DNA from: Amphiscolops sp. MND2022
Lineage: Eukaryota
Assembly (NCBI GenBank): GCA_964187785.1
Contig: OZ076409.1
Span: 75,146,001 to 75,210,000, forward strand
Length of the DNA stretch: 64,000 bases
Direction of reading: 5' to 3'
The position numbers were made by a program, and so were the translations under genes. The notes under the pieces were generated by a model. It was not told the DNA's origin. It worked only from the letters and a program-made list of their open reading frames with translations, and did no database searches. Positions 1 through 64,000 of this stretch are shown piece after piece; within the stretch, counting starts at the first letter, position 1, and each line of letters opens with the position of its first letter.

Positions 1-851
1 CCACACGATTTGGCTGAAATTTGGCACACGTACCCCCCTCGGCACGGTGAAGATGATTTCCTACTGACGTTTTTCCCGCTAAACATTTTTTGTTGACCAA
101 AATAACGGTTTTTGGGGTAAAATTTTCAACTTTTTTTAAATTTCATCTTATATCTCGCCGCGGGTACACGCTAGCGCTTCCAAACCTTGCTGACGAAAGT
201 TTGCAAACTGTCTCAGGAATGCTGTGTGAAATTTTCAGCTCAATCGGACTCAAACTCAGGGAGATATAGCGTTTTTCCGGAGCGGGGGGGTTTCATTTTT
301 CTAACGGTCCAGCTTATCTTAGCCATTTTTTCGAAAATGTACTCGCCTAAAGACCTCCCCTGGCCGGTTTTATTCCCAGAAAAACCATTTGGCCCTAAAT
401 ACGGAGTTTCAGCGTTCCAGCATTCCCGGGCGAAAAGTTGTGGGACTTAGAAAAGTTCAAAAATTTTCAAAAAAAATTTTTTCCGTTATTTGGGCCCCCA
501 AAGTGGGGGAAAAGACCCCCCAAACAGTAAGGCAAGTGAATGCATGTGCAAAGCCCTTGTTTAGAGGAGAAAAATGCCGTTTAGAACGTCTTTTTATCTT
601 GGCTCAACGTTGACTTATGACGTTTTGAAGGTGATGTTTGGAGGTGTAAAGCACGTGAATAGTAAACGTTATGAGTATTTATCTGATCTGAAAGCCATTG
701 AGATGCAATATGGTTTGCTCAAAACGTAATTCATGGCAGTTTGGCAATCAATCAACACCCTTTGTTGTCGTTTGACATACTTTTTTGTTGTTATAATAAA
801 AAATTTTGTGTATTTATTCATTTTTTTCTCATCAAATAACTTGAAACAGTT

Positions 852-896
852 GAGTACATTCCATCCCCCCCTTCCGGGGGAGATGAGAATGTACTC
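852..896 (+). other. Internal imperfect hairpin ~250 bp upstream of the terminal hairpin (representative copy)
   Basis: GAGTACATT-C-CATC-CCCCC..GGGGG-A-GATG-AG-AATGTACTC recurs in the 1.28-kb units and, in diverged form, in the 2.18-kb units. Confidence 0.8.
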
Positions 897-1102
897 GCAA
901 AAAGCACTGAACTACGGCCCTTACCTTCCCGAGCTACGCAGTATAAGGATTACATATTGGTTCCGACATTTTCATAGAGTTAAATCTTGGTAATCTGTCT
1001 GGATATGCAGAAAAACCAGCACGTGCTTTTTTATACCAAGTTGCTCACAACGACATTTATTTTATATCAACGCCCCCATATTTATCAACGCCCCCCGTCC
1101 GT

Positions 1103-1122
1103 GGGCATGCCGAGGCATGCCC
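1103..1122 (+). other. 3' subterminal hairpin (representative copy)
   Basis: GGGCATGCC-GA-GGCATGCCC is a perfect 9-bp inverted repeat 39 nt before CTAG (1162-1165). It precedes 27 of the 32 junctions. Confidence 0.92.
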
Positions 1123-4100
1123 TTCGACGACGTATACCAAAATATGTTCGAGCGCGTTAGCCTAGGTGCCGGGATTTCTATTCGATAAAGTATGTTGCGC
1201 GTGTGGGTAGGGTCCCTGGCGCGCTCTTGGGTATGGTGTTCACCAGCTAGGAAATAGGGGTCGATTTTTCGGGATCTCCTAAACTAGCCACACGATTTGG
1301 CTGAAATTTGGCACACGTACCCCCCTCGGCATGGTGAAGATGATTCCCTACTAGCGTTTTGCTCGCAAAATTTTTTTTGTTGTCCAAAATAACGGTTTTT
1401 GGGGGAAAATTTTGAATTTTTTTTAAATTTTATCTTATATCTCGCCAACGGTTTACGCTAGCGCTTCAAAACCCTGCTAAAGAAAGCTTGCAAACTGTCT
1501 CAGGAATGCGGTGTGAAATTTTCAGCTCAATCGGACTCAAACTCGGGGAGATATAGCGTTTTTCCGGAGCGGGGGGGTTTCATTTTTCTAACGGTCCAGC
1601 TTATCTTTGCCATTTTTTCGAAAATGCACTCGCCTAAAGGCCTCCCCTGGCCGGTTTTATTCCCAGCAAAACCATTTGGCCCTAAATACGGAGTTTCAGC
1701 GTTCCAGCATTCCCGGGCGAAAAGTTGTGGGACTTAGAAAAGTTCAAAAATTTTCAAAAAATTTTTTTTCCGTTTTCCGCCCTCCCCCCCTAGGGGAAAA
1801 GACCCCCCAACCAGTAATTTGAGTGAATTCATGTGGAAAGGCCTTGTTTAGAGGAGAAAAATGCCGTTTAGAACGTCTTTTTATCTTGGCTCAACGTTGA
1901 TTTATGACGTTTTGAAGGTGATGTTTGGAGGTGTAAAGCACGTGAATAGTAAACGTTATGAGTATTTATCTGATCTGAAAGCCATTGAGATGAATATGGT
2001 TTGCTCAAAACGTAATTCATGGCAGTTTGGCAATCAATCAACACCCTTTGTTGTCGTTTGACATACTTTTTTGTTGTTATAATAAAAAATTTTGTGTATT
2101 TATTCATTTTTTTCTCATCAAATAACTTGAAACAGTTGAGTACATTCCATCCCCCCCTTCCGGGGGAGATGAGAATGTACTCGCAAAAAGCACCGAACTA
2201 CGGCCCTTACCTTCCCGAGCTACGCAGTATAAGGATTACATGATGGTTCCGACATTTTCATAGAGTTAAATCTTGGTAATCTGTCTGGATATGCAGAAAA
2301 ACCAGCACGTGCTTTTTTATACCAAGTTGCTTACAACGACAATTATTTTATATCAACGCCCCCATATTTATCAACGCCCCCCGTCCGTGGGCATGCCGAG
2401 GCATGCCCTTCGACGACGTATACCAAGATATACATCGAGCGCGTTAGCCTAGGTGCCAATCCCCCCGGGATGCCACAGCTTCGAGGGCGGGGTAGGGCCC
2501 CCTGCCCGAGTCCAATACCAACGGCGCTAAACTTCGCGCCAGAAACTTAAGGCGATATAGGATTCTAGAGGCGATCTCGAAAACGGCCCTATAGAATTGG
2601 CTCAAAATTTGCATACGGCTTCCTCTAGCGATTCTAAGAACTTTTCCCTACTACCGTTTTGCCCAAAAAAATTTTTTTGTTGACTTATAGACAATTTTAG
2701 GTGCCGAAAATGGCGTTTTTTCGAAAATTTTTTTTTCAAGAGCCCATATCTCGCTCCCAGGTGCTCGGAGCGGGTCGCATGTGGACGTCGATATTGCTAG
2801 GCACTTCGTAAGGAGTCCGTAGACAAATTTTCGTACAGATCGGATGAAAATTGACTTAGTAATAAAAAACTTTGATTTGCATTTTTTCGAAAATTTATGA
2901 AATCCCAGTGTATCTCTGCCGTTTTTTGCCCAGATTTTTTTCCAGGACCTCTCCTAAAGGCCTCCCCTGGCCGGTTTACCTCCCAGAAAAACCATTTGGC
3001 CCTTTTGCCGCAGTTTCAGCGTTCCAGGATTCCGCGGGTAAAAGATAAATGACTTAGAATTTTTTCGAAAAATTTTCAAAATTTTTTTTTCAAATTCAGG
3101 CCTCCCAAAGTCAGGAAACGTCCACACAACTAGTATTGCAAGTGAATGCATGTGGAAAGTGCTCGAATAGACGAGAAAAATGAGCTATTATAAACCTCTG
3201 TAGCTCAACCTGACGTTGACTTATGACAATTTTAGTGTGAGCTTGCTATGTGAGAAAAAAATTCAAAAATTGAAAATCGAAGCTAAGTCTCATCCAAAAC
3301 TCATCGGAATACGTTCAATCCATCCCAAAGCGGTTTAATTCCAGCTATATAGTGCGCCAACACCATTCAGGGTCGTTTGACCCATTTTTATAACTTTTGA
3401 CACCGTCTTATCCATCCGAAAGTTCGAAACAGTTAAGTACATTCCATCTCCCCTCCGTGGGAGATGGTAATGTACTCGCAAAAAGCCAAGGTCCTACCGC
3501 CCTGTTCTATCCGGCGTTGCACCAGAAATGCAGTAGCATGAGCTCCAGGTCGTTTGCAGTAGCCTTTACGGGTGTTGTGACTATGCATTACAAGTCTAAC
3601 TATGTTACTGAACGTGAAAAATTTGTTTCACTCCAAAATTTTTTTCAACTATTTTATGTCATCAATAAAGATATATCCATGCATTTACTACTACCTACCC
3701 CATCACCCGCCCCCTCCACTATCTGTTCAACCGTACACGTCTAGGTGCCCAAATCCATCGATTTACCTTCACTTTGAGGGCGGGGTAGGGCCCCCGACCG
3801 GCTCCTCAGGCTTTAGACTGGCAACTTTAAGCCATTGTGCAAAATGGAAGCGATTTTCTAAACGGCCCATACGATTTGGCTGAAATTTTGCATACGGCTT
3901 CCTCTAGCGATTCTAAGAACTAATCCCTACTGGCGTTTTGCCCGGAAAAATCAAAAAGTGGGTCAAAATCTTAGTTTTTTGGTCGAAAAATGGCGTTTTT
4001 TTGGAAAAAAATTTTTTAAGAGCCCATATCTCGCTCCCAGGTGCTCGGAGCGGGTCGCATGTGGACGTTGATATTGCTGGGCACTTCGTAAGGAGTCCGT

Positions 4101-7100
4101 AGACAAATTTTGGTACAGATCGGATGAAAATTGATAGAGTAATAGCCGCCGATTTGGCGCATTTTTTCGCAAATTTTCGAAAACCTAGTCTATCTCTGCC
4201 GTTTTTTGCCCAGATTTTTTTCCAGGACCTCTCCTAAAGGCCTCCCCTGGCCGGTTTACCTCCCAGAAAAACCATTTGGCCCTTTTGCCGCAGTTTCAGC
4301 GTTCCAGGATTCCCCGGGTAAAAGTAAAATGTCTTAGAATTTTTTCGAAAAATTTTCAAAAAAATTTTTTTTCAACTTCAGGCCTCCCAAAGTCAAAAAA
4401 CGTCCACACAACTAGTATTGCAAGTGGATGCATGTGGAAAGTGCTCGAATAGACGAGAAAAATGAGCTATTATAAACCTCTGTAGCTTAACCTGACGTTG
4501 ACTTATGACAATTTTAGTGTGAGCTTGCTATGTGAGAAAAAAATTCGAAAATTGAAAATTGAAGCTAAGTCGCATCCAAAACTCATCGGAATGGGTTCAA
4601 TCCATCCCAAAGCGGTTTAATTCCAGCTATATAGTGCACCAACACCATTGAAGAACATTTGATCCATATATAAAAGTTTTGACACCGTCTTATCCATTTG
4701 AAAGTTCGAAACAGTTAAGTACATTCCATCTCCCCTCCGTGGGAGATGGTAATGTACTCGCAAAAAGCCAAGTACTACCGCCCTATTCTACCCGGATTGG
4801 TGCTAGCAATGCAGTAGCGTGAGCTCCAGGTTGTTTGCGGTAGCCTTTACGGGTGTTGTGACTATGTATTACAAATCTAACTATGTTACTGAACGTGAAA
4901 AAATTGTTTCACTCCAAAATTTTTTCCAACCATTTTATGTCATCAATAAAGATATATCCATCCATTTACTACTACCTACCCCATCACCCGCCCCCTCCAC
5001 TATCTGTTCAACCGTACACGTCTAGGTGCCGGGATTTCTATTCGATAAAGTATGTTGCGCGTGTGGGTAGGGTCCCTGGCGCGCTCTTGGGTATGGTGTT
5101 CACCAGCTAGGAAATAGGGGTCGATTTTTCGGGATCTCCTAAACTAGCCACACGATTTGGCTGAAATTTGGCACACGTACCCCCCTCGGCACGGTGAAGA
5201 TGATTTCCTACTGACGTTTTTCCCGCAAAATTTTTTTTGTTGTCCAAAATAACGGTTTTTGGGGTAAAATTTTGAATTTTTTTTAAATTTCATCTTATAT
5301 CTCGCCAACGGTTTACGCTAGCGCTTCAAAACCCTGCTAAAGAAAGTTTGCAAACTGTCTCAGGAATGCTGTGTGAAATTTTCAGCTCAATCGGACTCAA
5401 ACTCAGGGAGATATAGCGTTTTTCCGGAGCGGGGGGGTTTCATTTTTCTAACGGTCCAGCTTATCTTAGCCATTTTTTCGAAAATGTAATCGCCTAAAGG
5501 CCTCCCCTGGCCGGTTTTATTCCCAGCAAAACCATTTGGCCCTAAATACGGAGTTTCAGCGTTCTAGCATTCCCGGGCGAAAAGTTTTGGGACTTAGAAA
5601 ATTTCAAAAATTTTCAAAAAATTTTTTTTCCGTTTTCCGCCATCCCCCCCTAGGGGAAAAGACCCCCCAACCAGTAATTTGAGTGAATTCATGTGGAAAG
5701 GCCATGTTTAGAGGAGAAAAATTTCGTTTAAATCGTCTTTTTATCTTTATTCAACGTTGACTTATGACGTTTTGAAGGTGATGTTTGGAGGTGTGAAGCA
5801 CGTGAAAAGTAAACGTTATGAGTATTTATCTGATCTGAAAGCCATTGAGATGCAACCTGTTTTGCTCAAAACGTAATTCATATCAGTTTGGTAGTCAAAC
5901 AACACCCTTTGTTGTCATTTGACATCTTTTTTTGTTGATATAAGAAAAAATTTCGTGTATTTATTCATTTTTTTCTCATCAAATAACTTGAAACAGTTGA
6001 GTACATTCCATCCCCCCTTCACGGGGGAGATGAGAATGTACTCGCAAAAAGCTCCGAACTACGGCCCTTACCTTCCTGAGCTACGCAGTATAAAGATTGC
6101 ATATTGGTTCCGACATTTTGATAGAGTTATATCTTGGTAATCTGTCTGGGTATGCAGAAAAACCAGCACGTGCTTTTTTATACCAAGTTGCTCACAACGA
6201 CATTTAATTTATATCAACGCCCCCATATTTATCAACGCCCCCCGTCCGTGGGCATGCCGAGGCATGCCCTTCGACGACGTATACCAAAATATGTTCGAGC
6301 GCGTTAGCCTAGGTGCCGGGATTTCTATTCGTTCGAGTATGTGGCGCGTGTGGGTAGGGCCCCTGGCGCGCTCTTGTGTTTCGGGTTTTCCTACTCCTAA
6401 ACCGCGTTCAGATTTTCGGGATCTCGTAAACTAGCCATACGATTTGGCTGAAATTTGGCACACAGCTCCGTTGGAACATTGTAAGAACAAATCCCTACTG
6501 ACGTTTTGCCCGCTAAACATTTTTTGTTGGTCAAAAATGCGATTTTCCGACAAAATTTTTGACTTTTTTTCACTTTTCAGTCTATATCTCGCCACAGGGT
6601 TACGCTAGCTACCCTAAACCCTGCTAATTATAATTTGCAATCTGTCTCAGGAATGCGGTGTGAAATTTTCAGGTCAATCGGACTTAAACTCAGCGAGTTA
6701 GAGCGATTTTTTAGGTGCATTTTTTGACATTTTTTGCATTTGCCGATTTATCTCTGCCGTTTTTTGCCAAAATTTTTTTTGAGACACTCTCCTAAAGACC
6801 TCCCCTGGCCGGTTTACCTCCCAGCAAAACCATTTGGCCCTAAATACGAAGTTTTAGCGTTCTAGCATTCCCGGGCGAAAAGTTGTGGAACTTAGAATAA
6901 TTTTTTGGAAACGCAAAATGTGTAAAGTCAACTTCAGGCCTCCCAAAGTCAAGGAACTTCCACACAACTAGGATTGCAAGTGGATGCATGTGGAAAGTAC
7001 TGGGATAGACGAGAAAAATGAGCTATAGAACAACTCTGTAGCTTAACCTGACGTTGACTTATGATGTTTTGAATGTGTGCTTGCTAAGGGGTCCGAAATT

Positions 7101-10100
7101 GAAAATTTTTAAAGAAAATTAATATCGTCAAAAATTCATCGGAATGCCTGCAATATACAGTAGAGCGTGTTCAATTGTAGCTGACTAATGCATCAACGCT
7201 GTTCAAGGTCTTTTAACTCAGTTTCAAAATTTTTTACACTGTATTATCCATCCGAGAGTTCGAAACAGTTGAGTACATTCCATCTCCCTCCCGAGGGAGA
7301 TGAGAATGTACTCGCTAAAGTCCAGATACCACAACCCATATTTGTTTCTCTGCGACGCAAATCTTAGATAGTGCACGTAACTACCGGTCTTTTGACTGAA
7401 ATTTGTATTTACATTGACGTGACATATGCTGAACGTTCGGTTCTTACAACATACGCATGACTAACGTCAACGCCACATACTGTTACCAACGCCCACCGTC
7501 CGTGGGCATGCCGAGGCATGCCCTTCGACGACGTATGCCAAATACCTTTGAACGACGCGCACTCTCCCGCTAGGTGCCGGGATTTTCTATTCGTTTGGGG
7601 AAGATGCGCGCTGTTGGGGAGGGTCCCGGGCGCGCTCAGGTGTTTGTGGTTTTCCAACTTTGGAATCAGCACCCGCTGGGAACGATCTCGAGAACTATCC
7701 ATACGATTTGGCTGAAATTTTGCATGTGGCTCCCAATGGACATTGTAAGAACAAATCCCTACTGGCGTTTTGCTGGGAAAAATCAAAATGTTGGTCAAAA
7801 ATGCGATTTTCCGACGAAATTTTTGACTTTTTTTTCTTTGACGGTCTATATCTCGCCACAGGGTCACGCTATCTACCCTAAACCCTGCTAATTATAATTT
7901 GCAAACTGTCTCAGGAATGCGGTGTGAATTTTTCAGGTCGATCGGACTAAAATTCAGCGACTTAGAGCGTTTTTTAGGTGCATTTTTTGACATTTTTTGC
8001 GTTTGCTGATTTATCTCTGCCGTTTTTTGCCAAAATTTTTTCTGAGACACTCTCCTAAAGACCTCCCCTGGCCGGTTTACCTCCCAGCAAAACCATTTGG
8101 CCCTAAATACGAAGTTTCAGCGTTCTAGCATTCCCGGGCGAAAAGTTGTGGGACTTAGAAAAAAAATTTGGAAACGCAAAATGTGTAAAGTCAACTTCAG
8201 GCCTCCCAAAGTCAAGAAACTTCCACACAACTAGGATTGCAAGTGAATGCATGTGGAAAGTACTCGAATGGGCGAGGAAAATGAGCTATAGAACAGCTCT
8301 GTAGCCTAACTTGACGTTGACTTATGACAATTTTAGTGTGAGCCTGCTAAGTGAGAAAAAAATTCAAAATTGAAAACCGAAGCTAAGTCTTATCCAAAAC
8401 TCATCGGAACACGTTCAGTCCCACCCAGAGCGGTTTAAATCCAGGTTTCTAGTGCAGCAGCACCATTCAAGACCATTCGACCCATTTTTATAAGTTTTGA
8501 CACCGTAATATTCATACGAGAGCACAAAACAGTTGAGTACATTCCATCTCCCTTTCGGGGGAGATGAGAATGTACTCGCTAAAGTCCAGGTACTCTAGTC
8601 TATATTTGTTTTTATGCGGCGCTCTTTATACTAGTGCGCACACGTATTAATCTTTTAACTGAATTTTCTTTTGACTGTACTTTGACTTTGACTTGACATA
8701 ATGGACGTTATGTCCTTAAATCACGCACATGACTAACGTCAACGCCCCATCCTTGCATCAACGCCCACCGTCCGTGGGCATGCCGAGGCATGCCCTTCGA
8801 CGACGTATGCCAAAGATATTCCCGAGCGCGTTAGCCTAGGTGCCAAAACCCAATGGTTTGCCAAACACTTCGAGGGCGGGGTAGGGCCCCCAGCCCGAGT
8901 CAAAAGTCGAAGACAAACAACTTAAGGCGATTGCTGGGATCTCCTATCGATTTTCTAAACGAGCCATACGATTTGGCTGAAATTTTGCACACGGCTTCCT
9001 ATAACAATCCTAAGAACTAATCCCTACTGGCGTTTTGCCCGGAAAAATCAAAAAATGGGTCAAAATCTTAGTTTTTTGGTCAAAAAATGGCGTTTTTTGG
9101 AAAATTTTTTTTAAGAGCCAATATCTCGCTCCACAGGCCCCGGATCAAAAAGTGTACAATTGTTCGCGTGCTAGGCACTTCATGAACTGTCCGTAGACAA
9201 ATTTTCGTCCAGATCGGATAAAAATTGACTGAGTAATAAAAAACTTTGAAAGTGATTTTGACGACATTTTTCGAAAACCTAGTCTATCTCTGCCGTTTTT
9301 TGCCCAGATTTTTTTCCAGGACCTCTCCCAAAGGCCTCCCCTGGCCGGTTGACCTCCCAGAAAAACCATTTGGCCCTTTTGCCGCAGTTTCAGCGTTCCA
9401 GGATTCCTCGGGTAAAAGATAAATGACTTAGAATTTTTCAAAAAAAATTCAAAAAAAAATTTTTTTTCTTCAAACCTTCCAAAGTCAAGAAACGTCCACA
9501 CAACTAGTATTGCAAGTGAATGCATGTGGAAAGTGCTCGAATAGACGAGAAAAATGAGCTATTATAAACCTCTGTAGCTCAACCTGACGTTGACTTATGA
9601 CAATTTTAGTGTGAGCTTGCTATGTGAGAAAAAATTTCAAAAATTGAAAATCGAGCTAAGTCTCATCCAAAACTCATCGGAATACGTTCAATCCACCCTA
9701 AAGCGGTTTAATTCCAGTTACTAAGTGCAGCAACACCATTCAAGGTCATTTAACCCATATTTATAATTTTTGACACCGTCTTATCCATTTGAAAGTTCGA
9801 AACAGTTGAGTACATTCCATCTCCCCTACGTGGGAGATGGTAATGTACTCGCAAAAAGCCAAGGTCCTACCGCCCTATTCTAACCGGCGTTGCATCAGAA
9901 ATGCAGTAGCATGAGCTCCAGGTTGTTTGCAGTAGCCTTTACGTATGTTGTGACTATGTATTACAATTCTAACTCTGTTACTAAACATTAAAAAATTGTT
10001 TCAATCTCAAATTTTTTTTTCAACCTTAGTATGTCACCAATAAACATATATCCATCTTTCCGACTACAACCACCCTACCACCCGGCCCCTTGTCCACTGT

Positions 10101-13100
10101 TCAACCGTGCACGTCTAGGTGGCCGTGTCTTTTCGACGTGCTTTTGCATTGAGGAGTGGGTAGGGCCCCGCGACGACCTAGAAGAATTGGATGCTCACCG
10201 AAACGTGCAGAATTCTACGAGATCTCATAGTTTGAGCCATACGATTTTTCTGAAATTTGGCATGTGGCCTGGAATTGGTGAGTAGGTAAAACGTGTAGAA
10301 GGTAATTTTTCCCAAATTCCACTGTGAGAGGAGATATGGGCAAATAACGGACCCAAAAATGGCAAAAATGCACATTTTTCAACTTTGTCAGCCAATATCT
10401 CTTTTCCAGGTGCCCGTAGCGTTCCGCACGTGGACATCAATATTGCTCAGCGCTGTTGGAGGAGTGCGTGGACAAATTTTGGTTGAAATCGGACTTGAAC
10501 TTGACGAGAAATTAACGGTTTTTTGGGCGTTACCGGGGTAAATTTTTTAACGGTCCAGCTTATCTTTGCCATTTTTTCGAAAATGTACATGCCTAAAGGC
10601 CTCCCCCTGGCCGAATTTACTCCCAGCAAACCCATTTGGCCCTAAATACGGAGTTTCAGCGTTCCAGCATTCCGGGGCGGAAAGTTGTGGGACTTGGAAA
10701 AATTTCAAAATTTTTTCAAAAATTTTTTTTCCCGTTTTCCGGGCCCCCAGTGAAGGGGAACGACCCCCCAACCAGTATTTTGAGTGAATTCATGTGGAAC
10801 GCCCATGTTTGGAGGAGAAAAATGCCGTTTAGCACATCTTTTTATCTTAACTTGACATTGACTTATGACGTTTTGAATGTGATGTTAGGATATATGAAGC
10901 ATGTTAAAAGTTGAAGTTTTGAGTCTTTATCTCATCGGAAAACCATTGAGATACAAGCAGTTTTGCTAAAAACGATTTTCATTGTAGGTTAGCAGAGTAT
11001 TAGTACACTTTGATGTCATTTGAGTATATTTTTCTTCTATATAATAACTGTTTTTATGTATTTATTCCAATTTATCTCATCTTTTAACATCAAGCAGTTG
11101 AGTACATTTCATCTCCCTTTCGGGGGAGATGAGAATGTACTCGCTAAAAACCTAATGCTATGGCGCCAATGTTTGGATGGGAAGTTTTCTATGCTTTGAA
11201 AAAAGTTATTTTTAATTACTTGATTTTTTAAAACAATAATTAACATGAAGTACATTACTTGCTCCTACTACTACCACCATACATCTCTAACGTCAACGCC
11301 CCCTGCTTGCATCAACGCCCCATCGTCCGTGGGCATGCCGAGGCATGCCCTTCGACGACGTATGCCAAATGCCCAGTGCCACGCAGTCTTTTCCCGCTAG
11401 GTGCCGGGATTTCTATTCGTTCGAGTATGTGGCGCGTGTGGGTAGGGCCCCTGACGCGCTCTTTTATTTCGGGTACACCTACTCCAAATTCACGATGTGA
11501 TTTCGACGATCTCGTAAACTAGCCACACGATTTGGCTGAAATTTGGCACACGTACCCCCCTCGGCACGGTGAAGATGATTCCCTACTGACGTTTTGCTCG
11601 CTAAACATTTTTTGTTGACCAAAATAACGGTTTTTGGGGTAAAATTTTCAACTTTTTTTAAATTTCATCTTATATCTCGCCACGGGTACACGCTAGCGCT
11701 TCCAAACCTTGCTGACGAAAGTTTGCAAACTGTCTCAGGAATGCTGTGTGAAATTTTCAGCTCAATCAGACTTAAACTCGAGGAGATATAGCGTTTTTCC
11801 GGAGCGGGGGGGTTTCATTTTTCTAACGGTCCAGCTTATCTTTGCCATTTTTTCGAAAATGCACTCGCCTAAAGGCCTCCCCTGGCCGGTTTTATTCCCA
11901 GCAAAACCATTTGGCCCTAAATACGGAGTTTCAGCGTTCCAGCATTCCTGGGCGAAAAGTTGTGGGACTTAGAAAATTTCAAAAATTTTCAAAAAAATTT
12001 TTTTCCGTTATTTGGGCCCCCAAAGTGGGGGAAAAGACCCCCCAAGCAGTAAAGCAAGTGAATGCATGTGCAAAGCCCTTGTTTAGAGGAGAAAAATGCC
12101 GTTTAGAACGTCTTTTTATCCTGGCTCAACGTTGACTTATGACGTTTTGAAGGTGATGTTTGGAGGTGTAAAGCACGTGAATAGTAAACGTTATGAGTAT
12201 TTATCTGATCTGAAAGCCATTGAGATGCAATATGGTTTGCTCAAAACATAAATCATGGCAGTTTGGCAATCAATCAACACCCTTTGTTGTCGTTTGACAT
12301 ACTATTTTGTTGTTATAATAAAAAATTTTGTGTATTTATTCATTTTTTTCTCATCAAATAACTTGAAACAGTTGAGTACATTCCATCCCCCCCTTCCGGG
12401 GGAGATGAGAATGTACTCGCAAAAAGCACCGAACTACGGCCCTTACCTTCCCGAGCTACGCAGTATAAGGATTACATATTGGTTCCGACATTTTCATAGA
12501 GTTATATCTTGGTAATCTGTCTGGATATGCAGAAAAATCAGCACGTGCCTCTTAATACCAAGTTGCTCACAACGACAATTCTTTTATATCAACGCCCCCA
12601 TCTTTATCAACGCCCCCCGTCCGTGGGCATGCCGAGGCATGCCCTTCGACGACGTATACCAAGATATGCGTTAACGCGTTAGCCTAGGTGCCCGGATTTC
12701 TATTCATTAAAGTATGTTGCGCGTGTGGGTAGGGCCCCGTGGCGCGCTCTTGTGTCCCTGTTCTAAAATCTGTAATTTCCGGCAGCATTCTGAGCGATTT
12801 TCTAAACTATCCATACGATTTGGCTAAAATTTGGCACACGTACCCCCCTCGGCACGGTGAAGATGATTTCCTACTGACGTTTTTCCCGCAAAATTTTTTT
12901 TGTTGTCCAAAATAACGGTTTTTGGGGTAAAATTTTGAACTTTTTTTAAATTTCATCTGATATCTCGCCACGGGTTTACGCTAGCGCTTCAAAACCCTGC
13001 TAAAGAAAGCTTGCAAACTGTCTCAGGAATGCGGTGTGAAATTTTCAGCTCAATCGGACTTAAACTCAGGGAGATATAGCGTTTTTCCGGAGCGGGGGGG

Positions 13101-16100
13101 TTTCATTTTTCTAACGGTCCAGCTTATCTTTGCCATTTTTTCGAAAATGCACTCGTCTAAAGGACTCCCCTGGCCGGTTTTATTCCCAGGAAAACCATTT
13201 GGCCCTAAATACGGAGTTTCAGCGTTCCAGCATTTCCGGGCGAAAAGTTGTGGGACTTAGAAAAGTTCAAAAGTTTTCAAAAAATTTTTTTCCGTTTTCC
13301 GCCTTCCCCCCCTAGGGGAAAAGACCCCCCAACCAGTAATTTGAGTGAATTCATGTGGAAAGGCCATGTTTAGAGGAGAAAAATACCGTTTAGATCGTCT
13401 TTTTATCTTTATTCAACGTTGACTTATGACGTTTTGAAGGTGATGTTTGGAGGTGTGAAGCACGTGAAAAGTAAACGTTATGAGTATTTATCTGATCTGA
13501 AAGCCATTGAGATGCAACCTGTTTTGCTCAAAACGTAATTCATATCAGTTTGGTAGTCAATCAACACCCTTTGTTGTCATTTGACATCTTTTTTTGTTGA
13601 TATAAGAAAAAATTTTGTGTATTTATTCATTTTTTTCTCATCAAATAACTTGAAACAGTTGAGTACATTCCATCCCCCCTTCACGGGGGAGATGAGAATG
13701 TACTCGCAAAAAGCCCCGAACTACGGCCCTTACCTTCCTGAGCTACGCAGTATAAAGATTGCATATTGGTTCCGACATTTTGATAGAGTTATATCTTGGT
13801 AATCTGTCTGGGTATGCAGAAAAACAAGCACGTGCTTTTTTATACCAAGTTGCTCACAACGACATTTATTTTATATCAACGCCCCCATATTTATCAACGC
13901 CCCCCGTCCGTGGGCATGCCGAGGCATGCCCTTCGACGACGTATACCAAGATATACTTCGAGCGCGTTAGCCTAGGTGCCGGGATTTCTATTCGATAAAG
14001 TATGTGGCGCGTGTGGGTAGGGTCCCTGGCGCGCTCTTGGGTATGGTGTTCACCAGCTAGGAAATAGGGGTCGATTTTTCGGGATCTCGTAAACTAGCCA
14101 CACGATTTGGCTGAAATTTGGCACACGTACTCCCCTCGGCACGGTGAAGATGATTTCCTACTGACGTTTTTCCCGCAAAATTTTTTTTGTTGTCCAAAAT
14201 AACGGTTTTTGGGGTAAAATTTTGAATTTTTTTTAAATTTTATCTTATATCTCGCCACCGGTTTAGGCTAGCGCTTCAAAACCCTGCTAAAGAAAGCTTG
14301 CAAACTGTCTCAGGAATGCGGTGTGAAATTTTCAGCTCAATCGGACTTAAACTCGGGGAGATATAGCGTTTTTCCGGAGCGGGGGGGTTTCATTTTTCTA
14401 ACGGTCCAGCTTATCTTAGCCATTTTTTCGAAAATGTACTCGCCTAAAGACCTCCCCTGGCCGGTTTTATTCCCAGCAAAACCATTTGGCCCTAAATACG
14501 GAGTTTCAGCGTTCCAGCATTCCCGGGCGAAAAGTTGTGGGACTTAGAAAAATTCAAAAATTTTCAAAAAAATTTTTTTCCGTTTTCCGCCCTCCCCCCC
14601 TAGGGGAAAAGACCCCCCAACCAGTAATTTGAGTGAATTCATGTGGAAAGGCCATGTTTAGACGAAAAAATTGCCGTTTAGAACGTCTTTATATCTCAAC
14701 CTGACATTGACTTATGAAGCTTTAAAGGTGATGTTTGGACGTGTGAAGCATGTAAAAAAAGGAATTTTTTTGATTTTATTTCATCAGAAAGTCATTGAAT
14801 CACACGCTGTGAAGCCCAGAGCGTGGTTTCTAATAGTTTGGTATCGTTTAAACGCATTTTGGTGTCTTTTTACTCTGTTTAAAAAACTTTTCTCCTGAAA
14901 ATTAATAAATTTTGATTACTTTTCTTACTTTCCATTAATTTTTTTTTCTTATATTTTTACTTGAAACAGTTGAGTACATTCCATCTCCCTTCCCGGGGGA
15001 GATGAGAATGTACTCGCAAAAAGCCGCGAACTACGGCCCATACCTTCCCGAGATACGCAGTATAAAGATAACATAATGGTCCAGACATTTTAATGGAGTT
15101 GTATCTTGGTAATATGTCTGGATTTGCAGAAAAATCAGCACGTGCCATTTTATACCAAGTTGCTCGCAACGACAATTAATTTAAATCAACGCCCCCCACA
15201 AAAATCAACGCCTCCCGTCCGTGGGCATGCCGAGGCATGCCCTTCGACGACGTGCACCAAAATATGCCCCGAGCGCGTTAGCAGCTAGGTGCCGGGATTT
15301 CTATTCGATAAAGTATGTGGCGCGCCTTGGGTAGGGTCCCTTGCGCGCTCTTGGGTATGGTGTTCACCAGCTAGGAAATAGGGGTCGATTTTTCGGGATC
15401 TCCTAAACTAGCCACACGATTTGGCTGAAATTTGGCACACGTACTCCCCTCGGCACGGTGAAGATGATTTCCTACTGACGTTTTTCCCGCAAAATTTTTT
15501 TTGTTGTCCAAAATAACGGTTTTTGGGGTAAAATTTTGAATTTTTTTTAAATTTCATCTTATATCTCGCCACGGGTTTACGCTAGCGCTTCAAAACCCTG
15601 CTAAAGAAATCTTGCAAACTGTCTCAGGAATGCGGTGTGAAATTTTCAGCTCAATCGGACTTAAACTCAGGGAGATATAGCGTTTTTCCGGAGCGGGGGG
15701 GTTTCATTTTTCTAACGGTCCAGCTTATCTTAGCCATTTTTTCGAAAATGTACTCGCCTAAAGACCTCCCCTGGCCGGTTTTATTCCCAGCAAAACCATT
15801 TGGCCCTAAATACGGAGTTTCAGCGTTCCAGCATTCCCGGGCGAAAAGTTGTGGGACTTAGAAAATTTCAAAAATTTTCAAAATTTTTTTTTCCGTTTTC
15901 CGCCCTCCCCCCCTAGGGGAAAAGACCCCCCAACCAGTAATTTGAGTGAATTCATGTGGAAAGGCCATGTTTAGAGGAGAAAAATTTCGTTTAAATAGTC
16001 TTTTTATCTTTATTCAACGTTGACTTATGACGTTTTGAAGGTGATGTTTGGAGGTGTGAAGCACGTGAAAAGTAAACGTTATGAGTATTTATCTGATCTG

Positions 16101-17751
16101 AAAGCCATTGAGATGCAACCTGTTTTGCTCAAAACGTAATTCATATCAGTTTGGTAGTCAATCAACACCCTTTGTTGTCATTTGACATCTTTTTTTGTTG
16201 ATATAAGAAAAAATTTCGTGTATTTATTCATTTTTTTCTCATCAAATAACTTGAAACAGTTGAGTACATTCCATCCCCCCTTCACGGGGGAGATGAGAAT
16301 GTACTCGCAAAAAGCTCCGAACTACGGCCCTTACCTTCCTGAGCTACGCAGTATAAAGATTGCATATTGGTTCCGACATTTTGATAGAGTTATATCTTGG
16401 TAATCTGTCTGGGTATGCAGAAAAACCAGCACGTGCTTTTTTATACCAAGTTGCTCACAACGACATTTATTTTATATCAACGCCCCCATATTTATCAACG
16501 CCCCCCGTCCGTGGGCATGCCGAGGCATGCCCTTCGACGACGTATACCAAAATATGTTCGAGCGCGTTAGCCTAGGTGCCCGGATTTCTATTCATTAAAG
16601 TATGTTGCGCGTGTGGGTAGGGCCCCTGGCGCGCTCTTGTGTCCCTGTTCTCATAACTGCAATTTCCGGCAGCATTCTGAGCGATTTTCTAAACTATCCA
16701 TACGATTCGGCTGAAATTTGGCATGTGAGTTCCTATGACAGTTCTAAGAAACATTTCCTACTGGCGTTTTGCCCGGAAAATTTTTTTTGTTGACTTATAA
16801 CGGTTTTTTTGACCAAAAAATGCAATTTTTTCAAAAAATTTTTTTTTCGGAGTCCATATCTTTTTTCAGGGTGCCCGGAGCGGGACGCGTTAAACTGATT
16901 ATAAACTCTACGGTTCATGGGCTTTACGGAGAACCTAAGCTCGTTTCGATCGGACAAATAGTCTTGGAGATATAACGGCATTTTTTGGGAATTTTTTGGA
17001 AATTTTTCTAACGGTCCAGCTTATCTTTGCCATTTTTTCGAAAATGTACTCGCCTAAAGGCCTCCCCTGGCCGGTTTTAATCCCAGCAAAACCATTTGGC
17101 CCTAAATACGGAGTTTCAGCGTTCCAGCATTCCCGGGCGAAAAGTTGTGGGACTTAGAAAAATTTCATAATTTTTCTAAAAAATTTTTTCCGTTTTCCGA
17201 CCTCCCCCCCGAGGGGAAAAGACCCCCCAACCAGTAATTTGAGTGAATTCATGTGGAAAGGCCATGTTTAGAGGAGAAAAATGCCGTTTAGATCGTCTTT
17301 TTATTTTAACCTGTCGTTGACTTATGTTGTTTTGAAGGTGGCCGTTAGATGTGTGAAGCATGTGAAAACGTTATTAATTGTGTCTATATTCCTTTCAAAA
17401 GTTATTGCGATACACGGTGTACAACTCAGAACGTATATAATTCTAATTTCGCAGTTACAATACAATTATATAGGTGAATTGGGTATCACTAGCGTAAGAG
17501 ACGGTTTTACGGAGCGATTTTGATCAAAGGCGATACGGTTCGTTGAAAAATATTATTGAAGAAAACATTGGTTTTTTCGTAGGTTTTTGTCTAGAATTTT
17601 TAAATGTTTTTTCCGTTGGTTATAGGTGTAGGTTATAGGAGAGGTTGTTTCAAAGGTCCTTCTTTGTTTTTCCTGTTCATAGCATAGATTGTTTTTGATG
17701 GCAGAAGTCGACGACGACCAAGCATACGAGTTTTTCTTTTATTCTCGATTT

Positions 17752-18820
17752 TATTACATCTGCGCATTGGTCGTACGGTCGATATTGAGCGTAAAATACG
17801 GTCTTCGAAACAATATGTGGCCATCGTCGATCAATTTCTACGTGTAAGTATCGAATTTGCCCATATGGTAAAATATAAGAATAGAGGGAATGGGTTTTTC
17901 AAAATCCGGCTCATCAGAAGTTAGCTTGCGGCGTTATGCTGAAGGCCCTTCTGATGATGCTATGTCCCCCCTTTTTTAGTGGGTAACCTATGCCCAAATT
18001 TTTTTCAAGCAAATTTTTCCAGCATTTTTGTTTTTTGAGAGTCTTAACCATAATAAGCAACTGATACATGTTTGTGAAATAATATTATTTTCTGAATTTG
18101 TTTTTTGTTGAAAGTTGTTAGTAGAATCTGAATTGTCTTTCCTTGTAAAACTTATGGTATTATATGAGTTTTTAACTGATGTTCTTGAGAATGAATTCGA
18201 GCAATAAAAGACTTGAAACCTCTTGTACTGTATGTTTGATGTATGTTTATTTTGTATTGAGAGTCAAGTAACAAAAGTCAAGTAGCGGAGACTATTACAT
18301 CTGCGCATTGGTCGTACGGTCATTATTAATCATAAAATACGCTCATTGAGAAAATGCGTGATCATCGTCGTTCAATTTCTACGTGTATTTATAATATCTA
18401 CCTATATGTTACATTATAATAATTGGAGGTGATGGGTTTTACAAAATCCGGCTCATCAGAAGTTAGCTTGCGGCGTTATGCTGAAGGCCCTTCTGATGAT
18501 GCTATGTCCCCTCTTTTTTAGTGGGTAACCTATGCCCAAATTTTTTTCAAGCAAATTTTTCCAGCATTTTTGTTTTTTGAGAGTCTTAACCATAATAAGC
18601 AACTGATACATGTTTGTGAAATAATATTATTTTTTGAATTTGGTTTTTGTTGAAAGTTGTTAGTATAATCAGACGTGTCTTTCATTGTAAAACCTTTGAT
18701 ATTATATGAGTTTGTACCTGATGTTCTTGAGATTGAATTCCACCAATAAAAGACTTGAAAACTCTTGTACTGTATGTTTGATGTATGTTTATTTTGTACT
18801 GAGAGTCAAGTAGCAAAAGT
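17752..18820 (+). repeat. Two-copy direct repeat, period ~541 bp, upstream of RepHel
   Basis: TATTACATCTGCGCATTGGTCGTACGGTC starts at 17752 and 18293. Both copies end in GAGAGTCAAGTA(A/G)CAAAAGT. Confidence 0.92.
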
Positions 18821-19234
18821 TGTTTCATCAGCACATCGGTTTCAAAGTGATGATCTGGTATCTGTTTTTACCACGAACGCGTGTATTCAATAATCTAACG
18901 TTTCTCATCGCTCCATAAGCAAAATGCTCTGACACTAATGTTTCTTCAAAATTCACGTAGGACGAATTCGCACAATAAAGGAACTTAATATTATTAATTC
19001 TATTTTCGCCTTTCAAACGGTGGCAGCGCAAATTTCGTTTACAAAGAACGTGTTTCACTAGTATCCATGTTACGCTCCGTACTTCCGATCTTTCAAGTTA
19101 AAAGCGTTGTGAAATGTTTTGGTTCCATGCGAAATGATACATGTTTCAAAATTCGAATTTATTTAATTTTGCAATTCGTCGCTGGCCTAATATTCTAACT
19201 TGTTAATTTCATTGGAACAACTGAAACTTGCTGA

Positions 19235-22200
19235 ATGTTAACGTCTTTGTTGTTTTCCAGGGTTATGGCTCCAAATAGACGTCGAGGACGTCCAAGAGGT
19301 AGCAATAATCGTAATTCCTGTGTTCAATGTAGAGTTTTTATATCACGTTCAGAAACTCTTTGCGGAGGTTGTGCACTTCAACAAGAGACACAGGAGATAG
19401 ATGTCGCTTCGGATGTACCCGACAATGAATCAGCTCGCTCCTTACAACTAATTGTCCCTGTTATGTGTTCTTTATGTCAAGAAAATGAAGTTTCAGCAGA
19501 TTCTCTTTGCCCTTTATGTTGTCCAATTACCTTGCCTAATATAACTTCTGCAGAGTGTCAAAAATGCAGACGAATACCACCAACCGAACTCAATACAATT
19601 CGAATTCAGGAAATAAAACGAACAACTTTTGGATGTTTTGTTACTGGACGACCCGATGAAACTGTGAACATTTGTAATGAATGTGTTTTGTACTCGATAC
19701 ACAGTCAACGGCCAACATGGGCTGCAGCGTGGCCGAGTGTAATCCTTGATTTTCTCACAGGAAAGTATAACGGATCTGTAAACTGTAAACCTTTTCATAA
19801 AGTTTTACCAAGGAGCATTATGCAGCAATATCAACATCTTTTGCCGCAATCAACGTCTGGCAGTGAAGCAACTGTTTTCGATGATCTGACATCCAAATTA
19901 AATGACTTCAATGTATTGAGAGAAGGATTGTCGATTGAAGGAGTCAGAGAAGCACACAACAAGTATTGCTTCCCAGAAGTAAGATGCCCATTTGGATGCA
20001 CGGAGTTTGTAGGAGAAACTGGCCTGGTTCCTTTTCAGTATTTCTTGCAAAAGTTAGACACGCGGTTCAAATTTAACAGTATAAATTGGAAACACCAACT
20101 GAGATGTGTACGACCAGACTGGCTACTGCAATATATTCATAATGCCGACTTCATTATCAAGCCTCATTTGTATTTTGACAGTGTTAAGGGCCTTTGTATT
20201 TCAACATGTCGATTTCACAATGGTGGTTCAAGCAAGCAGTATGTCCAACCTCCCGCGAATCCAACTGGGAGACTTCCCTCGAAGTTTCCAGACCGCTTGG
20301 GCCCTGCAACTATTACTTACAACTGCTATAAACCGGCTAAACCAAACTTTTCGACGCACACATATTCCATGGGTATAGCAAAAGGAAATTTTGGTGGTAT
20401 CAGCTCAACTACAATTTCATGCAAGCGAAGGTGGGACGTCGCATTTGGTCCAGATGACGTTGCGAGAGAATCTTTGTGCAGTAATATGCGCAAAGATATA
20501 AAACCACATCTCCAAAAACTTGTTCAAAGACGTGAGTTGTCGCAAGAACTTTTCGATAGCATCACCTCATGCAACACTGTCCTGAGTCCTCAAAGTATAA
20601 CGAATTGCCTACAAAACACTACATCTGTGTCCTTTCAACCGTCCTTGGCTGTCAAAGAAATACAAGAAAAAGGAGTCCAGATAGCATATTTCCCGTTATT
20701 CGCACACCCCTACGATGATTACGGCTGTCATCCATCAGATACAGCTATTAACAATACCCAACAACTGCATTTGTGGTGTTTTGTTATCATGTTTTCTTTG
20801 AGTTCCACCTTTCACCTCAAATTCAATCAATCTACGTCTAATGAAGAACCGCTTTTGAAAAAGTTGTTTTCATTAGTGCTGTGTTTCAAAAATAAAGTTG
20901 TTGACACAAAAAGAAAACAAGAGATAGATTCCTGTTTACAAAATTTGTCTGATGACATGAACATCGACTTCGTCCAAAAGTTGAGTTCCCTTCTAAACAC
21001 CATTTCGTGTTGCAAAAACAATGACGTTAACGACAGACAGAATGTTGAAACTATTTTAATGTCGTCTAATAATGATGATATTGTCAGCTTTGTGAACAGC
21101 AATGAAAGAAGTAACCCTGATGTGTTTCTGCCAGATAGAGTAATCACACAAGATAGAGAGGCCACATATGAGCTCCGTTCTATCACTTTGTTGGAAGGAA
21201 CCATTGCTAGAACGGTTGTCCGACACGGACATCATTTTGGTTGTTGGTGGATATATACAAGTAATTCCAAAGTGCCAGTTAAAGTGGACGTAAACGACAC
21301 AGCAACGATGGCAAAATTTCATTCAGCGTGGAACTCGTGTCATTATGAAATAATCGATTCTGAAAAAATACGTGAGTCTAAATATCAATATTTGGAACAT
21401 CTTGGTGGACAAGGTAAATTCATTTGTGAAGACCACCAATGTCCACTAACAGTCGTCAATCGGAAGCTCTCAATCATGTGTAGTTTCATAGAACGTTGTC
21501 CTCGTAAAGCAGCATGGCTCTGTCCTGTGACTGATTGCAGATCCTCTGTTTGTCAGAAACACTTTAAAACAGAAATTCTCAGTGATGAGCGAATTTTCAT
21601 TAGAGCTACTACCGCAGAAACAAACAGCCAAAGTTCAACAAGTAATATAACTTTGGAGTTGAATCAACCCGCTGATGATCATTCAGATGTATCGGATCCC
21701 GAATCGGAAACAGATGAATTCTCGTTTGTCAATTTTGCAACTGATTCCGGTCCAGTCAACGATGATGATGGTTTGCATAATACCGATTCTGGAGATGCTC
21801 CTACAGTTTGTGATACATTCGATAAGAGTATACCTACCCACGTACTACTAAACTCTGACTGTCATGTTCTACAAAGACACAGTCACAGGAATGAAAGAAG
21901 CAAAAACAATACAAGGTTCCTACAAAACATTGTTGCATCCTCGGTTGGTGAATCAGTGCCTTTACTTTACCCAGACGCTGCACTTTTTCCAACTCACTTT
22001 TTTCACGAACAAAAAGACAGAACCATTACTGGCGCCCTTCCTGCCCCACTCTATAATCAAACGCAAAGCAAATTATTCAATTTCGCAGATATTGAGGAAC
22101 ACAAGAAAACCGCCCTGCTGAACCCTAATCTTCTACAATCGACAGACATCCGAAGTTTGCAAACATCATTCGATGCAGTTTTCAACAAAAACCTTAGTTT

Positions 22201-25200
22201 TACTGACACCAGAATTGTTTTGAATCGCGGATTTCAAGAAGTGTCGGAGAAGAAGCAAAAATCAATATCACCAGATAATACGAGACTTCAATTTGACAGT
22301 GCAGACTCCAGAGTTAGAGTAAATGAATTAGCTGCTCTTCTCTCGGAAGAACCTGCTACATTCTTCCTCACCTTGACGTGTAACCAGAAAGAACATTTTG
22401 GTGTAGCACCCCTGTTCGAAGCACTGGAAAGAAATTTCAATAGAAACAATAAAGAAGAATGGGAAAAGGCCGTGCAAGCAGAAATTGTTCTGTTCACACG
22501 AGCGTGGTATCGTTCAGCAAATGCAATTATGGAATACATTGAAAAATCTCCGGAGAAACCCTTGGGAACCGTCACGAAACTGTGGTATCGATTCGAATTC
22601 CAGTCTACCAAAGGAAATTTACCTCATATACATGCTGTCATTTGGACAAAAGAAAACCATGACGAACTACAACACAAAGTGTCCTGCTCTGGCTCGTCGG
22701 CGTTATTTGAGTTGCACAAAATTGCCGCAGAAACAAATATGATACCAATAGAAGAAGTTTCTGACATTTGGCACTTATTGATGTCAGTACAGACACACTC
22801 CTGTGAAAAAGCCAACTACAGATGCCATAAAGTTATTAAAAACGATGGTTCTAGTCTTTGCAGGGTTCCTAGGTACCCTCATTCTAATAAGTACTCATGG
22901 CGAAAAGTTCCTTCATACCATTCGGACGAAGCACTGGAGAAACTTCATCACCTTGACCTGGCAGTACCTTCTCGTAGTAGAGACCACACCTATGATGTTT
23001 GCTCGATACTTCAAGGCGGTAAATACGAGTACCCGGCTTCTTCGGATGAACACTTGTCACCATTCAATGTTCTTCTTTTTGTGCTGACAAAATCATCTCA
23101 AAATCTGCAACTTTGTGACGATTATCTGTCTGCCAGATATATTGCTAAATATGCAGCTGGCATTGAAGAACGAGCAGACGCTCGCGTGGATCCTGTTACA
23201 TTCAGAGACATCAATGTTCATACGAAGGGAATCAGAAACATCAAACTTGCTGGAGTAAAACAACAAAATAAAGTTACAGACAAAAAGACTTTGGTTCAGA
23301 TAATTCCCCTAGTGGAATCCATCTGGTGGTTATTGGGTTTCAATTATGTATACAGTTCGGTGAAATTTATACATTTGTCAACCCATGAAAAAACTGAGAG
23401 ATCCACAGTTTTGAAAAATAGACCTACAGCACAACCGTCTGCTTCATTACCGCTACATATAGTTAAAAATGCCACCTTGCCACCATTCCGACAATACACG
23501 CAATCACAGCTTTTATTATTCAGAGACTACCAATCAAGTGATTACGCCAGTTGCAAAATTTCAATTTTTTGTGGTCGACCTCCTCCTCTGTTGTTCGTTG
23601 ACAACCCACGTTTGTATTTCACATGGTTCGCACGATGTCACGTCAAGAAACCTGAGCTTAAAATTACAACTGACGTGAACACTTCCTTTTGGATTGATTT
23701 GTTTGGTAATGCTGTATACTTGAGGAAGAATTATTTGAACGACTTCAATGAATATTTGCAAAGAGTAACATCTGAAGGTCATCCAAGTCTATACAAGTTC
23801 AACGCTGACACTTCAATGATTATGTTACAAAATGACAGAAGTGGGCTGAAAACAATAGATGACTCTTTAGTTCAAGTAGTAACATCGAACATCTTACCGT
23901 CCAATCCATTCAAATTCCTAGTACACTTCGTTCTATCGTATGGACACTTTGAAACTGAAACGGAACTGTTCAACCAATCAAATTTCTTAGAAGTCCTCCA
24001 ACATTCTAAACTTTTGCCCCAAAGAGATGCGTACAGTGATCAAGATGCCTACACATTGATTCGAAAGTATGTTTTATCCGAATTGAAATTTTTACCTGGC
24101 GCAAGTCGTTCCTTCGATCGTCATCTAATTGCAAGTTATGACCTCTTTACAAATCTTGTGCTGAGTAGAGATATTCAAAATTTCACACCGCCACTAGTTT
24201 TACATCGTGCTATATCGGAGGAAGAAGAGGTAAAGTACCAGTTGTTTAATTATGAAAAAAGAAAGAGATGTGTGCAAGGAAGTCTGTTGAATAATGCTCT
24301 GACGCCGCTGACATGTTATCAAGATCAGATTGTGAATGCAACACGACAGAATCCTTTCCAATACACATGCAATTTCCCCCGAGCTGTAGGACAATCAGAT
24401 GAGTCACTAGAATTTCAAAAAAGAGTTTTCAACAATTGTCTCATTAAGTTAGAAGAGTTCATTAATGGAAGTCAAGGCTTTGTGAAACACCAATCCTTTT
24501 TAGGACGACCAGGAAGTGGAAAAACTCTCGTATGTACCATGCTCTTCATGCGAGCCATCGCCAAAGGACTCAATGGTTCAATCACATGTCTAAGTGGTGA
24601 ACGCGCTCAACAACTTGGCGGTGAGCATGTTCACAAAATGTTCAAGTTTCGTGTCAATAGAAGTAAAGTACCCGAACACATGGCTAGCCAGAGTATCAAT
24701 GCCCTTCTAAGAGACGTAACACGGTTCACCGATTTAGAACGTTTAGAAGTCCTCTTCATTGATGAAGTTGGGCAGTTGAACAGCGAACTACTTTGCGCAA
24801 TGGAAATGGTACTGCAGCATGTGCGAGATAATAAACTGCCAATGGGTGGTGTGTTCACAATAATGAGTGGGGACCCCAAACAACTGAAGCCGCCTGATGG
24901 TTCTCTAGTTTGGTTGTCACCCAAATTACTCACTAACTATGACTTTCATTACTTCAGACATTACGTTCGAGCAATACCAGGTTTACTGCGTGAAGTTCTA
25001 ACTCGACTTGACGAAACTGATATTTCCGAGTCTGAAGCCACAGAAATAGCTGAAAGAATAACATCTGCATGTGTGATCAAGTCGTCCTGGAGCGACGAAA
25101 CAGATACTTTTGCAATGCGCGTTTTCAGCACTCGAGCAGCTGAACAACAAGCTGTATTACTACATTCCCAGAAAATTACCAATGATGTCAATTGCACTTG

Positions 25201-26284
25201 TGTCAAATTATCAGCTCAAGATGAAGAAAGTTCGACTGGTTCTTCCATTTGGCGTCAAGCATCTCCGCAAAATAGCAAATTCATAGATTACAACTCCATT
25301 ACTCCCAATAGTGTTTTATTATATAAAGGTGCACTTTTGAGGTTTACCGCAAACATTGCGAATATCCAAGCAAGACAAGGGCAACTATGTGTTACCCTAG
25401 AGACTCCAACTGAAATGACAAACACTTTAGACGTAATGATAGCACCTCCAGGCTGCAGAAAGGTAACAACTATCAATGAAATGCTCTTGGTCGCTTTCGG
25501 ATGGCGGAGAGTCACAATTACTAAGACGTACACACCTGTTCTTACCAACAAAACTTGTTTTCTGAGACGTTTTACATTCCCCATAAAAAACTACGTCGCT
25601 TCTACCATTCACAAGTGCCTGGGTGACACTTTTCCAAAAATTGTAACAAAGATTTCACTCACAGATCCCGATTATAAAATTTGGGAAAAGGAGCAGCTCT
25701 TGGTTCTTCTGAGTCGTGTCACTAAGTTAGACGAAATAACTTTCATTGGAAACAAAACAGATATAGAGACAACATTGTCCACAATAATCCAAAAAAAGAA
25801 CTGCTGGACGGATTTCATTGATAACTTCTTATCAAAACTAACAACAGACAATCAATTACCTGGGACATTGAATCTTCTCGCCAGCCATTTTTCACCTTGG
25901 AACATCATTTTGCCAGAAGATGAAGTCGGCTTTGTTTACTTGCTCATCAGTACAAAAATTGCAGGTGTATTTTTTATTGGCGAAACTGTTGGTTTGAGAA
26001 AATGTTTAAAAGCAATAAATAGTGGCTATGGTCCCGAGAAAACGCGACCCATCGAAAGAAGACCTTGGGGTTTGCTGGCCTTTGTGAGTGGCTTCACAAC
26101 AGGAAATTTACTAACAAATGCAAGACAAAGAAAGTTTCTTGAAGCAACCTTGATTTATGAAACATCCCTGCTCGGCCTCAATATTACAACAGAATCAATT
26201 TATCGTCTGTTTGAGAAAAGTGCCAAAAGCTTCGGAAAGATTAATCAACTACAGATGAGTGTAGTTCAATGTGGCCATGTATGA
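19235..26284 (+). CDS. Helitron-like RepHel protein: Cys-rich N-terminus, HUH (Y2) Rep endonuclease, PIF1-like SF1 helicase, C-terminal GIY-YIG-like domain
   Basis: Single 2349-aa ORF. Rep motif I TFFLTLTCN (~22358), motif II YRFEFQSTKGNLPHIHAVIW (HIH at 22625-22633), motif III YIAKY (23138-23152). Helicase motifs GRPGSGKT (24503), IDEVGQ (~24758), GDPKQLKP, TIHKCLG and LLSRV. C-terminal GFVYLLIS..FFIGET..NSG..RPW..VSGF. The real start may be the ATG at 19265, just after an acceptor-like TTTTCCAG ending at 19260. Confidence 0.92.
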   Translation: MLTSLLFSRVMAPNRRRGRPRGSNNRNSCVQCRVFISRSETLCGGCALQQETQEIDVASDVPDNESARSLQLIVPVMCSLCQENEVSADSLCPLCCPITLPNITSAECQKCRRIPPTELNTIRIQEIKRTTFGCFVTGRPDETVNICNECVLYSIHSQRPTWAAAWPSVILDFLTGKYNGSVNCKPFHKVLPRSIMQQYQHLLPQSTSGSEATVFDDLTSKLNDFNVLREGLSIEGVREAHNKYCFPEVRCPFGCTEFVGETGLVPFQYFLQKLDTRFKFNSINWKHQLRCVRPDWLLQYIHNADFIIKPHLYFDSVKGLCISTCRFHNGGSSKQYVQPPANPTGRLPSKFPDRLGPATITYNCYKPAKPNFSTHTYSMGIAKGNFGGISSTTISCKRRWDVAFGPDDVARESLCSNMRKDIKPHLQKLVQRRELSQELFDSITSCNTVLSPQSITNCLQNTTSVSFQPSLAVKEIQEKGVQIAYFPLFAHPYDDYGCHPSDTAINNTQQLHLWCFVIMFSLSSTFHLKFNQSTSNEEPLLKKLFSLVLCFKNKVVDTKRKQEIDSCLQNLSDDMNIDFVQKLSSLLNTISCCKNNDVNDRQNVETILMSSNNDDIVSFVNSNERSNPDVFLPDRVITQDREATYELRSITLLEGTIARTVVRHGHHFGCWWIYTSNSKVPVKVDVNDTATMAKFHSAWNSCHYEIIDSEKIRESKYQYLEHLGGQGKFICEDHQCPLTVVNRKLSIMCSFIERCPRKAAWLCPVTDCRSSVCQKHFKTEILSDERIFIRATTAETNSQSSTSNITLELNQPADDHSDVSDPESETDEFSFVNFATDSGPVNDDDGLHNTDSGDAPTVCDTFDKSIPTHVLLNSDCHVLQRHSHRNERSKNNTRFLQNIVASSVGESVPLLYPDAALFPTHFFHEQKDRTITGALPAPLYNQTQSKLFNFADIEEHKKTALLNPNLLQSTDIRSLQTSFDAVFNKNLSFTDTRIVLNRGFQEVSEKKQKSISPDNTRLQFDSADSRVRVNELAALLSEEPATFFLTLTCNQKEHFGVAPLFEALERNFNRNNKEEWEKAVQAEIVLFTRAWYRSANAIMEYIEKSPEKPLGTVTKLWYRFEFQSTKGNLPHIHAVIWTKENHDELQHKVSCSGSSALFELHKIAAETNMIPIEEVSDIWHLLMSVQTHSCEKANYRCHKVIKNDGSSLCRVPRYPHSNKYSWRKVPSYHSDEALEKLHHLDLAVPSRSRDHTYDVCSILQGGKYEYPASSDEHLSPFNVLLFVLTKSSQNLQLCDDYLSARYIAKYAAGIEERADARVDPVTFRDINVHTKGIRNIKLAGVKQQNKVTDKKTLVQIIPLVESIWWLLGFNYVYSSVKFIHLSTHEKTERSTVLKNRPTAQPSASLPLHIVKNATLPPFRQYTQSQLLLFRDYQSSDYASCKISIFCGRPPPLLFVDNPRLYFTWFARCHVKKPELKITTDVNTSFWIDLFGNAVYLRKNYLNDFNEYLQRVTSEGHPSLYKFNADTSMIMLQNDRSGLKTIDDSLVQVVTSNILPSNPFKFLVHFVLSYGHFETETELFNQSNFLEVLQHSKLLPQRDAYSDQDAYTLIRKYVLSELKFLPGASRSFDRHLIASYDLFTNLVLSRDIQNFTPPLVLHRAISEEEEVKYQLFNYEKRKRCVQGSLLNNALTPLTCYQDQIVNATRQNPFQYTCNFPRAVGQSDESLEFQKRVFNNCLIKLEEFINGSQGFVKHQSFLGRPGSGKTLVCTMLFMRAIAKGLNGSITCLSGERAQQLGGEHVHKMFKFRVNRSKVPEHMASQSINALLRDVTRFTDLERLEVLFIDEVGQLNSELLCAMEMVLQHVRDNKLPMGGVFTIMSGDPKQLKPPDGSLVWLSPKLLTNYDFHYFRHYVRAIPGLLREVLTRLDETDISESEATEIAERITSACVIKSSWSDETDTFAMRVFSTRAAEQQAVLLHSQKITNDVNCTCVKLSAQDEESSTGSSIWRQASPQNSKFIDYNSITPNSVLLYKGALLRFTANIANIQARQGQLCVTLETPTEMTNTLDVMIAPPGCRKVTTINEMLLVAFGWRRVTITKTYTPVLTNKTCFLRRFTFPIKNYVASTIHKCLGDTFPKIVTKISLTDPDYKIWEKEQLLVLLSRVTKLDEITFIGNKTDIETTLSTIIQKKNCWTDFIDNFLSKLTTDNQLPGTLNLLASHFSPWNIILPEDEVGFVYLLISTKIAGVFFIGETVGLRKCLKAINSGYGPEKTRPIERRPWGLLAFVSGFTTGNLLTNARQRKFLEATLIYETSLLGLNITTESIYRLFEKSAKSFGKINQLQMSVVQCGHV

Positions 26285-26977
26285 GTGAATCTTTCCAACT
26301 TTATTACAACACACTATGAACTAATGACTGTATACTATATGTTAAAGACTTAGGAGTTTGCCGGGATTACGCAGTGATCCCAAGGCAAACTCTACTTGAA
26401 ATTTTAAAATGTTAATTGTTGCATCATCATTATATAACGTTTGTTGAGCCTATCTTTGCCATTGCCATTGTCATAATATTCTGCTTTGTAAATTATATTA
26501 TTAACCTGTCAACCTTTGCTATGAATTGAAATACAAAAAAAATGGAATTCCAAATTCATCAAATCCGATTGGAATCCACATAAAGAAAATGATCGAAATG
26601 AGAGAGTAAAATATTGCACTTCAAACTTTTTTCAACAATCCAACAAGAAAGCATGAGAGAGAAAGAACCTTTTGATGAAATACATGTCTAAATAAATGAA
26701 ACTCTTTTTAGCCATGGTTTTTCTCTTACACGTGTGTATATATCTGGAAATTTAAAGGGAAATAACAAAAAAAATAAGGTTGTGGACATTTATTTCATGA
26801 CAAAAGTTTTTTGATTTAGAAAAAGCGTGCATAGTTTTGATTTATCCGTGCAGATGATACGTATGACGAAAGATTATATGTTCGAGTTAAACATACAAGC
26901 ATAACCGGATTCATCAGATAACAAACTAACCATTTTTTTAAATTTTTCAGATCTTCTGATCCATCTAACTCTGCAAG

Positions 26978-27904
26978 ATGCCAATTATCAATAAAAACTT
27001 GTCCCTGGCGGAAGCAGCTGCGAGAACAACCGGAAAGTTGACAGCAATTGATTTAGATGACATCCAAGAAGGAGCTAACACTGATCGGCGATATTTACTG
27101 TGTACAATTTTGCATGCCAAAAAGTGTTCGAAAGCTGTAACATTTTTCAAGATGACACATGGTCAGAAAAACAAGCAAGAAACGACTTTCAACCGATTCG
27201 TTCTACTTGGAGTTCTTGGAAAAGACAAAGTAGTGGCTGTCTTCACGTACACTCAAGTGGAGAGTGTTGAATTGCTTAGATTTTGCAGCAATTTAACTCC
27301 TGGAAGTGCGTGCGCCATGATACGGCCAAAATTTGATCACAAGTTTATGGGTTCAGTCTCAACGACCCCTATACTAAACACAGCTGAACCTCTGGTACCG
27401 CTGATAATGAAGACTTACCCCCCTGTCGCTTGCCCCCTCAACGTTTCAACCCCTGATTTTCTTCATTTCAACATTGTAACTAAATCATTGGTGTTGTCAA
27501 ACGTGGACGCTGTGTCTCTAGTTTGTAACGGCTTGTTCTGTGACGGCCAACCGAAAACCGAATGCCCCTGCTTGGAAGTCGACAATAGGAAGTCAAGCTG
27601 GGCTTTAACTGCAGACGTTGCTTGCCAAGAAATTTGTCACAGAGCGAAAATACGATCCAAAAATTTGATAACACTCTTCGCACCAAAATGTAAATCAGCG
27701 GATCCCGACAAATCTGATTTCGATGTGCTCACACTGTCTGACTGCGTCGATAATTGTGTGACTAAAGTCAATTCTGCTAACGGATGGCTTCTTTTTGGGT
27801 GGATGAAACCTACAGAAACATCTTTGGAGGCGACTAACTATGACTTGGAAGTCCACATAGTCTCGATTCGACCCTTTGTAGAAAGCGACGTAGATGAAGG
27901 TTAG
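26978..27904 (+). CDS. Second element-borne gene of unknown function with a Cys cluster (CNGLFCDGQPKTECPC); probably exon 1 of a spliced gene
   Basis: 308-aa ATG-initiated ORF with coding-like composition between AT-rich flanks. It is preceded by CTAAC, a pyrimidine tract and TTTTTCAG (ending 26950). A donor-like GAAG|GTTAGA lies at 27899/27900. Confidence 0.8.
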   Translation: MPIINKNLSLAEAAARTTGKLTAIDLDDIQEGANTDRRYLLCTILHAKKCSKAVTFFKMTHGQKNKQETTFNRFVLLGVLGKDKVVAVFTYTQVESVELLRFCSNLTPGSACAMIRPKFDHKFMGSVSTTPILNTAEPLVPLIMKTYPPVACPLNVSTPDFLHFNIVTKSLVLSNVDAVSLVCNGLFCDGQPKTECPCLEVDNRKSSWALTADVACQEICHRAKIRSKNLITLFAPKCKSADPDKSDFDVLTLSDCVDNCVTKVNSANGWLLFGWMKPTETSLEATNYDLEVHIVSIRPFVESDVDEG

Positions 27905-28034
27905 AAATATAAAAAATTTCCACTTTTACACAAACTGCCATGTTTGGACAAAAAATTTTTACAATGAAATAATTCTGGCTAATACTTTATAAGCATAAAT
28001 ATATAACTTTCTAATTTAACTAAATTGTTTGCAG

Positions 28035-28174
28035 AAGCATACAAACTTCTCCAATACGTGTTGCCGCAGCAACCAACCCCGGAGTTTGCTGGAGTTAGCG
28101 ACAATAATCAAAACGCTACAACATCATCAGATACTACATCAGCAAATGAATCCACTGGGACTGGCAGTGGTTGA
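28035..28174 (+). CDS. Probable terminal exon of the second gene
   Basis: An AT-rich 135-nt GT..AG intron (27900-28034, ending CTAAATTGTTTGCAG) would join in frame to EAYKLLQYVLPQQPTPEFAGVSDNNQNATTSSDTTSANESTGTGSG-stop, giving about 353 aa in total. Confidence 0.55.
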
Positions 28175-28801
28175 AAACTTCACAATTAATCAACAAATGA
28201 CAGAGCTGCATCAGTACATATGTTTGTCGTAGAGTTACTTATTCACTTCCAATCAAAAAATCAACGTTTATTTGCTGATATCAAATTGAACTAAATATAA
28301 ATACTGATTGAAAATAAGTTTGTTGAAATGATAATGTTATGTTGATTTAGTACACTTGTCTTGCCAAAAGTCGTGTTAGTTGATGTTAATGGTCTCTTGC
28401 TTAATTTTTCTCATCGTATTATATAGACTGTGACATTATTTTGGTTTTTTTTGAACGTCTTGCAATTAATATTTCTGTTCTTTAACGTTTTTTCTTAGAA
28501 TTTCTTCAATAATCAAAAATCCTCAATTTAGCATTGATTAGAAAAGGTTAGTGAGTCGAAAAAGTAAGCAGTTATTAGTTTTCGCAAGTTAATTTAAAAG
28601 CCTTCAGTAATCTTTTTGCGTATTATCATATCAATCTTTGAGACTTATCAAACTTTTTAAACGTTAACCTGATAAGATTGTCTTTTTCTGAAACTGACTC
28701 ACACATACCGACACGACGCCCACCGTCCGTAGGCATGCCGAGGCATGCCTTTCGACGACGTATGCCAAATACCTTAAAACCGACGCGCACTCTCCCGCTA
28801 G

Positions 28802-31800
28802 GTGCCCGGCCCCATAGGCCACATAAGCTTCGAGGGCGGGGTAGGGCCCCCTGCCCGAGCCTAGTAAAAACAACGTAAGGCGATTATAACAGTGAGGTAT
28901 CGATTTTCTAAACGAGCCTTACGATTTGGCTGAAATTTTGCATACGGCTTCCTATAACAATCCTAAGAACTAATCCCTACTGGCAATTTGCCCGGAAAAA
29001 TCAAAAAGTGGGTCAAAATCTTAGTTTTTTGGTCGAAAAATGGCGTTTTTTCGAAAATTTTTTTTTCAAGAGCCCATATCTCGCCCCCAGGTGCTCGGAG
29101 CGGGTCGCACGTGGACGTTGATATTGCTAGGCACTTCGTAAGGAGTCCGTAGACAAATTTTCGTACAGATCGGATAAAAATTGACTGAGTAATAGCCGCA
29201 AATCCGACGAATTTTTCAGAAAATTCTGGTACATCTAGTCTATCTCTGCCGTTTTTTGCCCAGATTTTTTTCCAGGACCTCTCCTAAAGGCCTCCCCTGG
29301 CCGGTTTACGTCCCAGAAAAACCATTTGGCCCTTTTGCCGCAGTTTCAGCGTTCCAGGATTCCCCGGGTAAAAGTAAAATGACTTAGAATTTTTTCGAAA
29401 AATTTTCAAATTTTTTTTTTCAACTTCAGGCCTCCCAAAGTCAAGAAACGTTCACACAACTAGTATTGCAAGTGAATGCATGTGGAAAGTGCTCGAATAG
29501 ACGAGAAAAATGAGCTATTATAAACCTCTGTAGCTCAACCTGACGTTGACTTATGATAATTTTAGTGTGAGCTTGCTATGTGAGAAAAAATTTCAAAAAT
29601 TGAAAATCGAGCTAAGTCTCATCCAAAACTCATCGGAATACGTTCAATCCACCCTAAAGCGGTTTAATTCCAGTTACTAAGTGCAGCAACACCATTCAAG
29701 GTCATTTAACCCATATTTATAATTTTTGACACCGTCTTATCCATTTGAAAGTTCGAAACAGTTGAGTACATTCCATCTCCCCTACGTGGGAGATGGTAAT
29801 GTACTCGCAAAAAGCCAAGGTCCTAGCGCCCTATTCTATCCGGCGTTGCATCAGAAATGCAGTAGCATGAGCTCCAGGTTGTTTGCAGTAGCCTTTACGT
29901 ATGTTGTGACTATGTATTACAATTCTAACTCTGTTACTAAACATGAAAAAATTGTTTCAATCCCAAAAATTTTCATTTCAACTTTAGTATGTCACCAATA
30001 AACATATATCCATCTTTCCTACTACAACCACCCTACCACCCGGCCCCTTGTCCACTGTTCAACCGTGCACGTCTAGGTGCCCGGATTTCTATTCATTAAA
30101 GTATGTTGCGCGTGTGGGTAGGGCCCCGTGGCGCGCTCTTGTGTCCCTGTTCTAAAATCTATAATTTCCGGCAGCATTCTGAGCGATTTTCTAAACTATC
30201 CATACGATTCGGCTGAAATTTGGCACACGTACTCCCCTCGGCACGGTGAAGATGATTTCCTACTGACGTTTTTCCCGCAAAATTTTTTTTGTTGTCCAAA
30301 ATAACGGTTTTTGGGGTAAAATTTTGAACTTTTTTTAAATTTTATCTTATATCTCGCCACGGGTTTACGCTAGCGCTTCAAAACCCTGCTAAAGAAAGCT
30401 AGCAAACTGTCTCAGGAATGCGGTGTGAAATTTTCAGCTCAATCGGACTCAAACTCAGGGAGATATAGCGTTTTTCCGGAGCGGGGGGGTTTCATTTTTC
30501 TAACGGTCCAGCTTATCTTAGCCATTTTTTCGAAAATGCACTCGCCTAAAGGCCTCCCCTGGCCGGTTTTATTCCCAGCAAAACCATTTGGCCCTAAATA
30601 CGGAGTTTCAGCGTTCCAGCAATCCCGGGCGAAAAGTTGTGGGACTTAGAAAATTTCAAAAATTTTCAAAAATTTTTTTTTCCGTTTTCCGCCCTCCCCC
30701 CCTAGGGGAAAAGACCCCCCAACCAGTAATTTGAGTGAATTCATGTGGAAAGGCCATGTTTAGAGGAGAAAAATACCGTTTAAATTGTCTTTTTATCTTT
30801 ATTCAACGTTGACTTATGACGTTTTGAAGGTGATGTTTGGACGTGTGAAGCAAGTGAATAGTAAACGTTATGAGTATTTATCTGATCTGAAAGCCATTGA
30901 GATGCAATATGGTTTGCTCAAAACGTAATTCATTGCAGTTTGGCAATCAATCAACACCCTTTGTTGTCATTTGACATCTTTTTTTGTTGATATAAGAAAA
31001 AATTTCGTGTATTTATTCATTTTTTTCTCATCAAATAACTTGAAACAGTTGAGTACATTCCATCCCCCCTTCACGGGGGAGATGAGAATGTACTCGCAAA
31101 AAGCCCCGAACTACGGCCCTTACCTTCCTGAGCTACGCAGTATAAAGATTGCATTTTGGTTCCGACATTTTGATAGAGTTATTTCTTGGTAGTCTGTCTG
31201 GGTATGCAGAAAAACCAGCACGTGCTTTTTTATACCAAGTTGCTCACAACGACATTTATTTTATATCAACGCCCCCATATTTATCAACGCCCCCCGTCCG
31301 TGGGCATGCCGAGGCATGCCCTTCGACGACGTATACCAAAATATGTTCGAGCGCGTTAGCCTAGGTGCCGGGATTTCTATTCGATAAAGTAAGTTGCGCG
31401 ATTGGGTAGGGCCCCGTGAGCGCGCCCGTGTCTGTGTTTTTTGAACCTGAATTTGCGGGTGCCAAAATAGATGATCTCCTAAACTATCCATACGATTTGG
31501 CTCAAATTTGGCATACGGGTTCCTGAGACAGATATAAGAACTAATTCCTACTGGCGTTTTGCCCGGAAAATTTTTTTTGTTGCGCAAACTTGAAATTTTT
31601 GACAAAAAAATGCGATTTTTTTTGAAAAATTTTTTTTGAGATGCCATATCTTTTTTCAGGGTGCCCGGAGCGGGACGCGTTAAACTGATTATAAACTCTA
31701 CGGTTCATGGGCTGTACGGGGAATTTATTTTTGTTGGAATCCGACTTGTAGATTTTGAGATATATTATCAAATTTGGGTGTTTTTTTTCCAATTTTTCGA

Positions 31801-34800
31801 AAAACCTGGTTTATCTCTGCCGTTTTTTGCCCAGATTTTTTTCTAGACCCTCTCCTAAAGGCCTCCCCTGGCCGGATTACGTCCCAGCAAAACCATTTGG
31901 CCCTAAATACGAAGTTTCAGCGTTCTAGCATTCTCGGGCGAAAAGTTGTGGGACTTAGAAAATTTTTTTTTAAAACGCAAAATGTGTAAAGTCAATTTCA
32001 GGCCTCCCAAAGTCAAGGAACTTCCACACAACTAGGATTGCAAGTGGATGCATGTGGAAAGTGCTTGAATAGGCGAGGAAAATGAGTTATTATAAAACTC
32101 TGCAGCTAAACCTGATGTTGACTTATGACAATTTTAGTGTGAGCTTGCTGTGTGAAAAAAAAATTCAAAAATTGAAAATCGAAGCTAAGTCTCATCCAAA
32201 ACTCATCGGAATACGTTCAATCCATTCCAAAGCGGTTTACTTCCAGCTATAGACTGCAGCAACACTATTCAAGACCATTGTACCCCTTTATATTAGTTTT
32301 GACATTGTATTATTCATCCGAGAGCACAAAGCAGTTGAGTACATTCCATCTCCTTTTCGGGGGAGATGAGAATGTACTCGCTAAAGAACAGGTACTACAG
32401 CCAATTTTTGTATTTATGCGAAGCCATTCTATGCTATTGCACATAACAACTATGCTAGTGACTTAATTTTGCCTACACTTTGCTATGACATATGCTAAAC
32501 GTTTGGTCCTTACAACAACATACACATGACTAACGTCAACACCACATACTGTTACCAACGCCCACCGTCCGTGGGCATGCCGAGGCATGCCCTTCGACGA
32601 CGTATGCCAAATACCTTCCAGCGACGCTCGCGCTCCCCGGCTAGGTGCCGGTGTTTTTTTACACAAAGGGGGATGTTGCGCGTGTGGGGAGGGTCCCTGA
32701 CGCGCTCCCGGGATTTCGGATTTTTTAACCTTTACGTACCCATCAAAAATTTTGGGATCTCGAAAACTAGCCGTACGATTTGGCTGAAATTTGGCACACG
32801 TACCCCCCTCGGCACGGTGAAGATGATTCCCTACTGACGTTTTGCTCGCTAAACATTTTTTGTTGACCAAAATAACGGTTTTTGGGGTAAAATTTTCAAC
32901 TTTTTTTAAATTTCATCTTATATCTCGCCACGGGTACACGCTAGCGCTTCCAAACCTTGCTGACGAAAGTTTGCAAACTGTCTCAGAAATGCTGTGTGAA
33001 ATTTTCAGCTCAATCGGACTTAAACTCGAGGAGATATAGCGTTTTTCTGGAGCGGGGGGGTTTCATTTTTCTAACGGTCCAGCTTATCTTTGCCATTTTT
33101 TCGAAAATGCACTCGCCTAAAGGCCTCCCCTGGCCGGTTTTCTTCCCAACAAAACCATTTGGCCCTAAATACGGAGTTTCAGCGTTCCAGCATTTCCGGG
33201 CGAAAAGATGTGGGACTTAGAAAAGTTCAAAAATTTTCAAAAAAAATTTTTCCGTTATTTGGGCCCCCAAAGTGGGGGAAAAGACCCCCCAACCAGTAAA
33301 GCAAGTGAATGCATGTGGAAAGCCCTTGCTTAGACGAGAAAAATGCCGTTTAGAACGTCTTTTTATCTTAACTTGACATTGACTTTTGTCGTTTTGAAGG
33401 TGACCGTTAGATACGGAAAATTGATGTTTTGAGTATTTATCCCATCTGAAAGCCATTGAGATACAACATGTTTTGCTCAAAACGTGTTTCATTGCAGTTT
33501 CGCTGTCCATTATCACCCTTTGGTGTCTTTTCACGTAATTTTCGTTTCTATAATAACAATTTTTTTGTGTATTTATTCATTTTTTTCTCATCAAACAACT
33601 TGAAACAGTTGAGTACATTCCATCTCCCTTCCCGGGGGAGATGAGAATGTACTCGCTAAAGATCAGGAACTACGGTCTATATCTTCCACAACACAAAAGG
33701 GATTGCAAATGGTTTCAGTTTGTCGCAGAAAACTTCTTTTTGCCCTCTGTGACTCGACAAAATGAACGTTTCTTACTTACTTTGAAACTCAGCATACCAC
33801 AACTCATCTCTAACGTCAGCGCCCCCCTACTTGCATCAACGCCCACCGTCCGTGGGCATGCCGAGGCATGCCCTTCGACGACGTATACCAAGATATACCT
33901 GGAGCGCGGTAGCCGCTAGGTGGCCGTGTCTTTTCGACGTGCTTTTGCATTGAGGAGTGGGTAGGGCCCCGCGACGACCTAGAAGAATTGGATGCTCACC
34001 GAAACGTGCAGAATTCTACGAGATCTCATAGTTTGAGCCATACGATTTTTCTGAAATTTGGCATGTGGCCTGGAATTGGTGAGTAGGTAAAACGTGTAGA
34101 AGGTAATTTTTCCCAAATTCCACTGTGAGAGGAGATATGGGCAAATAACGGACCCAAAAATGGGGAAAATGCACATTTTTCAACTTTGTCAGCCAATATC
34201 TCTTTTCCAGGTGCCCGTAGCGTTCCGCACGTGGACATCAATATTGCTCAGCGCTGTTGGAGGAGTGCGTGGACAAATTTTGGTTTAAATCGGACTAAAA
34301 CTTGACGAGAAATTAACGGTTTTTTGGGCGTTTCCGGGGTAAATTTTTTAACGGTCCAGCTTATCTTTGCCATTTTTTCGAAAATGTACATGCCTAAAGG
34401 CCTCCCCCTGGCCGAATTTACTCCCAGCAAACCCATTTGGCCCTAAATACGGAGTTTCAGCGTTCCAGCATTCCGGGGCGGAAAGTTGTGGGACTTGGAA
34501 AAATTTCAAAATTTTTTCAAAAAATTTTTTTCCCGTTTTCCGGGACCCCAATGAAGAGGAACGACCCCCCCGACCAGTATTTTGAGTGAATTCATGTGGA
34601 ACGCCCATGTTTGGAGGAGAAAAATGCCCTTTAGCACATCTTTTTATCTTAACTTGACATTGACTTATGACGTTTTGAATGTGATGTTAGGATATATGAA
34701 GCATGTTAAAAGTTGAAGTTTTGAGTCTTTATCTCATCGGAAAACCATTGAGATACAAGCAGTTTTGCTAAAAACGATTTTCATTGTAGGTTAGCAGAGT

Positions 34801-36433
34801 ATTAGTACACTTTGATGTCATTTGAGTATTTTTTTCTTCTATATAATAACTGTTTTTATGTATTTATTCCAATTTATCTCATCTTTCAACATCAAGCAGT
34901 TGAGTACATTTCATCTCCCTTTCGGGGGAGATGAGAATGTACTCGCTAAAAACCTACTGCTATGGCGCCAATGTTTGGATGGGAAGTTTTCTTTGCTTTG
35001 AAAAAAGTTATTTTTAATTACTTGATTTTTTAAAACAATAATTAACATGAAGTACATTACTTGCTCCTACTACTACCACCATACATCTCTAACGTCAACG
35101 CCCCCTGCTTGCATCAACGCCCCATCGTCCGTGGGCATGCCGAGGCATGCCCTTCGACGACGTATGCCAAATGCCCAGTGCCACGCAGTCTTTTCCCGCT
35201 AGGTGGCCGTGTCTTTTCGACGTGCTTTTGCATTGAGGAGTGGGTAGGGCCCCGCGACGACCTAGAAGAATTGGATGCTCACCGAAACGTGCAGAATTCT
35301 ACGAGATCTCATAGTTTGAGCCATACGATTTTTCTGAAATTTGGCATGTGGCCTGGAATTGGTGAGTAGGTAAAACGTGTAGGAGGTGATTTTTCCCAAA
35401 TTCCACTGTGAGACGAGATATGGGCAAATAACGGTCCCAAAAATGGCAAAAATGCACTTTTTTCAACTTTGTCAGCCCATATCTCGTTCCCAGGTGCCCG
35501 GAGCGGGACGCGTTAAGCTGATTATAAACTCTAGGGTGTTGAGGCTGTACGGGGAAGTCAGGCCCGTTCCGATCGGACTTGTAGTCTTGGAGAAATAACG
35601 GTATTTTTGGGGAACCTTTTCTAACGGTCCAGCTTATCTTTGCCATTTTTTCGAAAATGTACTCGCCTAAAGGCCTCCCCCTGGCCGAATTTACTCCCAG
35701 CAAAACCATTTGGCCCTAAATACGGAGTTTCAGCGTTCCAGCATTCCCGGGCGAAAAGTTGTGGGACTTGGAAAATTTTCAAAAATTTTCAAAAATTTTT
35801 TTTTCGTTTTCCGGGCCCCCAATGAAGGGGAAACGACCCCCCAACCAGTATTTTGAGTGAATTCATGTGGAAAGCCCTTGTTTTGACGAGAAAAGTACCG
35901 TTTAGAACATCTTTTTATCTTGACTCAACGTTGACTTATGACGTTTTGAATGTGATGTAAGGATGTAGGAGGCATGTGATAAGTTGATGTTTTGAGTCTT
36001 TATCTCATATGAAAGCGGTTGAGATGCAAGCTGTCCTGCTCAAAACGTCTTTCGTTGTAATTTTCCAGTGCACCAATACCCTTTGGTGTCATATAAACAT
36101 ACTTTTCGTCGATATATTAACAATTTTAATGTATTTATTCCAATTTTTATTATCTTTTAACTCAAAACAGTTGAGTACATTTCATCTCCCTTTCGGGGGA
36201 GATGAGAATGTACTCGCTAAAGACCTAGCGCCATGACCAAAAGTTTGAAACCCACGTTTTTTTTTTTAAAAATTAATATACTTGAAATACATTACTTGAC
36301 TTTACTACTACAACCCACCTCCAACGACAACGCCCCCCTGCTTGCATCAACGCCCACCGTCCGTGGGCATGCCGAGGCATGCCCTTCGACGACGTATGCC
36401 AAATGCCCAGTGCCACGCAGTCATTATCGCTAG
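28802..36433 (+). mobile_element. Six non-autonomous ~1.28-kb units
   Basis: Unit lengths are 1275, 1288, 1280, 1275, 1283 and 1231, with the same core and junctions. Unit 33920-35202 is nearly identical to unit 10119-11400. Confidence 0.85.
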
Positions 36434-38609
36434 GTGGATGGTATTTTATAACAATTAAAGTGTTTTTTTCCGGAGTTTGTGGCTTTGGAAAAAACAAAAG
36501 GCGAGAAATTGGGCACTCCAGGCTGAACCTAAAAACACCCTAAAATTCGCCCGATTTTTTCACGATCTCGAAACCCAACCGTACGATTTGGCTGAAAATT
36601 TGCATGTGGCTCCTAATCAATGAGTAATGAAAAAGTGTAGAAGTGACTTTTCCTGGGAAAATTGTTTTTGTTGCACTTTTTGCGCAATTTTTGACCGATT
36701 GTTGCGTTTTTTATGTCACTTTTGACTTTTCAGGCAAAAAACTCATGGATGCTTTGATCCTAGCGCATCCAGTGTTTCGAACAAAAAGTTGAAGCATGTT
36801 CTTTTACGTATGTTGTGAAAATTTGGTTGCCATCGTATCACCCCCCACTGAGATAGAGGGGAACTTCCGGTGGATTTTAGCACCCTAAAAACGAGGACCT
36901 CCTAAATTTCAGCATGAAGCGGTAGTTTTAGCGTGCTCATACCCTGCTGAAGTTTTGTTGGGCATATTGAGATAGTCATGATATCATGTGTTCAGTTCAC
37001 CCCCCATCACCCCCTGGACCGGAAATGAACTTTTTTTGCACTATCATACCGGAAGTCTCCAATTTCACCGTTAAGCAGTTCTTGTACGAGCAACTACCAG
37101 GACATCAAAATTGAAGTACCACCTGAGGTTAACGTAGTGACTACGTGTTGTCCAGTCATAGGTTCCGATATGACCGGAAATGGGGTCAAAACCCCCTTTT
37201 TTGGTTGTTTTTTAGCAATTTGGCTAGTGTTTAGTCCACATTCAAGTCGCGTAAGTCAATTGAACCAGTGTCAGAATAAACTGTATGCTCACTGCGTAGA
37301 CGTAACTTACACTGACAGATACCGGAAGTAACCCCCCGTGACCGGAAGTTGTCATTTTTGACCGGAAATGGTCCAAAATGTAGCGTAAAATCAGTTTTTC
37401 ACTGCTTTTTAAAGTCAACCAATGACTTTTTCAATCTCCTCGAGCTTGTATTCAGGTTCCTCTTTGTTACCCGTGCACTTTGCAACAAATACACATCTGT
37501 AAAATATTTTCTATAATATCGTCGGATAGAAAAATAACGTGTTTTTGGGACTTTTTTCAAAAATATTAGACTATATCTGTCATTTTTACCCAAAGTTTTT
37601 CTACAGTGCAACCACAGTGGTTAGTCTCTGCCCAAATTTATGCCTAAAAAACTATTTGGCCCATTGGCCTCAGTTTGAGCGTTCCAGCTTTGCGTGATCA
37701 TAAGCTAAGGAACTTGAAAAATTTTCAAACTTTTTTCAAAAAAAAATTTCTCACATTCATGTCTCCCAAAGTGAAGAAACTTCCACACAACTAGGATTGC
37801 AAGTGGATGCATGTGGCAAGCCCTATATTTGAAGAGAAAAATGCCACTTAGAACGTCTCTTTAACGTAACTTGCCGTTAACGTATGCTGCTTTGAATGCG
37901 AGCTTGATAAGAGGTCGAGTATCAAATTGTGTAAATGGAACGTATGTCTCGTCGAAAACTCATCGGAATTCATGCAATGAACCCCAACTGTCCTCAATTG
38001 CAATTCCCTACTGCAACAACGTCTTTATGGTACATTTTACCCATTTTCATCAGTGTCAAACTTATTTTTAAAATCAGTTAGCAAGAAACACTTGAGTACA
38101 TTTTCATCTCTCCCCAGCGGGTGAGATGAGAATGTTCTTGCTAATTGCCAGGCACTACGGCCCCCTTTTGTTTTAATGCGACGCATTCTCTGCTTTAACA
38201 CATAGATATTTTATTTCGCTTGATTTTTTGTATACTCTCTGACTTGTTATTATAAGTTTCTCGTCATTACTTTACATAAATTTACAACCATAAAACGTTA
38301 TCGTCAACGCCACAAGCATTTAGACACCCACAATTCCGTAGGTATGTCGAGGCATACCTTTCGATTACGTATGTCAAACGCAAACGCGATAAAAAGTGCT
38401 GAAATTCTGAAACAGTGGCAAACAATTTTGACTATTTGACATATGGTAGGTTTTTATATGGAATTTACACATCACTGACATTTCACAACATTCCAGCTGA
38501 CGCCCACATACCAACATCAACGCCCACCGTCCGTGGGCATGCCGAGGCATGCCCTTCGACGACGTATGCCATTTTTTTTGTATCTACACCCGATTGCGGT
38601 AACGGCTAG
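36434..38609 (+). mobile_element. Non-autonomous ~2.18-kb unit
   Basis: 2176 bp between CTAG|GTG junctions. It is closely similar to 49880-52059 and carries a decayed and an intact terminal hairpin. Confidence 0.85.
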
Positions 38610-39998
38610 GTGGTTGGGGCGGTCCCCAGAACGCACAAGGAGGCGCGGGGAGGGTCCTGCGCCGACGTAGAATAATTTCATATAATACTAGTATCCTACA
38701 TGGGTGTTTTAGAGGCGATTTTGGAATCTAACCGTAGGATTTGGATAATTTTTTGCATGCGGCCATAACTCAAAATTCTAAGAACTTTTTCCTACTGTCA
38801 TTTTCCCCGCAAATTGTTTTTTGTTGACTTATGGCCGAAAAACCGGAAATAACGTCCTTTTTAGACGTTATATCCGAAGTGTCGTCATAACTTTTTTCCA
38901 GGGCATGCTAGCGTTCTCGTTCACTTTTACACTTAGTTGCAGCATCTCAAAATACAACTGGTGGAAAATTTTGGTTGCTTTCGGATCACCCCCCACCGAG
39001 ATAGAAGGGTTCCCCCCTCCAGTTTTACCCCCCAAATTTGCAAAATAGCCAATTTTGAGCATGAAGCCGAGGATTTAGCGTACCCATACCCTCCTGATGT
39101 TTTGTTGTACGTATTGGGGTCAATCTGACGACATGTGTGGTTTTCACCCCCAACCCCCTCTTGGACCGGAAATGACACTTTTTTGTGTTTTTCGGCAGAA
39201 TTTAGCCTTTTTCATTATTAGGCAGTCGTTTTAGGGACTCCTAGCAGGATATCGAAATTGAAATACGACCTGATCACAACCCAGTGACAACATAGTGACA
39301 ACTTGGAGGTATCATCATGACCGGAAGTGGGGTCAACCCCCCTTTTTGTGACCGCTTTTTGACCTTGTGCACCAAAATGCCAACATCTTGAGGCCTAATG
39401 AGGCATTCAAATCTGTACCAAGATAAAATGTTAGACAACCGAAGTCCCGGAAGATCTTAAGCATATACCGGAAGTTACCCCCCATGACCGGAAGTTACCC
39501 AATGTGACCGGAAATGGTCCAAAAATTAATGTAAAGTTGAATTTTTCACTATTTCAAGACCACTTAATTGAAACTTTTCAATCTATAAACTAGCGTACTG
39601 GCTTGTTTTGCTGAATTTATGGAAATTGATGAGCTCTATCGCCCCCGATAGCCTTCGAAGTTGACCTTGCGTCAACTTTGTAGGCTATCGATAAAGAAAA
39701 ATGAACAACAAAGTACATTGTTGCTCTCGTTTTTTTCCCGTTGTTTTTCCTCAAACATTCTTGAGACATATACATGGCCGTTAGTTGAAATCAATATTTA
39801 GCCCATGTTATAGCTGGAGCAGCGAAGCGTTACACAGACTAGTGTGGTTTTGAAATCACACTATTTAAATTAACAACTGACCGTCTTAGTCAACTCCACA
39901 CATTCATACCAACGCCCACCGTCTGTGGGCATGCCGAGGCATGCCCTTCGACGACGTATGACGAATGCACTCCAACGACACCCGCAGTCCTCAGCTAG
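38610..39998 (+). mobile_element. Divergent non-autonomous 1389-bp unit
   Basis: It has a GTG start, a 5' hairpin at 38642-38663, the terminal hairpin and CTAG. The body is related to the 2.18-kb and 6.5-kb families and lacks the 1.28-kb core. Confidence 0.8.
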
Positions 39999-42900
39999 GT
40001 GGCCGGAAATTTTTTTTTTCAGCAAAATCTTTGCCATTGGGGGAGGGGCCCCGGATGGCCAGTAGTACGGCATAGCTCCCTACGGAATCCAGGCAGAAAA
40101 AACGTGATTTCGGAAACTAGCCGTCAGAATTTGCTCAAATTTTGCACACGGCTTCCTATAACAATCCTAAGAACTAATCCCTACTGGCATTTTGCCCAAA
40201 AAACGCAAAAAGTTGGTCAAAATCTTAGTTTTTTGGTCAAAAAATGGCGTTTTTTCGAAAAAAAAAATTTTCAGAGACAATTACTCGTAACTGGTTCACC
40301 CAGCGCAAAAACGCCTAGCTGATTTATTGTTGGGCACTTCATGAGGAGTGCGTATACAAATTTTCGTCCAGATCAGAAAAGAAATGACTAAGTATTAGCC
40401 GGAATTCGGACGCATTTTTTCGCAAATTTTTGAAAACCTAGTCTATCTCTGCCGTTTTTTGCCCAGATTTTTTTCCAGGTCCTCTCCTAAAGGCCTCCCC
40501 TGGCCGGTTTACTTCCCAGAAAAACCATTTGGCCCTAAATACGGAGTTTCAGCGATCTAGCATTCCCGGGCGAAAAGATGTGGGACTTAGAAAAAATTCA
40601 AAATTTTTCAAAAATTTTTTTTTTCGTTTTCCGGCCCCCCAATGAAGGGGAACGACCCCCCAACGAGGATTTTTGGTGAATTCACGTGGAAAGGCCTTGT
40701 TTTGTGGAGCAAATTGCCGTTTAGAGCAACTTTTTATCTTAACTTGACGTTGACCTCTGTCGTTTTGAATTTGATATTAGTATGTGTTGAGCATGTGAAA
40801 AGTTGATGATTTCAGTTGTTCTCTCGTGTTCAAGCCATTGAGATACAAGCGGTAGTGATCAAAATGTGATTTATCGCAATTTGATGGTGCTTTTGGTGTA
40901 TTTTGATTCTTTTAAATAAAAAGTTGTTCTTTATATATTTGGTGTATTGATTCAAATGAACAAGAAACAGTTGAGTACATTTCATCTCCCCCCTTGTGGG
41001 GGAGATGAGGATGTACCCGCTAAATGACACGCACAATGGCCCAATTTTATTTTTATGCGACATTTTCTAGGCTTTTGCGCAAGCCCACTAAAATTTAGAC
41101 TGGTTTCCTTTTCTTTTACTCCAAAATTTTCCGTACTAACCACCTTACGCACCACCAGCTCAACTTAACATCTGTAACGTCAACGCCACACACTCTCACT
41201 AACGCCCACCGTCCGTGGGCATGCCGAGGCATGCCCTTCGACGACGTATGCCAAATAGCGCCACAGGGCGCAAACATTCCCGCTAGGTGGCCGGAAATTT
41301 TTTTTTTCAGCAAAATCTTTGCCATTGGGGGAGGGGCCCCGGATGGCCAGTAGTACGGGATAGCTTCCTACCAAATCCAGGCGGAAAAAACGTGATTTCG
41401 GAAACTAGCCGTCAGAATTTGCTCAAAATTTGCATACGGCTTCCTATGACAATCCTAAGAACTAATCCCTACTGGCATTTTGCCCAAAAAACGCAAAAAG
41501 TTGGTCAAAATCTTAGTTTTTTGGTCAAAAAATGGCGTTTTTTCGAAAAATTTTTTTTCAGAGACAATTACTCGGAACTGGTTCACCCAGCGCAAAAACG
41601 CCTAGCTGATTTATTGTTGGGCACTTCATGAGGAGTGCGTATACAAATTTTCGTCCAGATCGGAAAAAAAATGACTAAGTATTAGCCGGAATTCGGACGC
41701 ATTTTTTCGCAAATTTTTGAAAACCTAGTCTATCTCTGCCGTTTTTTGCCCAGATTTTTTTCCAGGTCCTCTCCTAAAGGCCTCCCCTGGCCGGTTTACT
41801 TCCCAGAAAAACCATTTGGCCCTAAATACGGAGTTTCAGCGTTCTAGCATTCCCGGGCGAAAAGATGTGGGACTTCGAAAAAATTCAAAATTTTTCAAAA
41901 AATTTTTTTTTTCGTTTTCCGGCCCCCCAATGAAGGGGAACGACCCCCCAACGAGGATTTTTGGTGAATTCACGTGGAAAGGCCTTGTTTTGTGGAGAAA
42001 ATTGCCGTTTAGAGCGACTTTTTATCTTAACTTGACGTTGACCTCTGTCGTTTTGAATTTGATATTAGTATGTGTTGAGCATGTGAAAAGTTGATGATTT
42101 GAGTTGTTCTCTCGTGTTCAAGCCATTGAGATACAAGCGGTAGTGATCAAAACGTGATTTATCGCAATTTGGTGGTGCTTTTGGTGTATTTTGATTCTTT
42201 TAAATAAAAAGTTGTTCTTTATATATTTGGTGTATTGATTCAAATTAACAAGAAACAGTTGAGTACATTTCATCTCCCCCCTTGTGGGGGAGATGAGGAT
42301 GTACCCGCTAAATGACACGCACAATGGCCCACTTTTACTTTTATGCGACGTTTTCTAGGCTTTTGCGCAAGCCCACTAATATTTAGACTGGTTTCCTTTT
42401 CTTTTACTCCAAAATTTTCCGTACTAACCACCTTACGCACCACCAGCTCAACCTAACATCTGTAACGTCAACGCCACACACTCTCACTAACGCCCCCCGT
42501 CCGTGGGCATGCCGAGGCATGCCCTTCGACGACGTATGCCAAATAGCGCCACAGGGCGCAAACTTGTCCGCTAGGTGCCGGTGTTTTTTTACACAATGGG
42601 GGAAGTTGCGCGTGTGGGGAGGGTCCCTGACGCGCTTCCGTGGTATCGGGTCTTTCAACCGATGAAAACGACATAAAAAATTGGGATCTCGTAAACTAGC
42701 CATACGATTTGGCTGAAATTTGGCACACGTACCCCCCTCGGCACGGTGAAGATGATTCCCTACTGACGTTTTTCCCGCTAAACATTTTTTGTTGACCAAA
42801 ATAACGGTTTTTGGGGTAAAATTTTCAACTTTTTTTAAATTTCATCTTATATCTCGCCACGGGTACACGCTAGCGCTTCCAAACCTTGCTGACGAAAGTT

Positions 42901-45900
42901 TGCAAACTGTCTCAGGAATGCTGTGTGAAATTTTCAGCTCAATCGGACTCAAACTCGGGGAAATATAGCGTTTTTCCGGAGCGGGGGGGTTTCATTTTTC
43001 TAACGGTCCAGCTTATCTTTGCCATTTTTTCGAAAATGCACTCGCCTAAAGGCCTCCCCTGGCCGGTTTTATTCCCAGCAAAACCATTTGGCCCTAAATA
43101 CGGAGTTTCAGCGTTCCAGCATTCCCGGGCGAAAAGTTGTGGGACTTAGAAAATTTCAAAAATTTTCAAAAAAATTTTTTTCCGTCATTTGGGCCCCCAA
43201 AGTGGGGGAAAAGACCCCCCAACCAGTAAGGCAAGTGAATGCATGTGCAAAGCCCTTGTTTAGAGGAGAAAAATGCCGTTTAGAACGTCTTTTTATCTTG
43301 GCTCAACGTTGACTTATGACGTTTTGAAGGTGATGTTTGGAGGTGTAAAGCACGTGAATAGTAAACGTTATGAGTATTTATCTGATCTGAAAGCCATTGA
43401 GATGCAATATGGTTTGCTCAAAACGTAATTCATGGCAGTTTGGCAATCAATAAACACCCTTTGTTGTCGTTTGACATACTTTTTTGTTGTTATAATAAAA
43501 AATTTTGTGTATTTATTCATTTTTTTCTCATCAAATAACTTGAAACAGTTGAGTACATTCCATCCCCCCTTCCGGGGGAGATGAGAATGTACTCGCAAAA
43601 AGCACCGAACTACGGCCCTTACCTTCCCGAGCTACGCAGTATAAGGATTACATATTGGTTCCGACATTTTCATAGAGTTAAATCTTGGTAATCTGTCTGG
43701 ATATGCAGAAAAACCAGCACGTGCTTTTTTATACCAAGTTGCTTACAACGACAATTATTTTATATCAACGCCCCCATATTTATCAACGCCCCCCGTCCGT
43801 GGGCATGCCGAGGCATGCCCTTCGACGACGTATACCAAGATATGTTCGAGCGCGTTAGCCTAGGTGCCGGGATTTCTATTCGATAAAGTATGTGGCGCGC
43901 CTTGGGTAGGGTCCCTTGCGCGCTCTTGGGTATGGTGTTCACCAGCTAGGAAACAGGGGTCGATTTTTCGGGATCTCCTAAACTAGCCACACGATTTGGC
44001 TGAAATTTGGCACACCTACTCCCCTCGGCACGGTGAAGATGATTTCCTACTGACGTTTTTCCCGCAAAATTTTTTTTGTTGTCCAAAATAACGGTTTTTG
44101 GGGTAAAATTTTGAATTTTTTTTAAATTTTATCTTATATCTCGCCACCGGTTTACGCTAGCGCTTCAAAACCTTGCTAAAGAAAGCTTGCAAACTGTCTC
44201 AGGAATGCGGTGTGAAATTTTCAGCTCAATCGGACTTAAACGCAGGGAGATATAGCGTTTTTCCGGAGCGGGGGGTTTCATTTTTCTAACGGTCCAGCTT
44301 ATCTTAGCCATTTTTTCGAAAATGTACTCGCCTAAAGACCTCCCCTGGCCGGTTTTATTCCCAGCAAAACCATTTGGCCCTAAATACGGAGTTTCAGCGT
44401 TCCAGCATTCCCGGGCGAAAAGTTGTGGGACTTAGAAAATTTCAAAAATTTTCAAATTTTTTTTTTCGGTTTTCCGCCCTCCCCCCCGAGGGGAAAAGAC
44501 CCCCCAACCAGTAATTTGAGTGAATTCATGTGGAAAGGCCATGTTTAGAGGAGAAAAATCCCGTTTAAATCGTCTTTTTATCTTTATTCAACGTTGACTT
44601 ATGACGTTTTGAAGGTGATGTTTGGAGGTGTGAAGCACGTGAAAAGTAAACGTTATGAGTATTTATCTGATCTGAAAGCCATTGAGATGCAACCTGTTTT
44701 GCTCAAAACGTAATTCATATCAGTTTTGTAGTCAATCAACACCCTTTGTTGTCATTTGACATCTTTTTTTGTTGATATAAGAAAAACTTTCGTGTATTTA
44801 TTAATTTTTTTCTCATCAAATAACTTGAAACAGTTGAGTACATTCCATCCCCCCTTCACGGGGGAGATGAGAATGTACTCGCAGAAAGCACCGAACTACG
44901 GCCCTTACCTTCCCGAGCTACGCAGTATAAGGATTACATATTGGTTCCGACATTTTCATAGAGTTAAATCTTGGTAATCTGTCTGGATATGCAGAAAAAC
45001 CAGCACGTGCTTTTTTATACCAAGTTGCTTACAACGACAATTATTTTATATCAACGCCCCCATATTTATCAACGCCCCCCGTCCGTGGGCATGCCGAGGC
45101 ATGCCCTTCGACGACGTATACCAAGATATGTTCGAGCGCGTTAGCCTAGGTGGTCGGGAATCTTTCCTACCTGATGCTTTGAGGGCGGGGTAGGGCCCCC
45201 TGCCCGATCCTAATCCTTAGGATTTTAAACATAAGGCGCTTTCAAGATGAAACGACGATTTCGAAAACTAACCTTACGATTTGGCTGAAATTTTGCATGC
45301 GGCTCCCTATGACAGATATAAGAACAAATCCCTAGTGGCATTTTGCTGGGAAAATTCAGTTTTTGGGTCAAAATCACTATTTTAGGTCCAAAAAATGGCG
45401 TTTTTTCGGAAAATTTTTTTTCAAGAGCCAATATCTCGCCCCCAGGTGCTCGGAGCGGGTCGCATGTGAACGTTGATATTGCTGGGCACTTCGTAAGGAG
45501 TCCGTAGACAAATTTTCGTACAGATCGGATAAAAATTGACTGAGTAATAGAAAACTTTGAAAGGCATTTTGTCGAAAATTTTTGAAATCCCAGTCTATCT
45601 CTGCCGTTTTTTGCCCAGATTTTTTTCCAGGACCTCTCCTAAAGGCCTCCCCTGGCCAGTTTACCTCCCAGAAAAACCATTTGGCCCTTTTGCCGCAGTT
45701 TCAGCAATCCAGGATTCCCCGGGTAAAAGTAAAATGACTTAGAATTTTTTCGAAAAATTTTCAAAAAAATTTTTTTCAACTTCAGGCCTCCCAAAGTCAA
45801 GAAACGTCCACACAACTAGTATTGCAAGTGGATGCATGTGGAAAGTGCTCGAATAGACGAGAAAAATGAGCTATTATAAACCTCTGTAGGTCAACCTGAC

Positions 45901-47692
45901 GTTGACTTATGACAATTTTAGTGTGAGCTTGCTAAGTGACAAAAAATTTCAAAAATTGAAAATCGAAGCATAGTCTCATCCAAACTCCTCGGAATACGTT
46001 CAATCCAAGCCAGAGCGGATTAAATCCAGCTATATAGTGCAGCAACACCATTCAAGTTGTTTTTGACTCCTTTTAATAAGTTTTGACACTGTCTTATTCA
46101 TCCGAAAGTTCGAAACAGTCAAGTACATTCCATCTCCCTTTAGGGAGATGGTAATGTACTCACCAAAAACCAAGTAATATTGCCCTTTTTATACCTGGAA
46201 AGGCCCTAGAAATGCAGTAGCGTGAGCTCCAGGTCGTTTGCAGTAGCCTTCACGTGTGTTGTGACTTTGCTATAAAACTAACTATGTTACTAAAAGTGAA
46301 AAAAATTTCTCTTCAAAAGCTATTATATTTACACGTTTTGTTATCCAAATACAATTACTAAACAAATAGCGCCCCCTTGTCCACTGTTCAACCGTGCACG
46401 TCTAGGTGCCGGGACTTCTATTCGATAAAGTATGTGGCGCGCCTTGGGTAGGGTCCCTTGCGCGCTCTTGGGTATGGTGTTCACCAGCTAGGAAACAGGG
46501 GTCGATTTTTCGGGATCTCCTAAACTAGCCACACGATTTGGCTGAAATTTGGCACACGTACCCCCCTCGGCACGGTGAAGATGATTTCCTACTGACGTTT
46601 TTCCCGCAAAATTTTTTTTGTTGTCCAAAATAACGGTTTTTGGGGTAAAATTTCGAATTTTTTTTAAATTTTATCTTATATCTCGCCACGGGTTTACGCT
46701 AGCGCTTCAAAACCCTGCTAAAGAAAGCTCGCAAACTGTCTCAGGAATGCGGTGTGAAATTTTCAGCTCAATCGGACTCAAACTCAGGGAGATATAGCGT
46801 TTTTCCGGAGCGGGGGGGTTTCATTTTTCTAACGGTCCAGCTTATCTTAGCCATTTTTTCGAAAATGTACTCGCCTAAAGACCTCCCCTGGCCGGTTTTA
46901 TTCCCAGCAAAACCATTTGGCCCTAAATACGGAGTTTCAGCGTTCCAGCATTCCCGGGCGAAAAGTTGTGGGACTTAGAAAATTTCAAAAATTTTCAAAT
47001 TTTTTTTTTCCGTTTTCCGCCCTCCCCCCCTAGGGGAAAAGACCCCCCAACCAGTAATTTGAGTGATTTCATGTGGAAAGGCCATGTTTAGAGGAGAAAA
47101 AAGCCGTTTAGAACGTCTTTTTATCTTGGCTCAACGTTGACTTATGACGTTTTGAAGGTGATGTTTGGAGGTGTAAAGCACGTGAATAGTAAACGTTATG
47201 AGTATTTATCTGATCTGAAAGCCATTGAGATGCAACCTGTTTTGCTCAAAACGTAATTCATTGCAGTTTGGCAGTCAATCATCACCCTTTGTTGTCGTTT
47301 GACATACTTTTTTGTTGTTATAATAAAAAATTTTGTGTATTAATTCATTTTTTTCTCATCAAATAACTTGAAACAGTTGAGTACATTCCATCCCCCCTTC
47401 ACGGGGGAGATGAGAATGTACTCGCAAAAAGCCCCGAACTACGGCCCTTACCTTCCTGAGCTACGCAGTATAAAGATTGCATATTGGTTCCGACATTTTG
47501 ATAGAGTTATATCTTGGTAATCTGTCTGGGTATGCAGAAAAACCAGCACGTGCTTTTTTATACCAAGTTGCTCACAACGACATTTATTTTATATCAACGC
47601 CCCCATATTTATCAACGCCCCCCGTCCGTGGGCATGCCGAGGCATGCCCTTCGACGACGTATACCAAAATATGTTCGAGCGCGTTAGCCTAG
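39999..47692 (+). mobile_element. Six non-autonomous ~1.28-kb units
   Basis: Unit lengths are 1288, 1288, 1289, 1286, 1256 and 1287. The first two are a closely similar adjacent pair. Confidence 0.85.
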
Positions 47693-50600
47693 GTGGAGGT
47701 TATTTTATAATAATTAAAGTGTTTTTTTCCGGAGTTTGTGGCTTTGGAAAAAACAAAAGGCGAGAAATTGGGCACTCCGGGCTGAACCGTATACACTCAA
47801 AATTCGCCCAATATTTATACGATCTCGAAACCCAGCCGTACGATTTGGCTGAAAATTTGCATGCGGCTAAAAAATCAGATTCTAAGAACTATTTCCTGCT
47901 GACATTTTTTTGAAATTTTTGTGTACGTTTCCCCCCCGCCCCCTAAAGGGGTCAATTTTCCCCAATTTTGCACTTATGAGCCAAATTCTCAAAACTGGTG
48001 GATCTGAGCGTATTCCCGGCGGGGACAACTTTTAACGCGCGCTCCTCAGTAGACCTTTTTGACTTTTAACTTTGGTGGTACGTTCACCCCCCGAGGAGGA
48101 AATGGCGTTTTTGTGACTTCCGGTCGAGGCTTTTTTCACCCAAAAAATAGAATTAAGCCAATTTTGAGCAGGAAGGAGTGGATTTAAAGTGCCTGTACCC
48201 TGCTAAAAATTTGTTGGGCTTGTAGCGATATATCTCATACCAAGTCTGGTTTTCACCCCCAAACCCCCCTTGGGACCAAAATTCACCCAAACTTTTTTTA
48301 CCTCTGTTTGTAGTTTTTTTTGCAAAATGTCGTCATTTCCATGGGTAAGGAGTTGAATTAGGGGCTCCTAATAAGGTACCAATGTTCAAGTACACTTGCA
48401 GTGCAACTGAGTGACCCTTTTGGGGCCTCTCCTGTGTTCGGCGAGGACCGGAAGTGGTGTAAACCCCCCTTTTTTGACGTTTGTTGACCTTGAGACTCGC
48501 GCTTAGATGACGTTTATGTCGCGCAAATCCTACAAACCAGTATTAGGATGACATGCTAGCCTACTAGAGAGCACTAAGGGAAACTATACTATACCGGAAG
48601 TAACCCCCCGTGACCGGAAGTTGTCATTTTTGACCGGAAATGGTCCAAAACATAGCGTAAAAGCAGTTTTCATTGCTTTTGAAGTCAACTTATTACTTTT
48701 TTCAGTCTGCGCGAGCTTGTCTTCAGATTCGTTTTTGTTGTCCGTGCACACTACAACAAATATACATCTGTAGAACTTTTGCTATAATATCGTCGGAGAG
48801 AGAAATAACGGGTTTTCGGAATTTTTTTCAAAAATGTTTGTCTATATCTATCATTTTTACCCAACGTTATTCAACAGTAGAACCACAGGGGTTAGTATCT
48901 GCCAAAATATATGCCTAACAAAACCACTCGTCCCATTGGTTGCAGTTTGAGCGTTCTAGCTTTGCCTGGTCACAAGTTGAGGGACTTCAAATAGTTTCAA
49001 ATTTTTTTGGAAAATTTTTTTTAAACGTCACGTCTCCCAAAGTTAAGAATTTTCCACACAACTAGGATTGCAAGAGAATGCACATGGTAAGACCTATAAA
49101 TCGAGAGAAAAATTCCGTTCAGAACGTCTCTTTATCGTTACGTGACGTTAAAAGATGTTGCTTTGAATGTGAATTTGATAATGCGTCGAGAAGTAAAAGA
49201 GTGTGAATGGATCCTATGTCTCGACAAATACTCATCGCAATACATACGATGAACCCCAATTACCCTCACTTTCAGTTGGCTAGTACATCAGCGTCTTCCA
49301 AGGACCGTTTACCTATTTAAAAATTGTCAAATTCATTATTAATATCAGTTAGCAAGAAATATTTGAGTACATTGTCATCTCTCCCCATCGGGTGAGATGA
49401 GAATGTTCTTGCTAAAAGTCAAGTACTACGGCCCATTTTTGTTTTATTGCGACGTTTTCTGTGCCTTAGCACAAGGATACTTTTATGTCATCTCACTTTT
49501 GTTATACAATCTGACTTGTTGTTATAAAATTCTCGTCATTACTTTACCTAAACTTACTACCATGCATCTTTAACGTCAAAGCCAAATTCATTTAGACGCC
49601 CACCATTCCGTAGGTATGCCGAGGTATGCCTTTCGAAGAAGTATGGCAAAACACAAACGGGCAAATGAAAAGGGCTGAAATTCAGAAACAGTCACAAACA
49701 ATTTTGACTATTTGACCGATGGTAGGTTTTTATATGGAACTTACACATCACTGACATTTCAAAACATTCCAGCTGACGCCCACTTACAAACATCAACGCC
49801 CACGGTCCGTGGGCATGCCGAGGCATGCCCTTCGACGACGTATGGCAAATACCTTTTACGACGTCCCAACTTTCGCTAGGTGGATGTTATTTTATAATAA
49901 TTAAAGTGTTTTTTTCCGGAGTTTGTGGCTTTGGAAAAAACAGAAGTCGAGAAATTTGGCACTCCAGGCTGATCCTGTCTAGTCCAAAATATACTATCAA
50001 AAATGACCCATTTTTCTCCGATCTCGAAACCCAACCGTAGGATTTGGCTGAAAATTTGCATGTGGCTCCAAGTCAATGAGTGATGAAAAAGTGTAGAAGT
50101 GACTTTTCCTGGGAAAATTGTTTTTGTTGCACTTTTTGCGCAATTTTTGGCCGATTGTTGCGTTTTTTATGTCACTTTCGACTTTTCAGGCAAAAAACTC
50201 ATGGATGCTTTGATCCTAGCGCATCAAGTGTTACGACCAAAAAGTTACAACATGTTCTTTTACGTATGCTGAGAAAATTTGGTCGCAATCGTATTACCCC
50301 CCACTGAGATAGAGGGGAACTTCCGGTGGATTTTAGCACCCTGAAAACGAGGACCTCCTCAATTTCAGCAGGAAGCGGTAGTTTTAGCGTTCTCATACCC
50401 TGCTGACGTTTTGTTGGGCATATTGAGTTAGTCATGATATCATGTGTTCAGTTCACCCCCCATCACCCCCTGGACCGGAAATGAACTTTTTGTGCACTAT
50501 CATACCGGAAGTCTCCAATTTCAACGTTAAGCAGTCCTTGTACGAGCAACTACCAGGACATCAAAATTGAAGTACCACCTAAAGTCAATGCAGTGACTAC

Positions 50601-52059
50601 GTGTTGTCCAGTCATAGGTTCCGCAATGACCGGAAATGGGGTCAAATCCCCCTTTTTTGTTGCTTTTTAACAATTTGACTAGTGTTTGGTCCACATTCAA
50701 GTCACATAATTCAATTGAACCAGTGTGAGCATAAACTGTATGTTCACTGCGTAGACGTAACTGACACTGACAGGTACCGGAAGTAACCCCCCCATAACCG
50801 GAAGTTGTCATTTTTGACCGGAAATGGTCCAAAATGTAGCGTAAAATCAGTTTTTCACTGCTTTTTGAAGTCAATTTAATTCATTTTCAATATTGGCGAG
50901 CTTGTATTCAGGTTCGTTTTTGTTACCCGTGCACTTTGCAACAAATATACATCTGTAAAGTTTTCTCCATAATATCTTCGGATAGAGAAATAACGTGTTT
51001 TCGGGACTTTTTTCAAAAATATTACACTATATCTGTCATTTTTACCCAAAGTTTTTCAACAGTACAACCACAGTGGTTAGTCTCTGCCCAAATGTATGCC
51101 TAACAAAACTATTTGGCCCATTGACCTCAGTTTGAGCGTTCCAGCTTTGCGTGGTCATAAGCTAAGGGACTTGAAAAATTTTCAAACTTTTTCAAAAGAA
51201 CAATTTCTCACCTTCATGTCTCCCAAAGTAAAGAAACTTCCACACAACTAGGATTGGAAGTGGATGCATGTGACAAGCCCTATAATTAAAGAAAAAAATG
51301 CCACTAAGAACGTCTCTCTATCGTAACTTGATGTTAACGTATGATACTTTGAATGAGAGCTTGATAAGAGGTCGAGAAGTCAAAGTGTGTAAATGGAACG
51401 TATGTCTCGTCGAAAACTCATCGGAATACGTTCAATGAACCCCAATTGTCCTCAATTGCAGATGCCTAGTGCAACACCGTCTTTCAGGGACATTTTACAC
51501 AATTCCATAAGTGTCAAAATTATTTTTAAATTCAGTTAGCAAGAAACACTTGAGTACATTCTCATCTGTCCCCAGCGGGTGAGATGAGAATGTTCCTGCT
51601 AAAAACCAGGTACTACGGCCCACTTTTGTTTTGTTGCGACGCATTCTCTGCTTTAGCACATATATATATTTATTTCTCCTGATTTTTTGTACACACTCTA
51701 ACTTGTTATTATAAACTTCTCGTCATTACTTTACATAAATTTACAACGTTATCGTCAACGCCACATACATTTAGACGCCCACCATTCCGTAGGTATGTCG
51801 AGGCATACCTTTGATTACATGTCAAAACGCAAACGCGATAAAAATTGCTGAAATTCAGAAACAGTGACAAACGATTTTGACTATTTGAAGTATGGTAGGT
51901 TTTTTTATGGAACTTACACATCACTGACATTTCACAACATTCCAGCTGACGCCCACATACCAACATCAACGCCCACCGTCCGTGGGCATGCCGAGGCATG
52001 CCCTTCGACGACGTATGCCAATTTATTTCATATCTACACCCAACCGCGGTAGCAGCTAG
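47693..52059 (+). mobile_element. Two non-autonomous ~2.18-kb units (47693-49879 and 49880-52059)
   Basis: Lengths are 2187 and 2180 bp. Both share the head GTGGA.G.TATTTTATAA.AATTAAAGTG and the double terminal hairpin with 36434-38609. Confidence 0.85.
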
Positions 52060-52336
52060 GTGGTCGGGGTCGTTTTCCCCATTGATTTTGCCGGCGCGGG
52101 AGATGGGTCCTGAAGCCGGCCCCTAGTACCAATCGAGCATATGAGGAAACAGCAAGTGTTAATCACGATCTCGAAAACTACCCATACGAATTGACTGAAA
52201 TTTGGCACACAGCTGCATGATCAAATTCTAAGAACTTTTTCCTGCTGACGTTTTGCGGGGAAATTTGTATATGTTGACTTTTGGTCAAAAAACCGGATAT
52301 AACGTCGAAAATGAACGTTATATCCGAATTGTTGTA

Positions 52337-55300
52337 ATAACTTTTTTCCAGGGCATCCTAGCGATTTTGGTTGCTCCTACGGTGCGTTGCAGCATCTGAA
52401 AATACATCTGCTGACAAATTTTGGTAGCAATCGGATCACCCCCCGCCGAGATAGAGGGGTACCCCCCTCCGATTTTACCCCGAAAATTTGGGAAAATGCC
52501 AATTTTGAGCATGAAGCCGTAAATTTAGCGTGCCGGTACCCCCCTAAAAAATTGTTGGGCGTAAAAAATTACAGCCGATAGCAAGTATGCTTGTTACCCC
52601 CCTACCCCCCTGAGACCGGAAATGACATTTTTTTGTACTTTCAGACCGGAAATCTAAATTTTTACAAATTCAGGCCACCCAAAGTCGCGAAACCTCCACA
52701 CAACTAGGATTGCGAGTGAATGCATGTGGAAAGCCCTTGTTTCAAGGAGAAAAATGCCGTTTAGAACGACTTTTTATCTTAATTTGACGTTGACTTATGA
52801 TATTTTGAAGGTGAGATTGGAGTGAGTGAACTACTAACTTTTGTCTAAACACAGATTTATCGTCAAGTCGAAATTCAAAAATCAGCTTTTGAACCGCTAA
52901 AAACTACTTCGATGCAACCAGTGGGGCACAAGATATTCGAAAACACGAATTGGATTGGTACAAGTGGCTTCAATATCATATGGGCAGCGATAAGAAGTTA
53001 TTCATAAAAAAACTTATCAATTGAAGTAAACATCTCGGAGGCCTGGAATCACAGTGAAAAGTTACTTCAATAAAAATTTACTCGTTTCTGTCAATCACTG
53101 TGTACACAAAACCCGTAGGGTAAGTTTCAGCACTAAGAAGAGATTTTTGAAGAAATCGGACTGCTCAATGTGTGACTTTTTACCATTTGACGTTATTTTG
53201 TTGCGTTTCTTATGTCTATTTTGCGTTTCTTTCGTCATAACTTTTTTCCAGGGTTTCATAGCCATTTTTGTTGCTCCTATGTTGCGTTGCAGCATCTGAA
53301 AATACGTCTGCTGACAAATTTTGGTTGCAATCGGATCACCCCCCGCCGAGATAGAAGGGTACCCCCCTCCGATTTGACCCCGAAAATATGGGAAAATGCC
53401 AATTTTCAGCATGAAGCCGTGGGTTTAGCGTGCGCGTACCCTGCTAAAAAATTGTTGGCCGTAAAAGACTACAGCCGATAGCAGATATGCTTGTTACCCC
53501 CCAACCCCCTTGAGACCGGAAATGACATTTCTTTTGTACTTTCAGACCGGAAATCTAAATTTTTACAAATTCAGGCCACCCAAAGTCGAGAAACCTCCAC
53601 ACAACTAGGATTGCAAGTGAATGCATGTGGAAAGCCCTTGTTTCAAGGAGAAATATGCCGTTTAGAACGACTTTTTATCTTAACTTGACGTTGACTTATG
53701 ATATTTTGAAGGTGAGATTGGAGTGTGTGAAGTACTAAGTTTTGTCTAAACACAGATTTATGGTCAAGTCGAAATTCAGAAATCAGCTTTTGAACCGCTA
53801 AAAACCACTTCGATGCAACCAGTGGGGCACAAAATATTCGAAAACACGAATGGGGTTGGTACAAGTGGCTTCAATATCATATGAGCAGCGATAAGACGTT
53901 ATTCATAAAAAAACTTATTATTTGTAGTAAACATCTCGGAAGCCTGCAATCACAGTGAAAAGTGATTTCAATAAAAATTTTACTCGTTTCTGTCAATCAC
54001 AATGTACACAGAATCTGTAGGGTAAGTTTCAGCACTAAAATGAGATTTTTGAAGAAATCGGACTGCTCAATGTGTGACTTTTTACCATTTGACGTTATTT
54101 TGTTGCGTTTCTTATGTCTATTTTGCGTTTCTTTCGTCATAACTTTTTTCCAGGACATCATAGCCATTTTTGTTGCACCTATGTTGCGTTGCAGCATCTG
54201 AAAATACGTCTGCTGACAAATATTGGTTGCAATCGGATCACCCCCCGCCGAGATAGAAGGGTACCCCCCTCCGATTTGACTCCGAAAATTTGGGAAAAAG
54301 CCACTTTTGAGCATGAAGCCGTGGATTTAGCGTGCGTGTACCCTGCTAAAAAATTGTTGGGCGTATTAAATTACAGCCGATAGCAGATATGCCGGTTACC
54401 CCCTACCCCCTTGAGACCGGAAATGACGTTTCTTTTGTACTTTCAGACCGGAAATCTAAGTTTTTACAAATTCAGGCCACCCAAAGTCGAGAAACCTCCA
54501 CACAACTAGAATTGCAAGTGAATGCATGTGGAAAGCCCTTGTTTCAAGGAGAAATATGCCGTTTAGAACGAATTTTTATCTCAACTTGACGTTGACTAAT
54601 GATATTCTGAAGGTGAGATTGGAGTGTGTGAAGTACTAAGTTTTGTCTAAACACAGATTTATCGTCAGGTCGAAATACAAAAATCAGCTTTTGAACCGCT
54701 AAAAACTACTTCGATGCAACCAGTGGGGCACAAGATATTCGAAAACACGAATGGGGTTGGTACAAGTGGCTTCAATATCATATGGGCAGCGATAAGAAGT
54801 TATTCATGAAAAAACTTATCAATTGAAGTAAACATCTCGTAGGCCTGGAATCACAGTGAAAAGTGATTTCAATTAAAATTTACTCGTTTCTGTCAATCAC
54901 TATGTACACAGAACCCGTAGGGTAAGTTTCAGCACTAAAATGAGATTTTTGTAGAAATCGGACTGCTCAATGTGTGACTTTTTACCATTTGACGTTATTT
55001 TGTTGCGTTTCTTATGTCTATTTTGCGTTTCTTTCGTCATTACTTTTTTCCAGGACATCATAGCCATTTTTGTTGCTCCTATGTTGCGTTGCAGCATCTG
55101 AAAATACGTCTGCTGACAAATTTTGGTTGCAATCGGATCATCCCCCGCCGAGATAGAAGGGTACCCCCCTCCGATTTGACCCCAAAAATTTGGGAAAATG
55201 CTAATTTTGAGCATGAAGCCGTGGGTTTAGCGTGCGTGTACCCTGCTAAAAAATTGTCGGGCGTATTAAGTTACAGCCGATAGCAGATATGCTTGTTACC

Positions 55301-56775
55301 CCACTACCCCCTTGAGACCGGAAATGACCTTTATTTTGTACTTTCAGACCGGGAATCTAAATTTTTACAAATTCAGGCCACCCAAAGTCGAGAAACCTCC
55401 ACACAACTAGGATTGCAAGTGAATGCATGTGGAAAGCCCTTGTTTCAAGGAGAAATTTACCGTTTAGATTGACTTTTTATCTCAACTTGACGTTGACTTA
55501 TGATATTTTGAATGTGAGATTGGAGTGTGTGAAGTACTAAGTTTTGTCTAAACACAGATTTATCGTCAAGTCGAAATTCAGAAATCAGCTTTTGAACCGC
55601 TAAAAACTACTTCGATGCAACCAGTGGGGCACAAGATATTCGAAAACACGAATGGGATTGGTACAAGTGGCTTCAATATCATATGAGCAGCGATAAGACG
55701 TTATTCATAAAAAAACTTATCAATTGAAGTAAACATCTCGGAGGCCTGGAATCACAGTGAAAAGTGATTTCAATAAAAATTTACTCGTTTCTGTCAATCA
55801 CTATGTACACAGAACCCGTAGGGTAAGTTTCAGCACTAAAATGAGATTTTTGAAGAAATCGGACTGCTCAATGTGTGACTTTTTACCATTTGACGTTATT
55901 TTGTTGCGTTTCTTATGGCTATTTTGCGTTTCTTTCGTCATAATTTTTTTCCAGGACATCATAGCCATTTTTGTTGCCCCTATGTTGCGTTGCAGCATCT
56001 GAAAATACGTCTGCTGACAAATTTTGGTTGCAATCGGATCACCCCCCGCCGAGATAGAAGGGTACCCCCCTCTGATTTTACACCCCAAATTTGTAAAAAT
56101 GCCAATTTTGAGCATGAAGCTGTGGATTTAGCGTGTCCGTACCCCTCTGAAAATTTGTCGGGCGTTATAAGTTACAGCTGATAACATGTATGTTTTTGAC
56201 CCCCTACCCCCATGAGACCGGAAATGACATTTTTTATGTACTTTCAGACCGGAAATCAACATTTTTACAGATTCAAGCCACCCAAAGTCAAGAAACGTCC
56301 ACACAACTAGGATTGCAAGTGAATGCATGTGGAAAGCCCTTGTTTCAGGGAGAAAAATCCCGTTTAGAACGTCGTTTTATCTTAACCTGACGTTGAGTTA
56401 TGTTGTTTTGAAGGTGCGATTGGGGTGTGTGAAGTACCAAATATAGTCTGAAACACCCATTTTTCGTGAAGTCAATTTTCGAAATTCGGCTTTTGAAGCA
56501 CAAATATTCACTCTGACGTAACCAGTAGGGCCCATGATACTCGAAAACACGAATGGTACTGGTGCCAATGATTCCAATAGCATATGAGCAGCGATAAAAC
56601 ATTATTCATAGCAAAATTTCTCAATTGAAGTAAACATCTCGCAATCCTGGGATCACAGTGAAATGTAAATTCATCAAAAATTTACTCATTTTTGTCAATC
56701 ACTATGTGCACAGAGTGCGTAGGGGAAGTTCCAGCACTATAATGATGTTTTTGAAGGTATCGGGTTGCTCAAGGG
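52337..56775 (+). repeat. About five tandem copies of a ~900-bp repeat
   Basis: GTTGCAGCATCTGAAAATAC recurs at about 52387, 53287, 54188, 55088 and 55989. The last copy is more diverged and the boundaries are approximate. Confidence 0.92.
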
Positions 56776-58380
56776 GTGGTATTAGACATTTTTTTCCTTA
56801 ATTCTACTGTATTTTCCAAAACTTTTAGCCCATTATCTGGAAAAACTAACTTGACAAAATACTTTCAATAACTTTATTCAAAGGTTACAATGTAGATGAA
56901 CCCTGTGGTTGATCAGAAACTCTCAGTTCTTTTGTTTTCCGAGATAATTCCCTACCCATGCGTTACATTTGTATCAGAAAAAAAGTAGAAGCTAAAAATT
57001 ACGCTATTTTGCCAAGATAGAATCGCAACGATTGTGCCTAAAAACACTTAAAATACTTCTAACGCCACCTTACGGACCCAAATTGATCGAAAATGCTATT
57101 CACAATGCTGACATGTGCTCTTTTTACGATCCAGCCTGCTCAATTTTTGCATATTTTACAAGTAGCTGTTGACTGAATCTTGTGATAGCCTTTCAAGTTG
57201 GCCTTGTGTCAACTTGGGAAGGCTATCACCACAAAAAACTCTGAACAAAGTCACTTCTCGTTCATGGGATAATGCTTTTGATAGTCGTTTTCGTGATTCT
57301 ATCCTACCGTTAGTACCTTTCATCAAGTCAGCTATCGATTACTTTGTCTTTGAGAAAAACCTATTAACTTGAAGACAATTTTCAATATTTTGTGACAAGA
57401 AATTACTATTAAAACACATTTTTTAAATCTAACCATTAAATACGATACCTTCAATTTTCTTTACCGTTATCAGGCCCACCCTACCCGTACGTCCTCGTAC
57501 CCCAACACAACAAAATCCCAAAGTCAACACCACACACTCGCATCAATGACCACAGTCCGTGAAGGTAATCACTTTTGATTACCAAGATACCAGAAACTGT
57601 TAACAAAATTTTGTTTTTCATGCACAAGAGTGAGCTGAAAGACGATTGAAAATAGAAAAAGATGATTCCACAACCTTTTATATCTTCCTATTTAAACTAA
57701 TGTGTTCCTGTTTAGCATCAGAACCAATACTGACGCAATCTCATTACCCGACGTCACACACCCTCATCAAGGCCCACCGTCCTTGGGCATGCCGAGGCAA
57801 ATATTTCAACAACATGTGCCAAGTGCACTTTATCGATGCCCGCGCTTATCTGTAAGACTTAGAAGTATCACAAGGTTTTTAAAAAGTTTTCAGCCTATCA
57901 GTGTCAGCATCCATCTATAAAAGGAGGATTGCAAGTGAATACATGTAGCACGCTGTTTAGTAGAGCTAAAAATGCTGTTGCAAATGTCTCTTTATCTTAC
58001 GTTGACAATGATGTATATTCTTTTGGTTGTGAAACTGGAACGGGGTATGAAATCGAAAGATGACAAAAGAGCTTCAGTTTCATATGAAAGGTATTGCCAT
58101 AAAAATAGTAGAAAACCTCAATACATGTTCGGTTGTTCTTCTGTAGTGAACACTTCTCTATCTTAAGACGACTTGTTACGCTACGGAACTACAAGTGTTA
58201 TGCATTTAAAGGGAAAAATTGAGAGTAGATAGCATATGGTTTCCTGGCACTCGCTAAAGTCAGGTGCTACGTCCAACATCTGTCTTCAGCCTATGTAAAA
58301 AAAAGGATTGCACATGGATACCTTTGTTTTATCTACCATCTCCTATTTTACACTGAATTGACATTCTGAATGTTCTGTCA

Positions 58381-58429
58381 TTACATTACCTTACTTTACT
58401 TTACTTTACTTTACATTACCTAACTTTAC
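58381..58429 (+). repeat. Short (TTTAC)n-like microsatellite
   Basis: TTACATTACCTTACTTTACTTTACTTTACTTTACATTACCTAACTTTAC lies just upstream of a terminal hairpin. Confidence 0.8.
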
Positions 58430-58551
58430 CACGATACAACTCTAACGTCAACGCCACACACTCTTATCAACGCCCACCGTCCGTAGGCATGCCGAGGCAT
58501 GCCTTTCGACGACGTATACCAAATCTCTTCCCCCGACGCCCGCGGTTCTTG

Positions 58552-61500
58552 GTGGTCAGTGCTGTTGCGTTCATTTTTTTCCGGCCGTGGGGGAGGGCCC
58601 CTCTGAGGCCGGTCATTTTTCAGGTAACAGCTTTCTTATACAAAAAAGCGGGAAAAAACCTCAGTGCTCAAATCCCAACCGTCAGAATGAGCTGAAATTT
58701 GGCATGTAGCTAGTGCATTGCAAATGATTAGGATGGGTTATAACGCTATGTTTGGCAAAATTGGTTTTGTTGCATTTTTTTTGTCATATAGGGCCAAAAA
58801 TGGCCTTTTTTGCGTATTTTTTGCTTGACTAGCTAATAACTCGCGTTGGGTTGGTACTAGCGATACGGGTGTGGGGTATGGAATTGAAAGATTACCAAGT
58901 ACCTTGCTGATGACGTTATTTGATTTCCGCTCACATCACCCCCCACGCCGGAAATGCCCAATTTGTCACTTCCGGTCGCTATTTTTGACTTTTTTGGATG
59001 GAGTTAAAACCCATTTCCGGTGTGAAGGAGTAGGTTGAGCGCTCCAACCACGATTTACTAAAAGTAGGTTTAGACAAAGTCCTTTCAAGAAAAAAGTAAT
59101 ATGAGCCCGTACCTATCACCCGCTCACCGGAAATAGGGGTCACGCCTCCTTTTTCTGTGTTGCAAAAGTGACATGTGCACATTTGTCCAACTCCGAAGCC
59201 CCGGAGCACCGTGGGACCCTTATACTTTCTAAACACCTATCCCACACGCTACCGGAAGTGACCGGAAGTTTCACCGGAAATGACATCCTTGGACCGGAAA
59301 TGGTCAAAAAATGACTTTTCAATGCAAAATAGACACATTTGGTGCGATTTTTAGGCAAAAAGCATAGTTCGTGAAACGCTTGTTGCAGTTGGAAGGGCCA
59401 TTGTTCAGCAAGAATGCGTACAGCATTACGTAGCACATCAAGTAGTTGATACTTTTTCGTCCATAATATCCTTAGGACCGGAAATGGCCATTTTTGAATC
59501 GGAAACTTCTTCAGCTTGATTTTTAACAGGTTTTTCCGCAATATTAGCGTAGGAATTGCTCGTCGGATGCTGTAGGTCTATTTTAAAACTAGCTAACTGC
59601 TTCTTAGAAATGTATTTCAGAAGTCCCAACCAATTCCAGAATACCGGAAATAAGAGTAATTGCCTCCTTTATGACCTTTGAATAATAAATTGTTAAAATC
59701 CGCATATTATTTTTTTCCACACTTGTTGCTGAGATTATATCTAAGCAATAACATGTGCTTGTCATGAAGTGCTGTAATGTGGGAGTTACGAATATTGCTA
59801 TTTAAGAGTATTACATACGTGAATATCCGCCGTAATAAAGATTTTTTAAAACAACCACTTTTGAAGTCCTATAGATTGTCCGCACACCCGAAACAATTCA
59901 AGTTTCTAGTTTCGATTTTAAGGCTTCCGCGACTATTTAGTTGAGATGATAGTTTTCACGTTCTCTGCAAAACGTGCATTTCATTGTGTTTTTGACATTT
60001 ATTGGGCTGTTTCACATTGTAATTCAAAACTAATTGATCATACAATTTGGAACAATTGAAAATTTTCAATTGAACATTAAATGTTTTAATAGTTTCTCTT
60101 TCGTTGAAGATACTATTTTGTGGCCATTAGAACAGGTTGAATTAGTTGAATAAGTAGCCAGTGCGATACATCGTTTAATACATAGCGTTTGACATCGGTT
60201 TTTTTGCGAACAAAGACAAGCATGATTTGTTGAAAGTTTTTACCATATCGCTTCAAATCGGGTGTGACAAACAAGGAATTTCTCGTTTTATGTGCTACTC
60301 CGAAAGCAACCTGAAAACGCAAATCGATCTATTGAATTATCGAGATGAAACTAAGCATTTCAAGTCTGGATTTCAATTTAATTCTATCACTCCGGTCTAT
60401 TTTTATGTTGCAAGAGTGATAAAGCGTGTTAGCAAGGTTAAACACATCGAACAATTTTAATAATAAAGCCTCCGGAAAGGGAACAAAAAATGAGTTTTCC
60501 TGTCAAAACTATGATAACCACGTACGAAACATCAAGTTTTTGTATTGTTCAATAGTCCAAAACGTGAATGAAGTTTTTAAATATCCAAGCGTTTCTAATC
60601 AAGCATGCGTTTCAAATGTCTGACAGGGCAGCATCGTTCTCAAAAAACATTGCTTTCAATGTGGTTTGATACCAGCAAAACGAACGTAGGCACAACCAGA
60701 TTCTCAAATTTCTTGCAAAACAGCCGATTTCTTTGAAAATCCTAATTGATTTCACAGGGTATATGGTGAAACCCTGTTGGATTCCAAAAATGAAAAGCTG
60801 ATTTCTTGGGTTTGCGAGATAAAAGACAACGGGAATCTGAAAGCAAGTCATCTCAATAAAATACCTGTTGCTCTTTAAACAAATGGATTTTAGTAGTGGA
60901 AATTTTTTCTCAGACACTTTCGATCAGAGAATGTTTGAGTCCTAACGTTCGAATCAGGTTGGTTTCAGGTGGCTCGAAGTGCCAGCTGAACCAACCTTTC
61001 AAATAAAGAAAAACCCCACATCTCCCTTCATGCCACGCTACCCCGTATAGCGTTTCAACTTGACAGAAGTTGGAACGTTTGATTTTGGCGTCGCTTGGGA
61101 TTGACACACCAGTGTTGATACTAAATTTGGCAAAGAGAAATCGCAGAAATGATTGTTTCTTTTTTTTCCCTTTGATTTAGTCTGTCGAGCGTACAAAGCA
61201 GTTTGGGAAACTAACTTGCATTTCCACTGAACGAAAAAAAGTAGTAGCCTTGCAAACTCCTGGAAGAAATTGAATCAGGTTTTCCTATTTGTGAGATCAG
61301 CTGTCACTCAATTATCAATTACTTTTTTAAAAATTTTTAGGAACAACTAACCTAACTCTGCTCGACTCTCTTGAATAATGCAACAATCGTTTACTGATCT
61401 GTACTCGTGAGAAAAAAATCAACTGCAGGTCCAAAAACAATCTATATATCTTTGGTTTATTCCGTGCAAAGCTTTTTTTCACACCATGTGACTCAACTAT

Positions 61501-64000
61501 AACATGTATGTAATGAAACCAATAACACCTTCAACTATCAACGCCCACCGTCCGTAGGCATGCCGAGGCATGCCTTTCGACGACGCGCGCCGGAAACAAT
61601 CTAACGGCGCCACCCGCTTCTGGGTGGTCAGTGCTGTTGCGTTCATTTTTTTCCGGCCGTGGGGGAGGGCCCCTCTGAGGCCGGTCATTTTTCAGGTAAC
61701 AGCTTTCTTATACAAAAAAGCGGGAAAAAACCTCAGTGCTCAAATCCCAACCGTCAGAATGAGCTGAAATTTGGCATGTAGCTAGCGCATTGCAAATGAT
61801 TAGGATGGGTTATAACGCTATGTTTGGCAAAATTGGTTTTGTTGCGTTTTTTTTGTCATATAGGGCTAAAAATGGCCTTTTTTGCGTATTTTTTGCTTGA
61901 CAAGCTAATAACTCGCGTTGGGTTGGTACTAGCGATACGGGTGTGGGGTATGGAATTGTAAGCTTACCAAGTACCTTGCTGATCACGTTATTTGATTTCC
62001 GCTCACATCACCCCACACGCCGGAAATGCCCAATTTGTCACTTCCGGTCGCAATTTTTGACTTTTTTGGATGGAGTCGAAGCCCATTTCCGATGTGAAGG
62101 AGTGGGTTGAGCGCTCTGACCACGATATACTAAAAGTAGGTTTAGACAAAGTCCTTTCAAGAAAAAAGTAATGTGAGCCCGTAACTATCACCCCCTCACC
62201 GGAAATAGGGGTCACGCCTCCTTTTTCTGTGCTGCAAAAGTGACATGTGCACATTTGTCCAACTCCGAAGCCCCGGAGCACCGTGGGACCCGTATACTTT
62301 CTAAACACCAATCCCACACGCTACCGGAAGTGACCGGAAGTTTCACCGGAAATGACATCCTTGGACCGGAAATGGTCAAAAAATGACTTTTTTAATGCAA
62401 AATAGACACAATTGGTGCGATTTTTAGGCAAAAAGCATAATTCGTGAAACGCTTGTTGCAGTTGGAAGGGCCATTGTTCAGCAAGAATGCGTACAGCATT
62501 ACGTAGCACATCAAGTAGTTGATTCTTTTTCGTCCATAATATCCATAGGACCGGAAATGGCCATTTTTGAATCGGAAACGTCTTCAGCTTGATTTTTAAC
62601 AGGTTTTTCCGCAATATTAGCGTAGGAATTGCTCGTCGGATGCTGTAGGTCTATTTCAAAACTAGCTGACTGCTTCTTAGAAATGTATTTCAGAAGTTCC
62701 AACTAATTCCAGATGACCGGAAATGGGAGTAATTGCCTCCTTTATGACCTTTGAAAGATAGATTGTTAAAATCCGCAAATTATTTTATTCCACAATTGTT
62801 GCTCAGGTTATATCTAAGCAATAACATCTGCTTGTTATGAAGTGCTGTAATGTGGGAGATACAAATATTGCTTTTTAATAGTTTTACATACGTGATATCC
62901 GCCGCAATAAGGATTTTTCAAACCAACCATTTTGAAGTCCTACTGGTGTTCCGCACACCCGAAGCTATTTAAGTTTCTAGTTTCGATTTTCAGGCTTCCG
63001 CGACTATTTAGTTGAGATGATAGTTTTCACGTTCTCTGCAAAACGGGCATTTCATTGTGTATTTGACATTTATTGGGCTGTTTCACATTGTATTTCAAAA
63101 CTAATTGATCATACAATTTGGAACAATTGAAAATTTTTAATTGAACAAAAAATGTTTTAATACTTTCTCTTTCGTTGAAGATACTCTTTTGTGGCCATTA
63201 GAACAGGTTGAATTAGTTGAATAAGTAACCAGTGCGATACATCGTTTAATACATAGCGTTTGACATCGGTTTTTTTCGCGAACAAAGACAAGCTTGATTT
63301 GTTGGAAGTTTTTACCATATCGCTTCAAATCGGGTGTGACAAACAATGAATTTCTCGTTTTAATTGCTACTTCGAAAGCAACCTGAAAACGCAAATCGAT
63401 CTATTGAATTATGGAGATGAAACTAAGCATTTCAAGTCTGGGTTTCAATTTAATTCTATCACTCCGGACTATTTTCATGTCGCAAGAGTGATAAAGGGTG
63501 TTAGCAAGGTTAAAAACATCGAACAATTTCAATAATAAAGCCTCCGGAAAAAGAAGAAAAAATGAGTTTTCCTGTCAAAACAATGATAACCACGTACGAA
63601 ACCTCAAGCTTTTGTATTGTTCAATAGTCCAAAACGTGAATGAAGTTTTTAAATATCCAAGAGTTTCTAATCAAGCATGCGTTTCAAATGTCTCACAGGG
63701 CAGCATCGTTTTCAAAAAACAGTGCTTTCAATATGGTTTCATACCAGCAAAACGAACGCAGGCAAAACCACATTCTCAAAATTTTTGCACAATAACCAAT
63801 TTCTGTGGAAATCCTGTTTGATTCCTCAGGGTATATGGTGAGAACCCTGTTGGGTTCCAAAGTTGATGAGCTGTTTTCTTGGGTTTGCGAGATAAGTTAC
63901 AACGGAAATCTGAAAGCAGGTCGTCTTAATAAAATACCTGTTGCTCTTCAAACGAATGGACTTAAGTAGTCGAAATTTATTCTCAGACACTTTCGATCAG
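58552..64000 (+). mobile_element. Two tandem copies of a divergent 3.07-kb unit (58552-61623 complete; 61624 to window end partial)
   Basis: Both have the head GTGGTCAGTGCTGTTGCG and colinear bodies. The first ends with the A/T-variant hairpin (61555-61574) and CTGG|GTG. Confidence 0.85.

Follow-up and report, generated by a model that had tools for sequence, protein, structure and literature searches.

The window analysed here, a stretch of 64,000 nucleotides (G000:C1:75146001-75210000; OZ076409.1), is filled by units that start with GTG, end with CTNG and follow each other head to tail (Table 1). All of the 32 precise junctions claimed in an earlier note were found to be real, and spacers between the units are absent. 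All lie on the + strand, 30 of them reading CTAG/GTG, one CTTG/GTG (58551/58552) and one CTGG/GTG (61623/61624). CTAGGTG occurs 30 times on the + strand and 0 times on the - strand, compared to 3.0 +/- 1.8 occurrences (maximum 8) in 100 shuffles. CTNGGTG at 21401 and 25619 was rejected as a junction, both copies lying within the long ORF without a head motif. The pairings of tails and heads quoted in the note were recovered apart from two slips in the head readings: the head at 47693 is actually GTGGAGGTT, and the GTGGCCGTGTC heads are present but start one base later than quoted, at 10119, 33920 and 35203. The quoted unit sizes agree with those measured. Tandem Repeats Finder identified short repeats only in the sequence, and Rfam gave 0 matches at the gathering threshold.

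Table 1. Features of the window, in window positions.
Feature	Position	Strand	Remarks
Array segment of GTG...CTNG units	1..64000	+	31 whole units and 2 cut at the window ends
Example 3' subterminal hairpin	1103..1122	+	9-bp stem; 43-55 nt before end
Example junction CTAG/GTG	1162..1168	+	cut between 1165 and 1166
Example 5' subterminal hairpin	1197..1224	+	around GGG(T/G)AGGG(T/C)CC; about +30 to +60
Further head starts (1)	2453, 3745, 5026, 6313, 7574, 8840, 10119, 11401, 12688, 13976, 15289
Further head starts (2)	16576, 28802, 30077, 31365, 32645, 33920, 35203, 36434, 38610, 39999, 41287
Further head starts (3)	42575, 43864, 45150, 46406, 47693, 49880, 52060, 58552, 61624
Twelve non-autonomous units	1166..16575	+	~1.26-1.31 kb; four related families
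Autonomous element	16576..28801	+	12,226 bp
RepHel transposase ORF	19235..26284	+	2349 aa stop to stop; probable Met 19265; intronless
HUH Rep core	22358..23161	+	motif I 22358; HUH motif HIH 22625; YxxKY 23138
PIF1-type (SF1B) helicase	24503..25615	+	Walker A 24503; Walker B 24755; late motif 25592
C-terminal GIY-YIG-like domain	25928..26150	+	end coordinate approximate
ORF2	26969..27904	+	311 aa; Met 26978; predicted OB-fold protein
Fourteen non-autonomous units	28802..47692	+	twelve ~1.23-1.29 kb, one 2176 bp (36434-38609), one 1389 bp (38610-39998)
Two ~2.18-kb units	47693..52059	+	each with a degenerate internal tail copy ~200-250 nt before end
6492-bp unit	52060..58551	+	end CTTG; five ~900-bp internal repeats
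3.07-kb family	58552..64000	+	end CTGG; 58552-61623 whole; 61624 onward cut by window end

The suspicion that one family codes for an enzyme was borne out by the autonomous element, which encodes an HUH-Y2 Rep/PIF1 helicase. Two other copies of this element are 99.3% identical to it over exactly bases 1-12226 and have different neighbours, and five autonomous types recur as whole elements (94.5-99.8% identical), also with different neighbours. Dozens of uninterrupted ORFs of 2300-2850 aa were identified; in C1:70.5-76.5 Mb, 34 of 34 Rep matches are on the + strand, with 33-100% identity to the query. The three Rep motifs, with two catalytic tyrosines, are collinear with those of Helraiser, the Rep domain matched PF14214 above the cut-off, and 7LCC was the sole significant fold match of the Rep model (E 7.3e-6). 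Downstream of Rep in the fused ORF, the helicase matched PF05970 above the cut-off as well as PIF1 structures. The GIY-YIG-like domain of the window copy is probably inactive, because the Arg and His kept in relatives are missing. The ORF2 product is predicted to resemble the ssDNA-binding domains of RPA/POT1/CST/MCM10, and its homologues in five other autonomous elements were aligned.

No + strand ORF of 150 aa was found in any of the small units. The families had been described as very different in sequence, which does not hold for the ~1.28-kb families; these are homologous over their full length and 53-98% identical. The 3.07-kb CTGG family has only its termini in common with other families. 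Most families, among them the autonomous one, carry the 3' hairpin, which the 'B' tail families lack; exact copies of the hairpin's core motif number 4949 across the genome. In the 5' hairpin the sequence of the stems varies among families while pairing is kept, and the structure is also present on an unrelated metagenome contig (L082). The hairpin claim is based on this conserved pairing and not on folding energy, since folding of the whole junction gave no significant z-score at four window junctions (-0.3 to -1.5).

The window belongs to a head-to-tail array of ~6 Mb, which starts at ~C1:70.45-70.51 Mb and stops at ~76.47-76.55 Mb (edges located to ~90 kb). Non-coding elements of 1-6.5 kb are mixed in it with autonomous elements of 12-15 kb, and the families are regionalised along its length. 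The single orientation proposed before was confirmed for the window and over 264 contiguous kb of the array, although one of 11 probes placed within the 6 Mb was inverted. Among 309 called junctions, 308 go on with GTG and one with GTC, and the unit 3' ends are CTAG in 275, CTGG in 26, CTTG in 6 and CTCG in 2 cases; solo copies also start with GTG. The cut was placed at CTNG/GTG because tails occur before ATG or TTG and heads occur after A, and true ends at any other place were rejected on the same observations.

Evidence for the movement of whole units was obtained at two loci. At C8:25,691,450-25,694,072, an A-family unit contains only two CTNG/GT sites, 13 nt apart, and is interrupted at each of them. 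The inserts are whole units of 1322 and 1288 bp, and the flanks are identical to an intact unit at 60/60, 13/13 and 60/60 positions. At C1:75.265-75.352 Mb, a recent tandem duplication of a ~44-kb block was identified. Its copies share 24 units (32,608 bp), with 1 substitution and 3 single-base gaps in homopolymers between them, and differ by 9 blocks amounting to 11 whole units. Each of the 9 breaks falls within a 7-24 nt window holding the junction, even though every extra unit has, further inside, a longer stretch (24-113 nt) identical to a neighbour. At one junction, a different unit is present in each copy. The window unit 12688-13975 has a 100% identical counterpart 163 kb downstream, which only one duplication copy contains, and another extra unit matches a unit at C1:3.61 Mb, 71.7 Mb away and with different neighbours, at 1046/1047 bases. 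The duplication itself broke inside units, and the unit at its breakpoint is a chimera in which 5 nt are inserted. Three pairs of 20-kb probes considered as further large duplications were rejected; they are independent copies of the same autonomous elements.

These empty sites show that whole units move at CTNG/GT with nothing duplicated or lost; the absence of a target-site duplication, unknowable from the window alone, is thereby demonstrated. Breakpoints spread along the units had been named in advance as an outcome contrary to the earlier note, and the breaks in the duplication are instead concentrated at junctions. Addition of units one at a time was upheld in so far as whole units are gained or lost singly, occasionally two together, at CTNG/GT(G). 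Most of the 11 differences fit precise excision equally, and insertion versus excision is partly polarised: insertion is forced only by the site with two different units, by the C8 case and by the solo copies. Nor is insertion the sole process, as had been supposed. Recombination is also active, because the duplication broke inside units and 43 of 104 small units are mosaic, each with a stretch whose best match is another family.

Independent assortment of heads and tails did not stand, since same-family neighbours make up 49 of 137 adjacent pairs versus 29.5 +/- 3.6 in 5000 shuffles. Neighbours at least 97% identical were observed 4 times, versus 1.97 in shuffled arrays (p=0.13), and neighbours at least 99.5% identical once, versus 0.19 expected; 0 of 82 non-adjacent pairs at least 98% identical share a neighbour. 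The identical neighbours expected of rolling-circle concatemers are not enriched in the array.

For one tail with 491 copies, 482 copies are followed by GTG[C/G]. Three of six examined exceptions to the tail and head patterns (L013, L014, L015) are chance matches, and no explanation was found for one of the 491 tails. Autonomous copies taken from 5 contigs were bordered at either end by a junction in 10/10 cases. Solo copies at host CTNG/GT sites exist, and among the first 100 tail-hairpin sites listed, 6 stand alone. The left flanks of host insertion sites are CTTG in four cases and CTAG and CTGG in one each, while several old solo or edge copies are off consensus (TTCA and TTTA on the left; ATG, TTG, TTC and GAC on the right). 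Host DNA, by a crude estimate from 160 kb, contains ~10^6 CTNGGT and some 10^4 CTAGGTG sites. Since 482 of 491 tails adjoin a head despite the solo copies, junctions are strongly preferred, and the other contrary outcome named beforehand, units mostly solo, was not observed. The extra units resemble the head to their right (mean percentile 0.81, z=3.2, n=9, in a test run after the trend had been noticed), whereas their percentile against the left-hand tail is 0.50 (n=9); tails, too, correlate with the right-hand neighbour (0.74). This resemblance to the downstream head suggests the origin as the target of insertion. The ageing predicted toward the 3' end of small arrays fits two edges and does not fit one.

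Taken as a whole, the array was probably built mainly by a divergent Helitron-like rolling-circle group that has its own end-to-start junction as preferred target. We infer that the window Rep is the catalyst of unit movement; a RepHel protein would mobilise whole GTG...CTNG units with the observed boundaries, its own as well as non-autonomous ones in trans. The units would be joined, on one strand, into a CTNG/GT site without any base being duplicated or lost, as seen at the empty sites. Each insertion leaves two new sites, because a unit ends with CTNG and starts with GTG. The chromosomal junction resembles the junction of a circular intermediate, and therefore the enzyme probably recognises the downstream head with its 5' hairpin, the origin. 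Helraiser was shown to cleave its own top-strand circle junctions and to need its own 5' end (PMC5876387, PMC4778049). By analogy to the chemistry of Helraiser, TrwC and AAV Rep, and in line with the head-side bias, a nick at CTNG/G and strand exchange by the two tyrosines may be envisaged. Rare insertions at bare host CTNG/GT sites would found new arrays, and occasional block duplication, inversion and inter-unit recombination would reshape them.

Three other explanations, and a fourth of technical nature, were weighed against this model. In the first, which is improbable, a short CTNG/GT(G) target is read alone, and arrays mark open or tolerated chromatin or remain after host insertions were purged. 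This would account for solos and array edges at host CTNG/GT sites and for the use of cryptic internal sites at C8, and CTAG/GTG may just be the best version of the motif. However, host sites far outnumber junctions even on the crude count, against the 482 of 491 tails adjoining a head; ~50 junctions gave 11 events versus 1 substitution in 32.6 kb; internal CTNG/GT sites within these arrays were found used at one locus only among 280 units cut out; and the extra units are like the downstream head.

Somewhat less probable again is mostly precise Rep-mediated excision, in which concatemer insertion and block duplication would be followed by junction-to-junction deletion, as in relaxase-mediated oriT-oriT recombination. 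The lack of an excess of near-identical neighbours, the 0 of 82 close pairs sharing one and the unrelated neighbours of near-identical autonomous copies all argue against it, as do the double insertion inside one unit at C8 and the twin units 71.7 Mb apart, although loss explains most of the 11 differences equally and both the ~44-kb block duplication and the regionalised families agree with it.

Ordinary satellite turnover, with unequal crossover and gene conversion among dead Helitron-derived monomers and with ORF-bearing units as passengers, is very unlikely. Helitron-derived tandem arrays are known in cnidarians (PMC11934779), and mosaic units, heads and tails shared between families and a block duplication with internal breakpoints would be explained. 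Against this stand the position of 9/9 breakpoints at junctions despite longer internal homology, the dozens of uninterrupted ORFs and the C8 double insertion. Hardly credible is an assembly artefact in which reads from similar repeats were joined at a shared k-mer: the near-perfect duplication could represent two joined haplotypes, but the differences would then remain whole-unit polymorphisms, an assembler would not join reads on an overlap of just 7 nt, the same ends are seen in small arrays and in solos with host flanks, the breakpoint unit of the duplication is chimeric and carries a 5-nt insert, and the same head is found in an independent metagenome contig.

With regard to classification, three traits of the Helitron-like RepHel superfamily are present, namely a two-tyrosine HUH Rep, its fusion to PIF1/SF1B and oriented insertion without target-site duplication. 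A tree was calculated from 20 of 29 proteins, leaving out 9 (fragments, missing motifs, redundant rows), with the HELIANO 'unclassified' HLEs and the Paramecium HLE clade outside its sampling. The array transposase forms a separate long branch from two HLE1 proteins of its own genome and is placed apart from four own-genome HLE2 proteins, in both cases with few references and a long-branch warning. The transposase is Helitron-like but falls outside both the HLE1 and the HLE2 sequences used for comparison. No BLAST match was obtained between the array Rep and HLE1; Helraiser was matched by profile only (E 1.4e-4), while the own-genome HLE1 matches it at 8.6e-193. Like HLE1 and Helraiser, the array elements have a Rep(HUH, YxxKY)-PIF1 architecture and no target-site duplication, most of them have a 3' hairpin and a CTAG end, and as in HLE1 an ssDNA-binding accessory gene lies downstream (PMC11417382). 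In contrast to HLE1, units start with GTG instead of TC, the target is CTNG/GT instead of A/T, the hairpin is 43-55 instead of 11 nt from the end, and an extra 5' hairpin and a C-terminal GIY-YIG are present. Of the HLE1 trait of a 3' hairpin with a CTRR end, most units keep CTAG/CTGG and some have CTTG/CTCG, with the hairpin further from the end and absent in B tails. Hairpins at both ends (PMC3627910) and an OTU domain in some relatives are reminiscent of HLE2 (Helitron2/Helentron). However, the T start and T/T target of HLE2 are replaced by GTG and CTNG/GT. DUF6570 was detected neither in the window ORF nor in four relatives, and was present in 4/4 own-genome HLE2 controls; a profile search of the window ORF and relatives identified no AP-endonuclease. 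For asymmetric terminal inverted repeats, the unit comparison of the main families gave no long minus-strand end match. Identity with Replitrons, which have a Y1 Rep with HUQ, no helicase and direct terminal repeats (PMC10288648), was rejected on the basis of the Y2 Rep and helicase.

Target choice and entry are the least understood step of the Helitron cycle, and tandem Helitron arrays are usually credited to concatemer replication. Clustered or head-to-tail arrays of up to megabases are known from plant centromeres, bats, cnidarian subtelomeres and centromeric regions of Meloidogyne, and the telomeric HLE clade of Paramecium likewise forms clustered Helitron-like DNA. Such arrays are described as concatemers, as degenerate or satellite-associated copies, or as insertions into telomeric repeats, whereas the array studied here interleaves intact units from many families, with gain and loss of single units exactly at the junctions. 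The comparison to integrons made in the earlier note is a loose one. Integrons are oriented arrays of mixed units added singly by a tyrosine recombinase at one attI site, with gene cargo. Here any junction is used, with events at 9 sites along one block, and the analogy weakens because the array lacks a single attI site and its units lack cargo ORFs; the enzyme is no tyrosine recombinase, and no Pfam match to one was found. The Drosophila HeT-A/TART/TAHRE elements also form oriented mixed arrays with units added singly (PMC6581046), but these are retrotransposons added at chromosome ends, while the present array can be entered at any of its internal junctions. For Helraiser, clustering near donors was not seen (PMC4778049). 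IS91, a Y2 HUH rolling-circle transposon without target-site duplication, has the target CTTG and the terminal cleavage motif CTCG (PMC13181058), the same CTNG-at-both-ends logic as the array units; it is bacterial and lacks a helicase, and the description consulted mentions neither an own-junction preference nor mixed arrays. The closest mechanistic analogy for the origin as target is TrwC relaxase and AAV Rep, which combine HUH and helicase and integrate DNA where their own origin is copied or mimicked (PMC6049929); these are plasmid and virus proteins and not transposases, and self-growing chromosomal arrays are not described in the excerpts consulted. The literature searched contained no description of such a system.

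If the origin is indeed the target, the array elements would parallel TrwC/AAV origin integration in a eukaryote and open a new route to megabase repeat domains without unequal crossover. The wider reading stands at about even chances: the RepHel(-GIY-YIG) elements would form a novel, deep-branching clade that occurs in several animal phyla and has a transposase acting as a site-specific integrase for its own origin junction. Many families would share the arrays, a safe harbour that they build and enlarge themselves; units would be drawn to heads similar to their own, and turnover per junction would be ~10^3-10^4 times the per-base substitution rate, so that the array would record its insertion history. 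The integration step is directly testable, because young intact transposases, defined ends and target, and natural empty sites are at hand, and a serial, scarless landing-pad integrase is suggested because every insertion regenerates the site. A viral collection contained no relative of P0048 and gave 8 single pattern matches, and a metagenome scan yielded 1 locus from 34 candidates, with the 5' end only. Relatives were named from hagfish, a tunicate (Styela) and an amphipod (Hyalella), and therefore similar arrays may have gone unnoticed among the unclassified satellites of other assemblies.

In the window, 32 CTNG|GTG junctions were identified, all on the + strand (30 CTAG, one CTTG and one CTGG), and the units adjoin each other directly. 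Precise junctions in one orientation and the lack of spacers had both been claimed in an earlier note. CTAGGTG was found 30 times in the window, compared to 3.0 ± 1.8 expected. The units start with GTG(C/G) throughout. Each contains a 5' hairpin around GGG(T/G)AGGG(T/C)CC, at about +30 to +60, with a stem which varies in sequence from family to family while pairing is retained. Near the end of most units, a 9-bp hairpin lies 43-55 nt upstream of CTNG. The ~1.28-kb families are homologous over their full length, with 53-98% identity. The 12.2-kb unit matches these families over its first ~800 bp and its last ~100 bp, and in this the ~1.28-kb units fit the role of non-autonomous partners. On the level of the sequence, the near-constant length of small units across diverged families suggests a constraint on their size. 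Like the internal repeats of the 6.5-kb unit, the steps between the unit sizes of 1.28, 2.18 and 3.07 kb amount to about 900 bp.

Features of the array in the window
Feature	Position	Strand	Description
Small units	1166-47692		length ~1230-1315 bp despite only 53-65% identity between families
Internal inverted repeat	~2125-2210 and equivalent places		~250-320 nt before the end; conserved in 8/8 1.28-kb families aligned
Autonomous unit	16576-28801	+	12,226 bp; carries 2349-aa ORF
Internal duplication	17752-18820		~530 bp, 90% identical; in the autonomous unit, 5' of the transposase ORF
6.5-kb unit	52060-58551		five ~900-bp internal repeats, 84-92% alike

A contiguous array of 264 kb was examined, which contains 169 junctions and 168 units, forming 22 families at 75%. 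Here, a ~44-kb block is present twice in tandem, and the unit at the breakpoint is chimeric. Over the 24 units shared by the two copies, which amount to 32,608 bp, one substitution and three homopolymer gaps of one base each were found. In addition, the copies differ by nine blocks with a total of 11 whole units; six of these belong to one copy, five to the other. All nine blocks break inside a window of 7-24 nt identity around a junction, and the whole-unit differences thus lie at CTNG|GTG and not along the units, as had been proposed. If homology had driven deletion, internal breaks would be expected, since each extra unit shares with a neighbour a longer identical run away from the junction; instead, the breaks were found at the junctions. 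Precise excision may be behind most of the 11 differences. At one junction, the two copies carry different units. Among the extra units, one is identical to the window unit at 12688-13975, and one agrees at 1046 of 1047 positions with a unit that lies 71.7 Mb away and has different neighbours on either side. Based on 11 events at ~50 junctions and one substitution in ~65 kb, the rate of change per junction was calculated to be ~10^3-10^4 times the substitution rate per base, with a wide interval.

The autonomous element of the window recurs as two other copies, which are 99.3% identical to it over precisely bases 1-12226 and flanked by different neighbours, and four other autonomous types likewise recur whole beside different neighbours. 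In the A family, CTNG|GT occurs just twice inside the intact unit, at sites spaced 13 nt apart. Both sites are occupied at C8:25.69 Mb, on another contig, by whole units of 1322 bp and 1288 bp; the interrupted unit's three pieces add up to the intact sequence with no base gained or lost. This identified CTNG|GT as the target and excluded a target-site duplication (TSD), the absence of which the earlier note had claimed. Solo units with host flanks also exist; for solo copies and the edges of small arrays, the left flank was CTTG (4), CTAG or CTGG, the right side being looser and older copies deviating from this pattern.

The order of units was analyzed for 138 units, leaving out the second copy of the duplication. 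Near-identical neighbours were not enriched (4 versus 1.97, p=0.13). Of the 82 pairs of non-adjacent units with at least 98% identity, not one shares a neighbour, while same-family neighbours were enriched (49 versus 29.5, a value reached in 0 of 5000 shuffles). The order is therefore neither that of a rolling-circle concatemer, which had already been doubted, nor random. The array described in the earlier note is real and largely as guessed there; independent assortment of tails and heads is contradicted by the excess of same-family neighbours. For one tail with 491 copies, the next bases are GTG(C/G) in 482, non-G in three and GT followed by non-G in five, one copy being unaccounted for. By a crude count from 160 kb of mostly non-array DNA, the host offers ~10^6 CTNGGT and ~2x10^4 CTAGGTG sites (the latter from 3 counts), so that the short motif does not account for the clustering. 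However, six isolated sites among the first 100 tail-hairpin sites listed run counter to a preference for junctions. The extra units resemble the right-hand head (mean percentile 0.81, z=3.2, n=9; a small sample, tested after the trend was seen), but not the left-hand tail (mean percentile 0.50). When adjacency was fitted by a logistic model, similarity of head and body contributed positively and that of the tail negatively. Other processes are also at work, as the duplication broke within units and inversions are present. In 43 of 104 small units, a 60-column window was best matched by another family, in 21 of them the first window.

The candidate enzyme noticed earlier in one family is a RepHel transposase, with a Helitron_like_N domain and a PIF1 domain both above the Pfam cut-off and with Rep motif I, HIH and YxxKY all present. 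Its C-terminal GIY-YIG-like domain is devoid of the Arg and His that relatives keep. A 35-sequence Rep profile matched Helraiser, a canonical member of the Helitron-like group HLE1, at E 1.4e-4 with all three motifs in order, and for the Rep fold, predicted with a mean pLDDT of 76.9, the sole structure match below E 0.001 was 7LCC, the Helraiser structure. The full ORF as a single query gave no match to Helraiser at E 0.01, in contrast to an HLE1 of the same genome, which matches at E 8.6e-193. A Rep+helicase tree of 20 rows splits on long branches into three groups (SH-aLRT 95-100), namely the array-type proteins (14), the HLE1 (two) and the DUF6570-positive HLE2 (four); in view of the few references and the long-branch warning of the tool, this indicates distance and not a firm new clade. 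The enzyme is a member of the Helitron-like superfamily and, compared to these few references, belongs neither to HLE1 nor to HLE2. The ORF2 product is predicted to contain OB domains like those of RPA, POT1, CST and MCM10 (pLDDT 64.6; Foldseek E 5e-5; Z up to 8.7).

For these units, the ends, the target, the absence of a TSD, gain or loss exactly at junctions, long-range movement and the preference for junctions are shown by the sequences. By analogy to Helraiser, IS91, TrwC and AAV Rep, the RepHel of the array would be the enzyme moving the units, movement might proceed via a circle, and the chromosomal tail|head junction would be treated by RepHel as an origin. The 5' end of Helraiser is essential and its transposase cuts its own top-strand junctions (PMC4778049, PMC5876387), the IS91 target CTTG is similar to the terminal CTCG (PMC13181058), and TrwC and AAV Rep integrate into origin copies (PMC6049929). 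Tandem arrays of Helitrons are known and were interpreted as concatemers. This literature also includes occasional self-insertion in Fusarium, clusters of degenerate copies in subtelomeres or centromeres, a Paramecium clade that inserts at telomeres, and HLEs listed as 'unclassified' in 19 genomes (PMC11417382, 10.1101/2025.11.06.686955, PMC5148889, PMC10288648, PMC3627910, PMC6431247, PMC11934779, PMC13404089, PMC6581046). GTG...CTNG elements or a preference for own junctions are not described in the passages of Helitron/HUH literature found by full-text search, Repbase and most subscription journals lying outside that search, and within this scope the array is a Helitron-like rolling-circle system with a targeting behaviour not found described. 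The HELIANO supplements might be a place for this clade.

Counted as representatives, relatives of the transposase number 177 at E<=1e-30 and 439 at 1e-10. Among 20 clusters looked up, two are labelled with a species, Myxine glutinosa and Styela clava; further relatives are named from Hyalella azteca and Perkinsus olseni, the motifs of the latter protein (P0021) grouping with P0014 and P0024. Two relatives, P0023 and P0042, contain an N-terminal OTU protease domain. Other autonomous families contain extra ORFs of ~220-275 aa (L021:5362-6027, L026:5359-6015, L033:5602-6426). On a metagenome contig (L082:250-520), a Rep with 33% identity goes with a CTGG|GTG start and a head hairpin as in the array. 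The genome of the window also holds ordinary HLE1 and DUF6570-positive HLE2 at scattered places (L093-L113), some with JAB, OTU, UCH or AP-endonuclease domains.

The window occupies C1:75146001-75210000 in the 1.07-Gb assembly. On this contig, 5-kb probes at C1:71.45-76.05 Mb were array in 11 of 11 cases, one of them inverted, and array was also found at C1:70.51 Mb and 76.47 Mb; outside C1:70.43-76.55 Mb, none of nine probes was array. Of 129 Rep matches in the genome, 34 lie in C1:70.5-76.5 Mb, with 33-100% identity to the query and all on the + strand. Exact copies of the tail-hairpin motif number 4949 in the genome, and smaller arrays were identified elsewhere on C1 and on C2, C6, C8 and C10. 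Each of the 10 autonomous copies fetched is bordered by a junction on either side. Over the DNA fetched, 309 junctions were called by CTNGGT(G/C) together with a head motif, a few being host edges: 274 CTAG|GTG, 26 CTGG|GTG, six CTTG|GTG, two CTCG|GTG and one CTAG|GTC. The arrays are regionalised, with long domains of one predominant head type (C1:71.45-73.3 Mb, 73.68 Mb and 3.58-3.63 Mb), and orientation switches within or between arrays were seen at C1:~23.977 Mb, C1:~76.05 Mb, C2:102.0-103.9 Mb and C3:2.4-3.9 Mb.

Follow-up and report, generated by a model that had tools for sequence, protein, structure and literature searches.

The transposase encoded in a 64,000-nucleotide stretch of the Amphiscolops sp. 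MND2022 genome (contig OZ076409.1, positions 75,146,001 to 75,210,000; hereafter the window) ends in an SLX1-type GIY-YIG domain, and this fusion is, judged from sequence, the mark of a large Helitron-like lineage that is apparently unnamed. In the window copy the domain is likely an inactive nuclease, very probably unable to cut, because three of the five residues required for cutting have been lost. The element carrying it (Table 1) belongs to a mixed array of independently assorting units that meet at CTAG/GTG (the slash marks the cut, whose exact position within CTAGGTG is inferred from the Helitron CTRR-3' rule), which is arguably more striking than the domain itself.

Table 1. Features of the autonomous element and of the surrounding array (window coordinates)
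Feature	Position	Strand	Remarks
Head-to-tail array	1166..64000	+	32 junctions, 31 complete units
Whole autonomous element	16576..28801	+	12,226 bp, bounded by two CTAG/GTG junctions
Left junction	16572..16578	+	CTAGGTG
5' non-coding region	16576..17465	+	68-83% identical to the array's short non-coding units
5' hairpin	16607..16634	+	conserved core GGG(T/G)AGGG(C/T)CCC; folding z only -1.25
Tandem duplication	17752..18820	+	~530 bp, 90% identity, 5' of the ORF
Transposase ORF	19235..26284	+	single intact ORF, 2,349 aa: Cys-rich N-terminus, Rep, Pif1-like helicase, GIY-YIG (ORF call, Pfam)
HUH Rep domain	21842..23224	+	His1131 (22625); two-tyrosine motif starting with Tyr1302 (23138); Helraiser-like fold
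Pif1-like SF1B helicase	24482..25804	+	Walker A at 24503, DE at 24761
SLX1-type GIY-YIG domain	25928..26281	+	profile and predicted fold; Tyr2235 and Glu2303 kept; Tyr, Arg and His changed to Phe2247, Cys2257 and Ile2261
ORF2	26969..27904	+	311 aa stop to stop; homologues beside RepHel in metagenome loci
3' hairpin	28731..28750	+	9-bp stem, ends 51 nt before the element end
Right junction	28798..28804	+	CTAGGTG

The GIY-YIG domain and its lineage

The domain constitutes the last ~120 residues of the 2,349-aa ORF (19235-26284), and the motifs from which an initial annotation had proposed an SLX1-like fusion at the RepHel C-terminus lie in frame there. Taken alone, the window domain matches the Pfam GIY-YIG family weakly (E=0.2); it is the exception among 11 aligned domains, ten of which are matched (best E=1.3e-12). 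A profile built from the aligned domains of relatives places Slx1 at the top among PDB sequences (E=9e-9). The structure comparison that had been suggested gave the same answer. For the AlphaFold model of the window domain (mean pLDDT 84), At-HIGLE and Slx1 head the Foldseek ranking (E 9.5e-5 to 6e-4), and they do so again when 48,161 chains are compared with VIA-align (Z 10.7, rmsd 2.4 Å over 108 residues including the C-terminal tail). Profile and predicted fold therefore bear out the proposed identity. A RING finger following the domain, as in fungal and animal SLX1, is absent, the protein stopping with the GIY-YIG fold.

Five residues (Tyr17, Tyr29, Arg39, His43 and Glu82) are described as essential in yeast SLX1, where single substitution of Tyr29, Arg39 or His43 leads to a dramatic loss of cutting without misfolding (PMC8287910, available text). 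Two of the five are retained in the window copy (Tyr2235 and Glu2303), together with Asn2262 and the RPW motif; the second Tyr has become Phe (codon 25973-25975), the Arg Cys (codon 26003-26005) and the His Ile (codon 26015-26017). The last two replacements had been read correctly at the outset, while Phe2247 is a further loss. The core of the window domain carries a charge of +5 and has Lys at the positions of Arg35 and Arg38 in Cg-Slx1, which are reported as DNA-contact positions of Slx1 (PMC4407285, available text).

When the C-terminal 1,200 residues of the window protein were used as a phmmer query, 316 cluster representatives were matched at E≤1e-30, the best 150 of which were listed. 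The domain is found in 138 of 164 sampled relatives, a proportion that refers to a query containing the domain and to the best 150 of the 316 matches. Most of the 26 relatives without a domain match (24) end no more than 57 residues past the helicase or have no helicase, whereas P0014 is decayed and P0079 has other sequence in that position; four or five relatives (P0024-26 and P0031-32) stop with the helicase, and in these the domain may be missing or separated by an intron. Since the query had included the domain, the fusion was checked independently by scanning metagenomes with the Rep motif alone. The family Rep was found in 70 of 82 loci. Of these, 45 extend to the helicase, and GIY-YIG is present in 42, the remaining three being cut by the locus end. 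In L022, L027 and L052 the domain lies in a separate frame past the helicase (an intron or a split), and there too the catalytic Arg is missing. A language-model search returned two PIF1 + GIY-YIG clusters, in one of which diatoms are commonest (four members with a recorded phylum, a lead only), and the domain occurs in none of the 170 HLE1-type and HLE2-type reference proteins.

Helentrons carry an AP endonuclease where the window RepHel has GIY-YIG, as first annotated. The fusion is not peculiar to this copy, since by both counts it is the hallmark of a whole lineage. The ORFs adjoining family RepHel genes include UCH protease, Ulp1 protease, SET and MYND domains (L017:8752-10740, L019:1030-2550, L036:2-772 and L024:11624-12667), and in L024 a direct repeat of ~175 bp (93%) lies on both sides of the RepHel gene (oriented 5515-5691 and 14235-14408).

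The window ORF matches Helitron_like_N and PIF1 in Pfam, and its 870-residue N-terminus (19235-21841) contains conserved Cys/His clusters with no Pfam or PHROG match. Both HUH His residues are present in 98 of 98 family Reps and the two Tyr residues in 97 and 96 of them, respectively. The Rep model (mean pLDDT 64) has one strong match, Helraiser (Foldseek E=3e-6; Z 15.5 over 317 residues). For phylogenetic placement, references were gathered from two seeds: a viral-contig RepHel with canonical motifs yielded 105 HLE1-type proteins and a DUF6570-bearing RepHel yielded 65 HLE2-type RepHel matches, these labels being our own and given by motif, Pfam and seed. The domain trees took in 31 of 91 family, 24 of 62 HLE1-type and 27 of 48 HLE2-type usable sequences. 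All three groups are monophyletic in both the Rep and the helicase trees, with the family clade (support 1.0, stem 1.3-1.4) outside the 24 HLE1-type and 27 HLE2-type references. Identity between the family and either type is 17-19%, compared with 21-24% between HLE1-type and HLE2-type proteins, and the helicase tree with five outgroups joins the family to HLE1 with a support of only 50. The Rep phylogeny recommended in the initial annotation thus yields a monophyletic family, and the lineage appears to fall outside HLE1 and HLE2 as sampled.

A prokaryotic or viral origin was considered and rejected, the family Rep being present in none of the ten GTDB matches to the Rep motif and not in the single viral match. 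A tblastn search of the family Rep against plasmids and phages returned nothing, and capsid families were found neither in Pfam among 54 neighbouring ORFs (54 of 126 candidates) nor in PHROGs among eight proteins. A canonical-motif Helitron RepHel of 1,676 aa (L114:3832-8859) is encoded on a contig catalogued as part of a giant-virus MAG. Pfam scores the family Rep weakly or misses it, and the lineage is therefore likely under-annotated in genomes.

Loss and retention of catalytic residues

Whether the loss of the Arg and His residues is general among homologous RepHel proteins had been raised at the outset, and it is not, as 98 of the 138 domain-bearing relatives retain all five catalytic residues. 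With respect to the Arg/His pair, the Arg only is missing in 10 domains, both residues are missing in 27 and the His only in none. On a Rep + helicase tree of 91 proteins, 83 tips of which bear the domain, parsimony places Arg at the midpoint root and requires six changes, where shuffled labels require 18.8 on average and 15 at the least; the intact relative P0004 is placed within the subclade of the window copy. The intact five-residue state is, on this tree, the ancestral one, and the Arg would have been lost about six times while structural residues stayed. The 27 domains without Arg and His have kept the Asn and the Pro in every case (100%) and the final Phe in 89%, and the second Tyr in 4%.

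Within the window family, Phe, Cys and Ile are found in all eight sequences that reach the C-terminus, and none of the 62 core positions varies among seven full-length copies. The dead form is also found in five of five members of the P0003 cluster and in 12 of 12 of the P0007 cluster, the P0007 family missing the Glu as well. As three multi-copy families near the window copy share the dead form, they can likely do without cutting by a domain of their own. Intact and dead families appear on contigs of equal size, which were taken to be the same contig (a proxy only).

The repeated loss could reflect a vestige in neutral decay, for the removal of which too little time has elapsed. Such decay is seen in P0012-P0014, which are far decayed, and in P0008 and P0009, which have no tail, while the loss of the Arg in P0010 is a single-copy change among intact cluster mates. 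However, in close dead pairs the core is conserved like the helicase (0.71 versus 0.73, as judged from protein sequences of five pairs), and a deep clade (P0034, P0057, P0063, P0064, P0066, P0067 and P0097) has kept the fold residues over 0.5-1 substitutions per site, which makes neutral decay unlikely as the explanation. At deep divergence the dead domains are less conserved (0.27-0.35 versus 0.42-0.48).

The initial annotation had further supposed that the domain binds DNA without cutting it. This is plausible for the window copy, given its charge and the two basic contact positions, but the property does not seem to be generally kept. The median core charge is 0 in the 27 domains without Arg and His, compared with +3 in intact ones (one unit of the gap being the catalytic Arg itself), so DNA binding is not kept in general, and long-term binding by the dead domains as a group is doubtful.

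Element ends and the junction array

The 5' hairpin has 27 sites in the window, each ~40-45 nt past a junction, and the closing pair of the 3' hairpin is compensatory (of 28 plus-strand copies, four have A-T and 24 have G-C). ORF2, which has no match in Pfam, PHROG or PDB, likely encodes an OB-fold ssDNA-binding protein, as suggested by a language-model lead only. Members of the ORF2 family (L054, L039, L050, L008, L072 and others) contain a conserved Cys cluster and adjoin RepHel on either side and strand. An Rfam scan of 14000-32000 returned nothing, so the array there is not a known RNA-gene repeat.

The hairpin loop (T/G)AGGG(T/C) is also seen ~5 kb upstream of Rep, near the 5' end, in three loci of distant relatives (L080:201-225, L069:209 and L040:7, numbered with RepHel on the plus strand), where it is possibly a conserved origin signal. 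A scan for this loop gave three plus-strand matches in 70 loci, all far upstream of Rep, and five in 57 control loci, and is suggestive only. In the metagenome loci, most of which are incomplete, no CTAGGTG was seen at the ends of elements, and the junction may vary by family.

These end structures bear on the proposal, made in the initial annotation, that the dead domain is a target-recognition module that binds hairpin or branched junction DNA. The target is a junction flanked by hairpins, the window copy has Lys where Cg-Slx1 has Arg35 and Arg38 and its core is charged +5, and 23 of the 27 dead domains retain an Arg at the fourth residue ahead of the Glu position. Yet the domains of L080, L069 and L040 retain the catalytic Arg, so the shared hairpin loop is independent of a dead domain; moreover, the older among the dead domains are neutral or acidic, and HUH Reps recognize ends themselves (PMC4778049, available text). 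Nothing points to target recognition by the GIY-YIG domain in particular, the recognition of ends and junctions being the usual task of the HUH Rep, and this part of the proposal is regarded as distinctly unlikely.

The array contains 30 exact CTAGGTG junctions and two variants. All 30 copies of the heptamer lie on the plus strand, each at a unit border, with none on the minus strand (shuffle mean 2.5). Units of 1.2-1.4 kb predominate (25), with three of 2.2 kb and one each of 3.1, 6.5 and 12.2 kb; the short units are 42-99% alike, and units have a common 5' hairpin and mostly a 3' hairpin. At its two ends the autonomous element is homologous to the short units, along 890 bases at the 5' end and 50-100 bases at the 3' end. 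The 6.5-kb unit (52060-58551) contains an internal tandem repeat of ~901 bp, and in the same part of the array (52060-58551 and 58552-64000) the last two units are 94% alike, with the variant junctions CTTGGTG and CTGGGTG. A host gene was not found in the window.

When 22 junction-centred segments were compared, similarity on the left predicted similarity on the right everywhere (rho 0.41-0.93) except around the junction, where rho was -0.10 to -0.03 (p 0.57-0.87), as opposed to 0.55-0.66 (p 0.001) at mid-unit. As the uncoupling occurs solely at the junction, the units assort independently, joined at one site, which points to insertion of units at one another's ends, and it is likely that the array grew by such insertion of related mobile units. 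Alternatively, the array may be an ordinary satellite, or a rolling-circle concatemer, that was entered by one Helitron and shares its ends incidentally. Most units are indeed ~1.29 kb long, some pairs are 95-99% identical and an empty insertion site was not seen. On the other hand, neighbouring units are unlike one another, similarity uncouples solely at CTAGGTG, units of six size classes have both ends in common, and the autonomous element is homologous to short units at its two ends. Independent assortment at one site is predicted neither by a plain satellite nor by a one-circle concatemer, and this alternative is considered improbable.

Proposed mechanism and relation to known systems

The explanation that we favour, and regard as reasonably probable, is that an SLX1-type GIY-YIG nuclease became fused to a Helitron-like Rep-helicase and that the window copy has kept a dead version of it as a DNA-holding or structural module, the cut being supplied by co-resident intact families or by host nucleases. 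That the domain still cuts, by means of a rearranged active site or helicase residues, is very improbable: Tyr2235, Glu2303, Asn2262 and the RPW motif are retained and other GIY-YIG enzymes accept Tyr in place of the His, but the Arg is described as invariant across the superfamily (PMC8287910, available text), three residues are gone together and the P0007 family has lost the Glu as well.

In the mechanism proposed here, the Rep would nick at the CTAG/GTG junction and the helicase would peel off one strand as far as the 3' hairpin and CTAG. A circle would then form, the seam of which is again CTAG/GTG, identical to the array junction; insertion at junctions would consequently follow from the specificity of the Rep itself. 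Transfer of the circle into an existing junction would stack autonomous and non-coding units in mixed arrays and would leave a flap or a four-way branch. This would be resolved or trimmed by the GIY-YIG domain in intact members, whereas for the window copy the branch cut would come from co-resident intact families or host nucleases. The route resembles that described for Helraiser, in which a 5' nick and unwinding are followed by a stop at the hairpin and CTAG and by circle formation; Helraiser likewise ends in CTAG and forms circles with precise head-to-tail seams (PMC4778049, available text). SLX1 is reported to cut four-way junctions and flaps (PMC4407285, available text), and by analogy the trimming of branched intermediates of transposition is the likely function of the intact domain.

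More tentatively, and with greater doubt, the family may constitute a separate major eukaryotic rolling-circle lineage with its own SLX1-like resolvase, site-specific at its own junction and building cassette-like arrays, the families of which repeatedly switch the nuclease off, keep the binding module and rely on intact neighbours. For the question of how Helitrons resolve the insertion intermediate, and of what role the extra nuclease of Helentrons plays, the lineage provides natural live and dead versions of a well-understood branch-cutting nuclease in otherwise intact transposases that are 60-70% identical, which makes a direct test possible. For site-specific integration, too, a HUH transposase of eukaryotes that targets a defined junction of 7 bases would be of interest.

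The lineage is apparently undescribed in print: neither it nor a dead GIY-YIG domain in Helitrons was found in the full text covered, a scope to which most subscription papers and Repbase do not belong, and the available parts of PMC6431247, PMC3627910, PMC10288648, PMC13565253 and PMC8788227 contain no such element. The sole printed case found of GIY-YIG in a Helitron-like element is the Helentron HelenSM92 of Sphagnum, which, unlike the window element, has TIRs and T-T target sites (PMC11417382, available text); it was compared by description only and is absent from the trees and their references. Replitrons, with a one-tyrosine Rep and no helicase, differ from the window transposase, which has a two-tyrosine Rep and a helicase.

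'HLE Paramecium', reported as a third Helitron clade, shares with the window element very long ORFs, a divergence deeper than that between HLE1 and HLE2, strict target choice and strand-uniform clusters with non-autonomous copies, but has a CCAA end and a telomere-repeat target, neither of which is present in the window element (PMC13085455, available text). The term 'GIY' is absent from the main text and seven supplements of that paper as available, and its printed protein motif (one short motif only) fits a pattern that is present in 39 of 65 HLE2 references and in none of 91 family members. HLE2 elements, or Helentrons, resemble the window element in having a second nuclease within the element. 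Their AP endonuclease or DUF6570, however, is absent from the window protein and from 18 of 18 relatives, and their target between two T residues is not found at the window junctions.

HLE1 Helraiser (PDB 7lcc; PMC4778049, available text) likewise combines a two-tyrosine HUH Rep with a Pif1-like helicase, and its Rep fold matches that of the window (Z 15.5 over 317 residues), yet at 17% identity. The window element also has the 3' hairpin, the CTAG end (in 30 of 32 junctions it agrees with the CTRR-3' end of HLE1, if the cut falls after CTAG) and a likely OB-fold gene downstream. The differences are that the HLE1 hairpin lies 11 nt from the end, compared with 51 nt here, that the 5'-TC start and the target between A and T are missing, the junction core CTAGGTG being flanked by the element's own kind, and that HLE1 has no C-terminal GIY-YIG. 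In addition, the motif II Glu is separated from the second His by 11 residues in 101 of 105 HLE1-type references, versus at least 13 in 98 of 98 family Reps.

The C-terminal domain itself finds its closest counterpart in SLX1 and At-HIGLE (PDB 6seh, 7cq2, 4xlg and 7wme; PMC8287910 and PMC4407285, available text). It differs from SLX1 in its fusion to a transposase and in having no RING finger after it, but the fold is the same over 103-108 residues (Z 9.7-10.7), the motif order and the RPW and GF signatures are common to both, and most members of the lineage share all five active-site residues, of which the window copy has two.
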